Positions 1 through 64,000 of a stretch of 64,000 nt of DNA are shown here, one piece after another. The DNA lies in contig JACPDI010000027.1 of NCBI GenBank assembly GCA_016184105.1, forward strand, positions 52,112-116,111. The letters are read 5' to 3'. The number at the start of each line of letters is the position of its first letter. Position 1 is the stretch's first letter. Source of the stretch: Acidobacteriota bacterium (GTDB lineage Bacteria; Acidobacteriota; Vicinamibacteria; Vicinamibacterales; 2-12-FULL-66-21). Below the pieces are notes generated by a model, which saw only the letters and a list, made by a program, of their open reading frames with translations, was not told where the DNA came from and did not search any database. The translations under genes and the position numbers were made by a program.

Positions 1-953
1 TAGCTCCCGCGCGTGTGCTGGAGGCCGCGCGACACGATCGCGCGCAGGTCTTCCCGCGTCAGATCCCGGTTGATGAATCCCGGGTAGACGGCCGACCAGA
101 ACGACTCTCCTCCGGTCACCATGCGCTCGTACAGGCGATCGGCCCGGGAGATCTGGGGATGCGCCGTACTCTCTGCCGGCGCCGCCGCGTGCGTCTGTTC
201 CCCCGGCGGGGGCTCGTCTCTGGGAAGCCCGGCCACGCAGCGCACGACGAGGCGCTCGGCGTAGTTCCGCAGCTCGCGGACGTTGCCCGGCCACGGGTAC
301 GACTGCAGCGTGCTCAGCGTATGCGGCCCAAGCGGGGGGGGCGCAATGTGGTACATCGCCGCGAAGTGCGTGACGAAGTGCGTCACCAGAGGGCCGATGT
401 CTTCCGGCCGCGCGCGGAGGGGGGGAATCTCGATCCGAATCACGTTGAGACGATAGTACAAGTCGCCCCGGAAGGCGCCGGTGGCAATTCCCTCGAAAAG
501 ATTGCGATTGGTGGCCGCGATGATCCGCACGTCGATGCGGGTTTCGCTTCGTGTCGCGCCGATGCGCTGCATCTCGCCGTTCTCGAGAAATCGGAGCAGC
601 AGGCCCTGCATCCTGGGGCTCATCTCGCCAACTTCATCGAGCAGGACGGTGCCGCCGTCGGCGGCTTCCAGAAGTCCGGGCTTGTCGCGATACGCGTCGG
701 TGAAACTGCCCCGCATGTGGCCGAACAGCTCGGATTCCAGGAGGCTGTCGGGCACACCCGCGCAGTTCAGCGTCAGGAAGGGCCGATTCCGCCGTGTGCT
801 GCCTTTGTGAATCAGTTGTGCCGCCACTTCCTTGCCGACGCCGCTCTCGCCCGTGATGAGCACTTTCGCGTCGGAACCGGTCGCGCACTGGATATCTTGC
901 TCCAGACGACGAATAGCTTCGCTCACACCGATCAAACTGTCGGCGACTGGCAT
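1..953 (-). CDS. sigma-54-dependent transcriptional activator (bEBP); AAA+ core begins at about residue 5, no receiver or sensor domain; 3' end runs off the window
   Basis: Absent from the ORF track (no stop in window). My translation of the minus strand from ATG 953: MPVADSLIGVSEAIRRLEQDI..VLITGESGVGKE (Walker A)..ESELFGHMRGSFTDA (GAFTGA-loop variant)..GGTVLLDEVGEM (Walker B)..YYRLNVIRIEIPPLRARPEDI..SYPWPGNVRELRN. Confidence 0.85.
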   Translation of the reverse strand, partial: MPVADSLIGVSEAIRRLEQDIQCATGSDAKVLITGESGVGKEVAAQLIHKGSTRRNRPFLTLNCAGVPDSLLESELFGHMRGSFTDAYRDKPGLLEAADGGTVLLDEVGEMSPRMQGLLLRFLENGEMQRIGATRSETRIDVRIIAATNRNLFEGIATGAFRGDLYYRLNVIRIEIPPLRARPEDIGPLVTHFVTHFAAMYHIAPPPLGPHTLSTLQSYPWPGNVRELRNYAERLVVRCVAGLPRDEPPPGEQTHAAAPAESTAHPQISRADRLYERMVTGGESFWSAVYPGFINRDLTREDLRAIVSRGLQHTRGS

Positions 954-1143
954 TGGGCTCCGATCGTCCCGATCACTCGGGCGGCTCGCGGCTGCCACCC
1001 TTGCTGGGCTGAGGCGCGGACTGTACCGCGACTGGCCGCAGAACACAATATGACTGATGGCATATATCGTACACGTAGAGATCACAGGTTTTTTACAAGG
1101 ATTGGATTGACATCCGGCCGGACTCTCCAGCCATACTTGCGCC

Positions 1144-1773
1144 ATGGCGACCCTGCGAATCGCCGTATTCGGCCACCGGCGGCGGATGCTGGACGGGATC
1201 ACGGATGCCATCCGCAGGCGAAAGGGCGTTCACGTCGTGGGCGCAGAAACCTCTCCGTCCAGGTTCCTGCAGGTTCTGAAGACCACGGACCCGCAGATCG
1301 CCATCCTCAGTCTTCATCGGCAGTCCGACATCCAGTTCGTCAAGCGGGCGCGCGTCGCCGCGCCCGACGCCCGGCTGATCGTCGTCGTGGAGTACCTGTC
1401 GACGGCCCACGTCGTCAGCGTGCTGAGGCTGGGAGCGCGCGCGGTCCTGCCGGCGGATGTCGCCCCGGCGTTGATGGCACGCTGCCTGGACGTGGCAAGC
1501 ACCGGGGGACTCTGGCTGGAGCGCCGGCTGGCGAGCGACGTCGTGCGGCGGCTCCTGAAGACGGCCATGCGGGGGGCCGAAAGCCTCACGCCGCGCGAGC
1601 AGATGATCACCGGAATGGTGGGCAACGGATTGCGGAACAAGGAGATCGCGAACCGCCTCGGAATTTCCGAAGGCACGGTCAAGGTGCACCTGCACTCCAT
1701 CTTCCACAAGCTCGGGATTCAGAGCCGTGTCGCGCTGGCCGCTCTCGTCCGGCCGGCCGGGGAACGCGCCTGA
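1144..1773 (+). CDS. LuxR/NarL-family transcriptional regulator with degenerate (acceptor-less) receiver domain
   Basis: ORF 1144..1773. C-terminal LuxR HTH LTPREQMITGMVGNGLRNKEIANRLGISEGTVKVHLHSIFHKLG. REC-like N-terminus, but IAVFGH replaces the DD pocket, ILSLH replaces the acceptor Asp, and the conserved Lys is Pro. Confidence 0.85.
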   Translation: MATLRIAVFGHRRRMLDGITDAIRRRKGVHVVGAETSPSRFLQVLKTTDPQIAILSLHRQSDIQFVKRARVAAPDARLIVVVEYLSTAHVVSVLRLGARAVLPADVAPALMARCLDVASTGGLWLERRLASDVVRRLLKTAMRGAESLTPREQMITGMVGNGLRNKEIANRLGISEGTVKVHLHSIFHKLGIQSRVALAALVRPAGERA

Positions 1774-1776
1774 CGC

Positions 1777-3258
1777 TCAGTCGTCGCTGAGGCAGGCGAT
1801 GTTCCGGCCGCTCGCCTTCGCGGAATACAAGGCGCGGTCGGCGCGCGCCACCAGATCCGCCGCGTTGTCCGACGGGCGCAGCACCGCCGCCCCGACGCTG
1901 ACGGTCACCCGCGCGCCGCCCGACTGGGCGGCTTGGGAAGTCCAGCGCATGGCGACGGCCCGGCCGATGCGCCGTGCGCTGCGGAGCGCCTGTTCCGCAC
2001 CACTCGCCGGCAGCACGATGACGAATTCGTCGCCGCCGTAGCGCGCGCAGATATCGAACGCGCGGATCGACCGCCGGAACACGTCGCCGACCTCGCGCAG
2101 GACGGCGTCTCCCACCAGGTGCCCGTACGTGTCGTTGACCGCCTTGAATTCGTCCAGGTCGAGCATCAGCAGCGAGAGTTCCAGCCCGTGGCGCCTGGCG
2201 CGCTCGACCTCCGCCTGCAACACCTGCCAGAAATGCTGTCGGCTGAGGAGCCTGGTCAGCGGGTCCAGGGCCGCCGCCTTCGCGAGCGCCTCCGCCTCCT
2301 GCGCGGCGCGATCCGACACCAGGGCCAGCGCAGCCGGCGCCAACATGGCTTTGACGGCCAGCAAGTCGGCGCGGTCGAACGGGCGGCGGTCCGTGCGGTC
2401 CGCGAGACACGCGACGCCGAGCACTTCGCGGCGGGCGCGCAGCGGCACCGCGATGAATGATGCGGTGCGGTAGCGCGGCCGGGGCGGACGGCCGAGCGTC
2501 GCCACGTCGGAAACCACGACAGGCCTGCCGCTCACGTAGGTCCCACCGATGATGCCCACGCCCGGCGCGATCTGCAGGTCGGCGACGAGCGCAGCCGGAT
2601 ACCCACTGGTCGCGACGACGCTCAGAAACGCGGAGGCCGGATCTTTCAGCGCCAGCGCGCCGATGCGCGCGCGCGCCGCACCGGCGAGCGAGTCGACGAT
2701 GAGCTGATACTGCGCCTGTCGCGAGAGACCCACCCCGAGCGCGCGCGAAAACCGGTACGCGCGTCGCATGATCCGGCTCGCCGCGCGGCTGGCCGCGCGT
2801 GCACCGGCGAGCAGGGGCGCGAACGTCAACTCGGCGGCCGCCGACCCCACCGCGCGTGCGGCCGACGCGATCAGCAGCACGCGCGAGCGCGTGGGATCGA
2901 CGGTCAACGGCACGCAGACCCACGGCCGGCCGCCCTGCGTCGACTCGACCGCGATGAATGGCTGCGACAAGTCGCCGCCCAGCATCGCGGCAAGCGAGGC
3001 CGGGTCGGGTTCGAGGTCGGCGCCGCCTGCCGACGCCTCCACGCGCCAGGCACCGTCCTCGCGGAGCATCAGCACTGAGGGCGCCTGCAGCAATGCCGAG
3101 ACAGCCGACGCGAGCGCCTGCCCGACGTCGGATGCCAAGACGAGCGGCCGGATCACCGACGTGATTACTCGTTCCAGCGACGCATCGATTGGGAGGTGGG
3201 CAGACGAATTTCCCGCCGATGGCATGGACGCGGTTCGACGTCGCACAGCGCGTGCCAC
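1777..3258 (-). CDS. GAF-domain diguanylate cyclase (GGDEF)
   Basis: ORF 1777..3258 (GTG). LMLDLDEFKAVNDTYGHLVGD..RAFDICARYGGDEFVIVLP: intact GGDEF plus an RxxD I-site 5 aa upstream. GAF-like central region. Alternative start ATG 3225 if the -24/-12 element at 3242..3257 is real. Confidence 0.85.
   Translation of the reverse strand: MARAVRRRTASMPSAGNSSAHLPIDASLERVITSVIRPLVLASDVGQALASAVSALLQAPSVLMLREDGAWRVEASAGGADLEPDPASLAAMLGGDLSQPFIAVESTQGGRPWVCVPLTVDPTRSRVLLIASAARAVGSAAAELTFAPLLAGARAASRAASRIMRRAYRFSRALGVGLSRQAQYQLIVDSLAGAARARIGALALKDPASAFLSVVATSGYPAALVADLQIAPGVGIIGGTYVSGRPVVVSDVATLGRPPRPRYRTASFIAVPLRARREVLGVACLADRTDRRPFDRADLLAVKAMLAPAALALVSDRAAQEAEALAKAAALDPLTRLLSRQHFWQVLQAEVERARRHGLELSLLMLDLDEFKAVNDTYGHLVGDAVLREVGDVFRRSIRAFDICARYGGDEFVIVLPASGAEQALRSARRIGRAVAMRWTSQAAQSGGARVTVSVGAAVLRPSDNAADLVARADRALYSAKASGRNIACLSDD
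3242..3257 (-). promoter_or_regulatory. sigma-54-type -24/-12 candidate upstream of the GGDEF gene: TGGCAC-gcgct-GTGCG
   Basis: Reverse complement of 3242..3257 reads TGGCACGCGCTGTGCG, with correct GG-N10-GC spacing. Lies inside the longest ORF but 18 nt upstream of the in-frame ATG 3225. Confidence 0.4.
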
Positions 3259-3390
3259 GCGAACGCTTCACCTGCCGATATCCGGCGTGTGCCGTCGCGC
3301 ATGGGTTCGACGTTCGGCAGATGTTTGTCCGTTGCCGCGGCGACTTGTTCGCGCGGTGGGGACGATCTGCTGCCACCGCTGCGGTTTCGG

Positions 3391-3406
3391 CGGAATACTG
3401 CTTGCA
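3391..3406 (+). promoter_or_regulatory. weak sigma-54-type -24/-12 candidate: CGGAAT-actgc-TTGCA
   Basis: GG-N10-GC spacing is correct and the -12 TTGCA is perfect, but the -24 is poor. About 43 nt upstream of ATG 3449. Confidence 0.3.
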
Positions 3407-3448
3407 CGACTCGCGGCACCCTGCGACGGCTGAGTGCGGACGGCAACC

Positions 3449-3706
3449 ATGGAAATACGTTTCATCTCATCGATGACCCCGGAGGATGAGGCCCTGTGCG
3501 CGTCAGCACTGTTCACCGCCGTGCGCGACGTACTGGTGCACTTCCCGATCGCGTTCAACCTGCGCATTGAAACGACGGGGGGACGCATCTTTCAGCACGA
3601 TCACACGGCGCGAAAGATGCCCGCGTCGCTCCAGGCGCCGGTGGTCTTCGATCGCAGGAGCGGTCGTGACCGCCGCGCAGAGGCCGGCCAACGCGTGGAG
3701 ACGTGA
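3449..3706 (+). CDS. small hypothetical protein (85 aa)
   Basis: ORF 3434..3706 trimmed to ATG 3449 (MEIRFISSMTPEDE..). Non-shadow amino-acid composition. Its stop overlaps the next start (TGATG at 3704..3708), suggesting translational coupling. C-terminal FDRRSGRDRR tail. Confidence 0.45.
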   Translation: MEIRFISSMTPEDEALCASALFTAVRDVLVHFPIAFNLRIETTGGRIFQHDHTARKMPASLQAPVVFDRRSGRDRRAEAGQRVET

Positions 3707-5847
3707 TGGCGCGCGCGCGCGCGGCTCCCGCCGCCCTGCTGTGTCTGCTCGCTCTGCCGTGCGCCGACGCGGCGGCGGCCGTGCCGCGGCCCGACCAGGT
3801 GCTGGTCGTGGCCAACGGCACGAGCCGCGCGTCGATGCAACTGGCGGACTACTACGTCCGGGCGCGCGGGATTCCCGCGGACCACGTGGTGCGAATCGCG
3901 GTGCCCCCGCAGGACGAGATCTCGCGCGCCGAGTACGCGCGGAACGTCGAGCGGCCGGTCGCGGAGTGGCTGCTGCGGCGCGGCGCGCAGGACCGCGTCC
4001 GGTACATCGTCCTGATGAGAGGGGTGCCGCTGCGAATCGCCGGCACCCTGGGCCGGGAAGGCACGACGGCCAGCGTCGACTCCGAACTCGCGCTGATCTA
4101 CCGGCGGCTCGCGGGAGGGCCCGTCAAGATCGCCGGACCGGTACAGAATCCGTACTTTCTTGGCCTGGAGCCGCTGGACGCGGCCCGGCCGTTTTCCCAC
4201 CAGGCACACGACGTCACGCTCGTCTCGCGCCTTGACGGCGTGACCGAGGCGCACGTGCGCGCGTTCATCGACCGGACCGGGACACCCGCCGTCGACGGCG
4301 TTTTCGCGCTCGACAGGTCCGGGACCGAGGATGCGGTGCGCGAGCGCCTGTTCCGCGAGGCCGCCGCGGCCCTCCTCGCCCGCGGCTTCGAGGGACGCGT
4401 GGTGACCGATGACACTTCGCGTCCGCTGCGGACGGACCAGGCGCTGCTCGGCTACTTTTCGTCGGGCGCGGTCCACGGTCACCCGCGCCTGCCCGAGGCG
4501 CGCTTCGCGCCGGGCGCGATTGCATCCGGCCTGTTCGCCGGCGATGCCGGCACATTCCAGGGGGCTGCGACCGCAGGCAGCCCCGGGCTCGGGGCCTTGA
4601 TCGGCGCGGGCGCTGCAGCGGCCGGATCGGTGGCGGATCCGTACGTCGACGGCGCGATTCGGCCGGCCATTCTATTTCCGGCTTATCTGGCGGGCATGAA
4701 CCAGGTCGATGCTTTTTATCTCGCGTTGCCCTATCTCAGTTGGCAGTCGGTCATCGTCGCCGACCCGTTCTGCGCGCCGTTCGGGCGGCGGCAGGGGGAG
4801 GAGGCCCCGGTCGAAGAGCCCGCGATCGACGCGCGCACCGGGCTGCCGCACTGGTTCGCGGCGCGCCGGGTGGCCGCGCTCGCGCCGGAGTCGGCGGTGG
4901 ATGGGGCGCGCGTTCAGATGGCGCTGGCAGAGACGCGGCTGGCGCGCGACGATTTCGCCGCCGCGGAGCAGGCAATCGAAGCGGCGATCGCGCTCGACCC
5001 GCGTTTCGTGCGCGCCCGGCTGTTCCAGGCAGGACTCCTGAAGCGCGCTGGGTTCCACGAGCGGTCGGCCGAGGCGTACCGCGAGGTGCTCGCGGTCGAT
5101 CCGAACAACGTGCCGGCGCTGAACGACCTCGCGTACCTGATCGCCGTCGATCTGCGGCGGCCCGCCGAGGCGCTCCCGTACGCCGAGAGGGCATTTCGTC
5201 TCGCCGAAGGAGACTCGGCGATCGCCGATACGATCGGCTGGGTTCATCACCTGCTCGGAGACAACATCACCGCCCGCCGGTACCTCGAGCAGGCGGTGAG
5301 CGGATCGCCGGAGCGTCAGGAGTTCCGGATCCACGCGGCGCTCGTGTACGCGGCGTTGGGTGAGACGGACCTCGCGGTGCGGGAGCTGGCGGCGGCCGAC
5401 GCCTTGTCGGGAGCGGCTGCCGAAGCGCCAGCGCCCGCACGCCCGCGGAAGGTTGATGGAGCCGCGCCGGTGGGGGCCCCCGTGGTGGCGACGCCGAGTC
5501 GCTCGACAGGGGGACGGCGCGCGGCGGCGCCGGGGCGACGCCCGAAGCCCGTCGGCAGCGCGGGGCCTGGGGGAAAAGCCGGTCGTGCCGCGCAGCCGCG
5601 CACGACCCGGCCGGTCCCGCGCGCTCGTCGCGGTGGCGCCGCGCGGCCGATGACGGCGACTGAAGTCGGCCTCCCGGCGGTCTGTTCTCCGGCGCCCGTC
5701 CGCGCGCGCCGGTTGACGAACGACTGCCGCTGCGGCGAAACGTCGCGCGCCGTCAACGACTTCCGCGTCGCGTGCGCCGGTGGCGCGCCCGCGGACGGTT
5801 GTGGCAGCCGCTTTGCTCCGTGTCGCCACGTCGCGGCAGGCGACTAA
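3706..5847 (+). CDS. secreted TIGR03790-like protein fused to a C-terminal TPR domain, with a low-complexity tail
   Basis: ORF 3703..5847. Signal peptide MARARAAPAALLCLLALPCADAAAA. N-terminal VLVVANGTSRASMQLADYYVRARGIPADHVVRI..RYIVLMRGVPLRI matches my memory of the TIGR03790 family. TPR repeats at about 4900..5390. The last 150 aa or so are Ala/Pro/Arg-rich. Confidence 0.75.
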   Translation: MARARAAPAALLCLLALPCADAAAAVPRPDQVLVVANGTSRASMQLADYYVRARGIPADHVVRIAVPPQDEISRAEYARNVERPVAEWLLRRGAQDRVRYIVLMRGVPLRIAGTLGREGTTASVDSELALIYRRLAGGPVKIAGPVQNPYFLGLEPLDAARPFSHQAHDVTLVSRLDGVTEAHVRAFIDRTGTPAVDGVFALDRSGTEDAVRERLFREAAAALLARGFEGRVVTDDTSRPLRTDQALLGYFSSGAVHGHPRLPEARFAPGAIASGLFAGDAGTFQGAATAGSPGLGALIGAGAAAAGSVADPYVDGAIRPAILFPAYLAGMNQVDAFYLALPYLSWQSVIVADPFCAPFGRRQGEEAPVEEPAIDARTGLPHWFAARRVAALAPESAVDGARVQMALAETRLARDDFAAAEQAIEAAIALDPRFVRARLFQAGLLKRAGFHERSAEAYREVLAVDPNNVPALNDLAYLIAVDLRRPAEALPYAERAFRLAEGDSAIADTIGWVHHLLGDNITARRYLEQAVSGSPERQEFRIHAALVYAALGETDLAVRELAAADALSGAAAEAPAPARPRKVDGAAPVGAPVVATPSRSTGGRRAAAPGRRPKPVGSAGPGGKAGRAAQPRTTRPVPRARRGGAARPMTATEVGLPAVCSPAPVRARRLTNDCRCGETSRAVNDFRVACAGGAPADGCGSRFAPCRHVAAGD
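5802..5817 (+). promoter_or_regulatory. sigma-54-type -24/-12 promoter candidate for the PEP-CTERM gene: TGGCAG-ccgct-TTGCT
   Basis: Reads TGGCAGCCGCTTTGCT. 59 nt upstream of ATG 5876, with SD GGAGGAG at 5861..5867 inside the predicted leader. Confidence 0.65.
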
Positions 5848-5875
5848 GCTCGTTCAGTGTGGAGGAGACCACAAC

Positions 5876-6538
5876 ATGATCAGGAGACTCTCTCTCGTTA
5901 CCGCGGCCGTCGCGCTGGCGTTGGGGCTCTCGGCCCCGGCGGCGCAGGCGGGCGCGATTATCGACTTCGGAACCGGAACTGCGGGCGCGGGCGGAACAAT
6001 CACCGTCAGCGGATCGCACGCCACCGGCAGCGGCATCCTTCTCGACGCGATGACGGTGCTCGGCTCTTCGGCCGACGGCGTGTACGACCTGTCGGGAGCG
6101 GGGGTGTCGGCAACCGCCGGCGGCGGCTCGAGCGCGGAGCTGTTCTTTGACACCGCGCTCGGTACCATTTCGGTCATCGGCGGGGTCCCGACCCTAGGAA
6201 TCGCGAGCGGGACGACGCTGCTGAGCGGAACGATCAAGAAATTCACGCTGACGACGGCAGGCGCTGTCGTGTCGGTGAGCGCTGTCGGCGCCGACCTGAA
6301 GAACCACGCCCTGCTCGCCGCGCTCGGACTGAACCCGGCATTGCCGTTCAAGTTCTTCAAGTTCACGCTCGGCGCGGACCTCACCTCACCATTCGGACCG
6401 GTGTACACCGCGACGAGCACGGATATCCTGAACGCCCAGGTGCCGGAACCCGGATCGCTCCTGCTTCTCGGTTCGGGGCTGCTCGGAATGGCGGGCGCGG
6501 CGAGGCGGAGGCTCCGCGCTCGGAAACAGCAGGCGTAG
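5876..6538 (+). CDS. PEP-CTERM sorting-domain protein (putative exosortase substrate)
   Basis: ORF 5780..6538 trimmed to ATG 5876 after a strong SD. Signal peptide MIRRLSLVTAAVALALGLSAPAAQA. Gly/Thr/Ser-rich body. C-terminus VPEPGSLLLLGSGLLGMAGAARRRLRARK is a textbook PEP-CTERM (PEP motif, TM helix, Arg cluster). Confidence 0.9.
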   Translation: MIRRLSLVTAAVALALGLSAPAAQAGAIIDFGTGTAGAGGTITVSGSHATGSGILLDAMTVLGSSADGVYDLSGAGVSATAGGGSSAELFFDTALGTISVIGGVPTLGIASGTTLLSGTIKKFTLTTAGAVVSVSAVGADLKNHALLAALGLNPALPFKFFKFTLGADLTSPFGPVYTATSTDILNAQVPEPGSLLLLGSGLLGMAGAARRRLRARKQQA

Positions 6539-6578
6539 TCACCGGAACGCACCTTTCATCTGCACTGAGAGAGAGCTG

Positions 6579-6619
6579 ACGCCCGGTCTGCTGCAGAGCG
6601 GACCGGGCGTTTGTCTTGT
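6579..6619 (+). terminator. rho-independent terminator after the PEP-CTERM gene
   Basis: Perfect 10-bp stem ACGCCCGGTC (6579..6588) / GACCGGGCGT (6601..6610), 12-nt loop, then TTGTCTTGT. Confidence 0.7.
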
Positions 6620-6678
6620 CGGCCGCGCCCGCGGCCTTGGTGAAGACCTCCGCCAGCCAGAGTTTTGGGATCGCGCGG

Positions 6679-6694
6679 GCAGACTCCTGTCTGC
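6679..6694. promoter_or_regulatory. perfect inverted repeat GCAGAC-tcct-GTCTGC (candidate activator site)
   Basis: Read directly. Starts 85 nt upstream of the -24 element at 6764. Shares the GGCAGAC half-site seen at other promoters in this window. Confidence 0.45.
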
Positions 6695-6763
6695 GCCGCC
6701 GCCACCTTCCGTCTCCCGCGCGCGCAAAGGCGCGCGATCCCGCCCCGGACGAGGCGCGGAAGC

Positions 6764-6779
6764 TGGCCGGGTCTTTGCC
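6764..6779 (+). promoter_or_regulatory. sigma-54-type -24/-12 candidate for the TPR lipoprotein gene: TGGCCG-ggtct-TTGCC
   Basis: Reads TGGCCGGGTCTTTGCC. The C of the -12 GC is 24 nt upstream of ATG 6802. Confidence 0.55.
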
Positions 6780-6801
6780 TGAACGGCGTGAGGAGCGTCC
6801 C

Positions 6802-8268
6802 ATGCCAGCCATGAACAGAATTCGCCTCGGCGTTGCGGTGCTTACCGCGGCCGTCGCCGCGGCGTGCGCGGATCCGGCGACCGTCAAGGCGCGACACGTC
6901 GCGAGCGGCGACCGGTACGTCGCGTCCGGCGCGGACACCGAGGCCATCATCGAATATCGGAATGCGCTGCAGCAGGATCCGCGCGACGGTCACGTGCGCC
7001 GCCGGCTCGCCGACGCGTTCGAGCGCACGTCCCAACCCGAGAAGGCGATGCGCGAGTACCTGCGGGCGGCGGACCTCCTTCCCGGCGACGCGGCGCTCCA
7101 GGTGAAGGCAGGCCAGTACCTTCTGCTCGCGAGGCAGTTCGCCGACGCACGGTCACGGGCCGAGAAGGTGCTCGCGAGGGATCCCCGCCAGGTCGACGCC
7201 CAGGTTCTGCTGGCGAACGCGCTCGCCGGCCTGCAGCAACTGAGTCAGGCCGTCCAGCAGATCGAGACCGCCGTCGCCACCGATCCGTCGCGCGCGGCCA
7301 GCTACACGAACCTCGCGTCGCTGAAGCTCGCGACCGGAGACCGTCGGGCGGCCGAGGCCGCCTTCCTCAAGGCCGTGGAGATTGACTCGCGGTCCGTTCC
7401 GGCACGGCTGGCGCTGGCCAACTTTTACTGGTCCGACGGGCGCAGCGACGAGGCCGAGGAGACGCTCAAGGCCGCGCTCCGGCTGGACCGGGACCACGAC
7501 CTGACGCAGCGCGCGCTGGCCATGTTCTACCTGTCGGCAGGCCGCGCGGCCGAAGCGGAAGCGCCGCTCAAGGCGCTGGCCGACAACACGAAGGATCCCG
7601 CGGCGCGACTCGCGCTGGCCGACTACTACTCGGGAACGGGACGCACCGCGGAGGCCCTGCGCGTGCTCGAGTCTTTGCGGGAGGGACCGCAGGCGACCGA
7701 GGCCCGGCTTCGAGAGGCCGCGATCCGGTACGACTCCGGAGAGCGGGAGGTTGCCGCTCGCGAGGTCGAGGCGCTGCTCGGGCGCGACGAGCAGCAGCCG
7801 CGGGCGCTGCTGCTGCAGGCCAGATGGGCGCTCTCCGAGGGACATCTCGACCGCGCGGCGGCAAAAGCGCGCGCCGCGGTCGCCGCCGATCCCCGATCGG
7901 CCGACGCGCACTCGGTGCTCGGCGCCGTCCACGGCGCGCGGCGGGAATACGAGGAAGCGGTGGCGGCATTCAGCGAGGTGCTGAGGCTCCGGCCGAGCGA
8001 CACGGCGGCGCCGCTCGCGCTCGCCAAGATCCATCTCGCGCGAGGCGAGGCGCGCTCGGCCGTTCCGTTCGCGCAGGCCGCCACGCGCGGCGACGAACCG
8101 TCGGACGAGGCGCAGATCGTCCTCGTGCAGGCGCTGCTCAAGACCCGCGACGTTCCAGGAGCCGAACGCGCGCTGCAGGCGGTCGTCGCCCGCGACCGGG
8201 CGCCGGCGCTGGTCAGCGCCGGCCTGATCGCGCTCGCGAGCACGTGGCCGCCGCGCCGAACGATGTGA
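6802..8268 (+). CDS. PEP-CTERM-system TPR-repeat lipoprotein (PrsT-like), N-terminal portion
   Basis: ORF 6616..8268 trimmed to ATG 6802 (SD GAGGAG 6790..6795). Lipoprotein-type signal MPAMNRIRLGVAVLTAAVAAAC. TPR repeats throughout. Confidence 0.8.
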   Translation: MPAMNRIRLGVAVLTAAVAAACADPATVKARHVASGDRYVASGADTEAIIEYRNALQQDPRDGHVRRRLADAFERTSQPEKAMREYLRAADLLPGDAALQVKAGQYLLLARQFADARSRAEKVLARDPRQVDAQVLLANALAGLQQLSQAVQQIETAVATDPSRAASYTNLASLKLATGDRRAAEAAFLKAVEIDSRSVPARLALANFYWSDGRSDEAEETLKAALRLDRDHDLTQRALAMFYLSAGRAAEAEAPLKALADNTKDPAARLALADYYSGTGRTAEALRVLESLREGPQATEARLREAAIRYDSGEREVAAREVEALLGRDEQQPRALLLQARWALSEGHLDRAAAKARAAVAADPRSADAHSVLGAVHGARREYEEAVAAFSEVLRLRPSDTAAPLALAKIHLARGEARSAVPFAQAATRGDEPSDEAQIVLVQALLKTRDVPGAERALQAVVARDRAPALVSAGLIALASTWPPRRTM

Positions 8269-8948
8269 GTGCCGCCATGCTCGCGGCCACCACCTTCGTG
8301 GCCACCAGCGCGCACGCGGACGCGGAAAAGCAGTTGAGGCGGGCGATCGCGCTCGACCCGGACCATTTGCCCGCGTACTCCATGCTCGGGCGCCTCTATC
8401 TGGCGACCAACCGGCTCGATGAAGGGCGGCGGGAGTTCGAGGCGCTCGCCCTGAAGCAGCCCCGGAACGAGGCGGCGCCCACCCTCATCGGCATGATCCT
8501 GCACGCGCAGAACCACCTCGCGGACGCGCAGAAATGGTACGAACGCGCGCTGCAGATCAGGGCCGACGCGGCCGTCGCGGCCAACAACCTCGCGTGGCTG
8601 TACGCCGAGCAGGGAGGGAACCTCGATATTGCGCTGCAGCTCGCGCAGACCGCGAAGCAGAAGATCCCGGACCACCCGGAGGTGAACGACACGCTCGGAT
8701 GGATCTATGTGAAGAAAGGTCTGCCGTCGCTCGCGCTGCGACCGCTGCAGGCCAGCGTTGCCGCTGAACCGTCGAACGCGACATATCAGTACCACCTTGG
8801 CGCCGCCTACGCGAAGCTCGGCGACACGGCGAACGCACGGCGCGTGCTCGGTCGCGTGCTGAAGGCGGGAACCGCGTTCCCCAACGCCCCCGACGCCCAG
8901 AAGCTGCTCGCGCAGCTCGGCGGACCGGACGGCACCCGATCGCGATGA
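8265..8948 (+). CDS. TPR-repeat protein; C-terminal continuation of the PrsT-like protein in another frame (split gene or frameshift)
   Basis: Last 228 codons of ORF 7824..8948. GTG 8265 overlaps the upstream stop (GTGA). TPR sequence LDPDHLPAYSMLGRLYLATNRLDEGRREFEALALKQP..NNLAWLYAEQGGNLDIALQLAQTA. Confidence 0.6.
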   Translation: MSAAMLAATTFVATSAHADAEKQLRRAIALDPDHLPAYSMLGRLYLATNRLDEGRREFEALALKQPRNEAAPTLIGMILHAQNHLADAQKWYERALQIRADAAVAANNLAWLYAEQGGNLDIALQLAQTAKQKIPDHPEVNDTLGWIYVKKGLPSLALRPLQASVAAEPSNATYQYHLGAAYAKLGDTANARRVLGRVLKAGTAFPNAPDAQKLLAQLGGPDGTRSR

Positions 8949-9061
8949 ACTCAGTCGTAGCGGCGGACGTGAGGTCTGCCCAGGCCCCGACGAAAGGGAC
9001 CCCGCCGCTCGACTTCCGCGCAGCCGCCCGCCGGGATCCACGCAATTTGGCGGTGTTTTGA

Positions 9062-9077
9062 TGGCACCCGCCTCGCA
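9062..9077 (+). promoter_or_regulatory. sigma-54-type -24/-12 candidate: TGGCAC-ccgcc-TCGCA
   Basis: Reads TGGCACCCGCCTCGCA. About 170 nt upstream of ATG 9246. Confidence 0.5.
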
Positions 9078-9245
9078 ACCCTTGGTCCGCGGCTCCGGCA
9101 GACGTGAGTTGTCGTGGAGCGGACAGCTGCCGCCCACAGGACGGTGACGCCCTCCGTGCGTCAGCGCGCTGTGCCCTCCGGGGGTCAGCGCGCTGTCCGT
9201 GCCAGGAGCGAGGACCGCGGTCAACACTTCCGGGAGGAGAAACGT

Positions 9246-10025
9246 ATGCGCGAGAGACGATCGATCATCGGGGCGGTCGTGTGCGTGGCCGCCATGCTGG
9301 CGTTCATGCCGGGAACGGCAATGGCGCAGGAGCAGGCGAACGCGGCAGGGGCGACACCAGAGCCGCTGCTCACGGCGTGCAACCACCTGTTTGGGGCTGG
9401 CAACCTCGTCTGGTGCGTCAGCAACGAGGGCAACCTGGTCCGCTTCACGTCGCCCGCGGGCTTCGAGCACATCGCCGTGGGCGGCATCTCCGAGGGCTAC
9501 GTCGTGTGCACTTCGGCGACGGGAAATTACTGGGACACCGCCCTGAGCGCGTCAGGATGGGGACCTCCGATCGTGCTGGCTTTGAGCGGCAGCGGAATCA
9601 CCATCCGCCGCACGACCACGGACGGCAGGTTCCAGCTCGATCAGAAGTGGAGCCGTGACACCCTGGAGCGGGACCTCACCGTGATGATGTCGCTGACCAA
9701 CTTCGGGGCGACGCAGAACGTGTTCCTCTTGCGGACCTCCGATCCGGACGTCGACAACGACTTCTCGGACGACCGGTTCGACAAGAGCGCACATGCCGGA
9801 TGGACGCGCGACTTCAACGCCGTGACGATGTCGAACCTGACGCTGACCGTTCCGCACAGCGTCATCATGAGCAACCCCGCCCCGATCGTGTCGTCGTGCT
9901 CGCCGGCTTTCCAGGTCGGCGTGCCCGGCGGGCCTGGCGATCCGGGCATCAGTATTCTCTACAACCTTGGCACCATGGCGACCGGCAAGAAGAAGGTCGT
10001 CAGGGTCAGCTACCGGGCGCAGTAG
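9246..10025 (+). CDS. secreted hypothetical protein
   Basis: ORF 9114..10025 trimmed to ATG 9246, preceded by GGGAGGAG (9232..9239). Signal peptide MRERRSIIGAVVCVAAMLAFMPGTAMA. No domain I recognise. Confidence 0.7.
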   Translation: MRERRSIIGAVVCVAAMLAFMPGTAMAQEQANAAGATPEPLLTACNHLFGAGNLVWCVSNEGNLVRFTSPAGFEHIAVGGISEGYVVCTSATGNYWDTALSASGWGPPIVLALSGSGITIRRTTTDGRFQLDQKWSRDTLERDLTVMMSLTNFGATQNVFLLRTSDPDVDNDFSDDRFDKSAHAGWTRDFNAVTMSNLTLTVPHSVIMSNPAPIVSSCSPAFQVGVPGGPGDPGISILYNLGTMATGKKKVVRVSYRAQ

Positions 10026-10032
10026 CGTCGAG

Positions 10033-10069
10033 GGGGACGGGCACCAAGGTGCCTGTCCCCTTTCTTCTT
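10033..10069 (+). terminator. rho-independent terminator
   Basis: 13-bp stem GGGGACGGGCACC / GGTGCCTGTCCCC (one mismatch), followed by TTTCTTCTT. Sits between convergent genes. Confidence 0.7.
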
Positions 10070-10071
10070 AC

Positions 10072-11703
10072 TTACTTCAGCGAACAACCTGCGGCGTTGA
10101 GCGCGCGCAGGACCCGTTCGAGCGATCGCATCCGCGCTTCCGACCGGCTGATCAGCACATCGCGGACCTGCGCAAGCAGGCGATCGGACCGGATCGGATA
10201 CCCGACAGCCGGGGACGTCGCACTGAGCAGGGCAGCCACGCCTTCCCTGAGCAGCGCCCGATCGGGGACGTGCGACGTGGAGCGGAGCGCGTCACCCACC
10301 GTGAGGCCCGCGAGGTCGGCCCGCTCCTCAGCGGTGATGGCGAACACCGCTCCGATCGTCGATGTGCGGGCGACGCCCCCAGGGAGCGCCGGCTGCGCAG
10401 CCCAGACCTCCGCCGAACAGCCCCGATCGGCCGGCGCGAGCGGACAGCCGTTGTCGACAACGCCGTCCCCGTCGTTGTCCAGCGTGTCGCCGCAGCTTTC
10501 GGCGCAGGGCGTGTCGACGGACCCGTCGCCGTCATTGTCCACGTGGTCGCCACAAATCTCCACGCAGTTGTCATCGACGACGCCGTTGCCGTCGTCGTCC
10601 ACGCCGTCGCCGCAGGGATCGGCGCAGCCTTCGTCGATCTCGCCATCGCCGTCGTTGTCGACGCCGTCGCAGACCTCGCGGCATCGCTCATCGACGCTGC
10701 CGTCGTTGTTGTTGTCGACGCCGTCGCCGCAGATTTCCGGCTGGCAGAGGTTCTCGGCGACGGGAAAGGTCACGGCGCGGAGCTTCGCCGCAACCCGCAG
10801 CGGCAGCGCCACGGGGGCGGCGCTCGCCCAGGAAAGGGTGCCCGGGACGCCGTCGCTCGCCGCGTACGCGATCGCGCACTCCCTGCCGGCGAGATCCTCG
10901 GCGGGCACTTCGGTGATGCGGGGGCGGCGGTCGGGCAAGGCCGACTCGGCGATGCCATACAGGGCGCTGCGCGGGGCGACCAGGTCGAAGTCGGCGATGC
11001 AGACGCCAATGTTCGTGAAGCTGACCCGGCCGTCGGCGGAGATCACGACCATGCGGCAGGCGGGCAGATCGCTCGCGGCCAGGATCGCGCCCGACCATGG
11101 CCCGTACCGTTCCGGCATGGCCGGTACCGTGATCACCGCGACCAGGTGCACGCCGGTGGCGGCGACGAGCGATACGCGGCGGTTCGATCCGATCTGCCAG
11201 ACGTTTCCGCCCGCGCTCGCCGCGATCAGCTCGCGGTCGAACCCGCCGGTCCGATCGACGTGGAGGGCGCTGATCACGTCCTGTTCAGCCGGGATGGTCA
11301 GCCATGGCCGTTCGGTGCGGCCCTCCTGGATCCGCAGCAGTTCTCCCGGCCTGCCGCCCGCGACGAAGACGTCCCCGACCGCGAAGCCGCTCGCCTCGTC
11401 ACGTACGACCGCAATGGGAGCGCCGGCGGCGATGTCCGGGAGTCGCGCGAACAGCTCGGCGGCGGCCTGCTGCCCCGGCGACGCCGTTTCGAGGCGGATG
11501 CCGGGCCTGTCGCCGCGCGTGTCCGCGCGTCCGACGAGGAGCGCTTCCTGTTCGGCGAGATACTCGATCGTGACCGGCGGGACGCGCTCGCGCGCCGTGG
11601 CTGGCCTGGCGGCCGAGGACTGCGCGGCGATCGAGGCGCCGGTGGCGCAGATCGCGACCGCGCCCAGCGCGGCCATGCCGTTCGTCGCCGTTCTAAGGGA
11701 CAT
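10072..11703 (-). CDS. secreted beta-propeller-like protein with five Cys/Asp-rich CGDGxDNDGDGxxDxxC repeats (paralog A)
   Basis: ORF 10072..11703. N-terminal signal-like MSLRTATNGMAALGAVAICATGASIAAQ. Repeats EICGDGVDNNNDGSVDERC, EVCDGVDNDGDGEIDEGC, etc. The C-terminal domain of about 115 aa is shared with 17254..18744. Confidence 0.8.
   Translation of the reverse strand: MSLRTATNGMAALGAVAICATGASIAAQSSAARPATARERVPPVTIEYLAEQEALLVGRADTRGDRPGIRLETASPGQQAAAELFARLPDIAAGAPIAVVRDEASGFAVGDVFVAGGRPGELLRIQEGRTERPWLTIPAEQDVISALHVDRTGGFDRELIAASAGGNVWQIGSNRRVSLVAATGVHLVAVITVPAMPERYGPWSGAILAASDLPACRMVVISADGRVSFTNIGVCIADFDLVAPRSALYGIAESALPDRRPRITEVPAEDLAGRECAIAYAASDGVPGTLSWASAAPVALPLRVAAKLRAVTFPVAENLCQPEICGDGVDNNNDGSVDERCREVCDGVDNDGDGEIDEGCADPCGDGVDDDGNGVVDDNCVEICGDHVDNDGDGSVDTPCAESCGDTLDNDGDGVVDNGCPLAPADRGCSAEVWAAQPALPGGVARTSTIGAVFAITAEERADLAGLTVGDALRSTSHVPDRALLREGVAALLSATSPAVGYPIRSDRLLAQVRDVLISRSEARMRSLERVLRALNAAGCSLK
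10444..10746 (-). repeat. five diverged coding repeats (about 20 aa each) of the Cys-bracketed DxDNDGDG motif
   Basis: Translation CQPEICGDGVDNNNDGSVDERCREVCDGVDNDGDGEIDEGCADPCGDGVDDDGNGVVDDNCVEICGDHVDNDGDGSVDTPCAESCGDTLDNDGDGVVDNGC. Confidence 0.8.
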
Positions 11704-11718
11704 GGGCGCCGACGCGAT

Positions 11719-11734
11719 CGCAAGAGAGATACCG
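11719..11734 (-). promoter_or_regulatory. weak sigma-54-type -24/-12 candidate for paralog A: CGGTAT-ctctc-TTGCG
   Basis: Reverse complement of 11719..11734. GG-N10-GC spacing is correct but the -24 is poor. The C of the -12 GC is 17 nt upstream of ATG 11703, the same geometry as three other minus-strand candidates. Confidence 0.3.
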
Positions 11735-11839
11735 CCTCTCCGGAATTCGATCGGAAAGTCGCCGCTGGGTCAGACTTTATAGTCGGGACAAGGAGCGGGA
11801 ATTCCGATATAACGGCGCTGACGCGGAGCAGGCCGCTGG

Positions 11840-12511
11840 ATGTACCGACGCCCGTTTCAAATCCTGCTGGCCGAGCCGGACACGCTCGCGGCGTATCAAG
11901 TCATGCGGGCGCTGAAAGAGCGCGACTATCTGGTGGCGAGCGCGACGTCGGCCAACCAGGCGCGCTGGTGGCTCGACCAGTGGCCGATCGACCTGATGAT
12001 CGCCGCCGCGCGGATCGGCAGCGAGCGCGGGCTCGCGCTGCTGCTCGCCGCGCGCAAGAAGCATCCGCTCGTCGCCGGCCTCCTGACCGGAAGCGAGAAG
12101 GATCGGCCGCTCGACATCGACGCCCGGCGCCACGGCTTTCAACTGCTCGTCCGCCCTTTCGAATCGGTGTACCTGTTGATGGTCGTCGCAGAGCTGCTGG
12201 CCGCGGTCCGGCGACGGCAGCGCTGGCCGCGAAAGGCGGTGCACGGCGCGGTTCCGGTCAAGGTGGCCGGCCGCGCCGGACGAGTGGTGGACGTGAGCTA
12301 CGGCGGCCTGCGATTTGAACTCGATGGTGAGATCGTCGACGTGCCATCGCCGATGATCATCCAGTTCGCGGGCGAGCGGCTCCGCGTGGAGGCGGAGCTG
12401 GTGTGGTCGGCGCGCGGCAGCGACGGCGTCTCGTCGGTGTGCGGCGTGGCGCTCAGCGATGCGTCGATGCCGGACCGCGCGTGGCGGAAGTTCGTGGACC
12501 GTGTGGCATAA
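11840..12511 (+). CDS. pseudo-receiver / PilZ-domain protein (putative c-di-GMP receptor)
   Basis: ORF 11840..12511. REC-like N-terminus (ILLAEPD..IDLMIAAARIG) lacks the acceptor Asp. C-terminal PilZ motifs RRRQRWPRK (RxxxR) and DVSYGG (DxSxxG). Confidence 0.8.
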   Translation: MYRRPFQILLAEPDTLAAYQVMRALKERDYLVASATSANQARWWLDQWPIDLMIAAARIGSERGLALLLAARKKHPLVAGLLTGSEKDRPLDIDARRHGFQLLVRPFESVYLLMVVAELLAAVRRRQRWPRKAVHGAVPVKVAGRAGRVVDVSYGGLRFELDGEIVDVPSPMIIQFAGERLRVEAELVWSARGSDGVSSVCGVALSDASMPDRAWRKFVDRVA

Positions 12512-13028
12512 CCTCCCTGCTCGTCGCGCCGGCGTCGCGGCCGCGGCGCTCGCCGCAGCGATGTCGACCGCGGGCACCTGCAACGGCGGCAGCGCCTCCG
12601 GTCCCGGTCCCTCGCGCGCCCTCGTGCGTGCGGGCCAGTGGGGCGGCGACCACGTGAGCCTGGTCGTACGGACCGCCGGCGGCACCATCGAGTACGACTG
12701 CGCGCGCGGAACGATCGACGAGCCGCCCGTCGTCGACGCGGCCGGCGCGTTCGACCTCGCCGGAACGCACGTGCGTGAAGGAGGCCCGGAAAGAGAGGGC
12801 GGGACGCAGGCGGGAGCGATCGCCCGCTTCCGCGGCCGCGTGGCCGGCGATCGCATGGAGCTGACCGTGACGATTCCACGCACGGGCGAAGTCGTCGGCA
12901 CCTTCGAGCTGCGGTTCGGGCGTCCCGGTGTGCTGCGGAAATGCCTGGCCCTCTCGAGTCTCCGCCAGCGCAAACAAAAACCGCACGACGCGCAGACTCC
13001 GTCCGCCGGGTCCCCATCACACGCTTGA
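12501..13028 (+). CDS. hypothetical secreted protein or lipoprotein
   Basis: ORF 12459..13028 trimmed to GTG 12501, which overlaps the PilZ gene stop. Signal-like WHNLPARRAGVAAAALAAAMSTAGTC. Start and C-terminal end are uncertain. Confidence 0.4.
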   Translation: MWHNLPARRAGVAAAALAAAMSTAGTCNGGSASGPGPSRALVRAGQWGGDHVSLVVRTAGGTIEYDCARGTIDEPPVVDAAGAFDLAGTHVREGGPEREGGTQAGAIARFRGRVAGDRMELTVTIPRTGEVVGTFELRFGRPGVLRKCLALSSLRQRKQKPHDAQTPSAGSPSHA

Positions 13029-13055
13029 ATTTGCGGCAAAAACCATCCCGCGCCC

Positions 13056-13071
13056 TGGCACGTGGCCTGCC
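13056..13071 (+). promoter_or_regulatory. sigma-54-type -24/-12 candidate: TGGCACG-tggc-CTGC
   Basis: Reads TGGCACGTGGCCTGCC. Perfect -24 TGGCACG and GC at the correct spacing. About 230 nt upstream of ATG 13299. Confidence 0.5.
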
Positions 13072-13121
13072 AGGGCCGCACGCGGCAGCGTGCGCCGGCT
13101 GGCGCCGCTGGAGGGAACGGA

Positions 13122-13235
13122 ATGGTGAAGATCCTGATTGCCTGCCTGCGGTGGGTCGCGCGCCATCGTCCCGCGCCGCCCACTGCGGAGAGCCGCGCGC
13201 ACGCCGAGCTGAATCTCTTTCTGTCGGCCGGATAG
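13122..13235 (+). CDS. possible 37-aa leader ORF
   Basis: Below the ORF-track cutoff. ATG 13122 lies 6 nt after GGAGGG. Translation MVKILIACLRWVARHRPAPPTAESRAHAELNLFLSAG, TAG at 13233..13235. Inside the predicted leader of the 13299 gene. Confidence 0.25.
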   Translation: MVKILIACLRWVARHRPAPPTAESRAHAELNLFLSAG

Positions 13236-13298
13236 CGCGTGCGCGCGGCGCGTCACGACCGGCCACCCGTTCGCCACCCGACCCGGAGGCACATCCCG

Positions 13299-15977
13299 AT
13301 GCTGCGACACTTCTTGAGGACGCTGTCCGCGTTGGCTCTGATAGGGCTGGTGTTCCTCGCGCCGACGTGGTGGCGCGCTGAAGCCCAGTCGTCTGCCGGT
13401 ACGGCGAAGGGTCCCGATGCGGTTGGAACCGCGGTGGGATTCGCCGTGTCAAAGGCTGCCCGAGACCTGCCCGCGCCGCCACCGGAATCCGGCCTGCCGG
13501 ATCGGGACCGGCCGCGCATCCGCGTCATCCCGAACCGCGAGCTCCCCAAGGCCGCCGCGCCGGCACATCCGCAGGACGGGCTCGACCTGGCGCGTCAGAG
13601 CACCGCCCCCGAGCCGAACATGCCCGCGCCGCTTGGCGCGTTCGAGGGGTTGAACAACACGGACAACTTCACCGTCGTCGGCTTCCGGGTCAGCCCGCCG
13701 GACACCAACGGCGACGTCGGGCCGGGTCACTACGTGCAGACCATCAATCTGCTCGTCCGCGTGTACGACAAGACCGGGGCGCCGCTGACCGCGCCGTTCA
13801 AGATGAGCTCGCTGTTCGCTCCGCTTGGCGGCATCTGCTCGACCAACGACAACGGCGATCCGATCGTCCTCTACGATCCGCTGGCGGATCGATGGTTGAT
13901 CAGCCAGTTCGCGTTCACGGGCCTCACCACGCCTCCGTACCATCAGTGCATTGCCGTGTCGCGCACGGGCAATCCGGCCGGCACGTACAACCTGTACGAC
14001 TTCGTGATGCCGGGGTCGAACTTCAACGACTACCCGCACTTCGGCGTCTGGCCCGACGCGTACTACATGACCGACGTGCAGTTCCTGAGCGGCGGTTCCT
14101 TCAACGGCACGGGCGCGTTCGCCTTCGACCGCGCGAAGATGCTCGCCGGCGATCCGACCGCCAGCTTCATCTATTTCAATCTGGATCTCGCCTCGCACCC
14201 CGAGGGGATCGGCGGGCTCCTGCCGGCGGACCTGGACGGCAAGCTGACGCCGCCAGCCGGCGCGCCCAACCCGATGGCATACTTTGTCGCCACCGAGTTT
14301 GGCGATCCGATCGACGGGTTGCGCATCTTCGACTTCCACGCGGATTTCGCGAGTCCCGCGAGCTCGACGTTCGTCGAGCGCCCCGGCAGCCCGCTTGCGG
14401 TCGCCGCCTTCGATCCGATCTCCCCGTCGGGACGCGACGACATCCCGCAGCCAGGCGTGGTCCTCAGCCAGTTTCTCGACTCCATCAGCGATCGCCTGAT
14501 GCACCGGCTTCAGTACCGGAATCGAGGAGGATTCGAGTCGCTTGTCGTCAACCACACGGTGGATGCCGATCCGGCCGGGGCGTTCCTCGCGGCCGTCCGG
14601 TATTACGAACTGCGGAATCCGGCGCCGGGAGGCGCGTACTTCGTCCAGGAGCAGGCCACGTTCGCGCCGGACACGACGCACCGCTGGATGGGCAGCGCGG
14701 CGGTCGATCATCAGGGCAACCTGGCGGTTGGCTACAGCGTCTCTAGCGCCGCGGTGTTTCCGGGCATCCGGTACGCGGGACGGCTCGTCACCGATCCGCC
14801 CGGGGGCCTTTTCCAGGGTGAGGCGACGCTCATCCCGGGCAGCGGCGTGCAGACATCGACCAGTTCGCGTTGGGGCGACTACAGCATGCTGGCCGTGGAC
14901 CCCGTGGATGAGTGCACGTTCTGGTACACGACGGAGTACTACACGGCCGCCAGCCAGGCCACCAGCCCGGCCGGATGGCTCACGCGGATCGGTCGCTTCG
15001 CATATCCGAGCTGCGTGCCGGCACCGATAGGAAGTCTGACCGTCACGGTGACGGAATGCGCGGGCGGCGCGCCCGTCGACGGGGCAACGGTGTCATTGAA
15101 CGGCGTCCTCTACGGGACGACCGGAAGCACCGGAGTGTTCACCAACAGGGTCGCCCCGGGAACTTACACGGTGTCGGCCGCCAAGGCCGGCCTGGGAACC
15201 GGCTCCACCAGCGCGACCGTCCCGAACGGCGGCAGCACGAGCGTCGGCATCTGCCTCGGCGCGGTGGCGGACGTCGATCTGATCGTGTCGAAGCTGGCCG
15301 CCCCCGCCAAGTCCGGCGCGGGCGCCGCGATCCTGGTGAAGTACGGCATCCAGAACATCGGCAGCACGGGCTCCGGCCCGACGACGACGAGCATCTACCT
15401 GTCGGCCGACGCCACGTTGAGCGGCTCCGATACGCTGCTGGGCACAGACCCCACGGCGCCCGTCGGTCCGGGATTGACCGTGCTCGATTCGCTGGCCGTC
15501 ACGATTCCGGGGGGCACGGCGCCGGGAACCTACTTCCTGATCGCACTGGCCGATTCCGGGAACACGGAGGCGGAGGCCGACGAGGGCAACAACACTCGGG
15601 CGAAGAAGATCAAGATCGGCCCTGACCTGATGATCTCGTCCTTCAGCGTCTCGCCCATGGTCATCGCCCCGGGTGGGACGACGACGATCAGCGAGACGAC
15701 GAAGAACGTCGGCGGCGCGCCGACGGGCGGGCCGTCATCGACGCGGTACTTCCTGTCGAAGAACGGCCTGATCGACGCCGGCGACGTGCTGCTCGGAACG
15801 CATGCCGTGCCCGCGCTGGCGCCCAACGCCACGGACTCACAGGTCACCGTGGTCACGATTCCGCTCGGCACCGCGCCGGGGACGTACCGGATCATCGGGC
15901 TTGCCGATGCGACGGGGGTCATCGCCGAGGCGAACGAGTTGAACAACAAGAAGTCCGTGGCCGTGACGGTGCCCTGA
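13299..15977 (+). CDS. large secreted protein: propeller-like N-terminal domain, CarboxypepD_reg-like domain and two CARDB domains
   Basis: ORF 13239..15977 trimmed to ATG 13299 (SD CCGGAGG). Signal MLRHFLRTLSALALIGLVFLAPTWWRAEA. RWGDYSMLAVDP..FWYTTEYY. CARDB-like DLIVSKLAAP..YLSADATLSGSD..EADEGNNT and DLMISSFSVSP..EANELNN. Confidence 0.8.
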   Translation: MLRHFLRTLSALALIGLVFLAPTWWRAEAQSSAGTAKGPDAVGTAVGFAVSKAARDLPAPPPESGLPDRDRPRIRVIPNRELPKAAAPAHPQDGLDLARQSTAPEPNMPAPLGAFEGLNNTDNFTVVGFRVSPPDTNGDVGPGHYVQTINLLVRVYDKTGAPLTAPFKMSSLFAPLGGICSTNDNGDPIVLYDPLADRWLISQFAFTGLTTPPYHQCIAVSRTGNPAGTYNLYDFVMPGSNFNDYPHFGVWPDAYYMTDVQFLSGGSFNGTGAFAFDRAKMLAGDPTASFIYFNLDLASHPEGIGGLLPADLDGKLTPPAGAPNPMAYFVATEFGDPIDGLRIFDFHADFASPASSTFVERPGSPLAVAAFDPISPSGRDDIPQPGVVLSQFLDSISDRLMHRLQYRNRGGFESLVVNHTVDADPAGAFLAAVRYYELRNPAPGGAYFVQEQATFAPDTTHRWMGSAAVDHQGNLAVGYSVSSAAVFPGIRYAGRLVTDPPGGLFQGEATLIPGSGVQTSTSSRWGDYSMLAVDPVDECTFWYTTEYYTAASQATSPAGWLTRIGRFAYPSCVPAPIGSLTVTVTECAGGAPVDGATVSLNGVLYGTTGSTGVFTNRVAPGTYTVSAAKAGLGTGSTSATVPNGGSTSVGICLGAVADVDLIVSKLAAPAKSGAGAAILVKYGIQNIGSTGSGPTTTSIYLSADATLSGSDTLLGTDPTAPVGPGLTVLDSLAVTIPGGTAPGTYFLIALADSGNTEAEADEGNNTRAKKIKIGPDLMISSFSVSPMVIAPGGTTTISETTKNVGGAPTGGPSSTRYFLSKNGLIDAGDVLLGTHAVPALAPNATDSQVTVVTIPLGTAPGTYRIIGLADATGVIAEANELNNKKSVAVTVP

Positions 15978-16139
15978 TGCCGCAAGGTTCCGCATCCGGC
16001 CGGCGGCGGGTGGCGTGCGCGGCGCTCGCCGTCCGCCGCTGGCTGGACACGGAAGTGATGACCGCGTGGGATCCACGCTGGGTCCTGCTGTTATTGGCGC
16101 GCCGCGATCCGGACGGCGGCTACGCCCGCGATACGCGGG

Positions 16140-17000
16140 CTACCAGCGTGAGTTTACGACATAGCCGAACCGGATCAGCTCACGGCCTGCCACCACCTTG
16201 AAAATTCGGCGCTTGGCCCAGTGCCAGTGCTGCCATCGTCCGATTGGCTGAAACTCGTCTGGTTTCTCGACGACATCCCAGTGCACGCGATCGCGGCTGC
16301 CGCGGTGCACCGACGAGCCACGCAGCGGGATCGACTGGAGCCCCGACCAGTTGAACGCGGATTCGTCGACATCCAGGAACGCGAGCAGCTCGCGCACGAC
16401 GCGCTCCGGGTCGCGAATCAGGTCTTCGTACTTCACCAGCGTCCACGACCAACCACGGTCCTGACCGCCGGTTTCGTCCATGAACCGCAGAATGGCACGC
16501 GCGCCGCTCGCCCACCGCTCCATCCAGTACGCGCCCGGCGCGTAGCGCCAGCTGCGGCCGGCAGACTCCACGACGTCGCGGCCGTCGCGCACGAGAATCA
16601 CGAGTTGCGCGTGCGGGAACAGCCGGAAGAAGTTCTCGAGATGCCGCGCGCTTGGCGTCTTGGCCAGCACCCGTCGTCCCTCATCGATCTGATCGCCGAG
16701 AAAGGCAAGGATGCCGTCGCCGATCCGCGAGAGCAGCTGCTCGCGGAACACCCGGCGTTCGACCGAGGTGGACTGGCCCCAGCTGCGGCCGGTCTTCTCG
16801 ACGTAGCGGACGAGGAGATCCGAATGCTCCAGCAGGTAGTCCTCGACAATCCGGCCGGGAAGCTTGAACACCGGATGCAGCCGGAGGACGTGGGACAGAT
16901 AGTTCGTCCCGCACCGATTCATGACGCCGACGATGAAGACCGGCGACGCCGCACGGACAGACGCCAACATCGCCCGGGACGTCAGCAAAGTCGTCGCCAT
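16140..17000 (-). CDS. sulfotransferase family protein (ST1)
   Basis: ORF 16140..17165 trimmed to ATG 17000. 5'-PSB-like FIVGVMNRCGTNYLSHVL and 3'-PB-like LVRDGRDVVES. Confidence 0.8.
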   Translation of the reverse strand: MATTLLTSRAMLASVRAASPVFIVGVMNRCGTNYLSHVLRLHPVFKLPGRIVEDYLLEHSDLLVRYVEKTGRSWGQSTSVERRVFREQLLSRIGDGILAFLGDQIDEGRRVLAKTPSARHLENFFRLFPHAQLVILVRDGRDVVESAGRSWRYAPGAYWMERWASGARAILRFMDETGGQDRGWSWTLVKYEDLIRDPERVVRELLAFLDVDESAFNWSGLQSIPLRGSSVHRGSRDRVHWDVVEKPDEFQPIGRWQHWHWAKRRIFKVVAGRELIRFGYVVNSRW

Positions 17001-17185
17001 GATGGTCTCGCGCCGCGGCCCATGCAGAACTCGTGCGGCGCGCAGACTCTTCGCGGCGCGGGGATCGATGTCACTCCGTAGGATGACTTTTGTTTGTCGG
17101 CGCGGCGGCTGACAAATCTCTTCACGAGGTGGCACACCGGGGAGCGTGCGTTGCGGCATCTCCATGCATCCGAGCGATCAGCGCG

Positions 17186-17201
17186 TGGCCGCGTCCTTGC
17201 T
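17186..17201 (+). promoter_or_regulatory. sigma-54-type -24/-12 promoter candidate for paralog B: TGGCCG-cgtcc-TTGCT
   Basis: Reads TGGCCGCGTCCTTGCT, 15 of 16 identical to the element at 36306. 53 nt upstream of GTG 17254, with SD AAGGAG in the leader. Confidence 0.6.
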
Positions 17202-17253
17202 AAGAGGTGTGCCCCGGGTTTCGGCAACATCATTCGCAGCTAAGGAGTCCTTC

Positions 17254-18744
<1,491 letters not shown>

Positions 18745-18780
18745 CCGGCGGGCACCTGCCGCCACTCGCTCACGCCTCCG

Positions 18781-18816
18781 GCCGCAGGAGAGACTCACGT
18801 AACGCTCTCCTGCGGC
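18781..18816. terminator. strong hairpin between convergent genes (possible bidirectional terminator, no U-tract)
   Basis: Perfect 12-bp stem GCCGCAGGAGAG (18781..18792) / CTCTCCTGCGGC (18805..18816) with a 12-nt loop. Confidence 0.45.
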
Positions 18817-18850
18817 TGCCCGCCTTCCGGGTCGCGACGCCGTCGGCGCA

Positions 18851-20713
18851 TCACCGGTCTGGGGTGCCGGCGGCCACCTCCCTGCTGATGGCGACGCGAT
18901 TGCGGCCCTTGCTCACGCGCACCTGCCGCAGCGTGATCAGGCCGAACTGATCTGCGGTAACGGTTCCCGACTGGACAACGCGGCCGCTCGACACGGCCGT
19001 ATTCGTCCAGCGGAACTCCTGCCCCGGTGCCGGACGCAGGCGCTGGAGACGCCGCGGCGTCACGTCTGCCGCACCCTCCGACTGCGCCGACCGTTCCGCC
19101 ACGCCGACGACGGCCTCCCATCGGTCCGGTTCGTCCCGGATGGTCGCCGGGTCCCAGTAGAGGAACGCGTTCACCTGGCCCTCGGCGTCGCCGCTCTCCG
19201 CCGATCCGTCTCCGGGATCGTCGTCGAGCGTGCCGCGCGAAAATGCTGGAAGGCTCTGATCGACACGGAGATCGAGGGGCATGACGTTCTGCTCGCCCGT
19301 CAGCGGCATCCTGGCGCGCTGGTTGTGCCCCCCGGGACCCCACACGAACATGTGCGGGCGCCTGGTTTCCTGGAGGGCCTGCAGGAATTCGACGGCCTGC
19401 GTCCATCCGATGGTCTTGTCCGTCCTTCCGTTGGAGAAGGTCAGGAACCCGATCTCCTTCTCCGGATGACGCCGGAGGAACCAGGCGTCGTTGTAGTAGT
19501 CCCACACCGGCGTGCCGTCCTCGAACTTCACGCCCCATGCCTCGCGGCCGTACACCTTCTGGTACGACGCTTTGAACCGGGGTGACTGTTCCGGGATGTG
19601 GACGCCCACCCAGGACACGGCCCAGGCGATCCGCTCCGGAAAGCGGATCGCGAGCATCAGGGATCCGGAGCCGCCCATCGAGCTGCCCGCCGCAAACACG
19701 CGGAGCGGATCGATTCGGATCTGCGTGGCCAGCCAGTCGACGAACGAGAGCAGGCGTCGCTGCGTGTACGGGCGTACGACTCCCTGCTGCCACACGGCGG
19801 CATCCTTGGGGCGCGGTGGCTTCTTCGCAGCCCCTGGGCTGAGATCCAGCGCCTCGTGGTAGCCGGTCCACCAGTCGTACGGCACTTGGTTCGACGCGAC
19901 GAGCACGGCACCGCGCTCGGTGCTGTACCACCAGCCGTAGCCCTTGTTCAGATTCCCTCCCCAACTGTGCATGTGGATGCCGATCGGCGCCGGCCAGCGC
20001 ACGTCCGCGGGAATCGCGACGACGTAGTCGAAGGGTCTACCGGGAGTGTTGGTGTTGGGTGGCACCTCCCAGCGCACGTAGTACCGAAGCGTGGCGCCGC
20101 GCACGAAGTTGAATCGGTCCGGGTGTTCGACCCGCTGCAGGACGGGAATCCCCGGACCGGAGGTTTCGCGCACGGGTTCCGACAGGCTGTTGCCCCGCTC
20201 GAGGCTGGTGTTCTCCACCCCGTTTTCGACGAGCGTCACGGCGTAATACGCCTGGCCGGCTGGCGGGTTGTAAACGAACAGGCCGGTTCCTTTCGCGAGA
20301 GGAGGCTTACCATCCTCGATCACGTAGTACAGGTCTTCGCCCTGGCGCTTGGCGGTAATCCCGTAGAAATCCTCGTTGCGGGCGCTGTCCTGCCGCACCT
20401 CTCCGACCGGCAGCATACCGGCGACGCTGGCGATCGGCTGGGACGACCGGTAGATGCGGTATTCGGTCCCCGCGTCTGACCTCGCAATGCCGCGCCGCGC
20501 GGCTCGGCGGACGGGGGGAGGTGCGTCCTCCCCTTCCGGGACACGTTCGGCCTGCGTGGTCCCGGCCTCCCGCCAGGTCAGAAATGTCTGCCCGTTCCGG
20601 TGCTCCGCGCGGAGATCCAGCGCGGGGGGTTCAGCGGGTCCGGCAAGCATGCCGGCGCCGAGCGGCGCCAGCGACAACAGCAATCCGACGGACAGCGGCG
20701 CGGGTCGCAACAT
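18851..20713 (-). CDS. secreted alpha/beta-hydrolase (esterase-like) protein
   Basis: ORF 18851..20848 trimmed to ATG 20713 (SD GGAGGA). Signal MLRPAPLSVGLLLSLAPLGAGMLAG. Nucleophile elbow FAAGSSMGGSGSL. Confidence 0.75.
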   Translation of the reverse strand: MLRPAPLSVGLLLSLAPLGAGMLAGPAEPPALDLRAEHRNGQTFLTWREAGTTQAERVPEGEDAPPPVRRAARRGIARSDAGTEYRIYRSSQPIASVAGMLPVGEVRQDSARNEDFYGITAKRQGEDLYYVIEDGKPPLAKGTGLFVYNPPAGQAYYAVTLVENGVENTSLERGNSLSEPVRETSGPGIPVLQRVEHPDRFNFVRGATLRYYVRWEVPPNTNTPGRPFDYVVAIPADVRWPAPIGIHMHSWGGNLNKGYGWWYSTERGAVLVASNQVPYDWWTGYHEALDLSPGAAKKPPRPKDAAVWQQGVVRPYTQRRLLSFVDWLATQIRIDPLRVFAAGSSMGGSGSLMLAIRFPERIAWAVSWVGVHIPEQSPRFKASYQKVYGREAWGVKFEDGTPVWDYYNDAWFLRRHPEKEIGFLTFSNGRTDKTIGWTQAVEFLQALQETRRPHMFVWGPGGHNQRARMPLTGEQNVMPLDLRVDQSLPAFSRGTLDDDPGDGSAESGDAEGQVNAFLYWDPATIRDEPDRWEAVVGVAERSAQSEGAADVTPRRLQRLRPAPGQEFRWTNTAVSSGRVVQSGTVTADQFGLITLRQVRVSKGRNRVAISREVAAGTPDR

Positions 20714-20764
20714 GGATGACAGTCCTCCGGCGATAGAACGACGCGGATCGCCGAGGTGATGTGA

Positions 20765-20780
20765 TGCCGGTCCCGTGCCG
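20765..20780 (-). promoter_or_regulatory. weak sigma-54-type -24/-12 candidate for the hydrolase gene: CGGCAC-gggac-CGGCA
   Basis: Reverse complement of 20765..20780. GG-N10-GC spacing is correct. Predicted leader of about 40 nt contains the SD. Confidence 0.3.
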
Positions 20781-20828
20781 GGCCTGGTGATGACGGGCGG
20801 CCGAAGAGACGGACCCGCGGAGAGATGT

Positions 20829-20864
20829 GTCTGCCCCGAGGCAGACATTACTCACGCGAAACGG
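20829..20864. promoter_or_regulatory. candidate upstream activator site: GTCTGCC-ccga-GGCAGAC palindrome plus a conserved CGCGAAACGG block
   Basis: Perfect 7+7 inverted repeat at 20829..20846. The pattern GTCTGCC-N7-AGACAT-N6-CGCRAAACGG recurs at 36197..36232 at the same distance (108 and 109 nt) from a -24 element. Confidence 0.55.
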
Positions 20865-20936
20865 CGCCAATCGGCGCTGCCGGCGCGATTGTCGCCGGGG
20901 ACGCGGCTTTTCGGGCGCCGCGTGGGGGTCCAGCGG

Positions 20937-20952
20937 TGGCGAGCACTTTGCT
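20937..20952 (+). promoter_or_regulatory. sigma-54-type -24/-12 promoter candidate for the xrtA operon: TGGCGA-gcact-TTGCT
   Basis: Reads TGGCGAGCACTTTGCT. 23 nt upstream of ATG 20975, 50 nt upstream of the alternative GTG 21002 that has SD GGGAGAGG. Confidence 0.6.
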
Positions 20953-20974
20953 GAACCTCCGCAACATCGCCCGC

Positions 20975-21853
20975 ATGTCAGGCAGCACGAGGGAGAGGCT
21001 TGTGGCTCCAGTGGTTCTCATCATCAGCTTCGCGCTCCTTTACCGTGACGTGCTCACGGGACTGGTGGCGGACTGGATGGGGGACCAGAACTACTCGCAT
21101 GGATTCCTGATCGTTCCCCTGGCGCTCTACTTCGCGTGGGAGCGGCGCAGGGAACTGGCCGAGGCGCCCGGCGGCCCGAGCATCGTGGGACTGTTCATCG
21201 CGCTCGGCAGCATCTCGCTGCTGGTCGCGGGAGTGCTCGGATCGGAGTTCTTCCTGACGCGGGTTTCGATGGTCGGCACCATCGCGGGCGTGGTGCTGTT
21301 CGTCCTCGGGCCGCACCACCTCCGCGTGCTGGCGTTTCCGCTGGCGTTCCTGCTCCTGATGATTCCGATCCCCGCGATCGTCTTCAATCAGATTGCGTTC
21401 CCACTCCAGTTGTTCGCGTCGTGGTTCGGCGAGACCGCGCTCGCCGTGTCGGGTGTGCCCGTGCTCCGAGAAGGCAATCTCATCGTGCTCACGGACACGA
21501 CGCTGGAGGTGGCGGAAGCCTGCAGCGGTATCCGCTCGCTCGTCTCGCTGTTCACCCTCGGCGTCGTCTACGCCTACTTCATGGAATCGCGCACGGCGAT
21601 CCGGGTGATCCTCGCGTGCGCAACGGTGCCGATTGCCATCATCACCAACGGCTGCCGCATCGCGGGCACGGGGGTCGCCGCGCAGGTCTACGGCAGCCGC
21701 GCCGCCGAGGGGTTTTTCCACACGTTCTCCGGCTGGCTGCTCTTCGTCATGGCGTTCGGGCTGCTGTTCCTGCTCCACCGCGGACTCCTCGTCGCGGCCG
21801 GCTGGGCGCAGCGGGCGCGCATCTCCCAGGGCGGCGCCGCTCGATGGGCATGA
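20975..21853 (+). CDS. xrtA: exosortase (XrtA/EpsH type)
   Basis: ORF 20825..21853 trimmed to ATG 20975 (alternative GTG 21002). Multi-TM protein. NYSHGFLIVPL, catalytic-Cys motif EVAEACSGIRS, Arg motif ITNGCRIAG, His motif FHTFSGW. Locus context of XrtA-associated families. Confidence 0.85.
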   Translation: MSGSTRERLVAPVVLIISFALLYRDVLTGLVADWMGDQNYSHGFLIVPLALYFAWERRRELAEAPGGPSIVGLFIALGSISLLVAGVLGSEFFLTRVSMVGTIAGVVLFVLGPHHLRVLAFPLAFLLLMIPIPAIVFNQIAFPLQLFASWFGETALAVSGVPVLREGNLIVLTDTTLEVAEACSGIRSLVSLFTLGVVYAYFMESRTAIRVILACATVPIAIITNGCRIAGTGVAAQVYGSRAAEGFFHTFSGWLLFVMAFGLLFLLHRGLLVAAGWAQRARISQGGAARWA

Positions 21854-22494
21854 CAGCCCGCATGCTGATCCTGTCGGCATGCCTCGCGGGCACCGGTGTC
21901 TGGCTGCGACAGGTGTGGGAGCCGCGGCCGGTCTTGCTCAGGGAGTCGCTTGCGACGTTTCCCACCATGATGGCGGGCTGGACGCTCGCGCGATCCGCTC
22001 CGTTGAACGAGCGGATTCGGCTGGAGCTGGGCGTCGACCAGTACGTGAACCGGTTGTACGCGAATGGGAGCGGGCGCCCTTTGGGCTTGTACGTCGGGTA
22101 CTACGAGCAGCAGCGGCAGGGGGACAGCATCCACTCGCCGCAGAACTGCCTGCCGGGCACGGGGTGGCGCCCGGTGGGGTCCGGCCGTTTTCGATTTGCC
22201 GCCGGCGGGCGTCCTCCAATCGAAGTGAATCGGTACCTCGTGCAAAAGGGACTGGATCGACAGCTCGTCTTTTACTGGTACCAGAGCCACGGCCGCGTCG
22301 TCGCGAGCGAGTACGCGGCGAAGGCGTACGCGCTCTGGGATGCGTTGCGCCTCAATCGCACCGACGGCGCGATCGTGCGCGTGGCGGTTCCCCTGCAGGA
22401 TGCATCGGCTGCGGCTGAGGCCGAGGGCGAAGCGCTCGCGCGCGAGTTCGTGGGCGTCCTTTGTCCGGTCCTGGACCGCTACCTCCCCTCGTAG
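21844..22494 (+). CDS. epsI: EpsI-family exosortase-associated protein
   Basis: Tail of ORF 21136..22494, starting at ATG 21844 (10-nt overlap with xrtA). N-terminal TM helix MGMTARMLILSACLAGTGVWL. YVGYYEQQRQGDSIHSPQNCLPGTGW..VFYWYQSHGR, typical of EpsI as I recall it. Confidence 0.8.
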   Translation: MGMTARMLILSACLAGTGVWLRQVWEPRPVLLRESLATFPTMMAGWTLARSAPLNERIRLELGVDQYVNRLYANGSGRPLGLYVGYYEQQRQGDSIHSPQNCLPGTGWRPVGSGRFRFAAGGRPPIEVNRYLVQKGLDRQLVFYWYQSHGRVVASEYAAKAYALWDALRLNRTDGAIVRVAVPLQDASAAAEAEGEALAREFVGVLCPVLDRYLPS

Positions 22495-22501
22495 AATCGC
22501 C

Positions 22502-23326
22502 ATGGCCTTCCACCTCCCGGACTGGGTTCGACAGGTCGCCGCCGACGCGCGGGAAATGATCGCGGAGCAGTTCGAGTATCGCGAGCTGCTCTACCGGATG
22601 GCGCAGCGCGATCTGCTCATCCGGTACAAGCAGACGGTGCTCGGGTTCCTCTGGGCGATCTTCATGCCGCTGATCAACACGCTGATCTTCTCGGTGATCT
22701 TCACCAGGGTGGCGCGGATCGACACGCACGGGATCGCGTATCCCGTCTACGCCTTCTGCGGGCTGCTTGCCTGGAACTTCTTCTCGTCGTCGCTGCGGTT
22801 CTCCGTGACGTCGCTGACGCACAACACGAGCCTCGTCACGAAGGTGTATTTCCCCCGCGAGATCTTTCCGTTCGCCGCCATCTGGGTCGGCCTCGTGGAC
22901 TTCTGCGTGGGCTCGCTCGTCCTCGCCGCCTTCATGGCCTATTACGGCGTCGCGCCGCACTGGACCGCGCTGGCACTGCCCCTCATCGTGTGCGTGCAGA
23001 TGATGTTCACGGCGGGGATCGCGCTGCTGCTGGCGATGGCGAACCTGTTCTACCGCGACGTGAAGTATCTGTTCGAGGTCACGCTGACGGTGTGGATGTT
23101 CGCCACCTCGGTCGTCTATCCGGTGACGCTCGTCAAGGGACGGACGGGCGCGCTCCTCCAGTTGAATCCGATGACGCCGATCATCGATGCCTACCGTGCC
23201 GTGCTGTTGCGCGGCGAGCTGCCCGGCCCGGCGTTTGGCGCCGCGGTGGTGTTGTCGATCGTCACCTTCGCGCTCGGCTGGCTCTGGTTCCACCGGGCCG
23301 AGTTCACCTTCGCGGAGAACATCTGA
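22502..23326 (+). CDS. ABC-2 type polysaccharide export permease (Wzm-like)
   Basis: ORF 22340..23326 trimmed to ATG 22502. EYRELLYRMAQRDLLIRYKQTVLGFLWAIFMPL and six TM segments. Confidence 0.85.
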   Translation: MAFHLPDWVRQVAADAREMIAEQFEYRELLYRMAQRDLLIRYKQTVLGFLWAIFMPLINTLIFSVIFTRVARIDTHGIAYPVYAFCGLLAWNFFSSSLRFSVTSLTHNTSLVTKVYFPREIFPFAAIWVGLVDFCVGSLVLAAFMAYYGVAPHWTALALPLIVCVQMMFTAGIALLLAMANLFYRDVKYLFEVTLTVWMFATSVVYPVTLVKGRTGALLQLNPMTPIIDAYRAVLLRGELPGPAFGAAVVLSIVTFALGWLWFHRAEFTFAENI

Positions 23327-24543
23327 TGACCGCGCCGGTGGTGTTCGAGGGCGTCTGGAAGAAGTTCGAGCGCGGCGAGCGTCACCGCACGCTCCGCGAC
23401 CTGCTTCCGGCGGCCGCGCGGCGCGCCCTCGGGCGGCAGCCGCCGGCGGAGCTGTCCGGACGCGAGTTCTGGGCGCTGCGCGACGTGTCGTTCGAGGTGG
23501 AGCCGGGCCGCGCGCTCGGGATCATCGGGCCGAACGGCGCCGGAAAGTCAACCGTCCTGAAGATCCTCTCGCGGATCCTTCGTCCCACCCGGGGACAGGC
23601 GCGCGTGCACGGCCGGCAGGGCGCGCTCATCGAGGTCGCCGCCGGCTTCCATCCCGACCTCACCGGGCGCGAGAACGTGTTCCTCCAGGGCGCCATCATG
23701 GGGATGCGCGTCGGGGAGATCGCGAGGAAGCTGGCGGACATCGTGGAGTTTGCGGGCGTCGGCGAGTTCATGGATACGCCGGTGAAGCGCTATTCCTCCG
23801 GGATGAATGCACGGCTCGGCTTCTCGATCGCGGCCCACCTCGACCCGGACGTGCTGCTCATTGACGAAGTCCTTGCCGTGGGAGATGTGGCGTTCCAGGA
23901 CCGCTGCTTCGAGCGGATGCTGGACTACAAGCGTGCGGGGGTCGCCATCGTGTTCGTCTCGCACAACCTGGCGGCGGTGTCCGCGCTGTGCGATTCGGTC
24001 CTCGTGCTGGGCGGCGGCGCGAAACAGGCGCTCGGCCCGAGCGACACGGCAATCGCCGCGTATGCGGCGGCGCTGCGCGGGGGCGCGGCGGCGCCTTCGG
24101 AAGGCGAAGCGGTCGTCAGCATCGTCGACTTTTCCGGCCGGCCGCTCGAGGCCATGGACGCGGGCGGGGAGGTCATCGTCCGCACCGTCGCACGACTGCA
24201 GGAAGACGTGGGCTCGCTCGGCTCTGCGCTGCGGATCCGCCGGCTGGAAACGAACGACATCGTGTTCCAGACCTCCACCGTGTCCGTGGGGGAGACACCC
24301 GTGCGCGCGACCGCACAGGAAGTGGTCCGCATCGACTGGCAGATCGCGGCGAACCTCACGCGAGGGCACTACTCCGTCCAGATCATCCTCATGAACAGCG
24401 CGACCAGACGCATCGTCGCGCGTCTCGCGCCGGCGATCCTGACGATCCGCGAGACGACAAGCGAGCGTGGCGTTGCGCATGTGCCAGCGTCGTGTTGCAC
24501 CACCGTCGCTGTTACAGGCTCCGCGCTGGCGGCAGTGACATGA
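23326..24543 (+). CDS. ABC transporter ATP-binding protein (Wzt-like) with an extra C-terminal domain
   Basis: ATG 23326 overlaps the upstream stop (TGATG). Walker A GPNGAGKST, signature YSSGMNARLGF, Walker B LLIDEVLAVGD. About 160 aa of extra C-terminus, possibly a glycan-binding domain. Confidence 0.85.
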   Translation: MTAPVVFEGVWKKFERGERHRTLRDLLPAAARRALGRQPPAELSGREFWALRDVSFEVEPGRALGIIGPNGAGKSTVLKILSRILRPTRGQARVHGRQGALIEVAAGFHPDLTGRENVFLQGAIMGMRVGEIARKLADIVEFAGVGEFMDTPVKRYSSGMNARLGFSIAAHLDPDVLLIDEVLAVGDVAFQDRCFERMLDYKRAGVAIVFVSHNLAAVSALCDSVLVLGGGAKQALGPSDTAIAAYAAALRGGAAAPSEGEAVVSIVDFSGRPLEAMDAGGEVIVRTVARLQEDVGSLGSALRIRRLETNDIVFQTSTVSVGETPVRATAQEVVRIDWQIAANLTRGHYSVQIILMNSATRRIVARLAPAILTIRETTSERGVAHVPASCCTTVAVTGSALAAVT

Positions 24544-25565
24544 ACGTGTATTTCTCCACCGTCGTCCGCCGCGCCCGCGAGGGCGCCGGCGGAGAGGTTG
24601 TCAAGGTCGACTGGGACCGCAAGCGCGTGCTCGCCCGCGCTCCCGTCGCGGCCGTGAATCCCACGGTCCGCGATCCCAACCCGCGCGGCAATACACGCGG
24701 GGGGCGCGGCATCCTCCTCGACGGCGACGAGGTGCTGGTGGCCTCGTACCACTCGCTGCTGGTGTTCGACCGGTCGCTGCGGCTGCGCCGTCAGGTGAGC
24801 CATCCGTTGTTCGTCAACCTGCACGAGATCTCGTGGGATGGCGATGGGTGCATCTGGGCGACGTCGACCAACATCGACGCCGCCGTCAAAGTCGATCGCG
24901 CCGGGCGCATGGTCCATGCATGGTGGCCACGGGAGGATCCGGTGCCGGCCGGGCGGTTCCGCCTGACGCCGCTCGCGCTGGCGAAGGACGGCGACAACCG
25001 AACGGCGTTCGTCGGCGTCTCGGCCAACAGTCACAGCCACGTGCACCTGAACGCGGCCACGATGTGGGAGGGACGACCGCTGATGCTCTTCAACCGCTTC
25101 GGCTGCGTGGTCCGGCTCGACCCCACCGAGGTCCTGATCGAGGACCGCGCGCTCCGCGGCGCGCACAATCTGCTGGTCGCCGACGGGCACATCCTCATCA
25201 ACAACACCGTCGGCCGCGCCGTCCACGTGTACGACGGGAACGGCCGCCTCGTCACGCGCATCGACCTGACCGCGTTCGACGTTGTCCGCCGCGTGCTGCG
25301 GCGGCACGCCTTTGCGCAGGCGGGCTGCTGGCTGGCGCGGCACGGCAGGCCCTCGCGAATCTTCAGGCCGTTGTTCCAGCGCGTGGCCACCGCGCGACCG
25401 CTGTTCGTTCGCGGCCTGTGTGCCACGGACCGAGGCACTGTGCTCGCCGGCATCTCCCCCGCGACGATCCTCGAGATCGACTGGCGCCGCAACACGCTCG
25501 TCGATGTCTTCTCGTTTTCGACCGACCGCCACGTGTGCGTCCATGGGCTCATCTGTGAGAACTGA
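24540..25565 (+). CDS. hypothetical protein (341 aa, propeller-like sequence pattern)
   Basis: Tail of ORF 23988..25565. ATG 24540 overlaps the Wzt stop (ATGA). MNVYFSTVVRRAREGAGGEVVKVDWDRKRVL... No motif I can name with confidence. Confidence 0.6.
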   Translation: MNVYFSTVVRRAREGAGGEVVKVDWDRKRVLARAPVAAVNPTVRDPNPRGNTRGGRGILLDGDEVLVASYHSLLVFDRSLRLRRQVSHPLFVNLHEISWDGDGCIWATSTNIDAAVKVDRAGRMVHAWWPREDPVPAGRFRLTPLALAKDGDNRTAFVGVSANSHSHVHLNAATMWEGRPLMLFNRFGCVVRLDPTEVLIEDRALRGAHNLLVADGHILINNTVGRAVHVYDGNGRLVTRIDLTAFDVVRRVLRRHAFAQAGCWLARHGRPSRIFRPLFQRVATARPLFVRGLCATDRGTVLAGISPATILEIDWRRNTLVDVFSFSTDRHVCVHGLICEN

Positions 25566-26607
25566 CGTCCTCCCGGCCGGCGGGACCGCTGCGCTGTCGC
25601 AGGACGCAACGCCGCGCCTGCGCATCGCGCGTGATTGCGCGCGGGAATACTGGCGCGCGCGGCGCGCCCCGCGATTCACCCGCGCGGACCCCGTCAGGCT
25701 GCAGCATTCGCTCGACGTGCTCGCCCGCGGCGGCCGCACGATGCTCGCCGACGATCCGGTGTTCCTGCTGGCATCGGGCTGGCGCACGGGCTCGACGCTC
25801 CTGCAGAGGGTGCTCGTGACCGACCCCGCGCTGCTGATGTGGGGGGAGCCGCTGGGTCGCATGGCCCTGCTGCCGCGCCTCGCGGAGATGCTCGCGGCAG
25901 TGGACGACCGCTGGCCGACGCCGGAATCCGCCACGCTACCCCAGGATCCGAGCGGGCTCGCGACGTCGTGGATCGCGAACCTCTATCCCGGCAATGGCGA
26001 CCTCCGTCAGGGGCTCCGCGCGCTGCTCGATTCCTGGCTTGCCGCTCCCGCTCGGCGCCGGGGATACGTGCGGTGGGGTGTCAAGGAGGTGCGGCTCGGC
26101 GCCGCGGAAGCGTGCGTGCTCCGATGGCTGTATCCCGCAGCTCGCTTCATCCTGCTGCTCCGGCACCCGTTTGACTCATATCGTTCGGCACGCAACTGGC
26201 GCCTCTACTCGCGATGGCCGGACGAAACGGTCGACTGCGCGGTCGCCTTCGCACGGCACTGGAACCGTCTCGCGGTCAGCTGGAACGCCCGCACGACCGG
26301 CCTCGACCCGCTGGTCATCCGGTACGAGGATCTCGTCTCGGGGAAGTTCGATTTCGAGCGCCTGGGGAATTCCCTGGATCTGCAGCTCGCACCCGAACGC
26401 GCTCTTTCGTCGCGCCCCGGCGTCAGGCGCACGAGACGCGAGCTCTGTTCCTACGAGCGGCGCCTCGTCGTGCGCGAGGCCGCCGCCGGGATGGAGGCGT
26501 TCGGCTACCTGCCAGACGGTTCGACTGCCGTGTGGAAACAACCCGGACTGCCTGCACAGTCTGGCAGCACCATTCATGGGGAGGAGCCTCTGAAATGTCC
26601 GGAATGA
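25543..26607 (+). CDS. sulfotransferase family protein (ST2)
   Basis: ORF 25282..26607 trimmed to ATG 25543. 5'-PSB-like FLLASGWRTGSTLLQRVL and 3'-PB-like LLLRHPFDSYRS. Confidence 0.75.
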   Translation: MGSSVRTDVLPAGGTAALSQDATPRLRIARDCAREYWRARRAPRFTRADPVRLQHSLDVLARGGRTMLADDPVFLLASGWRTGSTLLQRVLVTDPALLMWGEPLGRMALLPRLAEMLAAVDDRWPTPESATLPQDPSGLATSWIANLYPGNGDLRQGLRALLDSWLAAPARRRGYVRWGVKEVRLGAAEACVLRWLYPAARFILLLRHPFDSYRSARNWRLYSRWPDETVDCAVAFARHWNRLAVSWNARTTGLDPLVIRYEDLVSGKFDFERLGNSLDLQLAPERALSSRPGVRRTRRELCSYERRLVVREAAAGMEAFGYLPDGSTAVWKQPGLPAQSGSTIHGEEPLKCPE

Positions 26608-28370
26608 TTGCCCCGCACGGTGGAACACTGGTGGATCTCGTGGCGCCGCCCGAACGCCGGCGTGAGGTCCAAAATGCGTCGCGCGACTGGCCGTCCTGGG
26701 ATCTGACGCCGCGGCAGATCTGCGATCTGGAGCTGTTGTTGAACGGCGGGTTCTCGCCGCTTCAGGGCTTCATGACCCGGACCGATTACGACCCGGCGTG
26801 CCGCGACATGCGCCTGGCCTGCGGGCTGCTCTGGCCGATACCCGTCGTGCTGGATCTGCCGGAGGAGCGCGCGGCCGGGCTCGCCCCGGGGTCGACGCTC
26901 GCACTCCGGGATGCCGAGGGCGTCATGCTGGCCATCCTGCACGTCGAAGACGTGTGGCGGCCGGATCGCGAGCAGGAAGCGCAGCTCGTGTACGGCACCA
27001 CGAGCCGCGAACATCCCGGCGTGGCCGCACTCCTGGAGCGCACCAACGCGTGGTACGTGGGCGGGCGGGTGGAAGGGCTGCAACTGCCCGTGCACTACGA
27101 CTACCGCGACTTGCGGCGCGCCCCGGCCGACGTCCGCGCGGAGTTTGCCGCGCGCGGCTGGCGGCGTGTCGTGGCGTTCCAGACACGCAACCCGATGCAC
27201 CGCGCCCACCAGGAGCTGACGCTCCGGGCGGCGGACGAATGCGACGCGAAGCTCCTCGTCCATCCGGTCGTCGGCATGACGAAACCCGGCGACGTGGACC
27301 ACTACACTCGTGTGCGGTGTTACCAGTCCGTGATGGCCACCTACCCGCAGGGCACCGCAATGCTGTCACTGCTGCCCATCGCGATGCGGATGGCCGGCCC
27401 GCGCGAGGCCGTGTGGCACGCGATCATCCGGAAGAATTACGGATGCACCCACCTGATCGTGGGCCGCGATCATGCCGGGCCGGGTGCCGATCGCTCCGGC
27501 CGGCCGTTCTATGGCGCCTACGACGCGCAGGCGCTGCTCCAGTCGGTCCAGGAGGAACTGGGCGTCGCCATGGTGCCGTTCAGGAACATGGTCTACCTCC
27601 AGGGCGAGGACCGCTACGTCCCGGACGACGAGGTGCCGGCACACGCGCGAGTGCTCAGCCTGTCGGGCACCGAGCTCCGCAGCCGCCTGGCCGACGGCCG
27701 CGACATCCCGGAGTGGTTCACGTTCCCGGAGGTGGCGGGCGAGTTGCGGCGGACGCACCCTCCACGCCGCCGCCAGGGCTTCACGATCTTCTTCACCGGC
27801 CTGTCCGGATCGGGCAAGTCGACGATCGCGAACATCCTGCTCGTCAAGCTGCTCGAGCGCGGCGGGCGCAGCGTCACGATGCTCGACGGCGACCTGGTCC
27901 GCAAGCACCTCTCGTCGGAGCTCGGCTTCTCACGCGAGCATCGCGACCTGAACATCAGGCGGATCGGCTACGTGGCCGCGGAGGTGTCGCGCAGCGGCGG
28001 CATCGCCATCTGCGCCCCGATCGCGCCGTACGACTCGGTGCGCCGCGACGTCCGGCGGATGGTGAAGAGCGGCGCCGGCTTCGTGCTGGTCCACGTGGCG
28101 ACGCCGATCGACATCTGCGAGAGCCGGGACCGGAAGGGGCTCTACGCAAAGGCCCGCGCCGGCATCCTGCAACAGTTCACAGGGATCTCCGACCCGTATG
28201 AGGCACCTGAGGACGCCGAGGTCGTGATCCACACCGATCAGTGCTCCGCGGAGGAAGCGGCGGATCGGATCGTCGGATACCTGGAGATGGAGGGCTATCT
28301 GGAGCCGGCGCGGGCCGACGTCACCGCGGCGGCCGCATCAGGAGAATCGCAGATACAGCTCCTGGTATGA
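26595..28370 (+). CDS. sat-cysC: bifunctional sulfate adenylyltransferase / adenylylsulfate kinase (PAPS synthase)
   Basis: ORF 26214..28370 trimmed to ATG 26595 (SD GGGGAGGAG). ATP-sulfurylase motifs FQTRNPMHRAHQEL and VGRDHAGPG. APS-kinase P-loop FFTGLSGSGKST and ..LDGDLVRKHL. Confidence 0.9.
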   Translation: MSGMIAPHGGTLVDLVAPPERRREVQNASRDWPSWDLTPRQICDLELLLNGGFSPLQGFMTRTDYDPACRDMRLACGLLWPIPVVLDLPEERAAGLAPGSTLALRDAEGVMLAILHVEDVWRPDREQEAQLVYGTTSREHPGVAALLERTNAWYVGGRVEGLQLPVHYDYRDLRRAPADVRAEFAARGWRRVVAFQTRNPMHRAHQELTLRAADECDAKLLVHPVVGMTKPGDVDHYTRVRCYQSVMATYPQGTAMLSLLPIAMRMAGPREAVWHAIIRKNYGCTHLIVGRDHAGPGADRSGRPFYGAYDAQALLQSVQEELGVAMVPFRNMVYLQGEDRYVPDDEVPAHARVLSLSGTELRSRLADGRDIPEWFTFPEVAGELRRTHPPRRRQGFTIFFTGLSGSGKSTIANILLVKLLERGGRSVTMLDGDLVRKHLSSELGFSREHRDLNIRRIGYVAAEVSRSGGIAICAPIAPYDSVRRDVRRMVKSGAGFVLVHVATPIDICESRDRKGLYAKARAGILQQFTGISDPYEAPEDAEVVIHTDQCSAEEAADRIVGYLEMEGYLEPARADVTAAAASGESQIQLLV

Positions 28371-29375
28371 GCGCAGCAAACGATTGACGTCGAAGCTGGC
28401 TACCGCGAGCCCGCGCGCCGCGCGCGCGCGTTCGCGGTAGCTGTCTCTCAGTTCCTCGACCTGCTCGGCAAGCGCCGTCACAGTACGCGGGGCGACCACC
28501 CCTGCGCCCGCCGAGCGAATCTCCTCCGCGATCCCGCACTCGGGCGATACGATGGCCGGCCGGCCGCACGCCAGGCCCTCGACAATGGAGTTCGGGCAGG
28601 ACTTTCCCGCGCCCTCAGTAAAGCAGGCGGCGACGGCATGGACGCCCGCATAGACGGCCGGCATGTCCGCGACGTCCTGCGGCATGACAATTACGTTCGA
28701 AGGCAGCTTGAGAGCGCGCAGCGCCCGCGATGCGGCCGTTCCGCTCCCCCACTGGCGCCACAACAGCACGATTTCGATGTCCGATCGTTGCCGCGCCAGT
28801 TCGACGAGCAGGGGAACGCCGCGCGGCGCGATCTCCCGCGGATCGGAAGGCGTGCTGGCAAACAGGATCCTGAACGGCGCGTCCTGCGGGTACGGCGCCG
28901 GCGCGAACCGGGTGAGATCGATCCCCGGCGGCACCACGCGGATTCGATCGCCAGCAATCCCGGCGCGCCGAAGCGCGGCGCCGAGCTGCTCGGTCTCCGG
29001 CACGAAACAGCACACTTTGGCGTACAGCTCCGCGTCGAGTGGCGGTCCTGGGGCGACAACTGTAAAGATCACGGGGCGCCGGCCGACCGCCCTCAACAGG
29101 TGCCACGCGTCGGCGGGGCCGAACAGGTGCGTGATCGTTCCCAGCCGCTCGAGAGCAGCGGCCAATACGCGGAGAGTCACCCAGCGCCTCGCGGACAGCC
29201 TGACGACGGCGGCATCCAGGAGAACGGCCGAACGCTGTCCCGGCGAAAAGGACACGATGGTGCTGCGAGGCGAAAGCGACCGGCGGATGGTCTGTACTTC
29301 CTTGGAGATCGCCTCCCGGGCGGGATCCCAGACGCCGGTCCAGTACGTCACGGCCGCCGGCACGTCACGATCCAT
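28338..29375 (-). CDS. glycosyltransferase (GT-B, family 4-like)
   Basis: ORF 28338..29579 trimmed to ATG 29375. C-terminal GT1/GT4 signature GKSCPNSIVEGLACGRPAIVS. Confidence 0.75.
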   Translation of the reverse strand: MDRDVPAAVTYWTGVWDPAREAISKEVQTIRRSLSPRSTIVSFSPGQRSAVLLDAAVVRLSARRWVTLRVLAAALERLGTITHLFGPADAWHLLRAVGRRPVIFTVVAPGPPLDAELYAKVCCFVPETEQLGAALRRAGIAGDRIRVVPPGIDLTRFAPAPYPQDAPFRILFASTPSDPREIAPRGVPLLVELARQRSDIEIVLLWRQWGSGTAASRALRALKLPSNVIVMPQDVADMPAVYAGVHAVAACFTEGAGKSCPNSIVEGLACGRPAIVSPECGIAEEIRSAGAGVVAPRTVTALAEQVEELRDSYRERARAARGLAVASFDVNRLLRSYQELYLRFS

Positions 29376-30133
29376 TCGAGCGGCTCGCTCCCTAACCTGT
29401 CCACGAGGCTCAGGGCGGCACGCGCCAGGAGCGGCGACCGTGGCGCCAGCAGCACCTGAAGGCGATAGAGCAGCGGATAGCCGTTCTGAACGCCGGTCAA
29501 CGACACCAAGTCGAACCCGCACTCTCCCAGTTCGGAGCGCAGCTCGTCGCTGGTGAGCAGGGCATCGTAGTGATGGCATTCCCGCGACCGCGCCCGGACA
29601 GCCGCGGCGACATCCTTGTTAATGGCGTCGAAGACGAGAAGACCGCCCGGCGGTAGCACGCCCCGAATCTGTGCGTAGATGCGGCGCCTGTCTTCCCGAT
29701 CGAAGTGCCTGATGAGGCGGAACGCGTACACGAGATCAACCGTCCCGGAAATCGGAAGACTGAAGACATCCCCTTGAACGAATCGCCACCGCCCCCGGGC
29801 CACGGCCTCGAGCCTGCGGCGCGCTTCGTCCAACATCGGCGCGCTCGCATCAATGACGATGCCCGATCCGCGGTGTACCCTCGCGACCTCGACGGTCAGC
29901 CGCGCCGGGCCCGGCGCGACCTCGAGGAGGGTGTGGGGGCGCAGAGTCCGGATGAGGCGCACGAGATGCGCCGCCTGGCGCGCGTGAAGGAGCGCGCCGA
30001 GCGGTTGCCGGAAGCGCTCATCGATATAGCACCGCGCGACATGTTCGTCTCGATACGCATCCCGGATCTCCTCGTGACCTTCGAGGACCCGAGCGACAGG
30101 CACACCGTCCGGGGCTTCACGCACCATATCCAT
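29348..30133 (-). CDS. class I SAM-dependent methyltransferase
   Basis: ORF 29348..30133. Motif I LLEVAPGPARLT, then ..DLVYAFRLIRHF..LPPGGLLVFD. Confidence 0.8.
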   Translation of the reverse strand: MDMVREAPDGVPVARVLEGHEEIRDAYRDEHVARCYIDERFRQPLGALLHARQAAHLVRLIRTLRPHTLLEVAPGPARLTVEVARVHRGSGIVIDASAPMLDEARRRLEAVARGRWRFVQGDVFSLPISGTVDLVYAFRLIRHFDREDRRRIYAQIRGVLPPGGLLVFDAINKDVAAAVRARSRECHHYDALLTSDELRSELGECGFDLVSLTGVQNGYPLLYRLQVLLAPRSPLLARAALSLVDRLGSEPLEWIVTCRRP

Positions 30134-31016
30134 ACCGCCTGTTCAGCGATCCGGCGTGGGTCTCGAACAGCGCCAGGTCCTCCGCGCGCAGCTTCGTTCC
30201 CCACGCGTCATCCGCGCGAACAACGCCGTCGAACTCATGACGCCGCCGGTTTCCGACGACGTGCCGGCTGGCGCGGTCGGAGTAATCGAGCGGCACGGAC
30301 GGATCCACTTCGAGGAACGCGAGCAACTCACGCAGCACACGGTCCGGCTCGCGGCACAGGTCTTCGTGCTTCAACCAATACACGTCGGCAGGCAGCAGGC
30401 ATTGCGCAGCGCGCTCGAGGTTCCGGTTTCCCCACAGCCACGCGCCGACGGCGCGATCGGGGGTCCGCTTCTCCTTCTCAATCAGCGAGCTCATGACCGC
30501 GCGCCCGTCACGTCGCAAAGCGATGAGCTTCACACGGATCGATGGATCGCGCCGGAGGAATCGTACCTGCAGCGGATTCTTCGTCGTATCGACAAACACC
30601 GAAGCGCCCGTCCTGTCGCAGAGGATCCGCGCGAGCGCCACCGACCGCCTCACGGCGGTGTGGGCGCGCTTCTGAAGCGCGCAGCGGGCGGGAAAGGCGC
30701 GATCGCGAAGCCGGTTCAAGATTTCCCATTGAAACTGGTAGAAGAACAGGTCTTCGAGGATGCCGGCGCCGCGGCGCGGCTGGAGGTTGATGTCCGGCGC
30801 GCCGACCCTGAAGTCGAGGCCGCGCCGGCCGGCTTCCGCCGCCCAGTCGGCCCAGAACGGATCGTCCTCGAAGCGTTGTCCGCACGAGCACCGCTCCGTC
30901 CCCGGGAAACTGGCGCCGAACTCCCCCACGGTCGCAATCTGCGGGTGCGCCGACAGCAGGCACGCCACCAGGGTGGATCCGCTGTGCTCGACCGACGCCA
31001 GGTAGGCGTAAATCAC
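30117..31016 (-). CDS. sulfotransferase family protein (ST3)
   Basis: Only the last 300 codons of ORF 30117..32951 look real. GTG 31016 overlaps the asnB stop (GTGA). YLASVEHSGSTLVACLL and ALRRDGRAVMSS motifs. Confidence 0.75.
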   Translation of the reverse strand: MIYAYLASVEHSGSTLVACLLSAHPQIATVGEFGASFPGTERCSCGQRFEDDPFWADWAAEAGRRGLDFRVGAPDINLQPRRGAGILEDLFFYQFQWEILNRLRDRAFPARCALQKRAHTAVRRSVALARILCDRTGASVFVDTTKNPLQVRFLRRDPSIRVKLIALRRDGRAVMSSLIEKEKRTPDRAVGAWLWGNRNLERAAQCLLPADVYWLKHEDLCREPDRVLRELLAFLEVDPSVPLDYSDRASRHVVGNRRRHEFDGVVRADDAWGTKLRAEDLALFETHAGSLNRRYGYGA

Positions 31017-32953
31017 AGTGCCGCCCGCCTCAATCCGGGCGCCATCGCGCTGGCCGCGGGCGCTCCCAGCGTCGCCGACGACAGGCGGCTCCAGCGCTCG
31101 AGCATCCATACCGCCCACAGCGCGTAGGAATGGTCGGCGGCGCCGCGGCAGTGCTCGTCGAACAGCCGGCGGACCTCGGCCAGATCGAGCAGGCCGAGCA
31201 CCAGCGAACGTGACGTCAGGACCTCGTCGCGGAAGCGGGCCGCGTACCGGCCGCGCAGCCATTCGGCGACCGGCGCGGTGAAGCCATGCTTGCGCAGACC
31301 GGCGATCTGGCGCGGGAGGCGCCGGCGCGCGATCTCGCGCAGCAGGTACTTCGGCGCGAGGCGCGGCATCTTGCGCGACGTCGGGATCCTGAACGCCGCT
31401 TCGACCACGCGCCGGTCGAGCAGCGGGCAGCGCACCTCGAGGCTGTGCGCCATGCTCATGCGGTCCACCTTCACGAGCACGTCGTTCGGCAGATAGATCT
31501 TCAGATCCGCGTACTGCGCCTTGAGCACCGCATCGCTCGCGGGGCAGCGCCGATAGGCGTCGGTCACCGCCGCGAGCGCGGGGCTGTCGGTGAGCGGCGT
31601 ACCGGGAGCCCAGCCGAGCAGCCGGGACACGGCCGCCGGCTTGAGGAAGCAGAGATCCATGTAATAGGAAACCGCCGGGTCGCGTGACAGGTTCTGCAGC
31701 GTCGTCCCGAGCCGCAGCGGGCGCGGCACGTGCCGCGGCCACACCGATCCCAGCCACTCCCCCGCGGTGCCCAGTTGGCCGCCGGGAATGAGGTGCCGCG
31801 CCGCGGCCTCGAGGCCGTGGGGGACGTACCGGAAATCGTAGCCGCCGAACGTCTCGTCGCCGCCATCGCCGCTCAAGGCAACCGTCACGTGCTGCCGCGC
31901 GCGCTGCGACACGTAGTAGGTCGGGACCGCCGACGCGTCGGCGAAGGGTTCGTCGAACGACGCCGCAATGCAGTCCAGGACCTGGTCGAGATCCGGCTCG
32001 AGCGTGACCGCTTCGTGACGGGTGCCGAACCTGGCAGCAGTGAGCGACGCGGCGTGAAGTTCGTTGTGAGCCGCGGCGCCGAAGCCCACCGTGCAGGTCG
32101 TGACCGGAGACGTGTTCGCCTCGGCCATGAACGACACCACCAGCCCCGAGTCCACGCCGCCGGACAGGAACGCGCCCAGCGGGACCTCGCTCTCGAGGCG
32201 CGCGTCCACGGCGCTGCGCAGTTCGGCGGTCAGATCCTCGAGCAGCAAGGGCGTGGGCCGGTCGTCGTGACCGAACTGTTCGACATCCCAGTAGCGGCGC
32301 ACCTGCACGCGCCCGTCTTTCGCGCGCAGCCAGTGCCCGGGCTCGAGCTGCGACACGTGACGATAGATGGTCCGCGGCGCGAGCTGGTACCCGAGGGCGA
32401 AATACGTCTCGAGGGCGCCAAGATCGACCGTGCCGTCCCACGCGGGACTCGCCCGCAGGGCCTTGATCTCGCTCGCGAAATGAAGAACGCCGTTCAGGAC
32501 CGCGTGGTAGAGCGGCTTCTTCCCGAGGCGGTCCCGCGCCAGCAGGACGGACCCGTCGCGCTGGTCGTAGATGGCGAACGCGAACATGCCCTCGAGGTGC
32601 GCGACGCAGTCCGGCCCGTACTGCTCGTACGCATGGACGATGACTTCCGTGTCGCATGCCGTCTGGAAGCGGTGGCCGTGCGCGAGCAGCCTCCGCCGGA
32701 CGTCCCGGTGGTTGTAGATCTCTCCGTTGAAGACGATCCGGCAGGTGCCGTCCTCGTTCGACATCGGCTGCGCGCCGCCGGCGCGGTCGATGATGGCGAG
32801 CCGCCGGTGGCCGAGCGCGGCCCGCTCGTCTGCGAAGAAGCCGTCGCCGTCCGGCCCCCGATGACCGAGCGCCGCCGCCATCCGCCGCACGGAGGCGCGA
32901 ACCTCCGGCGCGATCGGCCCGGTGAGCGCGACGGCGCCGCAGATGCCGCACAT
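31013..32953 (-). CDS. asnB: asparagine synthase (glutamine-hydrolysing) family amidotransferase, exosortase-system associated type
   Basis: ORF 31013..32953. N-terminal nucleophile MCGICG and PP-loop AFLSGGVDSGLV. Confidence 0.9.
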   Translation of the reverse strand: MCGICGAVALTGPIAPEVRASVRRMAAALGHRGPDGDGFFADERAALGHRRLAIIDRAGGAQPMSNEDGTCRIVFNGEIYNHRDVRRRLLAHGHRFQTACDTEVIVHAYEQYGPDCVAHLEGMFAFAIYDQRDGSVLLARDRLGKKPLYHAVLNGVLHFASEIKALRASPAWDGTVDLGALETYFALGYQLAPRTIYRHVSQLEPGHWLRAKDGRVQVRRYWDVEQFGHDDRPTPLLLEDLTAELRSAVDARLESEVPLGAFLSGGVDSGLVVSFMAEANTSPVTTCTVGFGAAAHNELHAASLTAARFGTRHEAVTLEPDLDQVLDCIAASFDEPFADASAVPTYYVSQRARQHVTVALSGDGGDETFGGYDFRYVPHGLEAAARHLIPGGQLGTAGEWLGSVWPRHVPRPLRLGTTLQNLSRDPAVSYYMDLCFLKPAAVSRLLGWAPGTPLTDSPALAAVTDAYRRCPASDAVLKAQYADLKIYLPNDVLVKVDRMSMAHSLEVRCPLLDRRVVEAAFRIPTSRKMPRLAPKYLLREIARRRLPRQIAGLRKHGFTAPVAEWLRGRYAARFRDEVLTSRSLVLGLLDLAEVRRLFDEHCRGAADHSYALWAVWMLERWSRLSSATLGAPAASAMAPGLRRAAL

Positions 32954-32954
32954 C

Positions 32955-34124
32955 TCAGCCGCCCGCCTCGTACTCGCGCAGGTATGCGGCGAGCATCTGG
33001 TCGATGTGAAAGTGGGCTTCGACCCGAAACCGCCCGGCCTCTCCCAGGCGCTGCCCGCGGTCCGGACGCGCGAGGACCGAGGCCAGCGCGCGCGCGATCG
33101 CGCGCGGCGCGCGCGGCGGCACCAGGACGCCGGTTTCGCCGTCGACGATCACTTCGGGAGTGCCGCCGACCCGCGTGGCCACGACGGGCAGCGACGCAGC
33201 CATCGCCTCGAGAATCGTCAGCGACACGCCTTCGTGCACCGACGAGTTCGCGTACGCGTCGAAGGCGGGCAGGATCGCGCGGACGTCGCTCTGGTGGCCG
33301 ACAAACCTGACGCGGCCGCCGACCCCCGCAGCGCGGCACTGCTCCCGCAGCGACTCCAGCTCCGGCCCGTCGCCGGCGATGACGAGCAGGTCGTCCTGGC
33401 CCGCGGCAGGCAGCGCGGCGAATCCCTGGATCAACGTGCCGAGATCTTTGACGGCGTCCAGCCGCGCGACCGTGCCGACGACCGTCGCGTGTTCCGGGAG
33501 CCCGAGCAGGGCGCGGGCGGCGCGCCGCAGCGCGCGAGTCGTCGGCCGCCCGGGATCGATGCCGTTATAGAGGACGCGAACGCGGCGCGGCGCAATCCCC
33601 TCCGCCACCATGTGGTTGCGCAGGTCCTCGGAGACCGCGAAGATGCGCGCCGGCAGCCTCGAGAGGAACGGGTTGATCCACCGCCGCTTCCGGGAGGGGC
33701 CGGCATCCGAGAGCCGGCCGTGCTCGGTGAACACGACGCGGAGGCCGGAACGCAGCATCGCCGCCAGCCTCCCGTACACGAACGGCGAGTAATGATGACA
33801 GTGGAGGACGCTGACGTCGTGGCGCGCGGCGAGCGCCGCGATCCGCCAGCCGAGAGGGCCGTCGAATCCGGGCCGCCGCCCGAGCGCGTAAACGGGCACC
33901 CCGTCCTGCGCGAGCGCCGCGCCCCATCGGCCTCGCGAGTCCAGGCAGCACACGACGGATTCGGCCTCGGCCTCGAGACGGCCGACGAGATCGAGGACGA
34001 GGCGCTCGGTGCCGCCCGGGTCGAGGCTGAGCACGACGTGCATGACACGCACCCTGGCTGCCCGCACGTGCGCGTGCGCAACCGGAACGGCCGCCGCCGA
34101 CCGAGCCAACGCGGCAGACTGCAT
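32955..34124 (-). CDS. glycosyltransferase family 4 (PEP-CTERM/EpsH1-system sugar transferase-like)
   Basis: ORF 32955..34124 (ATGA overlap with the upstream stop). A more typical N-terminus, MHVVLSLDPGGTE, starts at ATG 34043. EGVSLTILEAMAASLPVVAT. Confidence 0.8.
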   Translation of the reverse strand: MQSAALARSAAAVPVAHAHVRAARVRVMHVVLSLDPGGTERLVLDLVGRLEAEAESVVCCLDSRGRWGAALAQDGVPVYALGRRPGFDGPLGWRIAALAARHDVSVLHCHHYSPFVYGRLAAMLRSGLRVVFTEHGRLSDAGPSRKRRWINPFLSRLPARIFAVSEDLRNHMVAEGIAPRRVRVLYNGIDPGRPTTRALRRAARALLGLPEHATVVGTVARLDAVKDLGTLIQGFAALPAAGQDDLLVIAGDGPELESLREQCRAAGVGGRVRFVGHQSDVRAILPAFDAYANSSVHEGVSLTILEAMAASLPVVATRVGGTPEVIVDGETGVLVPPRAPRAIARALASVLARPDRGQRLGEAGRFRVEAHFHIDQMLAAYLREYEAGG

Positions 34125-35539
34125 CAGGCCATCCCGATATTTCTGTGAAGCCGCTCGACCGCGGCAGCCGCACGGCGCCAGCCGAACTCGCGCTGCGCGC
34201 GCTTCCGCGCGGCATCACCCATGCGCGCCCGCAACCGCGGCGCGCCGACGAGGCGCTCCAGCGCCGACGCCAGCTCGCCGACGTCTCTCCCGCCGACCAG
34301 CAGGCCCGTGACCCCGTTCTCGATCGCCTCTGACACGCCGCCGGTGGCGCCGCCGATGGCCGGTTTCCCCGATGCGGCCGCTTCCAGGAAGACGATCCCG
34401 AATCCCTCGAAGTCGATCCCTTCGACGCGGTTGGGCAACAGGAACACGTCGCACGCGGCGAAATACGCCGGAAGCACGGCGTCATCGACCGCGCCGGCAA
34501 ACATCACACGGTCCTCAATCTCGAGCGCCTGCGCCATTTCCCGCAGCGCCACACGCTCGCGCCCGTCCCCGACGACGACGTACTTGATGCGCGGCGAGAC
34601 GTGCTTCAGCGCCGCGACGGCTCGAAGCGCGAGGTCGTGCCCCTTGCGCCGCTGCAGCCTGCCGACCGACAGGACGATGACCTCATCGGGCGCCCCGAGT
34701 GTCGGCCGGAGACCGATGCCCTGGTCCGCGTCGGGATGAAAGCGATCGGCATCCACGCCGGGATGCACGACATGGATGCGTTCGGCGGCGACGCCGAGGC
34801 CCTCGAGCAGCCCAGCCGTGTTGCGGCTGTTGGCGACAATCGCCGCGGCCCCCCGGTGCACGATCCGCATCAGCGCGGTCAGCTCGCGCGACGCGCGCGC
34901 GTACGCCAGCTCCTCGCCGTGGGTCCAGCACACATAGCGGGGACCCCCGAGGCGCGCCGCAAGCCACGCCGCAAGCCCTTCGGGGAGCACGCGCGCACAG
35001 TGGACGACGGGGGCCGCGTGACGGCTCAGCGCGCGGATGCGGGCAGCGACCGTGAGGTGATGCACCAGTGCGGATGGGCGCCGCACACCCCAGTCGCGCG
35101 CGGCGATCCGCCGCCGCAGAATTCTCATCTCCCCGTCGGAAACGTCTTCGACAGCTTGGCCGGCATCGGTCAGCACGTCGACGGGGATGCCGGCCAGGCG
35201 GCCGTACACGTTCTTCAACAGCACCCCGCTGCCGCCGATGGCGGGAGGAAAGAGCTCGCTGACCAGCAGAATCGGCGGCACGCCCGCGGAAGCGACCTGC
35301 CCCGCTGCGTGCCCGTCGGTGTGCCACACGATTTGCTCGACGCGAGACACTCTCCTCCGCGCTCCGGACGCAACCGAGCGGCACAGTAAACGCGGGAACC
35401 CCCGCCTGGGTGGCCGTCTTGCGGTGCGATACCGGGTGCTGCCCGGCATCGCCAATCCCGTGCCACCAGCTTCGGACGGGATTGCTGTCTGCGCTGCGGG
35501 CTCGATCCTTCGAGACGGCGAACTTTTGTCAGCCGTCAT
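34124..35539 (-). CDS. glycosyltransferase family 4
   Basis: ORF 34124..35539. The GT core starts near ILLVSELFPPAIGG, so the true start is probably 150-250 nt downstream of 35539. EGFGIVFLEAAASGKPAIG. Confidence 0.75.
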   Translation of the reverse strand: MTADKSSPSRRIEPAAQTAIPSEAGGTGLAMPGSTRYRTARRPPRRGFPRLLCRSVASGARRRVSRVEQIVWHTDGHAAGQVASAGVPPILLVSELFPPAIGGSGVLLKNVYGRLAGIPVDVLTDAGQAVEDVSDGEMRILRRRIAARDWGVRRPSALVHHLTVAARIRALSRHAAPVVHCARVLPEGLAAWLAARLGGPRYVCWTHGEELAYARASRELTALMRIVHRGAAAIVANSRNTAGLLEGLGVAAERIHVVHPGVDADRFHPDADQGIGLRPTLGAPDEVIVLSVGRLQRRKGHDLALRAVAALKHVSPRIKYVVVGDGRERVALREMAQALEIEDRVMFAGAVDDAVLPAYFAACDVFLLPNRVEGIDFEGFGIVFLEAAASGKPAIGGATGGVSEAIENGVTGLLVGGRDVGELASALERLVGAPRLRARMGDAARKRAQREFGWRRAAAAVERLHRNIGMA

Positions 35540-35569
35540 GGAGACTTCAGGCTTCCTGACGCGCTCCTT

Positions 35570-36292
35570 TCACGACCAGATGCGGTATCGGAGCGCGTAG
35601 GTCGCGATCGCCGCCCATTCGTAGGCCACGTACAGCCGGTCGTACCTTCGCGTCCACCATCTCGCAGGCCGGACCCCCGAGGGAGCCGGCTGGATCCCGA
35701 CGCTGACCGCCGCGCCGCCCAATTCAGACCGGAACACCGCGATGGCGCGCCGCGTGTGATAGGCCGAGGTCACGATGAGAAGCTGCCGGCCGCCGCTCCT
35801 CGCCAGCTCGGACGCCACGGTCCGTGCTTCGTCACGCGTGTTGCGCGCGAGCGCCGGGATGACGTGGATGCGGTCACGCCTGACGCCGTTCTGCACCAGC
35901 CACTCGACGCGTCCGTCCCCTTTCGTCGCCGGCGTCTCGATGGGATGGTTGGGCGTGGTCAGCAGCACCCTGGCGCGCCGGTACCGGAGGGCCATGCGGC
36001 GCGCTTCGGCCAGCCTCGCGCGCTCGTGGCTGGCCAGCACGACGATCGCGTCCGGATCCGACACGGGCACGGTCCGCACGAGCGCAACGCCGGCGTGTCG
36101 GCACGCGGCCACGGCGAGGGGCGCTGCGACGAGCAGCGCGATCCCCGCGATTGTCAGCCTCCGTCGCGCCCTGTGTCGCGCGCCCCGGCGAAAGTAGTCT
36201 GCCGAACGCGAGACATCCTGGTCGCAAAACGGTGACTTCTTCCTGCCTGGGGCTCCGCTCGCATCGCCAACGCGGGTGGCCTCGCTCTGCAT
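35570..36292 (-). CDS. DUF218 (YdcF/ElyC-like) membrane-anchored protein
   Basis: ORF 35570..36379 trimmed to ATG 36292. TM helix LTIAGIALLVAAPLAVAA. Signature LLIVTSAYHTRRA. Confidence 0.7.
   Translation of the reverse strand: MQSEATRVGDASGAPGRKKSPFCDQDVSRSADYFRRGARHRARRRLTIAGIALLVAAPLAVAACRHAGVALVRTVPVSDPDAIVVLASHERARLAEARRMALRYRRARVLLTTPNHPIETPATKGDGRVEWLVQNGVRRDRIHVIPALARNTRDEARTVASELARSGGRQLLIVTSAYHTRRAIAVFRSELGGAAVSVGIQPAPSGVRPARWWTRRYDRLYVAYEWAAIATYALRYRIWS
36197..36232. promoter_or_regulatory. candidate upstream activator site: GTCTGCC-gaacgcg-AGACAT-cctggt-CGCAAAACGG
   Basis: Same 36-nt architecture as 20829..20864. Starts 109 nt upstream of the -24 element at 36306. Lies within the 5' coding part of the divergent DUF218 gene. 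Confidence 0.5.
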
Positions 36293-36305
36293 CGGTCCCT
36301 TCCGG

Positions 36306-36321
36306 TGGCCGCGTCTTTGCT
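36306..36321 (+). promoter_or_regulatory. sigma-54-type -24/-12 promoter candidate for the GT-C operon: TGGCCG-cgtct-TTGCT
   Basis: Reads TGGCCGCGTCTTTGCT. 27 nt upstream of ATG 36348. Confidence 0.6.
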
Positions 36322-36347
36322 CAGACGTCCACCACAACCGCCGCACC

Positions 36348-37784
36348 ATGTCTGGAGAACGCGTCCCCACGCGGAGCAAGTTTCGTGCGCTCGCGGGCCC
36401 GCTCGGCGCGCGGCGGCGGCCAATCGTGGCTGTGCTGCTCGTGGCCGCCGCGCTCCGCGCGCTGCTCCTCGTCGCCAGCGCCGACGCGCAGCCGAAGATC
36501 GTCGACGAGCGCCACTACCTGCGGCTCGCCGGCAACATCGCCGACGGCCACGGGTTCGCGACGGCGCCCGGCCGGCCGACCTCGATGCGGCCCCCGCTTT
36601 TCCCGGCGCTCATCGCCGGGCTCTGGACCGCCACGGGGACCCGCAGCCTGCTCACCGTGCGCACGGCGCAGGCCGTCATCAGCCTGCTCACGGTATGGCT
36701 CGTGTTCCTGCTCGGCCGCGCGCTTGCCGGCGAGCGCGCCGGGCTCATCGCGGCGGCGATCGTCGCCTTCTATCCCTCGCTGCTCTTTTCGAACGTCCTC
36801 GTCCTGACCGAGCCGCTCTTTACGGGCCTGCTCGTCGCCTTCGCGCTCGCGTACGTGCGGTACCTGCGCACCGATCACCTGGCGGTCGCCGCCGGCGCGG
36901 GAGCCCTGCTCGCGTGCGCGGCCCTCACGCGGAGCGTGATGTGGCCGTTTCCGTTGCTCCTCGCGCCCCTGACGCTGATGGCCGGTCCGGGCACGCTCCC
37001 GCGCCGCGCGCAGGCGGCGCTCGTCCTCGTGCTGGCCTGCGGCGTTGTCATCGCACCGTGGGCGCTGCGCAACACGCGGCTCCAGGGCGTGTTCACGGTC
37101 GTCGACACGATGGGCGGCATGAACCTGCGGATGGGCAACTACGAGCACACGCCCGAGGATCGGATGTGGAGCGCCGTCGCGATCCGGGGCGAGCAGAACT
37201 GGTCCTACGAGCTGAAGCGGCTCTACCCGGACGGCATCAAGTGGACCGACGGCCAGAAGGAGAAGTGGGCCGCGCGGCGGGCGCTCGCGTACATGTGGGC
37301 GAATCCCGGCCTGACGCTGCGGCGATCGGCGATCAAGTTTGCGGACTTCTGGGGTCTCGAGCGGGACTACCTGGGGGGCGTCAGGCAGGGGCTGTATCGC
37401 CCGTCACGCGGGGCGGCGTTCGCGATCGCCGCCGTGACGACAGGCGCGTACATCGCGCTGACCATTCTTGCGGTCCTCGCGGTGTTCCTCGTGCCGCCTG
37501 ACGACCGGCGCGGGCACGCGGTGCTGCTCGGCATCATGGCGTTCATCTGCGCCGTACACACGGTGGTCTTCGGCCATCCGCGCTATCACCTCCCGCTGGT
37601 GCCGCTGCTCGCCGTCTACGCCGCAACGGCGATCGACCGCCGCGCGTGGCGCGGGGCGCGGGCACGCGTTCCGGCGCTGCTCGCGCCGGCCGCCGCCGTG
37701 TGCCTCCTGCTGTTCATCTGGACGCGCCAGGTGGTGACGACGGATGCCGCGAGGATTCGCGAGCTGATGGACAAGGTGGGCTGA
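36348..37784 (+). CDS. GT-C fold membrane glycosyltransferase (ArnT/PMT-like, family 39/83-like)
   Basis: ORF 36276..37784 trimmed to ATG 36348. DERHYLRLAGNIADGHGF..RPPLFPALIAGLW, then 10 or more TM helices and a periplasmic loop at about residues 270-340. Confidence 0.8.
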   Translation: MSGERVPTRSKFRALAGPLGARRRPIVAVLLVAAALRALLLVASADAQPKIVDERHYLRLAGNIADGHGFATAPGRPTSMRPPLFPALIAGLWTATGTRSLLTVRTAQAVISLLTVWLVFLLGRALAGERAGLIAAAIVAFYPSLLFSNVLVLTEPLFTGLLVAFALAYVRYLRTDHLAVAAGAGALLACAALTRSVMWPFPLLLAPLTLMAGPGTLPRRAQAALVLVLACGVVIAPWALRNTRLQGVFTVVDTMGGMNLRMGNYEHTPEDRMWSAVAIRGEQNWSYELKRLYPDGIKWTDGQKEKWAARRALAYMWANPGLTLRRSAIKFADFWGLERDYLGGVRQGLYRPSRGAAFAIAAVTTGAYIALTILAVLAVFLVPPDDRRGHAVLLGIMAFICAVHTVVFGHPRYHLPLVPLLAVYAATAIDRRAWRGARARVPALLAPAAAVCLLLFIWTRQVVTTDAARIRELMDKVG

Positions 37785-37785
37785 C

Positions 37786-38484
37786 GTGCTGCCGCTGCCG
37801 GATCGCATCCGTGCGGTCGTCTTCGACGTGGACGGCACGCTGTACCGGCAGCCGCCGCTTCGCGCGTGCATGGCGGGCGAGCTGGCGGCTGCGGCGCTGC
37901 GCTCGCCGCGGGGGGCGGCGCGCACCGCGCGCGTGCTCGCGGAGTTCCGGCGCGTCCGGGAAGAACTGCGGGGGATCGAGCCGGCCGGCGAATCGCTCGA
38001 GGCCGTGTCGTTCGGGATCGCCGGTGACCGGCTGGGCGTGCCGCCCGCGGAGGTCGCACGGCTCGTCGAGGAATGGGTGCAGCGCCGGCCGCTGAAGTAC
38101 CTGCGCGCCTGCCGGCGTCCCGGCCTGCCCCGGCTCCTCGCCACGGCGGCGGCCCGGCGCGTCGCGCTCGGCGTGCTGTCGGACTACCCGGCCGCCGCAA
38201 AGCTGCACGCGCTGGCGCTGCCCGACGTCTTCTCGGTGGTGTTGTGCACGACCGACCCCGATATCAACGCGTTCAAGCCGCACCCGCGCGGATTCCTCCG
38301 CGCGTGCGAGCGGCTGGGCATTCCTCCGGAGGAGGTTCTCTATGTCGGCGATCGACCGGAAACTGATGCGGCAGGCGCCAACGCCGCTGGAATATCCTGC
38401 GTCCTCGTCGGGCGCCGGCGCCGCGGACCGGAGGCTCACGGCCGCCGGCTCGCCTCGATCGGTCGTCATCTCGCCCGCTGTTGA
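37786..38484 (+). CDS. HAD-superfamily hydrolase (phosphatase)
   Basis: ORF 37786..38484 (GTG). Motif I VVFDVDGTLY, motif II GVLSDYP, motif III/IV KPHP..YVGDRPETD. Confidence 0.8.
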   Translation: MLPLPDRIRAVVFDVDGTLYRQPPLRACMAGELAAAALRSPRGAARTARVLAEFRRVREELRGIEPAGESLEAVSFGIAGDRLGVPPAEVARLVEEWVQRRPLKYLRACRRPGLPRLLATAAARRVALGVLSDYPAAAKLHALALPDVFSVVLCTTDPDINAFKPHPRGFLRACERLGIPPEEVLYVGDRPETDAAGANAAGISCVLVGRRRRGPEAHGRRLASIGRHLARC

Positions 38485-39457
38485 GACCTGGAGCCTCTGG
38501 CCGTACATCCAGCTCGCGCGGGTCGATCACTGGTTCAAGAGCGTCTTCATGGTGCTCGGCGTCGTGCTCGCGCTCTTCTACGAGCCCGCGCTGTTCGCGC
38601 CGGCGGCGATCGTCCCGCTCGCGATCGCCGTGTTCGCCACGTGCATCGTGGCGTCGAGCAATTACGTGCTCAACGAGATGCTCGACGCGGCGACCGACCG
38701 CGCGCACCCGACCAAACGGCTGCGCCCCGCCGCCGCGGGCCTGGTGCGCCCGTCGATCGCCTACGCGGAATGGCTGCTCGTCGGCGCCGCAGGGCTCGCC
38801 ATCGCGAGCGCGGTGAACCCGATGTTCGCCGCCTCGGCGTCCGCGCTGTGGATCATGGGCGTGCTGTACAACGTGCCGCCGATCCGCATGAAGGAATGGC
38901 CCTATGTCGACGTTTTGTCCGAATCGGTCAACAACGCGCTCCGCCTCCTGCTTGGGTGGTTCGCGCTGATCCCGGACCGCGTGCCGCCCGTCTCGCTCGT
39001 GATCGCGTACTGGATGGTGGGCGCGTTCTTCATGGCCACCAAGCGGCTCGCCGAATATCGCTATATCGGCAACCCGGCCGTCGCGGCGGCCTACCGCCGG
39101 TCGTTCCGCCACTACACCGAGGAACGGCTCATCGTCAGCATCGTGTTCTACGCGACGACCTGCGCGCTGTTTTCCGGCATCTTCATCGTCCGCTACCACC
39201 TCGAGCTGATCCTGTTCGTGCCGGCGGCGGCGGGCGTGCTCGCCTACTATCTCCGGATCGGGCTGCAGCCGGACAGCCCCATCCAGAATCCCGAAAAACT
39301 CTACAAGGAGAGAAAGTTCTTCGCCTACATCACCACCACGTTCGTGCTCTTCGTCCTCCTGATGTTCACCCGCGTGCCGGCGTTGTACGACTGGTTCAAC
39401 GTCGAGCCGTCGCGCGCCGATCCTTTGTGGACGGTCGGCGCCGCTTCCCCGCGCTGA
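38342..39457 (+). CDS. UbiA-family prenyltransferase, decaprenyl-phosphate phosphoribosyltransferase-like
   Basis: ORF 38342..39457. First Asp-rich motif NYVLNEMLDAATDRAHPTKRLRP, closely resembling NDxxDxxxDxxHPxKxxRP of DPPR synthases. The only in-frame starts are 38342 and 38366, giving a 119-143 nt overlap with the HAD gene. Confidence 0.8.
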   Translation: MSAIDRKLMRQAPTPLEYPASSSGAGAADRRLTAAGSPRSVVISPAVETWSLWPYIQLARVDHWFKSVFMVLGVVLALFYEPALFAPAAIVPLAIAVFATCIVASSNYVLNEMLDAATDRAHPTKRLRPAAAGLVRPSIAYAEWLLVGAAGLAIASAVNPMFAASASALWIMGVLYNVPPIRMKEWPYVDVLSESVNNALRLLLGWFALIPDRVPPVSLVIAYWMVGAFFMATKRLAEYRYIGNPAVAAAYRRSFRHYTEERLIVSIVFYATTCALFSGIFIVRYHLELILFVPAAAGVLAYYLRIGLQPDSPIQNPEKLYKERKFFAYITTTFVLFVLLMFTRVPALYDWFNVEPSRADPLWTVGAASPR

Positions 39458-39483
39458 CCGCGGGCATTCGAGGGTGATCCAAC

Positions 39484-41310
39484 GTGCCTGGGCTCTGTGG
39501 AGTCTCCGGTCCGGCGCCCGCGACAGCGGCGGTGTTCGACCGGCTCGTTCGGGAGCTGGCCGTGGGGAGCCGCGTGCGTGTCGAGTCGCTTGCGGCGCCC
39601 GACGGCGGTTGGGCGATCGGCCGCGCGCACCTGGGAGTGCTCAACCCGCACGCGCAGCTTGACGCGGCCGACGCCGTACACGTGCTGTTCCACGGCGACC
39701 TGCACAGCGTCGCGGAACTCTGCGCGCTCGCGGGAGACGAGACTCGCGACGCCGGACGGCGGATCGCCGAACTGTACGCGCGCCACGGCGACGAGTTTCC
39801 GAGGCACCTGAAGGGGCAGTTCGCGCTCGCCGTGCTGGACCAGGCACGCGGCCGGCTGATCCTCGTCAGCGATGCGGTCGGATCGTACCCGCTGTACTAC
39901 TGCCGCCGCGCCGACGGCACCTTCGCGTTCGGTCCGGCTGTGGCTCCGGTGGTCCGGGCGCTCGCGTTGAAGACGAGCGTGGACATCGAGGCGGTGTCCT
40001 CGTATCTCGCGTTCGGCTTTCCGTTCGGCGCCCGCACGCTTCACGAGGATGTCCGCCTCGTCCCCGCAGCCGCGGTCGTTTCGTGCGACCTGCGGACGGG
40101 AACCGTTGGGGAGCTGACGTACGCGCAGGCAGCCGACTACTTCAGCGGCCCGCGCGGGAGACGCGAGGACTACGTCCATGAGGTAGTCGAGACGTTCCGG
40201 CACGCGGTCCGCCGGAGCGTGGAGGGTGACTGCCGGATTGGGCTCTCGTTGTCGGGCGGCCTCGACAGCCGGGCCATTCTGAGCGCGGTCGACGGGCAGG
40301 CACCGCGGCTGACCACGTGCACCGTGGGTGTCGAGGGATGCGCCGATCAGGCGATCGCCGCGCAACTGGCCACGTCCGCGGGAACGCGCCACCGGTTCCT
40401 GCCGCTCGGCCAGGAGTACCTCTCCGCCTTTCTTCCGCAGCTGCGGCGGATGGTGGCGCTCACCGACGGCATGTACCTCAGCCACGGCCTCACGGAGATG
40501 CTCGCGCTCGGCTTCTTCGAGAGGGCGGACTTCGCCGTGCTGCTGCGCGGGCACGGCGGTGAGCTGCTGAAGTCGCGTCTCGCCTGGCCGTTCCACACCG
40601 ACGCGCACACGGGCCAGATGTCGCCTCGTGAGTTCGTGCCGTATCTGCTTCAGCGCACGGACTACGTCCGGCGCGATCTTCCGATCGCATCGCTCTTCGC
40701 CGAGCCACACCGTGCCCGGGCGGCCGCGGCTCCGGCCGCCACGCTCGAACGGGCGCTGGACGGCGTGAATCTGTCGGCGGACGACCTCTGCACGTACGTG
40801 TACTTGCGGGAGCACCATCGGCGCTTCACGGTTGCGTCGCTCGAGCTGTTCCGGCACGCGGTCGATGTGAGGCTGCCGTTTGTGGACGAGGACGTGCTCG
40901 CGGCCGTCTTCCGCGGACCATCCGAGTGGCGTCGTGACACCGGCCTGCACCGGGCGGTGATCGCGGCGTGCGCGCCGCAGATGCTTCGCGTGCGCAACGC
41001 CAACACCGGCGCGCCGGCCGGGGCCGGCCCGCTCGTCGAGGCGCTGTTCGACAAGATGAACACCGCGCTGCGGCGCCTGCACGTTCCCGGGTTCCGGCAC
41101 TACCACGCATTCGACGTGTGGATGAAGCGCATGCTCCTCGACTCGGTCGAGCAGGTCCTGCTCTCGCCCCGATGCCAGGATCGCGGCCTGTGGGACGCCG
41201 GGACCGTCCGGGCTGCCGTGGACCGCACCCGTGGCGGGATTGTGGATTACGGCTATCTGCTGCAAGTGATGCTGAACGTCGAGCTGTGGCTCGAGGAGTG
41301 TGACTCATGA
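39484..41310 (+). CDS. asparagine synthase-family protein lacking a position-2 Cys
   Basis: ORF 39484..41310 (GTG). N-terminus MPGLCGV rather than MCG. PP-loop LSLSGGLDSRAIL. Confidence 0.8.
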   Translation: MPGLCGVSGPAPATAAVFDRLVRELAVGSRVRVESLAAPDGGWAIGRAHLGVLNPHAQLDAADAVHVLFHGDLHSVAELCALAGDETRDAGRRIAELYARHGDEFPRHLKGQFALAVLDQARGRLILVSDAVGSYPLYYCRRADGTFAFGPAVAPVVRALALKTSVDIEAVSSYLAFGFPFGARTLHEDVRLVPAAAVVSCDLRTGTVGELTYAQAADYFSGPRGRREDYVHEVVETFRHAVRRSVEGDCRIGLSLSGGLDSRAILSAVDGQAPRLTTCTVGVEGCADQAIAAQLATSAGTRHRFLPLGQEYLSAFLPQLRRMVALTDGMYLSHGLTEMLALGFFERADFAVLLRGHGGELLKSRLAWPFHTDAHTGQMSPREFVPYLLQRTDYVRRDLPIASLFAEPHRARAAAAPAATLERALDGVNLSADDLCTYVYLREHHRRFTVASLELFRHAVDVRLPFVDEDVLAAVFRGPSEWRRDTGLHRAVIAACAPQMLRVRNANTGAPAGAGPLVEALFDKMNTALRRLHVPGFRHYHAFDVWMKRMLLDSVEQVLLSPRCQDRGLWDAGTVRAAVDRTRGGIVDYGYLLQVMLNVELWLEECDS

Positions 41311-42647
41311 CGCGCCAGATCACCACACGCGCGATCGCCGCCGCCTGCCTCGTCGCATGGCTCGCCGGCTCGGCCGGCATGGAGGCGCAGCCGCGCCAGC
41401 GGCAGCGCCGGCATCCTCCCACCTCTGCCACCGCGGTGCGGCCGCGCGCAGCCGCCACCGTCTGTCCGCGCTGCGGGTGGGCGCCGCGACAGGCCGGAAG
41501 CGTGAGGATCGTGCGCGGTCTCGCGGCGCTTCGCAAGGCGATGAGGGAGGCGGACCCGGGGGCGACGATCCTTCTGGCGGATGGCGAGTACCAGCTCGAT
41601 CGCACGATCAGGATCGACGTGCCGGGCCTCGTGCTGCGCGGCGCCAGCGGCAATCGCGACCGGGTCATCCTGCGCGGCGCGGGGATGACGGGAGGCAGGG
41701 TCGGCGTCGGCATTGCGGTCAACGCCCGCGACGTCACCATCGCCGACCTGACCGTCGGCTGGGTCTCGCACCACGGCATCCAGGTCCGCGGCGAGCGCGG
41801 CGCCGGCGGCTTCGTCGTGCACAACGTCCGCATCGTGGACACCGGAGAGCAACTGCTCAAGGGCAGCGTCGCCGCCAACGGCGAACATGCGGACAACGGC
41901 CTCGTCGCGTGCTCGCTGTTCGAGTACACCGACGCCGCGCCGAGCGACTACACCAATGGCATCGACGTCCTCGCGGCGCGCGGCTGGACCGTGCGCGACA
42001 GCCGGTTCGAGCGCATCCGGGGGCCGGAATCCCGGGGCCGGGAAGCGGGTCCGGCGATCCTGTTCTGGGCCGCTTCCGGCGGCACGGTCGTGGAGCGCAA
42101 CCTGATCGTGGACTCGTACCGCGGCATCGCGCTCGGCGTGCGGGCGGGACGAAGCAAGCGGGCGCGCGGCCAGGAAACCGCGTTCGATCACGATGGCGGG
42201 CTGATTCGCAACAACGTCGTCGTCAACCTGTCCCGATGGGCGAACGAAGGCATCGAGGTCAACAGCGCGCGGGACGTCACGGTCGAACACAACACCGTGG
42301 TCGTCGAGGGATCGCTCGACTGGTCGATCAGCGTGCGCTTCCCGGAAACGCGCGGAACCGTCGCGAACAATCTCACCAGCCGCGAGATCAAGTTCCGCAA
42401 CGGCGGCGCGGCCGTGATGAAAGGCAACGTCACGGGCGCACGCCGCGACTGGTTTGTCGACCCGGCCGCGGCCGATCTCCATCTGACCGGCCGTGCCGCC
42501 GGCGCGATCGACGCGGGAGTGCCGGTCGATGCACGGATGACGGACTTCGATCGCCGAAGCCGCAGCGTCGGGCGGGCGCCAGACGCCGGCGCGTTCGAGT
42601 ACGCGGGCGCGGCCCCCGCCGCCCGCGGAAGTGGCGGACCACGATGA
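41307..42647 (+). CDS. secreted right-handed parallel beta-helix protein (possible EPS lyase, hydrolase or epimerase)
   Basis: ORF 41307..42647 (ATGA overlap). Signal MTRQITTRAIAAACLVAWLAGSAGMEA. Repetitive V/I-x-N motifs: VTIADLTV, HNVRIVD, ERNLIVDS, RNNVVVN, VEHNTVVV. Confidence 0.7.
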   Translation: MTRQITTRAIAAACLVAWLAGSAGMEAQPRQRQRRHPPTSATAVRPRAAATVCPRCGWAPRQAGSVRIVRGLAALRKAMREADPGATILLADGEYQLDRTIRIDVPGLVLRGASGNRDRVILRGAGMTGGRVGVGIAVNARDVTIADLTVGWVSHHGIQVRGERGAGGFVVHNVRIVDTGEQLLKGSVAANGEHADNGLVACSLFEYTDAAPSDYTNGIDVLAARGWTVRDSRFERIRGPESRGREAGPAILFWAASGGTVVERNLIVDSYRGIALGVRAGRSKRARGQETAFDHDGGLIRNNVVVNLSRWANEGIEVNSARDVTVEHNTVVVEGSLDWSISVRFPETRGTVANNLTSREIKFRNGGAAVMKGNVTGARRDWFVDPAAADLHLTGRAAGAIDAGVPVDARMTDFDRRSRSVGRAPDAGAFEYAGAAPAARGSGGPR

Positions 42648-43633
42648 GCCGCACGCTGCCCCGGGTCTCCTTCATCGTCCCGGTGCGCAACGACGCGGCG
42701 TGCCTCGCGCGGTGCCTCGCGTCGATTGGCACACTGCGCTACCCGCGAGACCTCGTGGAAACGATCGTCGTCGACAACGGTTCGCGCGACGGCTCGCCCG
42801 GCGTCGCCGCCACGGCCGGAGCCCGGGTGCTGGAAATGCCGGGCGGGCGCGTCGCCGGCCTGCGCAACCGCGGTGCCCGCAGCGCAGCGGGAGCCCTGCT
42901 CGCCTTCGTCGATGCGGACCATGAACTCGATCCGGGCTGGCTCGCGGCCGCTGTCGATTCACTGGCGGAACCCGGCGCCGGCGCCGCCGGCGCCGCGTAC
43001 TCGCCGCCGCCCGCCGCCGGATGGGTGCAGCGCACGTACGACGCGCTGCGGGAGCGGCCGGCGGAACGGCGGGACGCCGAGTGGCTGGCGAGCGGCAACA
43101 TGGCCGTGTGGCGGGCGGCGTTTGACGCGGTGGGGGGCTTCGACGCAGCGCTCGAAACCTGCGAGGACGTGGACTTCTGCCGGCGCTTGCGCCTCGCGGG
43201 CTATGCCGTCGTCGCCGAGCCGCGAATGCGGAGCGTGCACCACGGCGACCCCCGCACGCTCGGTTCGGTGTTCTTCGGCGAGTTGTGGCGGGGCCGCGAC
43301 AACCTGCGCGTCAGCCTGCGCGCGCCGCGCTCGTGGCGATCCCTCGCCAGCGCCGTCATCCCCGTCCTCGACCTCGCCGCGCTTGCCGCAACGGCGATCT
43401 TCCTCGTCGCCGCCCCGCCCGGCGTGGCGTGGCTGGCTGGCGGCGCAGCCGCGGTTCCCTTCGCGTTGATCGGCGCGCGGGCCCTGCGCATGCTGCGGCG
43501 CGGCCGCCAGGTTCGCCTCGCCGACGCGGTGCAGGCCGTTCTGGTGGCCGGCGCGTACGATTCGGGCCGCGCGTTCGCCGTCATCCTGGGGGCCGCCTAT
43601 TCCCGGCGGCGTCCCGAGGCTGGCGTCCCATGA
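42644..43633 (+). CDS. glycosyltransferase family 2
   Basis: Tail of ORF 41300..43633, starting at ATG 42644 (ATGA overlap). SFIVPVRNDAACL, VVDNGSRDGS, FVDADH (DxD). C-terminal TM helices. Confidence 0.85.
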   Translation: MSRTLPRVSFIVPVRNDAACLARCLASIGTLRYPRDLVETIVVDNGSRDGSPGVAATAGARVLEMPGGRVAGLRNRGARSAAGALLAFVDADHELDPGWLAAAVDSLAEPGAGAAGAAYSPPPAAGWVQRTYDALRERPAERRDAEWLASGNMAVWRAAFDAVGGFDAALETCEDVDFCRRLRLAGYAVVAEPRMRSVHHGDPRTLGSVFFGELWRGRDNLRVSLRAPRSWRSLASAVIPVLDLAALAATAIFLVAAPPGVAWLAGGAAAVPFALIGARALRMLRRGRQVRLADAVQAVLVAGAYDSGRAFAVILGAAYSRRRPEAGVP

Positions 43634-44784
43634 CGCGGCCGCTTCGTGTGCTCGAGCTGCGGACGGTCCGCGGTACCGGCGGCGGCCCGGAGAAGACCAT
43701 CCTGCTCGGCGCGGCCCGGCACGATCCCGCGGAGTTCGACGTCACCGTCTGTTACATCCGCGATCGGCGGGACGACGTGTTCGACGTCGATCGACGGGCC
43801 GGTGCGGCCGGCGTCCGCTACCTGGAAGTCGTCGAGCGCCGTTCCTTCGACCCGCGGATCTGGCCTGCCCTCCGTCGCACGGTCGCCGAACGGCGGATCG
43901 ATCTGGTGCACTCGCACGACTACAAGACCGACCTGCTGGCGCTGCTGCTCGCCCGGCGTGACGGCGTCACGCCGCTCACGACCGCTCACGGGTGGACCGG
44001 CCAGTCCTGGCGCGAGCGACGGGTGTACTACCCCGCGGATCGGCTCCTGCTCCGCCGGTTTCCGTGCGTGATTGCGGTGTCCTCCGAGATCCGCGATGTG
44101 CTCGTCCGGTCGGGAGTCCCGGCGGCGCGCGTCCGCACGATCCTCAACGGTATCGATCCCGGGGCGTTTCGCCGCGAGCGGTCGAGGGAAGCGGCCGCCC
44201 GCCGCGCGCTCGGTTTCCCGCCCGGCGCCATCATCGTCGGCGCGATCGGCCGCCTCGAGCGCCAGAAGCGGTTCGACCTGCTGCTCGACGCCTTCGCGCA
44301 GCTCTCGAGCCGGCATCCGCAGCTGCGTCTGGCCGTCGCCGGCGGCGGTTCGCTCGAAGCCGCGCTCAGGGCCCAGGCCGATCGGCTGCGGTTGAACGGA
44401 TCGGTGCGGCTGCTGGGCGCGCGCGGCGACATCGTGACCCTGCACCACGGATTCGATCTCTTCGTGCAGTCGTCCGAGTACGAAGGCACGCCCAACGCGG
44501 TGCTCGAAGCGATGGCCCTGGAAACGCCGGTGGTCGCCACGGCCGCCGGCGGGACCGCGGAACTGGTGCGTGATGGCATCGACGCACTCGTGGTCGAGCC
44601 GCGTGACGTGCGGGGGCTCGTCGCTGCGATCGATGAGGCCGTGCGGAATCCGGACGCGATGCGGCGCAGGGCGGCATCGGCGAGGGCACGCGTCGAGACC
44701 ACCCTGTCGTTCGAGGCGCGCACGCGCGCGCTCGAGGAGGTCTACCGGCAGCACGGTACCGCATCGCGGCGGAGGCATGGATGA
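43630..44784 (+). CDS. glycosyltransferase family 4
   Basis: Tail of ORF 43285..44784, starting at ATG 43630 (ATGA overlap). GRLERQKRFDLLL..SEYEGTPNAVLEAMALETPVVAT. Confidence 0.85.
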   Translation: MTRPLRVLELRTVRGTGGGPEKTILLGAARHDPAEFDVTVCYIRDRRDDVFDVDRRAGAAGVRYLEVVERRSFDPRIWPALRRTVAERRIDLVHSHDYKTDLLALLLARRDGVTPLTTAHGWTGQSWRERRVYYPADRLLLRRFPCVIAVSSEIRDVLVRSGVPAARVRTILNGIDPGAFRRERSREAAARRALGFPPGAIIVGAIGRLERQKRFDLLLDAFAQLSSRHPQLRLAVAGGGSLEAALRAQADRLRLNGSVRLLGARGDIVTLHHGFDLFVQSSEYEGTPNAVLEAMALETPVVATAAGGTAELVRDGIDALVVEPRDVRGLVAAIDEAVRNPDAMRRRAASARARVETTLSFEARTRALEEVYRQHGTASRRRHG

Positions 44785-45410
44785 CAGGGATACGCGCGAC
44801 CGCCAAGGCGATTGCGCGGGCCCTCGCGACCGTGGCGGTCGCCCCCGCGCTCGTGTCCTACTGGATCCGTGCCCGCGTGTTCGGCCGGGACCGTGCGCTG
44901 GCCGGATCGACGCAGGCGCTGTCGCTGATTCCGGGGCTCCCCGGACGGTACCTGCGGGCGGCGTTCCTTCGCCGGGTACTCCAGGAATGCAGTGCTGAAG
45001 TGGCGATCGAGTTCGGCGTGCTGTTCTCGCAGGCGGGTGCCCGCATCGAGCCGCACGTGTATGTCGGGCCCGGATCGCACCTCGGCCTCGTGCACCTCGA
45101 GCGCGACGTCCTGCTCGGCGCCGCGGTTCACGTGACGAGCGGGCCGGCCACGCACGGGATCGCAGACCTGACGATTCCGATCCGCGAGCAGCCCGGAACG
45201 CCGCGGCTGGTCCGCATCGGTGCGGGCTCGTGGATCGGCAGCGGCAGCGTGGTCATGGCCGACGTCGGGCGCGGCACGGTCGTCGCCGCCGGGGCGGTCG
45301 TGACGCGACCGCTGCCCGACTGCGTCATCGCGGCCGGTGTGCCCGCGCGCATCATCCGGGCGCGCGCGGTTGCCGCCGATGCCGACCGTCCCGAGGCGTT
45401 GGTGTCGTGA
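44781..45410 (+). CDS. hexapeptide-repeat (LbH) acyl/acetyltransferase
   Basis: ORF 44781..45410 (ATGA overlap). Hexapeptide repeats IGAGSWIGSGSVVMADVGRGTVVAAGAVV. Confidence 0.8.
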   Translation: MTGIRATAKAIARALATVAVAPALVSYWIRARVFGRDRALAGSTQALSLIPGLPGRYLRAAFLRRVLQECSAEVAIEFGVLFSQAGARIEPHVYVGPGSHLGLVHLERDVLLGAAVHVTSGPATHGIADLTIPIREQPGTPRLVRIGAGSWIGSGSVVMADVGRGTVVAAGAVVTRPLPDCVIAAGVPARIIRARAVAADADRPEALVS

Positions 45411-46624
45411 AGATTCTCTACCTCACGCACCGGGTGCCGTACGCGCCGAACCGCGGCGACCGCCTGCGCGCGTTTCACGCGCTGCGCCTGCTGGCGGCCG
45501 AACACCAGGTCTCGCTGGTCTCGCTGGCGCACGGCCGGGAGGAGACGCGCGACCTCTCGGCGCTTCGACCGCTGGTGCGTGACCTGGAAATCGTGCGGGT
45601 GTCGCGTGCAGGGCAGGCCGTGCGGGCGGCACGCGGGCTCGCCACCGGCCGTCCGCTGACGCACTGCCTGCTCGACGCCTCCGGGATGCGGCCGGCGCTC
45701 GAGCGGATCGTGCGGCGCCGGCAGCCGGAGGTCGTCCTGGCGTACTGCTCGGGCATGGCGCGCTTCGCGGCGGAGCCGCCGCTTGCAGACATTCCGTTCG
45801 TGCTCGATCTCGTCGACGTCGACTCGCTGAAATGGGCGGAGCTGGCTCTCGCCACGCGCGGACCGCTCGGTCGAGTCTATGCCCGCGAGGCGCAGCGCCT
45901 GCGGGCGTTCGAGGCGCGTGCCAGCCTTGCCGCGCGCGCGGCGCTCGTCGTGAACGAGCGCGAGCGCGCGGCGCTCGTCCGCCTGGCGCCCGACGCGTAC
46001 GTGAGAATCGTGCCCAACGGCGTGGATCTGGAATCGTTCGCGCCTCCGGCGGATGTGCCCCGGCGACGCGACGTCGTCTTCTGCGGCGTCATGAACTACG
46101 GCCCTAACGCGGACGCCGCGCGGTGGCTGGCGCGCGACGTGTGGCCGCGCGTCCGGCGCGACGTGGCCGACGCGAGACTCCTGATCGTCGGCGCCGATCC
46201 AACCGCTGCCGTCCGCGCGCTGGCCTCGCCACGCCAGCAGATCGAGGTGACCGGCACGGTATCGGACGTCCGGCCGTATCTCTGGCAGGCGGTCGCTGCC
46301 GCGGCGCCGCTCGCCACGGCGCGCGGCGTTCAGAACAAGGTGCTCGAAGCCGTGGCCGCCGGAACCCCCTGCGTCGTCACGCCGCAGGTGGCGGAAGGCC
46401 TCCCCCACGAAGTGCTGCCCGCGTGCGTGCAGGCGGCCGACGCGGACGCATTCGCCGTCGCGCTTGCGCGCCTCCTCCACCTCGCCGACGACGAGCGTCG
46501 CGCGCTCGTCGCGGGCGCCGACCTGGCGTCGCTCGGCTGGCCGCAACGGCTGGCGGCGCTCCCGGCCATCCTTGAAGCCGCGGCCTTCAGCCGGGAGAGC
46601 GCCGCGGCATTGGGCCTCGCATGA
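45407..46624 (+). CDS. PEP-CTERM/EpsH1-system-associated sugar transferase-like glycosyltransferase
   Basis: Tail of ORF 45230..46624, starting at GTG 45407 (GTGA overlap). N-terminus VKILYLTHRVPYAPNRGDRLRAFHALRLLA matches my memory of that family. Confidence 0.8.
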   Translation: MKILYLTHRVPYAPNRGDRLRAFHALRLLAAEHQVSLVSLAHGREETRDLSALRPLVRDLEIVRVSRAGQAVRAARGLATGRPLTHCLLDASGMRPALERIVRRRQPEVVLAYCSGMARFAAEPPLADIPFVLDLVDVDSLKWAELALATRGPLGRVYAREAQRLRAFEARASLAARAALVVNERERAALVRLAPDAYVRIVPNGVDLESFAPPADVPRRRDVVFCGVMNYGPNADAARWLARDVWPRVRRDVADARLLIVGADPTAAVRALASPRQQIEVTGTVSDVRPYLWQAVAAAAPLATARGVQNKVLEAVAAGTPCVVTPQVAEGLPHEVLPACVQAADADAFAVALARLLHLADDERRALVAGADLASLGWPQRLAALPAILEAAAFSRESAAALGLA

Positions 46625-48429
46625 GCTGGGAACCGCTCGTCGCGCTCGCCCTCCTTGTCGCTATCCTTTATATATTGGGGCGGAACCTTGCGCCGCCCGA
46701 TGTCACGCTGGTTGGCGGGCTGACGGCGCTGATGTCGCTCAGCGCGTTCTCCGGCCGCTTCCCGACCCCCCGCGAGGCCGCCCTGGCGTTCGGCAACGAG
46801 GGACTGCTGACAGTCGGCGTCCTGTTCGTCATTGCCGCGGGGCTCACCGAAACGGGCGGAATCGCGCTGCTGACCGAACGCCTCCTGGGCCGTCCGGCCA
46901 CGCTCCTGCGCGCCCTCGTCCGGATGATCGTGCCGGTGGCCGTCACCAGCGCGTTCATCAACAACACGCCGGTCGTGGCGATGTTCGTGCCCGTCATCGG
47001 CGAGTGGTGCAAGAAGACACGCCAGAGCCCGTCGAAACTCTTCATTCCGCTCAGCTATGCCGCCATTCTCGGCGGGGTCTGCACGCTCATCGGCACCAGC
47101 ACGAACCTCGTCGTCCAGGGGATGCTGATCGAGGCGAACAAGACGGATCCCTCGATCCGGCCGTTCGGGATGTTCACGATTACGCCGCTCGGCCTGCCCG
47201 TCGCCCTCGCCGGGCTGGCGTACCTGGTCGTCCTCGCGCCGCGGCTGCTGCCCGATCGGCGACAGCCCGCCTGGAACGGCGACGAGACGCGACAGTACAC
47301 CGCGGAGCTGCTCGTCAGGCGCAACAGCCCGATCGTCGGAAAGACGGTCGAAGACGCCGGCCTTCGGCACCTGCCGGGCGCCTACCTGATGGCTATCCAG
47401 CGCGGCGCCGAATCGCTCGCCGGCATCGGGCCGGGGCAGCGCCTGCTCGCCGAGGATCGGCTGGTGTTTGTGGGCATCGTGGACTCGCTCGTCGAGCTGC
47501 AGAACGTCCGCGGGCTGTCGCCGCCGCTCGAGCACACGTACCGCGTGAACGATCGGCGCGAGGATCGGTGCCTGACCGAGGTGGTCGTCAGCCCGCGATG
47601 CCCTCTTGTCGGCAAGAGCATCCGGGAGGGGCAGTTCAGGAACCGCTACGACGCCGTGGTCCTGGCCGTGCACCGGCACGGCGAGCGTATCCAGGAAAAG
47701 ATTGGCGACATCGTGCTGAAAGTCGGCGACACGCTGTTGCTGCAGACCCGCCCATGGTTTCACCGGAAGCACCGGAACAACGGCGACTTCTTCCTCAGCT
47801 CCGCCGTCCCCGGATCCCGTCCGGTCCGCCACGACCGCGCCTGGATCGCCCTGGCGATCTTCGCCGCTCTGGTGGTCGCCGCGGCGTTCGAGGGGAGCCT
47901 CGGGTTGAGCCTGCTGAACATTGGACTGCTCGCGGCGGCGCTCATGGGTCTGACGCGCTGCTGCTCGGCCGAGCAGGCGCGGCGCAGCATCGACTGGTCG
48001 ACTCTCATCGCGATTGGCGCCGCGATCGGCATCGGGCGCGCGATCGAGTCAACAGGCCTCGCGGCCATCGCGGCGGCCACGCTCGTCGACGCGCTTCGCC
48101 CCGCCGGGCCGTGGGCCGTGCTCGCGGGAATCTACCTGCTGACGCTGGTCTTCACGGAAATCGTCACCAACAACGCCGCCGCCGCACTGGCTTTCCCGAT
48201 CGCGCTCGCCGCGGCGCGCGGCATGGGCGTGGACTTCGTGCCGTTTGCGGCAACGGTCATGGTGGCCGCATCGTCCGGGTTTGCGACGCCGCTCGGCTAC
48301 CAGACGCACATGATGGTGTACGGGCCGGGAGGATACCGGTTCGGCGATTTCGTCCGCATCGGCCTGCCGCTCGATCTGCTGCTGATGATCGTCACCGTGC
48401 TGGTGACACCCCTGGTGTTCCCCTTCTGA
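46621..48429 (+). CDS. SLC13/DASS-family anion transporter with two central TrkA-C (RCK_C) domains
   Basis: ORF 46621..48429 (ATGA overlap). TM-rich halves with SAFINNTPVVAMF and FTEIVTNNAAAAL hairpin motifs. Two soluble TrkA-C-like inserts (..GKTVEDAGLR.., ..GKSIREGQFR..). Confidence 0.85.
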   Translation: MSWEPLVALALLVAILYILGRNLAPPDVTLVGGLTALMSLSAFSGRFPTPREAALAFGNEGLLTVGVLFVIAAGLTETGGIALLTERLLGRPATLLRALVRMIVPVAVTSAFINNTPVVAMFVPVIGEWCKKTRQSPSKLFIPLSYAAILGGVCTLIGTSTNLVVQGMLIEANKTDPSIRPFGMFTITPLGLPVALAGLAYLVVLAPRLLPDRRQPAWNGDETRQYTAELLVRRNSPIVGKTVEDAGLRHLPGAYLMAIQRGAESLAGIGPGQRLLAEDRLVFVGIVDSLVELQNVRGLSPPLEHTYRVNDRREDRCLTEVVVSPRCPLVGKSIREGQFRNRYDAVVLAVHRHGERIQEKIGDIVLKVGDTLLLQTRPWFHRKHRNNGDFFLSSAVPGSRPVRHDRAWIALAIFAALVVAAAFEGSLGLSLLNIGLLAAALMGLTRCCSAEQARRSIDWSTLIAIGAAIGIGRAIESTGLAAIAAATLVDALRPAGPWAVLAGIYLLTLVFTEIVTNNAAAALAFPIALAAARGMGVDFVPFAATVMVAASSGFATPLGYQTHMMVYGPGGYRFGDFVRIGLPLDLLLMIVTVLVTPLVFPF

Positions 48430-48432
48430 GCC

Positions 48433-50979
48433 ATGCCGGCCGGCCCCCGTTCGTCGTGCGCCGTTTACGTTGCGCCGCTGGCGCCGGCCGCCGGCCGCGT
48501 GCGGATGTACCGCGGCCAGCCGCTCAGACTGGGCGTTCCGCTGCCGCGGGAATGGCTGAGCGATCCCCGGCAGGTCCGCCTGCGCGATGCGGCGGGCCGC
48601 GAGGTCCCGCTTCAGGCGACGCCGGTGGATCTCTGGAGCGATACCAGCGTCCGGTGGCTCCTGCTGGATTTTCAGGTCACGCTCGCGGGCGAGCGCGGAA
48701 CCTACCAACTCGAGCGAGGTTGCTCGATTCAGCCGCCCTTGCCGTCGCTCGCGCGAGAACGTGCGGACGGCACCGTCGAGATCGATACCGGACCCACCCG
48801 CTTCGAGGCGCGAAGCGGCCGGGAATTTCCTCTGACCGCGGGCCCTGCCGCGATGGCGCTGGAGATCGAGGACGAAGACGGCCACCGGCTCGACGCGACG
48901 TTCACGTCGGTCGCGATCGAGGAGAACGGCCCGCTGCGGGCGACTGTCCGCGCCGATGGCCGGATCGGAGGGAGGCGCCAGCGTGCGCTCCTCGAGCTGG
49001 CGCTTCTGATGCACTTCTACCGCGGATCGACGGTCGCCCTCTTCGAGCTGACGACGCGAAATCCCAGGCGCGCGTCGCATCCAGGGGGGTACTGGGAGCT
49101 GGGCGGCGGCGGATCTGTTCTGCTCCGCGAGCTGACGGTGTCGATCCGCCTTCCTGCAGGCGAGGCCCGCGCGCGGTGCTCACCGGAGACCGGCGCGCCG
49201 TTCGCCGACCTGACCGCCCCGATGGAGTTGTACCAGGACTCGAGCGGCGGCAGCAATTGGCAGAGCCGCAACCACGTGAGCCGCCACGGGCGCACCACGG
49301 TGGCGTTTCGCGGGTATCGGTTCAGGGTTGCCGGCAGGCAGGGCCGCGGCTGGCGTGCGACGCCCATCGTCTCGGCGTGGAGCGGGCGCGCGCACGTGTC
49401 GATCGCCATGCGGCAGTTCTGGCAGAACTTCCCGAAGTGTCTCGCGTGGGAGCGCGACTGCCTTCGGCTGTCGCTCTTCCCGCGGCAGGCGGCGGATCTG
49501 CACGAGATCCAGGGGGGCGAGCAGAAGACGCACGCGTTCTTCATCGGCTTCGGCGCCGACGCGATCACCGACGAGCCGCTCGACTGGGTTCGCTCGCCGC
49601 TCTGCGCGTGGGTCGATCCCGCCTGGGCCTGCGCCACCGGCGCGTTCGGCTCTGTCCTGCCGCTCGCCGAGGATGCTCGCGAGGACTGCGTGCGGCTCGC
49701 ACGCGCCGCCATCGAGGGTCCCACCGCGTTTGCCGCGAGGCGCGAGGTCGTCGACGAATACGGCTGGCGTCACTTCGGCGATCTCTACGCGGACCACGAG
49801 TCGGTTCACGCGCCGGCGGAACGGCCGCTGATCTCCCACTACAACAACCAGTACGACGCCGTCGCGGGATTCGCCTGCCAGCACCTTCGCGACGGCGACC
49901 TGCGCTGGCGCGAGCTGATGGACGATCTTGCGGCGCACGTCGTGGACGTGGACATCTATCACACCGGCGAGGATCGCTCCGAGTACAGCCACGGGCTCTT
50001 CTGGCACACCGCCCACTACGTCGATGCGGGACGCTCGACGCACCGGACGTACGCGCGCTCCAGCGCCGCCGGCGGCGGAGGCCCTTCCGCCGAGCACAAC
50101 TACACGACGGGGCTCATGCTCCACTGGTTCATGACCGGCTCGCGCCGGTCCCGGGATGCGGTGCTGGAGCTCGCCGGGTGGGTGCTGCAGATGGAAGAGG
50201 GGGGGCGTGCGATCCTGCGGTGGATCGCGCGTCCCCCCTCCGGCGCCGCGACGCGGACGGTGTCGCCGCTCTATCACGGCCCCGGCCGCGGCGCGGGCAA
50301 CTCGATCAACGCGATGCTGGACGCGTTCCGCCTGACGGGCGAGGCGCGCTATCTCGAGGCCGCCGAGCGGTTCATCCGCCGGTGCATCCATCCGCGCGAC
50401 GACATCGCGGCGCGCGCGCTGCTGGACGCCGAGCGGCGCTGGTCCTATACCGTGTTCCTCCAGGCGCTCGGCAAGTATCTCGATATCAAGCGCGAGCGCG
50501 GCGAGCGCGATCGAATGTACCGCTACGCGCGGTGCAGCCTGCTCGCCTACGCCGACTGGATGGCGGCGCACGAGCGCGCCTACCTCGATCATCCGGAGGC
50601 GCTCGAGTTTCCGACCGAGACGTGGGCCGCGCAGGAGCTCCGCAAAGCGGATGTGTTCCGCCTCGCCGCGGCGTACGGCACGAGCGAGCGCCGGCCGGTG
50701 TATGTGGAGCGATCGGAGTATTTTTACGACCGCGCGATCGGTGGTCTGCGCAACGCGCCCACGCGAACGCTGACCCGTCCGCTCGTGCTGCTCATCACCA
50801 ACACCGTCGCGCCCCCTGCGCGGCTCACCGTCCCCGCCGACGCATCGCCCGATCCCGTCGAGGATTTCGGACACCCGGCGCCGTTCGTGTCGCAGCGCCA
50901 GCGCGCCGCGCGGCGCCTGGCCTCCGCAGCCGCCCTGATCATGGCGGCCACGCTGCTGCTGCTCCTCGCGGCGCTCTGA
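48433..50979 (+). CDS. large conserved hypothetical protein (848 aa) with a C-terminal hydrophobic tail
   Basis: ORF 48433..50979. No signal peptide seen. Motifs VDEYGWRHFGDLYADHE, ISHYNNQYD, GLFWHTAHY, EHNYTTGLMLHWF. Ends in AALIMAATLLLLLAAL. Confidence 0.7.
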   Translation: MPAGPRSSCAVYVAPLAPAAGRVRMYRGQPLRLGVPLPREWLSDPRQVRLRDAAGREVPLQATPVDLWSDTSVRWLLLDFQVTLAGERGTYQLERGCSIQPPLPSLARERADGTVEIDTGPTRFEARSGREFPLTAGPAAMALEIEDEDGHRLDATFTSVAIEENGPLRATVRADGRIGGRRQRALLELALLMHFYRGSTVALFELTTRNPRRASHPGGYWELGGGGSVLLRELTVSIRLPAGEARARCSPETGAPFADLTAPMELYQDSSGGSNWQSRNHVSRHGRTTVAFRGYRFRVAGRQGRGWRATPIVSAWSGRAHVSIAMRQFWQNFPKCLAWERDCLRLSLFPRQAADLHEIQGGEQKTHAFFIGFGADAITDEPLDWVRSPLCAWVDPAWACATGAFGSVLPLAEDAREDCVRLARAAIEGPTAFAARREVVDEYGWRHFGDLYADHESVHAPAERPLISHYNNQYDAVAGFACQHLRDGDLRWRELMDDLAAHVVDVDIYHTGEDRSEYSHGLFWHTAHYVDAGRSTHRTYARSSAAGGGGPSAEHNYTTGLMLHWFMTGSRRSRDAVLELAGWVLQMEEGGRAILRWIARPPSGAATRTVSPLYHGPGRGAGNSINAMLDAFRLTGEARYLEAAERFIRRCIHPRDDIAARALLDAERRWSYTVFLQALGKYLDIKRERGERDRMYRYARCSLLAYADWMAAHERAYLDHPEALEFPTETWAAQELRKADVFRLAAAYGTSERRPVYVERSEYFYDRAIGGLRNAPTRTLTRPLVLLITNTVAPPARLTVPADASPDPVEDFGHPAPFVSQRQRAARRLASAAALIMAATLLLLLAAL

Positions 50980-51040
50980 GGAACGCCAGAAGGCGATCCC
51001 CACCGGACGCGTGACCATCCGGCGTGCGCCTGACCGGCGC

Positions 51041-52402
51041 CTACACGACCGCGGATGGTACCGGCGCGTCCCCGAACGCCGGCGCGGGCGCGTTATCCAC
51101 CGCCCGGGCCGCCACAGCCGTCTTCGTGATCCGATCGAGCGCCATCGTCAGTCCGGCGATGTTCCAGAAGATATGCACGTACTGGAAGGGAATGAAGCAC
51201 GCCCCCACCGCATAGACGAAGAGACTGGTTTCCAGCGCGGTCGCATACACGCCGAACTCGGCGTCGATCGTGCCCTGTCGGGCCTGCCGGCGCGCCCGCC
51301 GGCAGGCAATCAGGGCAAGCAGCATGGTGGAGCCGAACAGCATGAGACCCGGGAAACCAAGCTCCGCCAGCACCCCGAACCACGCGCTGTGGACGGAGCG
51401 GTGGGTACCGAACTCGCCGCCCGAAAAATCGTACGCGTCGAAGCTTGGGTTGTAACCGAGATAACCCACACCGGTCAGCGGGCGGTCGCGCGCCATGTCG
51501 ACGGCGACCGTCCAGAAGTGAAGCCGTCCCATGGCCGACCGGTCCCCGCGATCAGTCTCCGGGCCGCCGTCATCGTCGCGATTGATGACGCGATCGGCCG
51601 CCAAGCGAATCGTCTCCATCCGGTCCCAGAACTTCTCGGGAAAGACGGTCAGAATGAGCCCCGCCAGCAGCCCCACTCCAACTGCCGCGCGCACCTTGTG
51701 CCGCGAGCGCAGGAAATACAGCATGCCGAGGACGCCGGCTGACAGGAATCCACCGCGGGAATAGGTCGCGATCCCCCGGAACACGACCCCGACTGCCATG
51801 AAACGGTGCACGACCGCTTCCGATCGCCGGGCGGCGGTGCTCGCGAGCGCGAGCAGCAGCGGCGTTAGCATGAACATCGCCAGCGCGGCACCGTTTTCAT
51901 CGCCGAACGGTGGAATGCGGTTGACGTTCTTTGCTCCCGGGTTGAGCAGCAGTTGCAACCATCCCTGCTTCGACGCCTCGAACCCGAGCGATACGGCAAT
52001 CACCAGGAGCGTGAGCCGGAAGCGCAGCCGATCGCTCACGAGCGTCGCCACCGCGTACGTCACCACGAGGGATTTCGCCAGATCGGGCCAGTAAGCCCAC
52101 GAGTACTCCGCGTGCGGACCCAGCGCCGTGGAGAGAATGCTCTGAAGCAGGAACAGGAAGAGCACGACCGTCCGCAGGTCGAGCCGGATCCGCTCGCGCT
52201 CCCGAGAAAGCAACAGCGATCCCACGAGCGCCAATCCGGCGATGAACGACAGATTGAGCTGTCCGACGAAATCACCCCACACCCACTGCTCCGGTCTGAA
52301 GTACGCAATCCAGAGGTAGAGGAGGAGGACGTAGAACGGGCCGCGAAGGCCGTAGAAGATACCCACGCCGGCGATGCTCATGACGAACAGATTGCGCAGC
52401 AT
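51041..52402 (-). CDS. O-antigen ligase / Wzy-like membrane protein (exosortase-system O-glycosylation ligase-like)
   Basis: ORF 51041..52414 trimmed to ATG 52402 (SD GGAGGA 52403..52408). 10 or more TM helices. Loop ..RSAMGRLHFWTVAVDMARDRPLTGVGYLGY.. typical of the Wzy_C/O-antigen ligase family. Confidence 0.8.
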   Translation of the reverse strand: MLRNLFVMSIAGVGIFYGLRGPFYVLLLYLWIAYFRPEQWVWGDFVGQLNLSFIAGLALVGSLLLSRERERIRLDLRTVVLFLFLLQSILSTALGPHAEYSWAYWPDLAKSLVVTYAVATLVSDRLRFRLTLLVIAVSLGFEASKQGWLQLLLNPGAKNVNRIPPFGDENGAALAMFMLTPLLLALASTAARRSEAVVHRFMAVGVVFRGIATYSRGGFLSAGVLGMLYFLRSRHKVRAAVGVGLLAGLILTVFPEKFWDRMETIRLAADRVINRDDDGGPETDRGDRSAMGRLHFWTVAVDMARDRPLTGVGYLGYNPSFDAYDFSGGEFGTHRSVHSAWFGVLAELGFPGLMLFGSTMLLALIACRRARRQARQGTIDAEFGVYATALETSLFVYAVGACFIPFQYVHIFWNIAGLTMALDRITKTAVAARAVDNAPAPAFGDAPVPSAVV

Positions 52403-52417
52403 TCCTCCGTGCACGCT

Positions 52418-52433
52418 CGCAAACCGCCGGCCA
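52418..52433 (-). promoter_or_regulatory. sigma-54-type -24/-12 promoter candidate for the ligase-like gene: TGGCCG-gcggt-TTGCG
   Basis: Reverse complement of 52418..52433 reads TGGCCGGCGGTTTGCG. The C of the -12 GC is 17 nt upstream of ATG 52402. Confidence 0.55.
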
Positions 52434-52557
52434 CCTGGGGGCAGACTTCTTCCGCCTCAGCAGCGTCACGATCGGCATCTGACCGCCTCCGGGAAGACCA
52501 AAGTCTTCCGCGAAGGAGACAATCGCCTGGCGCGGTGTGGCCTGGCGCCCGGCTCCC

Positions 52558-52573
52558 GGGCGACACTCTTGCA
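52558..52573 (+). promoter_or_regulatory. sigma-54-type -24/-12 candidate for ST4: GGGCGA-cactc-TTGCA
   Basis: GG-N10-GC spacing is correct and the -12 TTGCA is perfect, but the -24 is moderate. 29 nt upstream of ATG 52602. Confidence 0.35.
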
Positions 52574-52601
52574 GTCGCCCGAGGAGCGCGAAAGGCGACT
52601 G

Positions 52602-53582
52602 ATGACCACCGGAACAGCGGCCGTTCGAGTGCCGGAGCCCGCGGCGATGCCCTCCCCGACGGGGGCCAATTACGCGTTCATCGTCGGGCACTACAAGAGC
52701 GGGAGCACGTGGCTGGCGAACCTGCTGGCCCTGCATCCGGATATCCGCTGCCTCGGCGAGACGAACGTCTTTCGTTATGCGGCCACGCAGGACATCGCCA
52801 CGGCCACGCGTAACCTGTTTACCAGCTCGTACTGGAGCGGCGGCGGCCTCGCCAGGCTGCCGCGGCATCGGCTGGCGGTCGCGGCGGCCGCTGTGCAGGG
52901 GCTGTGGCGGCAGGCCCCCCCGCGGACCGCGCGTCCCTCGACGCTGCTGGATCTCAGCCTGCTCGACCAGCGCGCGCTCAGGCGCGAGCTGCTGGCCAGC
53001 AGGTCGGGCGAGGATTACTGCCGCCGCTTCTTCGACTTCGTGGGCGCGCGCCTCAAGCCGCGCGCGTACCTGGTCGAGAAGACGCCCAATCACGTGCTCG
53101 TGACCCCGTTCATCCGGTCGGTCTTTCCCGAGGCACGGCTCGTCGCCGTGTATCGCGACGGGCGCGATGTCGTCGTCTCCGATCGGTTCTTCTCGGCGCG
53201 GCGCGGCCGGGCGTGGAATTTCGCGGCGAGCGTCGAATACTGGCGCCGGCTGATCGAAGCGCAGCGCGCGTACGCGTCGAAGTACGGCATCTTCACCTGC
53301 GCTTACGAGTCGCTGCTCGAGGATGGCGCCGGGACGGTCGCCGGGCTGCTGCGGTTCCTGGGGCTCCCCGCCGACGAGCACGTGTCCGCGATGCTGCGCT
53401 ACTCGTCGATCAGTTTCATGACCGGGCGCCGGCCGGGAGACGAGGACCGAGGAAGTTTCTACCGCAGGGGCGTCCGCGGCGACTGGCGGAATCACTTCAC
53501 CGACGAGGACAAGCGCCGGTTCAAGGAGATCGCCGGCGACCTGCTGATCGAGCTGGGGTACGAACGCGACGGAGACTGGTGA
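52602..53582 (+). CDS. sulfotransferase family protein (ST4)
   Basis: ORF 52374..53582 trimmed to ATG 52602. 5'-PSB FIVGHYKSGSTWLANLL, 3'-PB AVYRDGRDVVVSD, C-terminal RRGVRGDWRNHFT. Confidence 0.85.
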   Translation: MTTGTAAVRVPEPAAMPSPTGANYAFIVGHYKSGSTWLANLLALHPDIRCLGETNVFRYAATQDIATATRNLFTSSYWSGGGLARLPRHRLAVAAAAVQGLWRQAPPRTARPSTLLDLSLLDQRALRRELLASRSGEDYCRRFFDFVGARLKPRAYLVEKTPNHVLVTPFIRSVFPEARLVAVYRDGRDVVVSDRFFSARRGRAWNFAASVEYWRRLIEAQRAYASKYGIFTCAYESLLEDGAGTVAGLLRFLGLPADEHVSAMLRYSSISFMTGRRPGDEDRGSFYRRGVRGDWRNHFTDEDKRRFKEIAGDLLIELGYERDGDW

Positions 53583-53597
53583 CGGGCCGCGATCGCC

Positions 53598-54635
53598 CTA
53601 CGGAATGCACCGCACGATGTGCGGTCCAACCAGGCGGGTCACCGGCAGCGGCAGGCGTTTCCAGATCGCAACCGCGCGGCGGTATTTCGCGCTGGCGGGG
53701 CTGAAGTCAGGCAGCGCGGCGCCGCCGACCTGGAGGTACTCCCAGTGGAGCGCGTCCGGGACGGCCCCCCACTGTTTCTTGAACTCGAAGTGGCTGTCGC
53801 CGATGGTGGACCGGCCGAAATCGAACTGCCGCGCGTGCGCGTCGACGGCCCGCCCGATGGCCGCCCAGTAGAGCATCTGGTTCGCACACCACTCGCGGCC
53901 GCGGCGCAGGGCCGACGCCCACGGCATCTCCACGCGGTCGCGGTACGTGATCGTGATGCCCGCCGCCAGCGGCTCTCCGCCGCGGCTGACCACGATCACC
54001 GCCGCGCGCGGGCCAACCTCCTGCAGGACTTCTTCGCAGAGGTTGCGGCCGTACACCGGCGTGCCCAGGTCGCGCATGTTGGTCGCGAAGATCTCATAGA
54101 AGGCGTCGAGCAGCTCCCGCCCTCCGGCGGCAACGTCCAGGCCGCTCTTCTCCGACTTGCGAATCTGGTTCCGCAGCTTGCGGTCGAACAGCCCGAACAG
54201 CGCGTCGCGGGTGGACGGCAGCGCCAGCTCCATCGCCACCTTGTGGGCGCGGAACGGCAGCGAGCCGAATCGGCGCGCGCGGTGGCGCAGCTCCACGTGG
54301 CTGTAGCCCCCGGCGCGGGCCAGCGCGCCGGCCGCGCCGAGCAGCGCGTCGGCCGTGCGCGCGGCGGACGCCAGCACGCCGCCGTAATTCACGAACGGCA
54401 GCGACACGACGAAGCGCCCGAAGACCGGCGACCGCATTGCGACGAGCGGCAGCACCCCGGCCATCACGCCGCCGGTCCTTGCCACCAGATATCTGGTCTG
54501 GTGCCCGAACGCCCGCGCGATGATCGCCCGCCACTCCCAGCGGTGGTAGACGGCGGCCTCAGGGTGCCCGTCGACGAACGCGTCCCATTCCTCGCGGCAG
54601 GTGGCCTCGGTCACGGAGAGCGGCGCGTCAGACAT
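53598..54635 (-). CDS. FemAB-family protein, PEP-CTERM-system-associated type
   Basis: ORF 53598..54635. EEWDAFVDGHPEAAVYHRWEWRAII..SLPFVNYGG..FEFKKQWGA, typical of the FemAB-like acyl/aminoacyl transferase fold. Confidence 0.8.
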   Translation of the reverse strand: MSDAPLSVTEATCREEWDAFVDGHPEAAVYHRWEWRAIIARAFGHQTRYLVARTGGVMAGVLPLVAMRSPVFGRFVVSLPFVNYGGVLASAARTADALLGAAGALARAGGYSHVELRHRARRFGSLPFRAHKVAMELALPSTRDALFGLFDRKLRNQIRKSEKSGLDVAAGGRELLDAFYEIFATNMRDLGTPVYGRNLCEEVLQEVGPRAAVIVVSRGGEPLAAGITITYRDRVEMPWASALRRGREWCANQMLYWAAIGRAVDAHARQFDFGRSTIGDSHFEFKKQWGAVPDALHWEYLQVGGAALPDFSPASAKYRRAVAIWKRLPLPVTRLVGPHIVRCIP

Positions 54636-56292
54636 CGGTGTCGCTCCTGAGCAGCCAGTAGTCCTTCATCATCAGGAACCGGCCCATCACCAGCGCATCG
54701 ATGGCGGACGAGAACGTCGTCCGGATCGCGTCGCGCGGCGCACACGCGGTCGGCTCGCCGTGGGCGGTCAGCGGCGTGTTGATCAGCCCGGGCACGCCGG
54801 TGCGCGTGCGATGGATGCGCAGCAGCTCGGCCAGCTCGGGCGCCTGCGCCGGGTCGACGGTGTGGACGGTCATGGCGTTGCGCGCGTCGAGCGCCGCGCG
54901 CAGCAGCGGCCGCGCCTCCGGACGAACGGTTCCCCGCAGCAACATGAAGGGGGACCGCAGCGGCACGTCCAGGCACGCGTCCGCCGCGGCGTCGGTCAGC
55001 GACACGGGCAGCCACGCCTCGTCGGTGGGACGACCGAGATAGTGGGTGAGGTTCTCGCGCGCGTAGGGTCGCGACGGATCGCAGAGAATGCTGCGGCTGC
55101 CCAGCGAGCGCGCACCGAAATCGAGCGCGCCCTGGAACCAGGCGATCGTCTTTCCGGACTCGAGCAGGCGCGACACGCGCGTCAGCAGCCGTTCCCATGC
55201 AGGCTCGTAGACGTAGTCGAGACGGCAGTTCTCGATCGTCTGCTTCATCTCCGGTTCCGAGAACGCGGGACCGAGCGACAGCCCGTCGAACCGCGATGCC
55301 GCGGAATCGGTGGCCACCGCGGCGCCGATCGCGCCGCCCGCTTCTTCGGGCACGGGCGCCACCCAGACCCGATCCCCGAGCTCGAGGCGGACCGCGGTGT
55401 TCACGGCGTCCGATCCGAACACACTGCCCCCGAGCCCAACCGCGTCGACGTGGAGCAGCGCCGCGGCCGCGTGACACAGGCGCGCCGCCAGTTCGTGGAC
55501 GCGAATGCAGAAGCCGGCTGCCAGGTCCCGCCGTCGCTGGCGCACACGCGCGTGGAGGCTGTCGGCCTGCGCCAGGTCGCCGATTCCCGACGCCGCCCCC
55601 GCCACGAGCGCGTCGAGGCGCGATTCGTCGAAGTAGAAGCCCGGCTGCGCGCTCCAGCCGATCACCGTACCGAAGGCCTGCGCGAACGTGGCGTCCCCGG
55701 CGGAGCCCAACCGCTCGAGCGCATCGAGCGCCCCGTCGCCGGCGGCGCAGCCAAGCCGCGCGGCCAGGTCGGCAGCCGCCGCGATGAGACGCTCCACGCC
55801 GCCAATCGCCATCACGCGCCCGATGACGGGGCCATCCTTGTAGAACAACGACCCGCGGCGCGCGACTCCATCGACAATGACGATGGCCATGCGCTCGGCA
55901 GATGAAGAGGCCGCGACCTGCAGCGCCTGCGCGCGAAGCCCCTCGACCAGCCACGCGGGCTTTTCGTCGAGGGCATCCGCCAGGGCGAGACGCGCGTGGC
56001 CCGTGTTGAGCCGCGCCCGCAGGCGCAGGCCGCGGCGCAACGCCCGCACGTCGGCCGCGCCGGCGGCCCCGCGGTCGGCGAGCGCGATGGCCGTCACGGC
56101 GTGCGCAGGCAGGTGCGCGCGTTCCAGGCACGCGGCCAGCGCCGCCATCGGCACGCCGGGGCTCCGGACGCCAGCGCCCGCAGCGTTTCTCGACACGCTG
56201 CACTCCGACACCGCGGCGACGACCTGGCCGTTCACCGACAGCGCCGCGGCGGCCTCGCCGCTCCGGCCGCCGATGCCCAGCACGACACCCAT
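54628..56292 (-). CDS. carbamoyltransferase-family (NodU/CmcH-like) paralog with a degenerate N-terminal catalytic domain
   Basis: ORF 54628..56292. N-terminus MGVVLGIGGRSGEAAAALSVNGQVVAAV and C-terminal FGARSLGSRSILCDPS resemble NodU. The HHxxH metal motif present in the neighbour is absent. Confidence 0.7.
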   Translation of the reverse strand: MGVVLGIGGRSGEAAAALSVNGQVVAAVSECSVSRNAAGAGVRSPGVPMAALAACLERAHLPAHAVTAIALADRGAAGAADVRALRRGLRLRARLNTGHARLALADALDEKPAWLVEGLRAQALQVAASSSAERMAIVIVDGVARRGSLFYKDGPVIGRVMAIGGVERLIAAAADLAARLGCAAGDGALDALERLGSAGDATFAQAFGTVIGWSAQPGFYFDESRLDALVAGAASGIGDLAQADSLHARVRQRRRDLAAGFCIRVHELAARLCHAAAALLHVDAVGLGGSVFGSDAVNTAVRLELGDRVWVAPVPEEAGGAIGAAVATDSAASRFDGLSLGPAFSEPEMKQTIENCRLDYVYEPAWERLLTRVSRLLESGKTIAWFQGALDFGARSLGSRSILCDPSRPYARENLTHYLGRPTDEAWLPVSLTDAAADACLDVPLRSPFMLLRGTVRPEARPLLRAALDARNAMTVHTVDPAQAPELAELLRIHRTRTGVPGLINTPLTAHGEPTACAPRDAIRTTFSSAIDALVMGRFLMMKDYWLLRSDTDV

Positions 56293-56294
56293 GG

Positions 56295-58124
56295 CTACCG
56301 CCGCACCGACGGGTGCGCCACGAGGAAGTCCCCGATGGCCAGGTAATCGAGGTTGCCCGCCAGGAACGCCCGCACCGCATCATCGGGCGTGCAGACGATC
56401 GGCTCCTCGTGCATGTTGAAGCTCGTGTTGATGAGCGAGGGAATACCGGTGAGGGCGTAATACTCGGAGAGGATCCGATGGAAGCTCGGGTTCGATCGGC
56501 TCGTCACCAGCTGGGGGCGCGCCGTGCCGTCCACGTGCACGGCCGCCGGGCAGTCCGTCTTCATCCGTTCCGTGCAGTCGAAGGTAATCGTCATGAACTG
56601 AGCGGCGTAGTCGGCGCCATCCACCCGCTGGTAGCACTCGTGGCGGTGCTCGTAGAGCGTCGCGGGCGCGAACGGCATGAACTCGGTCCGGCCGAGCCGC
56701 TGGTTGAGCCACTGGTTCACCGCCGGTTCCTGCGCGTGGTACAGAATCGACCGGTTCCCCAGCGCCCGCGGACCGTACTCCATCCGCCCGTTGAAGCGCG
56801 CCACCACCTTGCCCGCCGCCGCCAGGCTGGCGATCTTCTTCTCGATTGGCGAGTAGCGGTCGAACGGCAGTCCCGCGCTGCGCAGCGACGCGGCGATCTC
56901 GGTCTCGCCGTAGCACGGACCGAAGAACACGTCGTCGAGGGCGGATCCGCGGAAGCCGTTGCCGGCAAACGCGAGAAGGCCCGCACCGGTGCCGCAGCCG
57001 CCGTCGCCCATGTGGGGGTGGATGAAGATCGCGTCCACTTCGGGAATCTCGCGGAGCCGCTGGTTCAACTTCACGTTCGCCGTGACGCCGCCCGAGAGCA
57101 CGAGGTGCCGGAGCCCCGTCTTCTGAAGATAGTGGCGGACGAAGCCCACCGACACGTCCTCGAGCACGCGCTGGTACGCGGCCGCGACGTCCTGCATCGG
57201 AAAGTCGCTGGCGAGCATGCGCACGAAGAACACGTTGTTGCTCTCGATGATGCGGAAGGCGCCGGCGAGGATCTCGAACCGCGAGCGCACGACGTCGCCG
57301 AGGACGGACGGATCGCCGTAGGCCGCGAGCCCGACGATCTTCCCCTCGTGGCGGCACGGCCGGAACCCGAGGCCCGAGGTGACCGACTCGTAGAAGGTGC
57401 CCAGCGAGTGCGGGTACTCGAGGTCGAACAGGCGTTCGATGCGTCCCTCCCGTCCCACGCTGACGGACCCGGCCAGGCCGGAGCCGTAGCCGTCGAGCGT
57501 GACCACCAGCGCCTCGTCGAACCCCGACGTGTAGAACGCGTTGGCTGCGTGGCTCTCGTGGTGCTCGACCCGGCGCAGGCGGTCGCGCAGGCCCAGTTCG
57601 TCGAGGGCCGTCTCGAGCTCCGCCTGCCACTGCATGTGGTACGCGGTGGCCGCCTTCCCCCACTGGCTCAGCGCGCGCTTCGCCACGTTCCTGGACACGA
57701 CGCCGTCGACGGACGCCACCCGGTATGCGAGCCGCTTCATCAGCGGTTTTTCCTTGCGTTGATTCGGCTGCCGCAGCCCCGGCACCGGGTCGCGGCGCGC
57801 CGGCACGCGCCGGCGCGCGTCGTCGATCAATTGCTGGACCGGCGCGGGCTCCGTGCGCTGCAGCCGCTCCCGCTCGCGCGCGATATTGCGCTCGAACAGG
57901 CGCGTCTCCTCTTCCCACGTGAGGAACGGGTAGGTGACCACGTCGATCTCGGACGGATCCGTGCCCGTGCAGTCGAGCGCGCCCTGCAGCGCGCGCCACG
58001 GAAATCCGCTCTGCAGCTTCTGACGGGTGAAGCGCTCTTCGCCGGCCGCGAACAGGATGCGTCCGTCCTCGAGCAGGGTCACGGTGGAGTCGGTGTCGAG
58101 CGGTGAAATCGCCAGTACCTTCAT
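56295..58124 (-). CDS. carbamoyltransferase (NodU/CmcH/TobZ family)
   Basis: ORF 56295..58271 trimmed to ATG 58124. MKVLAISPLDTDSTVTLLEDGRILFAAGEERFTRQK, VEHHESHAANAF, YGPRALGNRSILYHA, INTSFNMHEEPIV. Confidence 0.85.
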   Translation of the reverse strand: MKVLAISPLDTDSTVTLLEDGRILFAAGEERFTRQKLQSGFPWRALQGALDCTGTDPSEIDVVTYPFLTWEEETRLFERNIARERERLQRTEPAPVQQLIDDARRRVPARRDPVPGLRQPNQRKEKPLMKRLAYRVASVDGVVSRNVAKRALSQWGKAATAYHMQWQAELETALDELGLRDRLRRVEHHESHAANAFYTSGFDEALVVTLDGYGSGLAGSVSVGREGRIERLFDLEYPHSLGTFYESVTSGLGFRPCRHEGKIVGLAAYGDPSVLGDVVRSRFEILAGAFRIIESNNVFFVRMLASDFPMQDVAAAYQRVLEDVSVGFVRHYLQKTGLRHLVLSGGVTANVKLNQRLREIPEVDAIFIHPHMGDGGCGTGAGLLAFAGNGFRGSALDDVFFGPCYGETEIAASLRSAGLPFDRYSPIEKKIASLAAAGKVVARFNGRMEYGPRALGNRSILYHAQEPAVNQWLNQRLGRTEFMPFAPATLYEHRHECYQRVDGADYAAQFMTITFDCTERMKTDCPAAVHVDGTARPQLVTSRSNPSFHRILSEYYALTGIPSLINTSFNMHEEPIVCTPDDAVRAFLAGNLDYLAIGDFLVAHPSVRR

Positions 58125-58140
58125 ATGACAGCTCGTGCCC

Positions 58141-59181
58141 TCAGTGCACCAGTCCGGCGGCGATTCGCCGGGGCCGGTGCGAGAACGTCCGGTCGCGGAA
58201 CTCCTCCAGCGTGCAGGTGACGCCGTCAGCCGCGGTGAGGAAGAACTCCAGGTAACGATCCAGCGTCGCAATGAATCGCTGGAGGCCGGCGCGATCGCGG
58301 ACGTACGGCGTGTGGCCCGGTTCGAGCGACGGGCTGTGAAACGACAGCGTGAACGTCCGCAGCCCCTCGGCGAGCAGCGTGCGGGTCAGCCGGCACATCT
58401 CGGCCAGGCTGTGACCTTCGGGGCTCAGCATCACGCGGTCCGTGATGCGCGCACGGGACAGCGCGCCTGCGAGGTGGAGCCGGGCCGCCCGCGGATGCTC
58501 CGCCAGGGCTCGAAGCGCGCGCCGGGCGCTTCCGGCGATCCCGGTGAAGCCCGCCGTGCAGGGAAGCTCCAGCAGCGCCGCATCGCGCCCGAGGGCAAAC
58601 GGCCTCGCGTCGAACGCGGTGAACGACGGCCCGCCCGACGCCTCGAACGTCATGTGCGGGCACACGCTCACGTCGATGCCGAACTGCAGCTTCTGCAGCA
58701 CGCGCACGGTCGTCCGATCGAAACCGTAGCGGCCCGCCTTGTACACCCGCGGCGCGCGGCCGAAACTCTCCGTGATGCGTTCCTTGAGCCGCTGGAGCTT
58801 GGCCTCCTGCAGCACGCCGAGGTTGCAGCTGAAGCTGTTCGCCGCGCTCAGCCGCTCCAGGAAAGGGGGCGTGACCCACGGATGAAGGTGCGCGCCGATC
58901 GCGCATTCCCCCGACGCGAGCAGCGATCGGAGCATGCCGGTGGCATTCGCATCGGCGGCAACGGGAAAGTCGACAACGTAGGTGGGGACGACGCCGTACC
59001 GGCGGAACACGGCCTGCGCGACCGGCAGCTGCTCGATCGCGCGCACGCGGGTGTTCTGGCGGGAGAACGGGGCGTCCCAGTCGAACTCCTCTTCCGTGTC
59101 GACGACGACACAGAGCGTCGGCCGCGCGGCGGGGTCCGCCGGAAGATACCGGGCGCCGAGCTGCTCCGGCGTGACCTTCAT
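58141..59181 (-). CDS. polysaccharide deacetylase-like protein (WalW-like)
   Basis: Tail of ORF 58141..60468, starting at ATG 59181 (ATGA overlap with the ugd stop). LCVVVDTEEEFDWDAPF..IGAHLHPW. Confidence 0.6.
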   Translation of the reverse strand: MKVTPEQLGARYLPADPAARPTLCVVVDTEEEFDWDAPFSRQNTRVRAIEQLPVAQAVFRRYGVVPTYVVDFPVAADANATGMLRSLLASGECAIGAHLHPWVTPPFLERLSAANSFSCNLGVLQEAKLQRLKERITESFGRAPRVYKAGRYGFDRTTVRVLQKLQFGIDVSVCPHMTFEASGGPSFTAFDARPFALGRDAALLELPCTAGFTGIAGSARRALRALAEHPRAARLHLAGALSRARITDRVMLSPEGHSLAEMCRLTRTLLAEGLRTFTLSFHSPSLEPGHTPYVRDRAGLQRFIATLDRYLEFFLTAADGVTCTLEEFRDRTFSHRPRRIAAGLVH

Positions 59182-60518
59182 CGCGCCGCCCTCTCGACCG
59201 CGACCAGCGGGGCGCGGCGTCCGGTGGCGACATACGTGAATCCCAGCGATCGCACCCGCGCCGGATCCAGCACGTTCCGCACGTCCACGATGACGGCGTC
59301 CCGCATGACTCCCTGCAGGCGGTGCAGGTCGAGGCTGCGGAATTCGTTCCACTCGGTCATGATGACCACGGCATCGGCGCCATCGGCCGCCTCGTAGGCG
59401 GACTCCGCGTACGTCACCGCGTCCGCCTCGATGACCGCCGCCGCCGACGCGCAGGCCACCGGATCGAACGCCCGTACGATCGCGCCTTCCTCGACCAGCC
59501 GGATGCACAGATGGATCGCCGGCGACTCGCGGACGTCGCTCGTGTTCGGCTTGAACGCGAGCCCGAGCACCGCGATCGTCCGGCCCGCGAGTCCCGCCAC
59601 CGCTGCGGCGACCTTCGCCACGACGGCCTCCCCCTGCGCGATGTTGACGGCGATGGCCGACTCGACGATCCGCAGGGGCACGCCGTATCGGCGTCCGAGC
59701 GTGGCGAGCGCCCTCGTGTCTTTCGGAAAACACGATCCACCGAAGCCGGGGCCTGCGTGAAGGAACTTCGGCCCGATCCGCTTGTCGAGCCCCATCGCCT
59801 TCGCGACGACGTGCACGTCCACGCCGACCTCGTCGCAGAGGTTCGCGATCTCGTTCACGAAGCTGATCTTCGTCGCCAGGAACGCGTTGCACGCGTACTT
59901 GATCAGCTCCGCCGTCTCCGGATCGGTGCAGACAACCGGCGTGTCGATCAGGTACAGCGGTCGATACAGGTCGCGCATGATTGCGGACGCCTGCGCGCTG
60001 TTCGACCCGATGACCACGCGGTCCGGGCGCATGAAATCGCCCACGGCGGACCCCTCGCGGAGGAACTCGGGATTCGAGACGACGTCCACCCGCGCCGGCT
60101 GCAGCAGGTGCGCGCGCACGAGCTCCGACACGCGGCGGTTGGTGCCGACCGGCACGGTGCTCTTGATGGCGATGACGTGGTAGCCGTCCAGCTCCCGCGC
60201 GACCTCCACGATCGCGCGGTCCAGTTGCGTGAGATCGGGGCTTCCCGCGCCGTCGTCCGGCGTCCCGACCGCCAGGATGATGACGCGCGTGCCGGCGACG
60301 CCGTCCTTCAGCCGATGCGAAAACCGCAGGCGGCCGGCGGCGACATTGTGGTGCACCAGCTCGGAGGCGCCGGGCTCGTGAAACGGGAGCGCGCCGCGGC
60401 AGAGCCCTTCGATCCGGTCCGCGTCCGCATCGACGCACGTCACCGTGTGCCCGAAGTCGGCCAGGCACGCGCCCGTGACCAGTCCGACGTATCCCGCGCC
60501 GATCACCCCCACATTCAT
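59178..60518 (-). CDS. ugd: UDP-glucose 6-dehydrogenase
   Basis: Tail of ORF 59178..61433, starting at ATG 60518. MNVGVIGAGYVGLVTGACLA (Rossmann), GFGGSCFPKD (catalytic Cys), AFKPNTSDVRESP. Confidence 0.9.
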   Translation of the reverse strand: MNVGVIGAGYVGLVTGACLADFGHTVTCVDADADRIEGLCRGALPFHEPGASELVHHNVAAGRLRFSHRLKDGVAGTRVIILAVGTPDDGAGSPDLTQLDRAIVEVARELDGYHVIAIKSTVPVGTNRRVSELVRAHLLQPARVDVVSNPEFLREGSAVGDFMRPDRVVIGSNSAQASAIMRDLYRPLYLIDTPVVCTDPETAELIKYACNAFLATKISFVNEIANLCDEVGVDVHVVAKAMGLDKRIGPKFLHAGPGFGGSCFPKDTRALATLGRRYGVPLRIVESAIAVNIAQGEAVVAKVAAAVAGLAGRTIAVLGLAFKPNTSDVRESPAIHLCIRLVEEGAIVRAFDPVACASAAAVIEADAVTYAESAYEAADGADAVVIMTEWNEFRSLDLHRLQGVMRDAVIVDVRNVLDPARVRSLGFTYVATGRRAPLVAVERAAR

Positions 60519-61387
60519 GCGGCCCCCGCTCTTACGGCTGCGAGCCCCACCGCGGCACTGACCGTGTCGAACCGGAATTCCGCCAGCAGGCGGCGCAGGC
60601 GGGACTCGGTCCGGTGAAGGTTTCGATAATGGCGAAGGCGCGACAGCCAGGGCGCCGCGAACCTGGGCTGCGCCGGATCGATCTCCCACGGGTGCACGTA
60701 AAACACGGCGGGCTTCCGCTCGACCAGATTGAGGCGGCGAATGCCGAACGACGTCCAGGCGTACGGCAGCATGCGGAAGTATCCGCCCCCGCCGATGGGA
60801 AGATTGACGGCGCCGCAGCGGATCGTCGACCCGGGCACCTCGAGGAGCGTGCCGCCGGGGCGCCGGACCGTGTGAGGATGCCGCGGCGCCGAGGGCAGGC
60901 CGTAGCGATCGTGATGGATCGGAAACACACTGGCGTCGTAGACGAACCCTTCTTCGATCAGGATGTCCAGCGCCCATAGCGAAGCCGCGGTCACCGAGTA
61001 GCTCGGCGCGCGGTACCCGAGAACCGGCATCGAAGCCGCGGATTCGATCGCGTACCGCGACCGCCGCACGTCCGCGCGGAATTCCTCCGGCGTCATCGCG
61101 TAAATCAGGCGGTGCGAATAACCGTGCGACGCCAGCTCGTGCCCCGCGGCGGCGATGCGGCGGATCAGGGCGGGGAATCGCTCGGCCACCCACCCGAGGA
61201 CGAAGAAGGTCGCGCGCACGCGGTGGTCTGCAAACATCCGCAGCAGCCGATCCGTGTTGGCGCAGACGCGGCTTTCGAGCCGGTCCCACTGGTGCCGGCC
61301 CACCACGTCGTCGAACGCGCTGACCTGGAAGTAGTCCTCGACGTCCACCGTCATGGCGTTGGTCACGCCCGTCGCCTGCGAGTGCAT
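60515..61387 (-). CDS. polysaccharide deacetylase, PEP-CTERM/XrtA-locus subfamily
   Basis: ORF 60515..61387. NAMTVDVEDYFQVSAF..ATFFVLGWVAERFP..GHELASHGYSH. Alternative start ATG 61354 gives the usual N-terminus. Confidence 0.85.
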   Translation of the reverse strand: MHSQATGVTNAMTVDVEDYFQVSAFDDVVGRHQWDRLESRVCANTDRLLRMFADHRVRATFFVLGWVAERFPALIRRIAAAGHELASHGYSHRLIYAMTPEEFRADVRRSRYAIESAASMPVLGYRAPSYSVTAASLWALDILIEEGFVYDASVFPIHHDRYGLPSAPRHPHTVRRPGGTLLEVPGSTIRCGAVNLPIGGGGYFRMLPYAWTSFGIRRLNLVERKPAVFYVHPWEIDPAQPRFAAPWLSRLRHYRNLHRTESRLRRLLAEFRFDTVSAAVGLAAVRAGAA

Positions 61388-61402
61388 TCAAGGCGCCCGG
61401 GC

Positions 61403-61418
61403 TGCGACCTGCATGCCA
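61403..61418 (-). promoter_or_regulatory. internal sigma-54-type -24/-12 candidate: TGGCAT-gcagg-TCGCA
   Basis: Reverse complement of 61403..61418. In the 129-nt gap between the sugar transferase and deacetylase genes. Confidence 0.5.
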
Positions 61419-61498
61419 ACGCGAGCGGCGCAAAAGTGGCGGGTTCGGAGGACTTCGCGGTCACGGCACCCCCTGCGGCACCTCAAGTCCGCGCGCCC

Positions 61499-61515
61499 GC
61501 CGACTTTCGTCTGCC
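61499..61515. promoter_or_regulatory. inverted repeat GGCAGAC-gaaa-GTCGGC (read on the minus strand), candidate activator site
   Basis: Plus strand reads GCCGACTTTCGTCTGCC. The GGCAGAC start is exactly 97 nt upstream of the -24 T at 61418, the same as 20840 to 20937 at the xrtA promoter. Confidence 0.5.
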
Positions 61516-61516
61516 A

Positions 61517-62896
61517 TCAGGCCGCGCCGCGGCGGAGGAGGACGACCTTGACCGTCTTCAGCATGATGAACAGGTCGAGCGCGAGGGAGGTGTTCTTGAT
61601 GTAGTACAGGTCGTACTGGAGTTTCTGCAGCGCGTCCTCGACGCTGGCGCCGTACGAGTACGACACCTGCGCCCACCCCGTCACCCCCGGCTTGACGACG
61701 TGTCGCTGGCCGTAAAACGGGATGTCCCTCGTCAGCGTCCCGACGAACTCGGGCCGCTCGGGGCGCGGGCCGACGAAGCTCATCTCGCCCACGAGCACGT
61801 TCCAGAGCTGCGGCAGTTCGTCCACGCGGGTGAGCCGCATCCACCGGCCCACGCGCGTGACGCGGTCGTCGTCGGGGCGGGCCCAGACGGCCCCCGAGGC
61901 GGCCTCCGCATCCACGCGCATCGAACGGAACTTGTGGACGGTGAACACGACGCCGTTCTGGCCGACGCGCTGCTGATGGTAGAAGACAGGGCCGCGCGAC
62001 GTCGCGCGGATCGCGATGGCCGCGGCCGCCATCAGCGGCAGCGCGAGCAGCAGCCCGAAGAGGGACGCCGCCACGTCGAACGCGCGTTTGAGGTGAAGGA
62101 CCAGGCGCTTGTTGTGGAAGCCGTCGGCAAACAGGAGCCAGCTCGGACGCAGGTTCTCGACCGCGATCTTTCCGGTGTACTTCTCGTAGAGGGACGCGAG
62201 ATGATCGAACGCGACGCCGCGCAGCTTCATGTCGAGCAGGCGGTCCATCGGCAGCCTGCCGCGCGCATCCGCGAGGCTGATGACCACCCGATCGACGACC
62301 GCGTTCCGCACGATGTCCGGGATGTCGTCGATCGTCCCGATGACGCCGGGGTTGAACAGGCGCGTGCCGACCAGGGCGGGGTCGCTGTCGACGAAGCCGA
62401 CGATCTCGACGCCCAGCTCGCGCCGCGAGTGCAGTTCCTTCGCCAGGCTGACCGCGGCGGCGCCGGTGCCCACGAGCAGCACCCGCTCGCGCGGGCGGAC
62501 ACGCCCGACGAGCCACTCGAACGCGAGCCGCCATCCCGTGACGGCGGAAATCACGAACGTCACCGCGATCGCGAAGACGCCGCGCCCGATGATCAGATCG
62601 GGGAACCAGAAGTACAGCGTCGCCAGCACCAGCGACGTGACGCCCAGCGCCTGCACCGTGCGGACAAACAGCTCCCGCCGATCCGAGATGAGACGCAGGT
62701 CGTAGAGGTCCGAGAAGTACAGGCACACCTGGCAGATGAACGCGATCACCAGCCCCTTGGCCAGCGCGTGCTCCTGCAGGATGACGATGCCGGCCCGCGA
62801 GCCCGACCGCACGTAGACCGCCAGGACGATCGCCCCGAGAATGAGCGCGGTCTCGAAGACCACGAGCGCGACAACCCGGGGGTTGGGACGCTGCAC
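61517..62896 (-). CDS. polyprenyl-phosphate glycosyl-1-phosphate transferase (priming sugar transferase, PEP-CTERM-system type)
   Basis: ORF 61517..62983 trimmed to GTG 62896, 1 nt after the upstream stop (SD GAGAGG). N-terminal TM helices, Rossmann-like LLVGTGAAAVSLA, C-terminal bacterial sugar transferase core KFRSM..DELPQLWNVLVGEMSFVGPRP. Confidence 0.85.
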   Translation of the reverse strand: MQRPNPRVVALVVFETALILGAIVLAVYVRSGSRAGIVILQEHALAKGLVIAFICQVCLYFSDLYDLRLISDRRELFVRTVQALGVTSLVLATLYFWFPDLIIGRGVFAIAVTFVISAVTGWRLAFEWLVGRVRPRERVLLVGTGAAAVSLAKELHSRRELGVEIVGFVDSDPALVGTRLFNPGVIGTIDDIPDIVRNAVVDRVVISLADARGRLPMDRLLDMKLRGVAFDHLASLYEKYTGKIAVENLRPSWLLFADGFHNKRLVLHLKRAFDVAASLFGLLLALPLMAAAAIAIRATSRGPVFYHQQRVGQNGVVFTVHKFRSMRVDAEAASGAVWARPDDDRVTRVGRWMRLTRVDELPQLWNVLVGEMSFVGPRPERPEFVGTLTRDIPFYGQRHVVKPGVTGWAQVSYSYGASVEDALQKLQYDLYYIKNTSLALDLFIMLKTVKVVLLRRGAA

Positions 62897-62897
62897 G

Positions 62898-63755
62898 TCA
62901 GCCTCTCGCGAGTCCGCGGCCGGATTGACTGTGCGCGAGGTAACTGGCGTAGTAGGACGCCCGGGGCGCCGCCTCCGCCGCACGGTTCAGGACGACGCCC
63001 ACGATCCGCCCGCGCCCCACGGTATCGATGGTGCGGCGGACGAGCGTGTAGGGCGTCGCCGCCGCCTGCACGACGAGCACGATCCCGTCGACCATCGCCG
63101 CGAGCAGCGCCGCATCCGTGATGAGCGTCACCGGCGGCGTGTCGATGATCACCCATTCGAACGTCTCCCGCGCTTCGTCGATGACCGTGCGCATGCGGCC
63201 CGACGTGAGCGCGCTCATCGGATCGGGGTTCGGGGCGCCGGCCGCGAGCAGGGACAGCATCGGCGAGATCGGCGTGATCGTCAGCTTCTGCTCGGTGTCG
63301 CTGTTCAGCCCTTCGCTCAGGCCCGCCACGTTGGGCAGCGCGAACAGCTCGTGCAGCGTCGGCCGGCGCAAGTCGGCGTCGATCAGCAGCACCCGCCGCC
63401 GGTAGGACTCACTGAGCGTGAGCGCCAGGTTGGTCGCCGTCAGCGTCTTCCCCTCGCCGGGCTGGGCGCTGGCCACCATCAGGACCCGCGTGCCCTTCTG
63501 GGTCTGGGCGTGGTGGAGCGTCGCGCCAAGCCGGCGGAACTGCTCCAGGGAGGCGCTGGGGATCCTGGAGGAGATCACCACCTTGTCGAGGAGCGGGTCG
63601 GCAAGGCGGGACAGAAGCTGCCCCGCTCCCGCCTCCAGCGGGGGCGGTGGCGGCGGCGCGACGCGCTCGAAATTCCAGGGCGGCGGCTCGGCGCCGCCGG
63701 GAGGCGGCGCGGGCGGGCGGCCCGCGCGGGTCAATGCGTCCTCGATTCGGCTCAT
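62898..63755 (-). CDS. chain-length-determinant protein tyrosine kinase (EpsG/CpsD-like BY-kinase)
   Basis: ORF 62898..63755. MSRIEDALTRAG.., Walker A SAQPGEGKT, Walker A' LLIDADLRRP, Walker B VIIDTPP, C-terminal Tyr cluster SYYASYLAHS. Confidence 0.85.
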   Translation of the reverse strand: MSRIEDALTRAGRPPAPPPGGAEPPPWNFERVAPPPPPPLEAGAGQLLSRLADPLLDKVVISSRIPSASLEQFRRLGATLHHAQTQKGTRVLMVASAQPGEGKTLTATNLALTLSESYRRRVLLIDADLRRPTLHELFALPNVAGLSEGLNSDTEQKLTITPISPMLSLLAAGAPNPDPMSALTSGRMRTVIDEARETFEWVIIDTPPVTLITDAALLAAMVDGIVLVVQAAATPYTLVRRTIDTVGRGRIVGVVLNRAAEAAPRASYYASYLAHSQSGRGLARG

Positions 63756-63762
63756 GGCAGTC

Positions 63763-64000
63763 TCAGAAGAAGGTAAAGCGCCGGCGCGTCGTGAAGTGCG
63801 CGAACAGTTCCGTCGTCGGCCGGGATTCTCCGGCGGCGACCGCCGCGGGGGCGGACGCCGCGCGCGCGCCCCCTGGAAAATCGAGGTCGCGGCAGACCTC
63901 CAGCACGATCTCCTTGCCGACGGGCCGCTGGTCCGCGGCGAACCCGGAGATGAGCGCGCTGTCGCAGATGACGCTGATGGTCCTGGGAATCCCGCGCGAG
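63763..64000 (-). CDS. ExeA/GspA-like AAA ATPase (PEP-CTERM-locus secretion ATPase type), C-terminal fragment; 5' end off the window
   Basis: Not in the ORF track. My translation of the minus strand ends ..GIPRTISVICDSALISGFAADQRPVGKEIVLEVCRDLDF..FTTRRRFTFF, with stop TGA at 63765..63763. The GIPRxIxxxCD motif is typical of ExeA-like ATPases. Confidence 0.6.
   Translation of the reverse strand, partial: SRGIPRTISVICDSALISGFAADQRPVGKEIVLEVCRDLDFPGGARAASAPAAVAAGESRPTTELFAHFTTRRRFTFF

Follow-up and report, generated by a model that had tools for sequence, protein, structure and literature searches.

Sigma-54-type elements in an XrtA/PEP-CTERM locus

The question raised by this locus is whether its genes are controlled by an alternative sigma factor. 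The window (the whole stretch of DNA analysed, 64,000 nt) is an XrtA/PEP-CTERM locus for a probably sulfated exopolysaccharide (EPS) in an uncultured member of the Acidobacteriota (Vicinamibacteria-like). It was suggested in an earlier note that a sigma-54-type -24/-12 element precedes essentially every transcription unit and that the whole locus is an RpoN regulon. All fourteen sequences listed in that note were recovered at the positions and on the strands given for them. The bare GG-N10-GC pattern, which had been read as the signal, was uninformative (~1,550 occurrences across the window; 84 sense versus 69 antisense).

Enrichment and placement of the elements

The full pattern TGGC-N7-TTGC occurred nine times in the window versus 1.93 ± 1.3 expected from dinucleotide shuffles (nine were reached in 0 of 100), and seven of the nine were sense and just upstream of genes. 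The six full matches listed before were confirmed, and three absent from that list were added: 16999(-), 18889(+) and 27733(+). The two non-promoter matches, 18889(+) and 27733(+) (Table 1), equal the number expected by chance. Intergenic DNA and gene edges (10.7 kb) held eight full matches versus 0.36 expected from same-segment dinucleotide shuffles, and deep coding sequence (106.7 k strand-positions, ~53 kb on both strands) held one. A 7-nt spacer gave eight matches in non-coding DNA, whereas each other spacer from 3 to 11 nt gave 0-1. Once start codons were re-assigned, the six listed matches also lay no more than 60 nt from a start codon, as had been claimed; gene starts were taken from our own codon-bias caller.

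A sigma-54 matrix, built from the published consensus independently of the window data, was used for the comparison of intergenic and coding DNA that had been proposed earlier, and its matches were concentrated in non-coding DNA. All seven matches scoring at least 11.9 were intergenic and sense; at a score of at least 9.7, 15 were observed in non-coding DNA and gene edges versus 2.8 expected (same-segment dinucleotide shuffles), with only four in the 106.7 k strand-positions of deep coding sequence. The four sites previously described as good, 9062, 13056, 61418(-) and 3257(-), scored 10.9-13.7, and a fifth site of the TGGCAY class, 35465(-), had been missed. The pattern TGGCAY-N7-GC was intergenic in six of its nine occurrences, and in five sites the -12 TTGC is replaced (TCGC, CTGC, GTGC, TGGC). 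On the other hand, the four sites described as weaker did no better than chance, as judged from their scores and a near-equal antisense control, and are most likely chance matches. In related loci, their score band showed a sense/antisense excess of only ~0.3, and the class [ACG]GG-N8-TTGC[AT] gave 34 sense versus 18 antisense matches (~2:1).

Table 1. Sigma-54-type elements and associated features of the window (positions in the window; all promoters are predicted, those at 3242, 9062, 13056 and 35450 being sigma-54-like; score from the consensus matrix unless indicated; distance measured between the -12 C and the start codon)
Feature	Sequence	Position	Strand	Score	Distance (nt)	Context
Enhancer-binding protein gene		1..953	-			3' end cut by window edge
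Promoter	TGGCACGCGCTGTGCG	3242..3257	-	13.0		GGDEF diguanylate cyclase gene (start 3225 or 3156)
Weaker site	CGGAATACTGCTTGCA	3391..3406	+	<9		Not supported
Promoter	TGGCAGCCGCTTTGCT	5802..5817	+	12.6	60	PEP-CTERM gene (ATG 5876, SD GGAGGAG); in final 45 nt of preceding gene
Palindrome	GCAGAC-TCCT-GTCTGC	6679..6694				75-85 nt upstream of PrsT-like promoter; candidate enhancer
Promoter	TGGCCGGGTCTTTGCC	6764..6779	+	11.9	24	PrsT-like TPR lipoprotein gene (ATG 6802)
Promoter	TGGCACCCGCCTCGCA	9062..9077	+	10.9	170	Secreted hypothetical protein gene (ATG 9246)
Weaker site		11719-11734	-	<9		Not supported
Promoter	TGGCACGTGGCCTGCC	13056..13071	+	13.2	229	CARDB-domain secreted protein gene (ATG 13299)
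Full match	TGGCGACGACTTTGCT	16984..16999	-	9.8		Seventh sense match; sulfotransferase gene 16140-16971
Promoter	TGGCCGCGTCCTTGCT	17186..17201	+	10.1	54	Secreted acidic double-disulfide-repeat protein B (GTG 17254, SD AAGGAG)
Full match		18889	+			Antisense, at 3' edge of a gene
Weaker site		20765-20780	-	9.7		Not supported
Palindrome	GTCTGCC-CCGA-GGCAGAC (GTCTGCCCCGAGGCAGAC)	20829..20846				xrtA divergent region, 91-108 nt upstream of promoter; clearest GCAGAC copy; candidate UAS
Promoter	TGGCGAGCACTTTGCT	20937..20952	+	11.9	24 or 51	xrtA operon, up to 28370 (ATG 20975, or GTG 21002 with SD GGGAGAGG): xrtA, epsI, wzm, wzt, sulfotransferase, PAPS synthase
Full match		27733	+			Within PAPS-synthase gene
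Promoter	TGGCACGGGATTGGCG	35450..35465	-	12.5		GT4/amidotransferase/sulfotransferase/methyltransferase operon, 35350 to 28338; intergenic, sense; G for T at -14
Promoter	TGGCCGCGTCTTTGCT	36306..36321	+	15.1 (best match of clade-derived matrix)	28	14.6-kb GT-C/HAD/UbiA/AsnB/glycosyltransferase/DASS operon, ATG 36348 to 50979
Promoter	TGGCCGGCGGTTTGCG	52418..52433	-	9.7	17	Exosortase-A-associated O-antigen-ligase-like gene (ATG 52402); predicted leader very short
Weaker site		52558-52573	+	<9		Not supported
Promoter	TGGCATGCAGGTCGCA	61403..61418	-	13.7 (highest in window)		7.8-kb operon, 61387 to 53598: deacetylase, UDP-glucose dehydrogenase, two carbamoyltransferases, FemAB

Transcription units with and without a credible site

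The window contains about 20 unit heads, counted after two hidden genes turned up. Credible sites were found at 12 of them (seven TGGC-N7-TTGC and five TGGCAY-N7-GC), a weak site only at four and none at four. Thus, a claim of essentially every transcription unit was overstated, with eight of the ~20 heads lacking a credible site. These eight are the sigma-54 activator gene, a LuxR-type regulator, REC-PilZ, DUF218, a TIGR03790/TPR gene, secreted-protein paralog A, an esterase and the sulfotransferase at 52629. No regulator gene has a credible site, and these genes are outside the sigma-54 set. The best reading is that the EPS/exosortase locus would be largely RpoN-dependent, because the elements stand in front of each of the four large biosynthetic operons, the PEP-CTERM, PrsT-like and O-antigen-ligase-like genes, three secreted-protein or sulfotransferase genes and the GGDEF gene. 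The idea of a locus-wide RpoN regulon is partly supported. The rpoN gene itself is absent from the 64,000-nt window.

The main gene assignments were supported by domain scores above the cutoff: PEP-CTERM domain TIGR02595 (22.1 bits, cutoff 16), XrtA TIGR03109 (213.4, cutoff 208) and, for the O-antigen-ligase-like gene, TIGR03097 (211.6, cutoff 188.1). A terminator at 6578-6611 separates the PEP-CTERM gene from the downstream PrsT-like gene. It should be noted that confidence is not equal for all sites. The 16999(-) match could be a sulfotransferase promoter or coding sequence and is ambiguous because ATG 17000 overlaps the element; counted from this ATG, the Sulfotransfer_3 domain begins at residue 20. 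Confidence is also lower for the 13056 element, which is partly palindromic, because of its long leader.

Related loci and a candidate upstream element

Among 76 related xrtA loci, the motif was found 37 times in sense and twice in antisense orientation (unidirectional upstream zones). In relatives, the 7-nt spacer gave 61 matches versus 13-24 for other spacers. When 37 regions upstream of PEP-CTERM genes, none of them from the window, were analysed by Gibbs sampling, TGGCAnG-N4-TTGCT was obtained, in which the sigma-54 consensus is reproduced in full, down to the A at -22, the G at -20 and the T at -11. In Acidobacteriota-labelled loci alone (34 PEP-CTERM genes), TGG-N9-TGC occurred 21 times in sense and once in antisense orientation. 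Conservation in relatives does not extend to the xrtA and PrsT-like promoters, with sites at 3/55 and 2/28 homologous unit heads, respectively. In every computational comparison (consensus, exact spacing, orientation, non-coding confinement and independent rediscovery in relatives), the elements behave as sigma-54 promoters.

A second element, GCAGAC/GTCTGC, accompanies 10 of the 12 promoters at a distance of 13-144 nt on the upstream side; it occurs in both orientations and may be an enhancer. GGCAGAC was the most intergenic-enriched 7-mer of the window (9 versus 7, p = 2e-6), and the density of the hexamer, which was picked out after inspection of these same regions, was 6.8 per kb between -5 and -150 at the 12 promoters versus 0.5 per kb elsewhere. 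In addition to the two palindromes in Table 1, GTCTGC was found 109 nt upstream of the 36306 site and 88 nt upstream of the 9062 site, and GCAGAC 96 nt upstream of the 61418(-) site and 64 nt upstream of the 13056 site. No GCAGAC enrichment was observed in xrtA-anchored relatives (4/42).

The activator gene and a proposed mechanism

The sigma-54 activator reported at 1..953 is real; it lies on the minus strand, truncated by the window edge. The full protein has 370 aa (P0001, 99% identity), with an AAA+ sigma-54-interaction domain from residue 7, a GSFTDA loop and an unusual helix-turn-helix-like C-terminal tail that was not assigned to HTH_8. Neither a receiver nor a sensor domain was found in the 370 aa. 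Orthologs (60-64%) sit in other Vicinamibacterales EPS loci, in which sigma-54 sites lie in front of sugar-nucleotide/ABC operons, a PEP-CTERM gene and a small receiver gene; the stand-alone receiver gene adjoins the activator gene.

On the basis of established sigma-54 biology, sigma-54 holoenzyme would form a closed complex on the -24/-12 sites and would fire only after an upstream-bound AAA+ enhancer-binding protein (EBP) had remodelled the complex with ATP; the locus would be silent by default and turned on as a block. More tentatively, the activator may be the receiver-less protein from 1..953(-), working through GCAGAC/GTCTGC; the tie of the promoters to it is weaker, and comes from proximity and the candidate common upstream element. 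The protein has no receiver or sensor domain and therefore control would be expected in trans or via expression level, perhaps by partner proteins or by how much of the protein is made, and not by phosphorylation. From the sequence, we give a probability of about 0.75 to this explanation as a whole (a locus under sigma-54, the 370-aa activator acting via GCAGAC, and the weaker sites as chance).

Alternative explanations

It is very improbable that the matches are merely products of a 70% G+C genome with relatively T-rich intergenic DNA. The abundance of bare GG-N10-GC without orientation bias, the two full matches in or against coding sequence and the nearly equal antisense control in the score bands of the weaker sites would fit such a view, but the shuffles, the spacer control, the orientation (also in relatives) and the placement, with the top seven matrix matches intergenic and sense, rule out a chance origin of the 12 strong sites. 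Equally improbable is that TGGC-N7-TTGC is not a sigma-54 site but serves as the operator of another DNA-binding protein or belongs to a dispersed repeat: the 17186 and 36306 elements are identical at 15 of 16 positions and four sites share TGGCCG instead of the canonical TGGCAC, yet the flanks show no similarity, a repeat would not be expected to keep so strictly to one strand relative to the genes, and the motif obtained de novo from relatives matches the full sigma-54 consensus.

Sigma-54 dependence might also be limited, as in Proteobacteria, to the PEP-CTERM gene and a few others; the sites before xrtA, PrsT-like, GT-C and the remaining biosynthetic operons would then have little or no affinity for sigma-54, with those operons mainly on unrecognised housekeeping promoters. 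The rarity of xrtA and PrsT-like sites in relatives, the RpoN-independence of prsT in Aquincola (PMC9850573) and the many non-productive sigma-54 sites of E. coli (PMC4591121) favour this, and the short leaders are awkward (distances of 17-28 nt at several sites leave only ~5-16 nt). However, we consider it unlikely, as in-window enrichment and orientation were equally strong for the biosynthetic operons and the PEP-CTERM gene, GCAGAC co-occurs with the biosynthetic-operon sites, sites before biosynthetic operons are also present in the Vicinamibacterales loci that encode the orthologous activator, and the first 60 kb of the window gave no sigma-70 consensus promoter. A more plausible alternative, though still a doubtful one, is that the promoters are true sigma-54 promoters served by one or more activators encoded elsewhere, 1..953 being a mere neighbour and GCAGAC being bound by another factor such as the adjacent LuxR-type response regulator. 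Numerous sigma-54 activators are encoded in Acidobacteriota, the ortholog loci encode a second, NtrC-type one, and the 1..953 gene is 20 kb from xrtA; GCAGAC is short, in both orientations and at variable distance, and NarL/LuxR-type regulators bind heptamers. Against this, the 1..953 family is repeatedly embedded in EPS loci, and a related GCCAGA / GTCTGGCCAGAC element lies near sigma-54 sites in the ortholog loci.

Comparison with known systems

The PEP-CTERM system of Proteobacteria comprises PrsK/PrsR/PrsT, a 'motif 1' enhancer and a sigma-54 'motif 2' (Haft et al. 2006, PMC1569441), and in that study the sigma-54 motif before PEP-CTERM genes was found only in Proteobacteria. In Aquincola, pepA is RpoN-dependent with a mapped transcription start and prsT is not, and prsT is reported to be RpoN-independent in the floc-forming Proteobacteria (PMC9850573). 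The present locus resembles this system in having a -24/-12 element 23-220 nt before a single-gene PEP-CTERM operon in an XrtA/EPS locus, a TPR (PrsT-like) gene after the PEP-CTERM gene and an AAA+ activator in the locus. It differs in its phylum, Acidobacteriota, and in that xrtA and the biosynthetic operons, too, are preceded by sigma-54 sites; PrsK was not found in the window, nor was a TTTACA motif 1 enhancer at this locus. EPS synthesis in floc-forming Proteobacteria is not known to require RpoN. The activator was rejected as PrsR (242 bits versus a cutoff of 502.6, no receiver domain) and as a PspF ortholog (227.9 versus 443.6). It is similar to PspF/HrpRS-type EBPs in its AAA+ domain from residue 7 without receiver or sensor domain, whereas its C-terminal DNA-binding region was not assigned to HTH_8 and, unlike PspF, no PspA-like partner was seen and its orthologs are flanked by the small receiver gene.

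Control of whole EPS clusters by sigma-54 and an EBP is described in Proteobacteria, for example for the Burkholderia Bep cluster (BerB/RpoN; PMC9684580) and for Vibrio alginolyticus vps (PMC11722192), within a general 'bacterial exterior' theme of sigma-54 (PMC3162934). The likeness lies in an alternative sigma factor and an AAA+ activator over an entire polysaccharide cluster with c-di-GMP components in the circuit (here GGDEF and REC-PilZ genes), and covers the c-di-GMP genes rather than c-di-GMP sensing by the activator; the activator family and the polysaccharide system (here XrtA/PEP-CTERM, probably sulfated) are different. Thus, the sigma-54 link to exosortase/EPS loci, known in Proteobacteria, is here extended to a new phylum.

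Sigma-54-type elements in the XrtA/PEP-CTERM locus

All 14 of the -24/-12 element sequences listed by the earlier note were found where it had placed them. Full matches to TGGC-N7-TTGC numbered nine in the window compared with 1.93 expected, and none of 100 shuffles reached nine. They included the six full matches already listed and three that had been overlooked (16999(-), 18889 and 27733). The number of full matches outside promoter positions (18889 and 27733) was that expected by chance, and an antisense or internal transcription start at 18889(+) or 27733(+) is possible. The other seven, together with five TGGCAY-N7-GC sites, formed a set of 12 sites of the TGGCAC-N5-TTGCW type, with GG and GC 10 nt apart and scores of 9.7-13.7 on an independent sigma-54 position matrix, which was written from the published consensus and used with a uniform background. 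This matrix replaced a clade-derived matrix on the window G+C background, which discriminated poorly because CTGCTG leucine codons scored well.

The enrichment was examined with regard to composition, spacing and orientation. The non-coding zone (10.7 kb, intergenic or at most 60 nt from gene ends) contained 8 full matches versus 0.36 +/- 0.62 in dinucleotide shuffles of the same segments. Comparison of coding and intergenic DNA by matrix scan, the check proposed for the window, gave 15 matches of at least 9.7 in this zone (2.8 +/- 1.7 expected) versus four in deep coding sequence (106.7 k strand-positions, that is, ~53 kb on both strands), which held a single full match. When the spacer of TGGC-Nk-TTGC in non-coding DNA was varied from k = 3 to 11, enrichment was observed only at k = 7 (8 versus 0-1 matches in the window, 61 versus 13-24 in relatives). 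In unidirectional upstream zones of 76 related xrtA loci (1.36 Mb), 37 matches were sense and 2 antisense, and the upstream, sense, non-coding placement within the window had a binomial p of 2e-6. The sense-over-antisense excess of matrix matches in relatives was ~0.3 at scores of 9-10, ~0.7 at 10-12 and >0.9 at 12 or more; all seven window matches scoring at least 11.9 were intergenic and sense. De novo Gibbs sampling upstream of 37 PEP-CTERM genes in relatives, with the window excluded, returned TGGCAnG-N4-TTGCT, and upstream of 34 PEP-CTERM genes in loci labelled Acidobacteriota, TGG-N9-TGC was found in sense orientation in 21 cases and in antisense in one. The strong elements are best read as sigma-54 promoters; rpoN itself was not among the genes of the 64-kb window.

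The bare GG-N10-GC pattern carried no such signal, with ~1,550 copies in the window and no orientation bias. Three of the four sites that had been graded weaker (3391, 11734(-), 20780(-) and 52558) scored below 9 and the fourth 9.7, and the class containing them showed 34 sense versus 18 antisense matches in relatives; these four sites are unsupported. The site of the CARDB gene (13056-13075) is partly palindromic (CTGGCACGTGGCCTGCCAG), scores on both strands and lies directly after the upstream gene, 229 nt from the start codon. For the genes at 52402, 61387, 16971, 6802 and 36348, just 14-28 nt separate the -12 C from the first in-frame start, which implies leaders of ~2-16 nt if translation does not in fact begin further downstream.

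Gene content and transcription units

Genes were called, 50 in all, with a codon-bias model whose training set was the window sequence (G+C 66-73% across 2-kb windows, ~70% overall), and start codons were re-checked for xrtA, the GT-C gene, the genes at 9246 and 13299, the sulfotransferase gene at 17000 and the GT4 gene. The XrtA/PEP-CTERM exopolysaccharide (EPS) locus was identified by NCBIfam and Pfam profiles, and its characteristic genes were present: exosortase A (XrtA, 213.4 bits against a curated cutoff of 208), EpsI (154.6/42.8), one PEP-CTERM protein and XrtA-associated marker enzymes. The locus also encodes a Wzm/Wzt ABC exporter, numerous glycosyltransferases including the XrtA-associated stp1 (341.3/316.7) and stp2, an amidotransferase, a FemAB-family protein (359.5/260.4), a polysaccharide deacetylase (399.1/276.2), EpsB_2 (489.3/393.4), a tyrosine autokinase, an O-antigen-ligase-like protein (211.6/188.1) and PrsT-like TPR proteins. 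The polymer is probably sulfated, given the presence of four sulfotransferase genes, a DASS-family anion transporter and a bifunctional PAPS synthase (sulfate adenylyltransferase/APS kinase). The nearest XrtA proteins in GTDB (one genome per species) were at most 68% identical, and nearly all came from Acidobacteriota, mostly Vicinamibacteria or Vicinamibacterales.

Two apparent gaps of 879 and 557 nt were rejected as additional promoter regions since both contain genes, a sulfotransferase and a HAD hydrolase, respectively, so that the adjacent genes join into long operons; a simple GC3 or codon-bias caller overlooks both. A c-di-GMP module was also observed, consisting of a GAF-like/GGDEF diguanylate cyclase (1777-3225(-)), preceded by a high-scoring sigma-54 site, and a receiver-PilZ protein (11840-12511(+)), whose gene has none. 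Acidic double-disulfide repeats (NF033662) occur in two paralogous secreted proteins, A (10072-11703(-)) and B (17254-18744(+)), and only paralog B is preceded by a full match.

Features of the locus and of related loci (full, TGGC-N7-TTGC; TGGCAY, TGGCAY-N7-GC; L handles, individual comparison loci)
Feature	Position	Strand	Remark
PEP-CTERM gene	5802		full
PrsT-like gene	6764		full
Secreted protein B	17186		full
Sulfotransferase gene	16999	-	full; ambiguous, overlaps possible ATG; not in earlier list
xrtA operon, 21002-28370	20937		full
GT-C operon, 36348-50979	36306		full
Ligase-like gene	52433	-	full
Deacetylase-to-FemAB operon, 61387-53598	61418	-	TGGCAY
GT4-to-methyltransferase operon, 35350-28338	35465	-	TGGCAY; new, not in earlier list
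CARDB protein gene	13056		TGGCAY
Secreted protein gene at 9246	9062		TGGCAY
GGDEF gene	3257	-	TGGCAY
Other full match	18889-18904	+	antisense, 3' end of esterase-like gene; not in earlier list
Other full match	27733-27748	+	within PAPS-synthase gene; not in earlier list
Matrix matches of at least 11.9	61404(-), 13070, 3243(-), 5816, 35451(-), 6778, 20951		coordinate of -12 C
Palindrome GTCTGCC-CCGA-GGCAGAC	20829-20846		before xrtA
Palindrome GCAGAC-TCCT-GTCTGC	6679-6694		before PrsT-like gene
Other GCAGAC/GTCTGC copies	8974, 12992, 17042, 35487, 36197, 52441, 61509		
Sulfotransferase gene	16140-17000	-	
Sulfotransferase gene	25555-26607	+	
Sulfotransferase gene	30117-30998	-	hidden in 879-nt gap
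Sulfotransferase gene	52629-53582	+	
PAPS synthase gene	26595-28370	+	
DASS-family transporter gene	46621-48429	+	
HAD hydrolase gene	37786-38484	+	hidden in 557-nt gap
Stand-alone receiver gene, ~140 aa	L082 11681, L084 11701, L086 4770	-	adjoins activator orthologs
~320-aa activator with own site	L045 ~9217, L046 ~9288, L053 ~5780, L067 ~9544, L070 ~6795	-	Terriglobia-like relatives
~165-aa protein with strict site	L004 14065, L005 14052, L011 14049, L013 14042		four relatives

The earlier note held that essentially every unit was preceded by a sigma-54 element. This was too strong, as 12 of ~20 unit heads had a credible site; four (the TIGR03790/TPR gene, secreted protein A, the esterase-like gene at 20713 and the sulfotransferase at 52629) had a weak match only, and four (the activator, a LuxR-type response regulator, REC-PilZ and DUF218) had none. 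The accurate wording is that a site precedes every large biosynthetic operon as well as the PEP-CTERM and PrsT-like genes. Likewise, the proposal that the whole locus is an RpoN regulon held up largely for the structural genes; it did not for the regulator genes, and it is unsupported for the four weak sites. A scan of the first 60 kb found no sigma-70 consensus promoters for the units without a sigma-54 site, and an Rfam scan found no riboswitches in the long leaders. At 1107-1146, the ATG of the LuxR-type response regulator gene directly follows an element missed by the consensus scan (TTGACA, an 18-19-nt spacer and CATACT). This element may represent a housekeeping-type promoter from which a leaderless mRNA is made.

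Candidate activator and enhancer

The proposed sigma-54 activator gene is present at 1..953 on the minus strand, cut by the window edge; a full-length protein 99% identical to it (P0001) has 370 aa. The protein matches PF00158 with 208.9 bits, and its GAFTGA-type loop reads GSFTDA, which is kept in the orthologs. Its sigma-54 interaction domain starts at residue 7, and the activator therefore lacks any receiver or sensor domain; its C-terminal region, although conserved across the family, was not recognised as HTH_8. Two known identities were considered and rejected: PrsR (TIGR02915; receiver, sigma-54 domain and Fis-type HTH), at 242.0 bits versus a cutoff of 502.6, with the profile match limited to the AAA+ part at which the protein begins, and PspF, at 228 bits versus 444. 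Vicinamibacterales commonly carry orthologs with 60-64% identity, again within EPS loci, where sigma-54 sites stand before two divergent operons, one for sugar nucleotides and one for an ABC exporter, and also before a PEP-CTERM gene. In three of these loci, a stand-alone receiver gene adjoins the activator ortholog and has its own sigma-54 site (CTGGCATCAGCGTTGCC in two, nearly identical in the third); this receiver may act as the regulatory partner that the receiver-less activator lacks. The equivalent stretch of the present locus falls directly outside the window.

In an unbiased screen of intergenic versus coding DNA, the most intergenic-enriched 7-mer was GGCAGAC/GTCTGCC (9 versus 7, p = 2e-6), with an enrichment comparable to that of the Shine-Dalgarno sequence. 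The GCAGAC hexamer occurred at 6.8 per kb in the -5 to -150 zones of the 12 promoters and at 0.5 per kb elsewhere, in intergenic and coding sequence alike (13-fold enrichment), with at least one copy of GCAGAC/GTCTGC upstream of 10 of the 12 candidates. The element also connects the TGGCAY sites with the full matches. It may be the enhancer of the activator or the site of another regulator. The test was post hoc, distance (-13 to -144) and orientation (both) vary, and no enrichment was found in xrtA-anchored relatives (4/42); the activator-ortholog loci contain a related GCCAGA / GTCTGGCCAGAC element. Both the activator assignment and GCAGAC as an enhancer are reasonable hypotheses.

Conservation in related loci

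When metagenomes were scanned with the TIGR03790/TPR protein for close relatives suited to base-by-base footprinting, a single relative at 48% was found, and conservation was therefore assessed at the motif level only. Sigma-54-type sites were common before the PEP-CTERM genes of relatives and preceded 25/34 unit heads of activator-homolog genes, 4/6 Wzm homologs and 2/2 tyrosine-kinase homologs. They were rare before xrtA (3/55) and PrsT-like genes (2/28); thus, the biosynthetic-operon promoters of the window are lineage-specific. A conserved xrtA promoter was rejected, as the strict motif was found upstream of xrtA in 3/80 relatives. The window promoters of these operons, as predicted here, are backed by the within-window statistics and by the activator-ortholog loci.

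Terriglobia-like relatives carry, divergently from xrtA, a gene for a ~320-aa activator with a sigma-54 site of its own (TGGCACCCGCCTTGCT) and a large upstream palindrome (GGGAAAAGTAACC...GGTTACC...AAAACTTTCCC), which suggests autoregulation. In four relatives, a gene 4 kb downstream of xrtA has a strict site; its product is a conserved protein of ~165 aa (C-terminus ...VLELEQEHVKNSDLWLDDVRLAAA) with unknown function and with no counterpart in the window.

Overall reading and comparison with known systems

Acidobacteriota rank with the most abundant bacteria in soils, and their exopolysaccharides are important for the aggregation of soil; to our knowledge, almost nothing is known about how these are regulated. 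A bolder reading is a tentative one, to which we give roughly one chance in three (about 35%): the entire XrtA/PEP-CTERM programme for sulfated EPS in Vicinamibacteria-like Acidobacteriota would be one sigma-54 regulon, switched by an undescribed receiver-less enhancer-binding family of 365-385 aa via a GCAGAC-type enhancer, independent of PrsK/PrsR. Such a regulon would span the exosortase, the export and biosynthetic operons, the secreted proteins and the diguanylate cyclase. If this is true, exosortase systems came under sigma-54 control with activators that differ between phyla. For an uncultured lineage, the dozen sigma-54 promoters predicted here make up a testable circuit together with the candidate activator and the candidate enhancer.

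No description of sigma-54 control of an exosortase locus in Acidobacteriota was found in the literature searched. Haft et al. (2006; PMC1569441) reported that 99 of 167 PEP-CTERM genes in Proteobacteria were preceded by a sigma-54 motif with a TTTACA-containing motif further upstream, stated the motif to be confined to Proteobacteria and tied it to PrsK, PrsR and PrsT. The comparative data correct this older view, as the link between sigma-54 and PEP-CTERM genes is not confined to that group. As in the system of Haft et al., the window motif at 5802 precedes a single-gene PEP-CTERM operon (gene 5876-6538, terminator 6578-6611). The locus differs from the PrsK/PrsR/PrsT system in its regulatory parts: the activator is not PrsR, no match to the PrsK histidine kinase (TIGR02916) was found among the 50 window proteins, although it may lie outside the window, and motif 1, a 17-nt element that ends in TTTACA and sits ~63 nt before the sigma-54 motif, is absent from the window promoters. 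TTTACA/TGTAAA occurs in the window only at 1092, 20269 and 29061, with no sigma-54 site nearby, and Haft's TTTACA enhancer was present in only a few acidobacterial relatives. In three of the comparison loci, repeated GTAAA motifs upstream of the PEP-CTERM-gene site (L004 ~9011, L011 ~9033, L013 ~18414) resemble this enhancer, and a PrsR-type system may thus exist in some Acidobacteriota. For PrsT (TIGR02917), two adjacent ORFs matched the N- and C-terminal parts with 156.6 and 116 bits, both under the cutoff (312.2). The overlapping ORFs (6802-8268 and 8244-8948 (+)) divide the PrsT-like TPR protein in two, and this split may be genuine or may come from a frameshift or an error in assembly.

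In Aquincola, pepA was shown to be RpoN-dependent with a mapped start, whereas the downstream prsT was not RpoN-dependent (PMC9850573), and it is also established that EPS clusters in general can be under sigma-54 control (PMC3162934, PMC9684580 and PMC11722192). The window locus follows the same logic as all of these. It differs from the PrsK/PrsR/PrsT system in belonging to another phylum and in that its sigma-54 sites extend to the exosortase and biosynthetic operons; it extends a known regulatory theme and is not a new mechanism.

Follow-up and report, generated by a model that had tools for sequence, protein, structure and literature searches.

A TrkA-C-bearing permease of the DASS fold as a likely sulfate importer in an acidobacterial exopolysaccharide locus

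Bacterial PerO permeases, a group placed in the DASS family, import sulfate, molybdate, tungstate and vanadate with low affinity, next to ABC systems, according to PMC5840216 and PMC4710039, which cite Gisin 2010 and Hoffmann 2017. The Na+/sulfate transporters SLT1-3 of the alga Chlamydomonas and its protein SAC1 are SLC13-like and have an intracellular loop that bears TrkA-C domains; the same paper mentions bacterial homologues and reports the sodium:sulfate symporter signature PS01271 in SAC1 (PMC8780407). A sulfate permease, whose family is not named, accompanies sulfate-activation genes in the capsule cluster of Cobetia marina KMM 1449, where it serves a sulfated surface polymer (PMC11766843), and PMC5840216 refers to Mansilla and de Mendoza 2000 for the cysP-sat-cysC operon of Bacillus subtilis. 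A sulfate permease in a PAPS or polysaccharide locus is thus not novel, the PerO-type permeases, the algal SLT/SAC1 proteins and the Cobetia marina cluster being precedents.

The permease described here (P0001; 46621..48429, plus strand) comes from a groundwater acidobacterium and lies within an exopolysaccharide (EPS) locus of the XrtA (exosortase) type; by the window we mean the whole stretch of 64,000 nucleotides that was analysed. Its open reading frame, Pfam matches, homology to Escherichia coli YfbS and AF2 model describe a 602-aa, TrkA-C-bearing protein with a DASS fold. We consider it likely that this protein imports sulfate, which the locus would turn into PAPS for polymer sulfation. 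Its substrate, transport direction, coupling ion, dedicated use and gating are what we infer here, and it is comparative genomics that points to sulfate.

The function proposed is that of Rhodobacter capsulatus PerO (YP_003577054), likened on the basis of published descriptions; unlike P0001, PerO genes are not reported within polysaccharide loci. When homologues were sought with the Paracoccus relative as query, all that came up were Paracoccus proteins. The intracellular TrkA-C domains recur in the algal proteins, but these are eukaryotic, the SLTs hold three to four such domains rather than two, and for SAC1 a sensor role is assumed. Orthologs of the permease share the combination of permease and sulfate activation seen in PAPS-supply regions; here, unlike the arrangements in Cobetia and Bacillus, the gene stands among glycosyltransferase genes of an Acidobacteriota XrtA locus, 18 kb from Sat-CysC in the window, and the Bacillus CysP belongs to another family, PiT. 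YfbS has the same length and the same order of membrane half, two TrkA-C domains and membrane half. The two align at 31% identity over 588 residues (residues 42-602 of the permease, E 4e-72), and atlas clusters named 'SLC13 family permease / TrkA-C domain protein' score 0.98. The YfbS record says 'putative transporter' only and assigns no substrate, and the hairpin and TM10b motifs SST, ATPPN and SSPVN of YfbS differ from NNT, GTSTN and GYQTH here.

The reading frame opens with ATG (46621-46623) and closes with TGA (48427-48429), and its GC content by codon position (0.69/0.48/0.88) is that of true genes in this 70% GC genome. The start overlaps the stop (TGA, 46622-46624) of a glycosyltransferase (45230..46624, plus strand) of the TIGR03087 PEP-CTERM/XrtA-system type (340.6 bits, cut-off 316.65), so that the ATGA overlap given in the preliminary description stands. 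Further 5' come genes for a hexapeptide transferase and a GT4 and one that is AsnB-like, and the flanking genes are indeed EPS genes. Three nucleotides separate the stop from the next ATG at 48433, which puts this start 4 nt past the final base of the stop codon, as described before; it opens an 848-aa gene (48433..50979, plus strand) with weak PcRGLX/GH127-like matches and no family in an NCBIfam scan. A sequence scan between the permease and its flanking genes found no terminator-like or promoter-like signals above background. An assembly artefact does not account for the gene order, since both junctions are also spanned in contigs of two further studies: a sediment metagenome contig from one covers 45191-50900 with 49 differences and no gaps, and two contigs from the other each bridge one junction.

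The strongest Pfam match is CitMHS (PF03600) over residues 20-547 (1.6e-65; 221.8 bits against a threshold of 31.9). Na_sulph_symp (PF00939) also passes its threshold (1.9e-14; 54 bits against 27), its best stretch covering the C-terminal half only, while the NCBI DASS model TIGR00785 scores 113 bits, below its cut-off of 198.6. The AF2 model (pLDDT 78) has the DASS fold, an elevator fold with two inverted halves that each end in a helical hairpin. By Foldseek it resembles VcINDY (E 1.1e-11, TM 0.74-0.79) and human NaS1 (SLC13A1; TM 0.62-0.72), with E values of 1e-11 to 1e-9 and TM scores of 0.62-0.79 depending on the target; NaCT and NaDC3 match too. VcINDY and NaS1 share only 13-15% identity with the permease and lack the TrkA-C insertion, and similarity in sequence or fold to solved structures did not separate sulfate from dicarboxylate carriers. 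The earlier assignment to DASS/SLC13 therefore holds for the fold and the Pfam thresholds but not for TIGR00785, and the protein belongs to the YfbS-like branch with TrkA-C domains.

The N-terminal membrane half (aa 1-212; 46621..47256, plus strand) was delimited by model helices 3-209, the VcINDY alignment and invariant columns. It carries N114-N115-T116 at the tip of the first hairpin and G158-T-S-T-N162, aligned to SNT and GSPPN of VcINDY. Two TrkA-C (RCK_C) domains follow between the membrane halves, flanked by model helices 188-209 and 404-422: the first at about aa 226-297 (47296..47511, plus strand; a Pfam stretch and a beta-rich model segment) and the second at about aa 317-393 (47569..47799, plus strand; Pfam stretch 318-376 and model strands). 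Pfam TrkA_C finds both (2.9e-23, best stretch 318-376), and the first is an internal repeat of the second (E 8e-06); together with the beta-rich segments 226-297 and 317-393, this bears out the tandem domains noted previously. The C-terminal membrane half (aa 404-602; 47830..48426, plus strand), recognised by alignment to VcINDY residues 264-437 and by invariant columns, contains T516-N517-N518 and the invariant motif P557-x-G-Y-Q-T-H563-M-M-V; motif conservation was analysed across 170 homologues. Ser-Asn-Thr at both hairpin tips is what we take to be the VcINDY motif; the central Asn is invariant in both hairpins of the permease (N115, N517) and the flanking residues differ (NNT/TNN for SNT/SNT), and GYQTH stands in place of TPPN. 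The stretch ASSGFATPLGYQTHMMV of the permease fits what we take to be the PROSITE pattern PS01271 for sodium:sulfate symporters, except for His563 where Asn is expected; in the clade of the query this position is His in 95 rows and Asn in 24. We also tried to read the substrate from the motifs and dropped the attempt, as NNT, TNN and GYQT(H/N)MMV are common to clades with and without cys linkage.

The same locus, which also holds an exosortase, glycosyltransferases, Wzy_C and other EPS genes, encodes a bifunctional ATP sulfurylase/APS kinase, Sat-CysC (26595..28370, plus strand), assigned by Pfam, with an ATG at 26595 behind GGAGGAG, and scoring 887.9 bits against NF004040 (cut-off 669). It is the sole ATP-sulfurylase-type gene and the sole APS kinase gene found in the genome. 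Two sulfotransferases (both PF13469/PF00685) are the PAPS users, one on the minus strand (16140..17177) and one on the plus strand (52356..53582), 1.4 kb past the last gene of the operon. Elsewhere in the host genome, which is 96% complete, an assimilation operon comprises a TSUP permease, CysD, CysN, CysH, sulfite reductase and CysK; the CC...CxxC pattern of this CysH we take to be the mark of an APS reductase, and the TSUP permease was assigned to no family in an NCBIfam scan. SulP, CysPTWA (the best CysTW match being ModB) and CysZ were not found in this genome. Other possible sulfate importers are this TSUP permease, PiT genes and two canonical DASS genes, two genes other than P0001 exceeding the TIGR00785 cut-off with 263.6 and 268.7 bits.

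Gene linkage in relatives carries the argument for sulfate. In all five Acidobacteriota genomes with orthologs of at least 57% identity, the host included, the permease adjoins or lies near sulfation genes, counted as Sat-CysC, CysD/CysN-CysC or sulfotransferase. In a genome of the same family (G024, 57-63% identity) it is followed by Sat-CysC (70% identity), and the surrounding EPS locus also encodes GT4s, AsnB, Wzy_C and a sulfotransferase. In G044 (58%) it precedes Sat-like/CysC, CysD and CysN-CysC, in G408 (59%) CysD and CysN-CysC, and in G392 (59%) a sulfotransferase lies directly 3' of it. At 48% identity the order in G317 is CysC, CysD, permease, sulfotransferase, and adjoining cys genes occur as well in G356, G125, G354 and G162 and in the metagenome/GTDB loci L076, L084, L116, L140, L141 and L144. 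An apparent permease-sulfotransferase fusion in L191 was rejected, because the tblastn alignment had run through a stop; the two are separate genes, 12 nt apart.

A tree of 171 homologues includes 13 cys-adjacent rows, every one of them within one 122-row clade with 100% support that holds the query, as opposed to none of the 49 rows outside it. These 13 need at least seven separate lineages in this tree, and none of 500 label shuffles was as clustered. Where the flanks of clade members could be read, most of the genes (about 64) are stand-alone, without sulfur genes nearby. All-vs-all clustering of 4171 flanking ORFs gave no conserved neighbour unrelated to sulfur; the top clusters were an ABC ATPase (the first over 80 loci, in 10 of them), a response regulator and an SDR. 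The neighbourhoods, drawn from genome and metagenome contig scans, belong to homologues of at most 61% identity, and the closest metagenome homologues reach 64-65%. The permease group occurs in 102 of 401 sampled Acidobacteriota genomes, a tally that takes in the unpublished genome G106, which enters into no other result; the permease itself is missing from 34 of 36 genomes of the same family. Nine of these 36 have a strong APS kinase match without a permease ortholog, which indicates that the permease is not required for PAPS synthesis.

These patterns need to be weighed against other functions. A PerO-type permease of low affinity that carries oxyanions in general (sulfate, molybdate, tungstate, selenate and similar), serving all cellular sulfate needs and placed in the EPS operon incidentally, would agree with the description of PerO as a general oxyanion importer in PMC4710039 and PMC5840216. 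Most family members are stand-alone genes, and given the missing SulP, CysPTWA and CysZ the permease might be the main importer. Against this, the assimilatory cysDN operon has its own TSUP permease, the genes to which it is linked are specifically sulfotransferases and modules that contain CysC, and the absence from 34 of 36 same-family genomes and from a same-genus genome that also lacks APS kinase fits an accessory better than a housekeeping role; we regard a general permease as unlikely. A carrier of di- or tricarboxylates or another organic anion, for instance for supply or removal of an acid that decorates the polymer, has in its favour that the best Pfam family is CitMHS, that the nearest solved structures are dicarboxylate carriers and that close homologues bear the public name 'di/tricarboxylate transporter'. 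This name looks like a generic, automatic label, however, and in 160 loci the conserved neighbours include no gene of carboxylate metabolism, whereas sulfate-activation genes recur in at least seven lineages. With hairpin motifs that are also unlike those of VcINDY, carboxylate transport seems very unlikely.

Finally, the protein could be a SAC1-like sensor (transceptor) of sulfate availability or could export some anionic product. Signalling is suggested by the RCK_C domains, and Chlamydomonas SAC1, with the same layout of two TrkA-C domains, is hypothetically involved in sulfur perception (PMC8780407). Yet all transport-site positions are invariant across phyla and no conserved signalling partner gene lies nearby. 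PAPS-dependent sulfation is cytoplasmic in bacteria, so that no exported sulfur nucleotide would be needed, and we hold a sensor or exporter to be most improbable. Sulfate import for the PAPS pathway of the locus remains our preferred reading. The preliminary description had proposed an importer feeding the PAPS synthase of the locus, and the gene linkage in relatives, the sulfur-gene inventory and the related families (PMC5840216, PMC8780407) speak for it. It had also called the position of the transporter unusual, which does not stand: permeases of this type recur in PAPS/polysaccharide loci, and a comparable cluster is published (PMC11766843).

According to the proposed mechanism, the protein would work as an anion permease of the elevator type, secondary and coupled to a cation, and would represent the TrkA-C branch (YfbS / 'SLC13 family permease') within the DASS/ion-transporter superfamily. 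It would move sulfate in across the inner membrane and probably carries look-alike oxyanions too. Imported sulfate would be converted to APS and then PAPS by Sat-CysC, and PAPS would serve the sulfotransferases of the locus in sulfating an XrtA-type exopolysaccharide. Given its translational coupling to glycosyltransferase genes for EPS, uptake capacity should rise as more polymer is made. Through the two RCK_C domains, which lie on the cytoplasmic side between the inverted membrane halves, a cytoplasmic ligand probably modulates transport. More speculatively, the cell could run two insulated sulfate lines, each having an importer of its own: TSUP-CysDN-APS reductase for assimilation, and for sulfation Sat-CysC together with the TrkA-C permease. 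The RCK_C pair would then sense PAPS, APS, PAP or adenylate charge and thereby match entry to sulfation. We think this doubtful; if true, the exopolysaccharide operon would contain a supply line with feedback gating.

The gain is better annotation and not a new principle. A very widespread and poorly named permease group ('SLC13 family permease', 'TrkA-C domain protein', 'di/tricarboxylate transporter') would obtain a testable substrate, sulfate, and one of its sub-clades may serve as an indicator of PAPS-dependent sulfation. Few studies deal with sulfated polymers from bacteria of soil and groundwater, and for the host organism the permease would complete a self-contained path that leads from sulfate outside the cell to a sulfated exopolysaccharide of the exosortase type.

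P0001, the TrkA-C-bearing permease, is encoded by a 602-aa ORF at 46621-48429 (+) that starts with ATG and has a codon-position GC content (0.69/0.48/0.88) typical for genes in the 70% GC window; direct reading of the ORF and its junctions confirms that the gene is real. Its start codon shares bases with the TGA stop of the ORF before it (catgag, 46620-46625). Between its own TGA (48427-48429) and the ATG of an 848-aa gene at 48433 stands GCC, a gap of 3 nt. Both the ATGA-type overlap with a glycosyltransferase and the close downstream spacing proposed in the preliminary description are therefore borne out. The upstream gene matches TIGR03087, a PEP-CTERM/XrtA-system glycosyltransferase (340.6 bits; cut-off 316.65), and the genes farther upstream encode a hexapeptide transferase, a GT4, a beta-helix protein, an AsnB-like protein and a GT-C/HAD/UbiA trio. 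The 848-aa protein (48433-50979) has no NCBIfam family and shows weak matches only, to PcRGLX-like N-terminal and central domains and a GH127 catalytic domain (E 4e-05 to 5e-04), and could act on glycans as a lyase or hydrolase.

The entire window is an exosortase-type exopolysaccharide locus, comprising a sigma-54 activator, a GGDEF protein, TPR proteins, the exosortase EpsH, an ABC-2 permease, Sat-CysC with two sulfotransferases, several GT4s, two AsnB genes, Wzy_C, a FemAB-like protein, two carbamoyltransferases, Ugd, a DUF3473 deacetylase, an initiating sugar transferase and a ParA-like kinase. A separate study's sediment metagenome supplies an 11.2-kb contig that spans 45191-50900 without gaps and with 49 differences, and each P0001 junction is bridged by a contig of a third study (two contigs). 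These independent contigs exclude an assembly artefact as the source of the gene order. Over 44800-50900, near-identical strains (~99% and ~97% identity) occur in runs X3 and X7, which come from other studies' metagenomes of sediment and groundwater; they keep the gene order and differ by substitutions, with no indels.

Pfam assigns CitMHS to residues 20-547 of P0001 (1.6e-65), Na_sulph_symp to the C-terminal half (1.9e-14) and TrkA_C to two stretches (2.9e-23). Since TIGR00785, the NCBI DASS model, scores 113 bits, under its 198.6-bit cut-off, P0001 is related to the canonical DASS family without being a core member; of the earlier assignment to DASS/SLC13 with tandem TrkA-C domains, the tandem domains stand and the family label is a loose one. 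Elsewhere in the genome, two canonical DASS genes do pass the model (C56:47975-49573 and C42:63258-65762); the open frame around one of them is 834 aa long and includes a long N-terminal extension. E. coli YfbS is 31% identical over the full length and alike in layout. The AlphaFold2 model (pLDDT 78, pTM 0.68) places two beta-rich domains (226-297 and 317-393) between two helical membrane halves (3-209 and 404-599); these twin TrkA-C (RCK_C) domains may have a sensing role. By Foldseek the membrane part matches VcINDY (E 1e-11, TM 0.74-0.79 by target) and groups with NaCT, NaS1, NaDC3 and Pho90.

In alignment with VcINDY, the hairpin tips read NNT (114-116) and TNN (516-518) in P0001 versus SNT and SNT, and TM5b/TM10b read GTSTN/PLGYQTH versus GSPPN/ATPPN. 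These positions are invariant in homologues down to 31% identity and common to all sampled clades of the permease family, so the substrate cannot be read from them. At 557-566, P0001 and its homologues have P-x-G-Y-Q-T-(H/N)-M-M-V in place of the TPPN of canonical DASS carriers. This motif is nearly invariant among 170 TrkA-C permeases of many phyla, whereas YfbS has SSPVN there; it may mark a substrate class.

Homologues of ~600 aa number in the thousands, the closest (59-65% identical) being metagenomic. Where named, they are called 'SLC13 family permease' or 'di/tricarboxylate transporter', and their Atlas clusters 'TrkA-C domain protein'. At E 1e-90 or better, 102 of 401 sampled Acidobacteriota genomes, including the unpublished G106, have a match. 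Few members of the window's own family carry the gene: it was found neither in the same-genus genome nor in 34 of the 36 same-family genomes searched.

Across 160 permease loci (GTDB genomes and metagenomes) no conserved neighbour was found, the top cluster being an ABC ATPase (10/80 loci); sulfate activation is the sole recurrent theme. In the same-family genome G024 (57-63% to P0001; gene read in two frames) the permease precedes a Sat-CysC that is 70% identical to that of the window, and after these come an epimerase, GT4s, AsnB, Wzy_C and a sulfotransferase. This ortholog, the closest one in the family (C5:833986-835792; L018/L023, L186:11987-13793), lies directly upstream of the intact Sat-CysC. 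Its two frames meet near L186:12709-12711, owing either to a frameshift in a pseudogene or to an error in sequencing. After the permease of G044 (58%) come, in order, a Sat-like/APS kinase fusion, CysD and CysN-CysC; that operon (C15, L184:9767-16227) carries two APS kinase domains, and the ATP-sulfurylase domain of the fusion next to the permease gives a weak score of 44 bits and may be degenerate. G408 (59%) has the order permease, CysD, CysN-CysC, G392 (59%) a sulfotransferase directly downstream and a second 10 kb off, and G317 (48%) the order CysC, CysD, permease, sulfotransferase. Cys genes also adjoin the permease in G356, G125, G354 and G162 and at loci L076, L084, L116, L140, L141 and L144. 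At L031:6936-11797 (contig VGZE01000018.1 of a Planctomycetota MAG), a 55%-identical permease follows a sulfatase gene and an aldehyde dehydrogenase gene, all three in the same orientation. Sulfatase-released sulfate could be another source for the family in this phylum; chance adjacency is also likely, because Planctomycetota genomes reportedly hold many sulfatase genes.

On a tree of 171 homologues rooted with YfbS, all 13 cys-adjacent rows fall inside one 100%-supported clade (122 rows, query included) and none among the 49 rows outside it. The 13 rows require at least seven separate lineages, and none of 500 label shuffles was as clustered. The partners differ by genome (Sat in some, CysDN in others), as do gene orders, while an APS kinase or sulfotransferase is nearly always among them; the linkage therefore points to PAPS supply, not to chance or a single inherited block.

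A putative sulfate importer feeding the PAPS synthase of the locus is the best explanation for P0001, and probably the correct one. Against it, most members of the query's clade stand alone, the gene lies 18 kb from Sat-CysC, 9 of 36 same-family genomes have an APS kinase but no such permease, other possible sulfate importers are present in the genome, and neither sequence nor fold separates sulfate from carboxylate carriers. The main rival is a general oxyanion permease, wider than sulfate. In Rhodobacter, Sinorhizobium, Agrobacterium, Dinoroseobacter and Pseudomonas, sulfate and related oxyanions are imported by PerO permeases, which are filed under DASS (PMC5840216, PMC4710039); the likeness of P0001 to PerO is one of described function. 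In Chlamydomonas, the Na+/sulfate transporters SLT1-3 carry TrkA-C domains and are called 'very similar to SLC13', and SAC1, with two such domains, has bacterial homologues (PMC8780407). In Cobetia marina KMM 1449, the gene cluster for the sulfated capsule combines cysN/cysC, cysD and cysQ with 'a sulfate permease gene' (PMC11766843). A permease-plus-PAPS module is thus already known, and a transporter in a glycosyltransferase operon is not as unusual as first thought.

The window's own genome (4.24 Mb, 96% complete) yielded no SulP, CysTW (top ABC match ModABC) or CysZ. It encodes a single ATP sulfurylase and a single APS kinase as far as the searches show, both in the locus Sat-CysC (26595-28370 (+); NF004040 887.9 bits, cut-off 669; start preceded by GGAGGAG). 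An assimilatory sulfate operon on contig C39, about 13700-22100 (L013:4723-13083), encodes a TauE/TSUP permease, CysD, CysN, CysH, a siroheme synthase domain, sulfite reductase and CysK, with a ThiS-ThiF-rhodanese fusion after CysK. Its CysH has the CC...CxxC pattern, which we take as a mark of APS reductases, enzymes that do not need PAPS. Because this CysDN operon is separate from the Sat-CysC of the exopolysaccharide locus, the genome has two sulfate-activating systems, each with a different permease. As assimilation runs elsewhere via an APS-reductase-type CysH, PAPS seems to be made in this organism for sulfotransferases only, and each sulfate branch seems to have its own permease gene.

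Follow-up and report, generated by a model that had tools for sequence, protein, structure and literature searches.

The closest precedent for the control region described here is the proteobacterial PEP-CTERM box, in which a 17-nt motif 1 ending in TTTACA precedes a sigma-54 motif across a mean spacer of 62.8 nt, which was described together with PrsK, PrsR and PrsT, and which has been reported only in Proteobacteria (Haft et al., 2006, PMC1569441). In Aquincola, the RpoN dependence of a PEP-CTERM gene has been shown (PMC9850573). The region examined in this study would follow the same logic with a different motif, a different type of candidate activator and in a different phylum. The window, by which we mean the whole 64-kb stretch of DNA that was analyzed (69.7% GC), is an XrtA/PEP-CTERM exopolysaccharide locus with xrtA, a PEP-CTERM protein gene, PrsT-like TPR genes, several XrtA-system glycosyltransferases, an amidotransferase and FemAB, in addition to an O-antigen-ligase-like gene, sulfation genes, a GGDEF protein, a receiver-PilZ protein and, at its left edge, the gene of a sigma-54 enhancer-binding protein (bEBP).

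As in the PEP-CTERM box, sigma-54-type -24/-12 elements in this locus are preceded by a sometimes-repeated upstream motif that we propose as an activator site, and these modules stand ahead of XrtA/PEP-CTERM exopolysaccharide genes in a locus that also carries a PrsT-like TPR lipoprotein gene. The motif itself is different (GGnnGAC-N4-GTCnnCC), the host is acidobacterial, and the module is found ahead of biosynthetic genes and xrtA as well, not mainly ahead of PEP-CTERM protein genes. The nearest relatives of the deacetylase and XrtA share 56-70% amino-acid identity with them and come from uncultured Acidobacteriota, for the most part Vicinamibacterales; this is not a proteobacterial system. 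The Haft motif TTTACA is not enriched in the window (3 copies versus 1.5 expected), with none upstream of the candidate promoters, and no PrsK (TIGR02916) was found among the called proteins scanned in the window. Its only bEBP has no receiver domain and falls short of the PrsR model (242.4 bits versus the TIGR02915 cutoff of 502.6).

Classical bEBPs (NtrC at glnAp2, ZraR, DctD, NifA) resemble the system in that their paired dyads lie roughly 80-150 nt upstream on one helical face and in that the AAA+ domain of the window bEBP is closely related to those of ZraR and NtrC1; the window protein differs from them in having neither an N-terminal sensory or receiver domain nor a recognised HTH_8, in its variant GSFTDA loop and in the sequence of the dyad. 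PspF and HrpR/HrpS share its plan of an AAA+ core with a C-terminal DNA-binding part (putative in the window bEBP) and no N-terminal regulatory domain, a plan that implies regulation in trans through a partner protein; for the window bEBP none resembling PspA or HrpV was identified, and it shares less identity with PspF than with ZraR or NtrC1. FleQ and VpsR are likewise bEBP-family regulators of exopolysaccharide operons, and the PDB matches include their AAA+ domains for the window protein, near whose gene c-di-GMP enzymes and receptors are encoded. These two regulators act at exopolysaccharide promoters largely without sigma-54 and bind different boxes, whereas every module in the window has a -24/-12 element. 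No account of an acidobacterial module of this type emerged from our full-text literature search, whose coverage was incomplete so that its outcome is an absence of evidence only, and a control module of this kind seems to be undescribed.

The gap between the transferase and deacetylase genes

Inside the exopolysaccharide (eps) operon of this soil acidobacterium, 129 nt separate the priming transferase gene from the XrtA-type deacetylase gene (Table 1). Neighbouring same-strand genes otherwise lie -8 to +16 nt apart, making this the sole sizeable gap in a gene map that is drawn from third-position GC, is approximate (including its start codons) and assigns 8.2% of window bases to intergenic DNA. 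The deacetylase, with its start codon at ATG 61387 or ATG 61354, is most likely the first gene that the proposed internal promoter would serve, and closely packed genes follow it as far as FemAB at 53598. On the minus strand, the transferase gene stops at TGA 61519..61517 and GGCAGAC (61515..61509) begins 2 nt later, followed by gaaa and GTCGGC (61504..61499).

The initial annotation had pointed to GGCAGAC-gaaa-GTCGGC (61515..61499) and TGGCAT-gcagg-TCGCA (61418..61403) on the minus strand, and both are present as it quoted them. Its distances also stand upon recounting: 97 nt in the gap (61515 to 61418), 97 nt at xrtA (20840 to 20937), 98 nt from the degenerate GCGAGAC at 36208 to 36306, and 86 nt between the dyad at the TPR lipoprotein gene (GGCAGAC-tcct-GTCTGCG, 6678..6695) and the -24 element, TGGCCG at 6764.

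With a sigma-54 matrix that is our own approximation of the published consensus, the site at 61418 ranks first among 128,000 scored positions; it is intergenic and oriented toward the deacetylase gene. The GG and GC doublets of TGGCATgcaggTCGCA are exactly 10 nt apart in a TGGCAC-N5-TTGCW-like context, with the gene's start codon 16 nt (ATG 61387) or about 49-50 nt (ATG 61354) downstream. The pattern TGGCAY-N5-TYGCW occurs twice in the window, where 0.18 copies are expected, and both copies are intergenic and aimed at a downstream gene. Two features count against a promoter here, namely a -12 element that reads TCGCA and not TTGCW, and a predicted leader of only about 5 nt if translation begins at ATG 61387. 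A scan of the gap for sigma-70-type promoters found none. Two dyads stand upstream of the element (-97, -75), and a bEBP gene is present in the window. The gap thus probably holds an internal sigma-54-type promoter with two upstream activator-site palindromes, one copy of a recurring module, and we infer that the site is used by sigma-54. The earlier proposal of an internal promoter module like that of xrtA was right in kind, with a sigma-54-type site and upstream dyads, but the presence of a module at this junction is not conserved across relatives.

In the mechanism that we propose, RNA polymerase with sigma-54 would bind TGGCAT-N5-TCGCA (61418..61403), and a dimeric activator of the bEBP class would bind the two 18-bp dyads, whose centres are about 88 and 66 nt upstream of the -24 T and which, being 22 bp apart, would both lie on the same helix face. 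The activator would oligomerise, loop to the closed complex and open it using ATP, with transcription starting near 61392. Such a promoter would put the distal genes (deacetylase, UDP-glucose dehydrogenase, an unknown gene, two carbamoyltransferases and FemAB) under regulated expression in addition to upstream read-through, and the same module of dyads and -24/-12 element would drive xrtA, the PrsT-like TPR gene, the PEP-CTERM protein gene and others as one regulon.

Table 1. Coordinates of genes, sigma-54-type elements and dyads in the window, and dyad offsets at related loci; offsets are counted to the T of the -24 element, dyad bits are from the matrix trained on relatives only, and the sigma-54 score is from the approximated matrix described in the text.
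Feature	Position	Strand	Sequence	Remarks
Sensor-less bEBP gene, candidate activator	3..1211	-		PF00158, 208.7 bits; 3' end cut by window edge
Dyad	5654..5671	+	CGGCGACtgaaGTCGGCC	-148 relative to the 5802 promoter
Sigma-54-type promoter	5802..5817	+	TGGCAGccgctTTGCT	upstream of PEP-CTERM protein gene
Near-perfect dyad	6678..6695	+	GGCAGACtcctGTCTGCG	86 nt upstream of TGGCCGggtctTTGCC
Candidate promoter	6764..6779	+	TGGCCGggtctTTGCC	predicted to serve PrsT-like TPR lipoprotein gene (TIGR02917 partial match)
Sigma-54-type promoter	9062..9077	+	TGGCACccgccTCGCA	GTCTGCC (8974..8980) upstream
Strongest dyad of the window	17081..17098	.		20.1 bits; weaker dyad at 17107..17124
Putative xrtA activator region, two dyads	20818..20857	+	CGGAGAGatgtGTCTGCC (-119), GGCAGACattaCTCACGC (-97)	relatives' dyads at same offsets
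xrtA sigma-54-type promoter	20937..20952	+	TGGCGAgcactTTGCT	probable xrtA start GTG 21002
Two dyads, 22 bp apart	35517..35556	.		15.7 and 9.7 bits; upstream of weak -24/-12 candidate 35465(-)
Two dyads	36186..36225	+	CGGCGAAagtaGTCTGCC (-120), GCGAGACatccTGGTCGC (-98)	upstream of promoter at 36306
Sigma-54-type promoter	36306..36321	+	TGGCCGcgtctTTGCT	PMT_2-family membrane glycosyltransferase-like gene, ATG 36348
Perfect palindrome	52492..52509	.	GGAAGACcaaaGTCTTCC	between divergent candidate promoters 52433(-) TGGCCGgcggtTTGCG and 52558(+) GGGCGAcactcTTGCA
XrtA-system polysaccharide deacetylase gene	60515..61387	-		TIGR03006, 399 bits, cutoff 276
Sigma-54-type -24/-12 element of the gap	61403..61418	-	TGGCATgcaggTCGCA	best sigma-54 score in window, 14.7 bits
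Proximal gap dyad	61476..61493	-	CGCGGACttgaGGTGCCG	9.7 bits; starts at -75, 22 bp downstream of distal dyad
Distal gap dyad	61498..61515	-	GGCAGACgaaaGTCGGCG	11.2 bits; starts at -97
Priming glycosyltransferase gene	61517..62983	-		TIGR03013 (XrtA/PEP-CTERM), 488.9 bits, cutoff 393; upstream of gap
Related locus L161, two divergent promoters			TGGCGAGCGCCTTGCT, TGGCCAGGTCCTTGCG	dyads at -99/-77 and -120/-98, repeating the window's numbers
Related locus L163, promoter			CGGAAGGGTCTTTGCT	dyads at -142/-120
Related locus L008, promoter			TGGCGATATGCTTGCA	dyad at -121
Related locus L017, promoter			TGGCGACGTGCTTGCA	dyads at -118/-96, the second beginning GGCAGAC

The 18-bp dyad and its spacing

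The total number of GGCAGAC copies in the window is not raised (16 versus 13.6 +/- 3.8 in dinucleotide shuffles). The comparison of coding with noncoding copies that had been suggested as a check is clearly positive within the 64-kb window, as 12 of 16 copies fall in what the approximate gene map assigns to intergenic DNA (8.2% of bases, p = 9e-11), and an unbiased scan of the window placed GGCAGAC first among all 7-mers, and GCAGAC first among 6-mers (17/42 copies), for intergenic enrichment. On a conservative count (8 copies clearly noncoding, 3 ambiguous at 3199, 13397 and 63891, and 5 coding), and with 10% of the DNA taken as noncoding, p remains at about 6e-5. Further copies had been named at 3199, 52440 and, in the form CGCAGAC, at 12991 and 17041; all four are present, but those at 3199, 12991 and 17041 are off the activator-site positions. 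The copies also named at 9097 and 34113 are present as well, 9097 again off these positions. In relatives the exact 7-mer is mostly absent; a de novo motif search showed that the arms of a longer dyad vary between species, with GGAGAC or GGTGAC elsewhere in place of GGCAGAC.

This expectation-maximization (EM) search covered promoter-upstream regions of 16 relatives (15 upstream of xrtA and one upstream of the L017 deacetylase gene, with the window excluded) and, in place of the 7-mer that had been taken as the element, recovered an 18-nt dyad, nGGnGAC-TTTA-GTCAnCC. In the relatives, soil Acidobacteriota of the Vicinamibacterales, this dyad stands upstream of conserved sigma-54-type xrtA promoters, mostly starting 108-126 nt upstream of the -24 T and frequently followed 22 bp downstream by another copy. 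The xrtA region of the window shares this architecture, and GGCAGAC is therefore one dyad arm in this genome. Judged from sequence, the functional unit is the 18-bp dyad GGnnGAC-N4-GTCnnCC, and the 7-mer is one of its arms and not a free-standing element. Bare cores (GAC-N4-GTC or GTC-Nx-GAC) had slight or no intergenic enrichment (4/18, p = 0.055), which indicates that the arms matter.

With the relatives-only matrix, 14 distinct sites in the window reached 8 bits or more. Of these, 11 are intergenic, versus 1.6 expected (dinucleotide shuffles of intergenic DNA, 0/200), and two of the intergenic sites are in the gap. One further site at this threshold lies within 200 nt of the 3' end of the gene that stands ahead of the PEP-CTERM gene promoter. 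Among 92 relative loci that had no part in training, 57 dyads are intergenic and 26 coding, at 25% intergenic DNA (p = 1e-16). The distal gap dyad has 2 mismatches to GGCAGAC-N4-GTCTGCC, and the weakness of the proximal dyad counts against the module. Overall, the dyad has the characteristics of a bEBP upstream activator site: it is symmetric, frequently occurs in pairs, is conserved in relatives and is enriched at 60-150 nt ahead of -24/-12 elements. It would presumably function as one.

In a pool of 113 acidobacterial loci plus the window, 53 of 121 promoter/dyad pairs were found at -150 to -60 (15.7 expected), and in 8 of 10 cases across loci neighbouring dyads were 22 bp apart. The dyad starts cluster about 142, 120, 98 and 76 nt upstream of the -24 T, with a scatter of several nt between loci, and many dyads fall off the ~22-bp lattice. 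In the analysis of helical phasing that the initial annotation had recommended, the signal is only moderately significant: the periodicity peaks at 22-24 bp with a Rayleigh p of about 0.003 for all dyads, taken as non-independent points, and of 0.03-0.05 when each promoter contributes a single value. As a left arm, GGCAGAC belongs to the promoter-proximal dyad at xrtA and to the distal dyad in the gap, and the common distance of 97 nt therefore reflects the roughly 22-bp lattice; what had been presented as a rule of exactly 97 nt becomes one preferred node of a loose lattice (-142, -120, -98, -76). At L017, GGCAGAC is 96 nt upstream of TGGCGA, ahead of a deacetylase gene. A lattice of 11-bp half-sites in alternating orientation fits 52481..52520 and 35517..35545; the 6678 dyad is reversed at the same positions, and the tandem-dyad (22-bp) description is therefore preferred.

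Elsewhere in the window, intergenic and correctly oriented sigma-54 matches precede xrtA, the PEP-CTERM gene, the TPR gene and several others (Table 1). The probable start of xrtA is GTG 21002, with GGGAGAGG before it. The dyads at 17081..17124 stand between divergent sigma-54-type promoters at 16999(-) and 17186(+), and the palindrome at 52492..52509 is flanked by half-sites at 11-bp steps. Near the 9062 promoter, GTCTGCC at 8974..8980 extends from 88 to 82 nt upstream of the T, and a weak dyad is at +35 (9097).

Conservation in relatives and the candidate activator

Upstream of xrtA, a YGG-N10-TTGCT element is conserved at a distance of 45-70 nt in about 19 metagenomic relatives. The gap is different: in about 19 of the 25 relatives with both genes placed, the transferase and deacetylase genes are within 15 nt of each other or overlap, leaving no room for a promoter. 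A few relatives do have 33-82 nt between the two genes, and aligning these stretches with the gap of the window revealed no meaningful homology. As read from these comparisons, the gap promoter is not a conserved operon feature, and its module is a lineage-specific acquisition. Comparable modules occur at other points of the operon, ahead of the deacetylase gene in L008 and L017, where no transferase gene precedes it, and directly after the deacetylase gene in L010, L023 and L024, with a variable 3.7-kb cassette preceding FemAB downstream of the module in L010 and L024. In L166, a GGCAGACttttGTCTTCG dyad (18.6 bits) is 132 nt upstream of TGGCGACTTCCTTGCA, ahead of a bEBP paralog and the whole Wza-to-FemAB operon. 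If the promoters are real, this distribution points to internal promoter modules that change place in an operon conserved in other respects.

The most likely binder of the dyads, based on co-location and the enhancer-like geometry, is the sensor-less bEBP encoded at 3..1211(-). The probable start of this open reading frame is the Met at about 956, and a complete 370-aa protein (P0001) is 99% identical to it. The window protein consists of an AAA+ core and lid without an N-terminal sensory or receiver domain; its AAA+ domain has ZraR, NtrC1 and FleQ as best PDB matches and also aligns to PspF. The Walker A and B motifs read GESGVGKE and DEVGE, and the GSFTDA loop keeps the F and T of the canonical GAFTGA, with A changed to S and G to D. 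No Pfam family matched the C-terminal 106 residues at E <= 10, where a Fis-like helix-turn-helix pattern may be discerned by eye (RGLQHTRGSYKLLLQLFNM..DYKRLL). A protein search returned at least 8,000 proteins at E <= 1e-30, most of them probably generic sigma-54 activators, and the top matches listed, of 365-385 aa, have the same domain plan as the window bEBP.

Rival readings and a possible acidobacterial regulon

The dyads could be bound by a different regulator, either the LuxR/NarL-type response regulator encoded at 1144..1773 or an NtrC-type protein encoded elsewhere, in which case the sensor-less bEBP would work from solution or at sites other than the dyads. LuxR-type dimers are suited to palindromes of 18-20 bp, the C-terminus of the response regulator matches TIGR03020 EpsA (E = 5.5e-11, below cutoff), and its helix-turn-helix is like that of EpsA of XrtB systems. 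NtrC-type proteins with HTH_8 are encoded within a few kb of the sensor-less bEBP in L161 and L165, and the unclassified C-terminus of the latter would also favour another binder; the Fis-like pattern seen there by eye would point the other way. We nevertheless regard a different binder as rather unlikely: dyads 60-150 nt upstream of -24/-12 elements are a hallmark of bEBP enhancer sites, and the sensor-less bEBP co-occurs with the module in L016, L112 and L166, where no LuxR-type gene was noted.

That the gap is instead a lineage-specific spacer without a promoter, its matches due to chance or left at a recombination junction and its distal genes transcribed by read-through only, would agree with its absence from most relatives, the unremarkable total of GGCAGAC and the imperfect -12 element. 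To this we assign little probability, given that the best sigma-54 score of the 128,000 positions falls within these 129 nt in the right orientation, that two dyads with 22-bp spacing occupy the lattice positions -97/-75, and that equivalent internal modules exist in L008, L010, L017, L023 and L024; the independent scoring, with a matrix trained without the window, makes pure chance unlikely. The distal dyad, 2 nt past the stop codon, might also act as RNA, where a short stem with a GAAA loop is possible (GAC-GAAA-GUC, a GNRA-capped hairpin) and could terminate, attenuate or stabilise the upstream transcript. We consider such a role highly improbable, as the gap contains no terminator-like site and no T-run after the dyad, has no match to Rfam covariance models and folds no more stably than its shuffles (z = +0.60), and as the dyads elsewhere stand upstream of genes and in divergent promoter regions and not after stop codons.

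Returning to an internal promoter activated from the dyads, the broader proposal would be that Vicinamibacterales-type Acidobacteriota control their whole XrtA/PEP-CTERM system by a new sigma-54 regulon, in which an auto-activated sensor-less bEBP with a GSFTDA loop and an unclassified C-terminal DNA-binding domain acts on tandem dyads on a ~22-bp lattice, in portable modules inserted variously in the core eps operon; we find the case for and against this extension evenly balanced. Acidobacteriota are among the most abundant soil bacteria, and their exopolysaccharides, about whose regulation almost nothing is known, matter for soil aggregation and survival. If correct, the proposal would provide a concrete cis-element, a candidate activator family and a predicted regulon that are testable in cultured Vicinamibacteria, and would extend sigma-54 control of XrtA/PEP-CTERM systems beyond Proteobacteria, with parts other than PrsK/PrsR.

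Orthologs of the window bEBP (56-64% identity) sit in XrtA/EPS neighbourhoods. The ortholog in L016 lies behind its own dyad and promoter, which suggests auto-activation, and two orthologs in L166 are directly upstream of the core eps operon, together with the GGCAGACttttGTCTTCG dyad and sigma-54 promoter. In L112 the ortholog is divergent from xrtA, and in L163 it adjoins a PEP-CTERM gene and a long TPR gene. Control of the module by c-di-GMP would be pure speculation; c-di-GMP parts (GGDEF, PilZ) and small receiver proteins are among the neighbours of the bEBP, and on the P0008 contig its ortholog adjoins a Wzz/tyrosine-kinase operon and GGDEF genes.

Candidate activator and neighbouring signalling genes

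The candidate sensor-less sigma-54 activator (3..1211, minus strand) carries GSFTDA at the place of the canonical enhancer-binding-protein GAFTGA, and this loop is common to both family members whose sequences were read, P0001 (a 99%-identical complete protein) and P0002. A Pfam search with its C-terminal ~110 aa returned no match, and none of the activator-family members listed has a DNA-binding Pfam domain. Genes related to c-di-GMP lie by the activator gene (Table); PilZ or GGDEF genes also adjoin it in acidobacterial relatives (9676..10032 in locus L166, and the contig of family member P0008), and small receiver-only genes are convergent with it in loci L161, L163, and L165. These c-di-GMP parts or receiver-only genes may control the sensor-less activator in trans.

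A short patch (864..1143) that lies between the genes for the activator and the LuxR-type regulator is noticeably richer in AT. It includes the sole promoter-region TTTACA, at 1092, as well as TGGCAT-N5-GTACA lacking the -12 GC.

Dyads of unusual layout or position

Half-sites of alternating orientation recur in 11-bp steps at 52481..52520 and 35517..35556, in an arrangement of the form GACCGCC tccg GGAAGAC caaa GTCTTCC gcga AGGAGAC; judging from this arrangement, such half-sites between divergent promoters would permit dyads that overlap in two different registers. Two weak dyads containing GGCAGAC fall outside activator-site positions, and may be due to chance or serve another role.

Polysaccharide genes and their surroundings

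The presence of sulfotransferase, sulfate adenylyltransferase/APS kinase and DASS transporter genes in the locus suggests that the polysaccharide is sulfated. At the point between deacetylase and FemAB, where this locus holds a carbamoyltransferase and dehydrogenase cassette, the relative L016 is empty, and L010 and L024 carry a different 3.7-kb cassette.

A hairpin that, from its sequence, looks like an intrinsic terminator stands between the PEP-CTERM protein gene and the next dyad/promoter module. The PrsT-like TPR lipoprotein gene (6803..8948) is apparently split in two ORFs: the first (6616/6803..8268) aligns with TIGR02917 over the initial half of that model, and the second (8244..8948) continues the TPR-like sequence in a different frame, a split that could reflect a frameshift, sequencing error or two overlapping genes.

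Table. Coordinates and settings of features in the locus
Feature	Coordinates	Strand	Setting
c-di-GMP-related genes (GAF-GGDEF cyclase and receiver-PilZ protein)	1777..3258 and 11840..12511	- and +	by activator gene
Weak dyad with GGCAGAC	3199..3216		~43 nt from possible GGDEF gene start
GC-rich hairpin, then GTTTGTCTT	6578..6612		3' of PEP-CTERM protein gene
Weak dyad with GGCAGAC	9097..9114		downstream (+35) of -24/-12 candidate 9062; overlaps GTG at 9114
Sulfotransferase gene	16140..17165	-	
Bifunctional sulfate adenylyltransferase/APS kinase gene	26214..28370	+	
DASS-family anion transporter gene	46621..48429	+	
Cassette: two adjacent NodU-like carbamoyltransferase genes and UDP-glucose dehydrogenase gene	54628..58124	-	between deacetylase and FemAB
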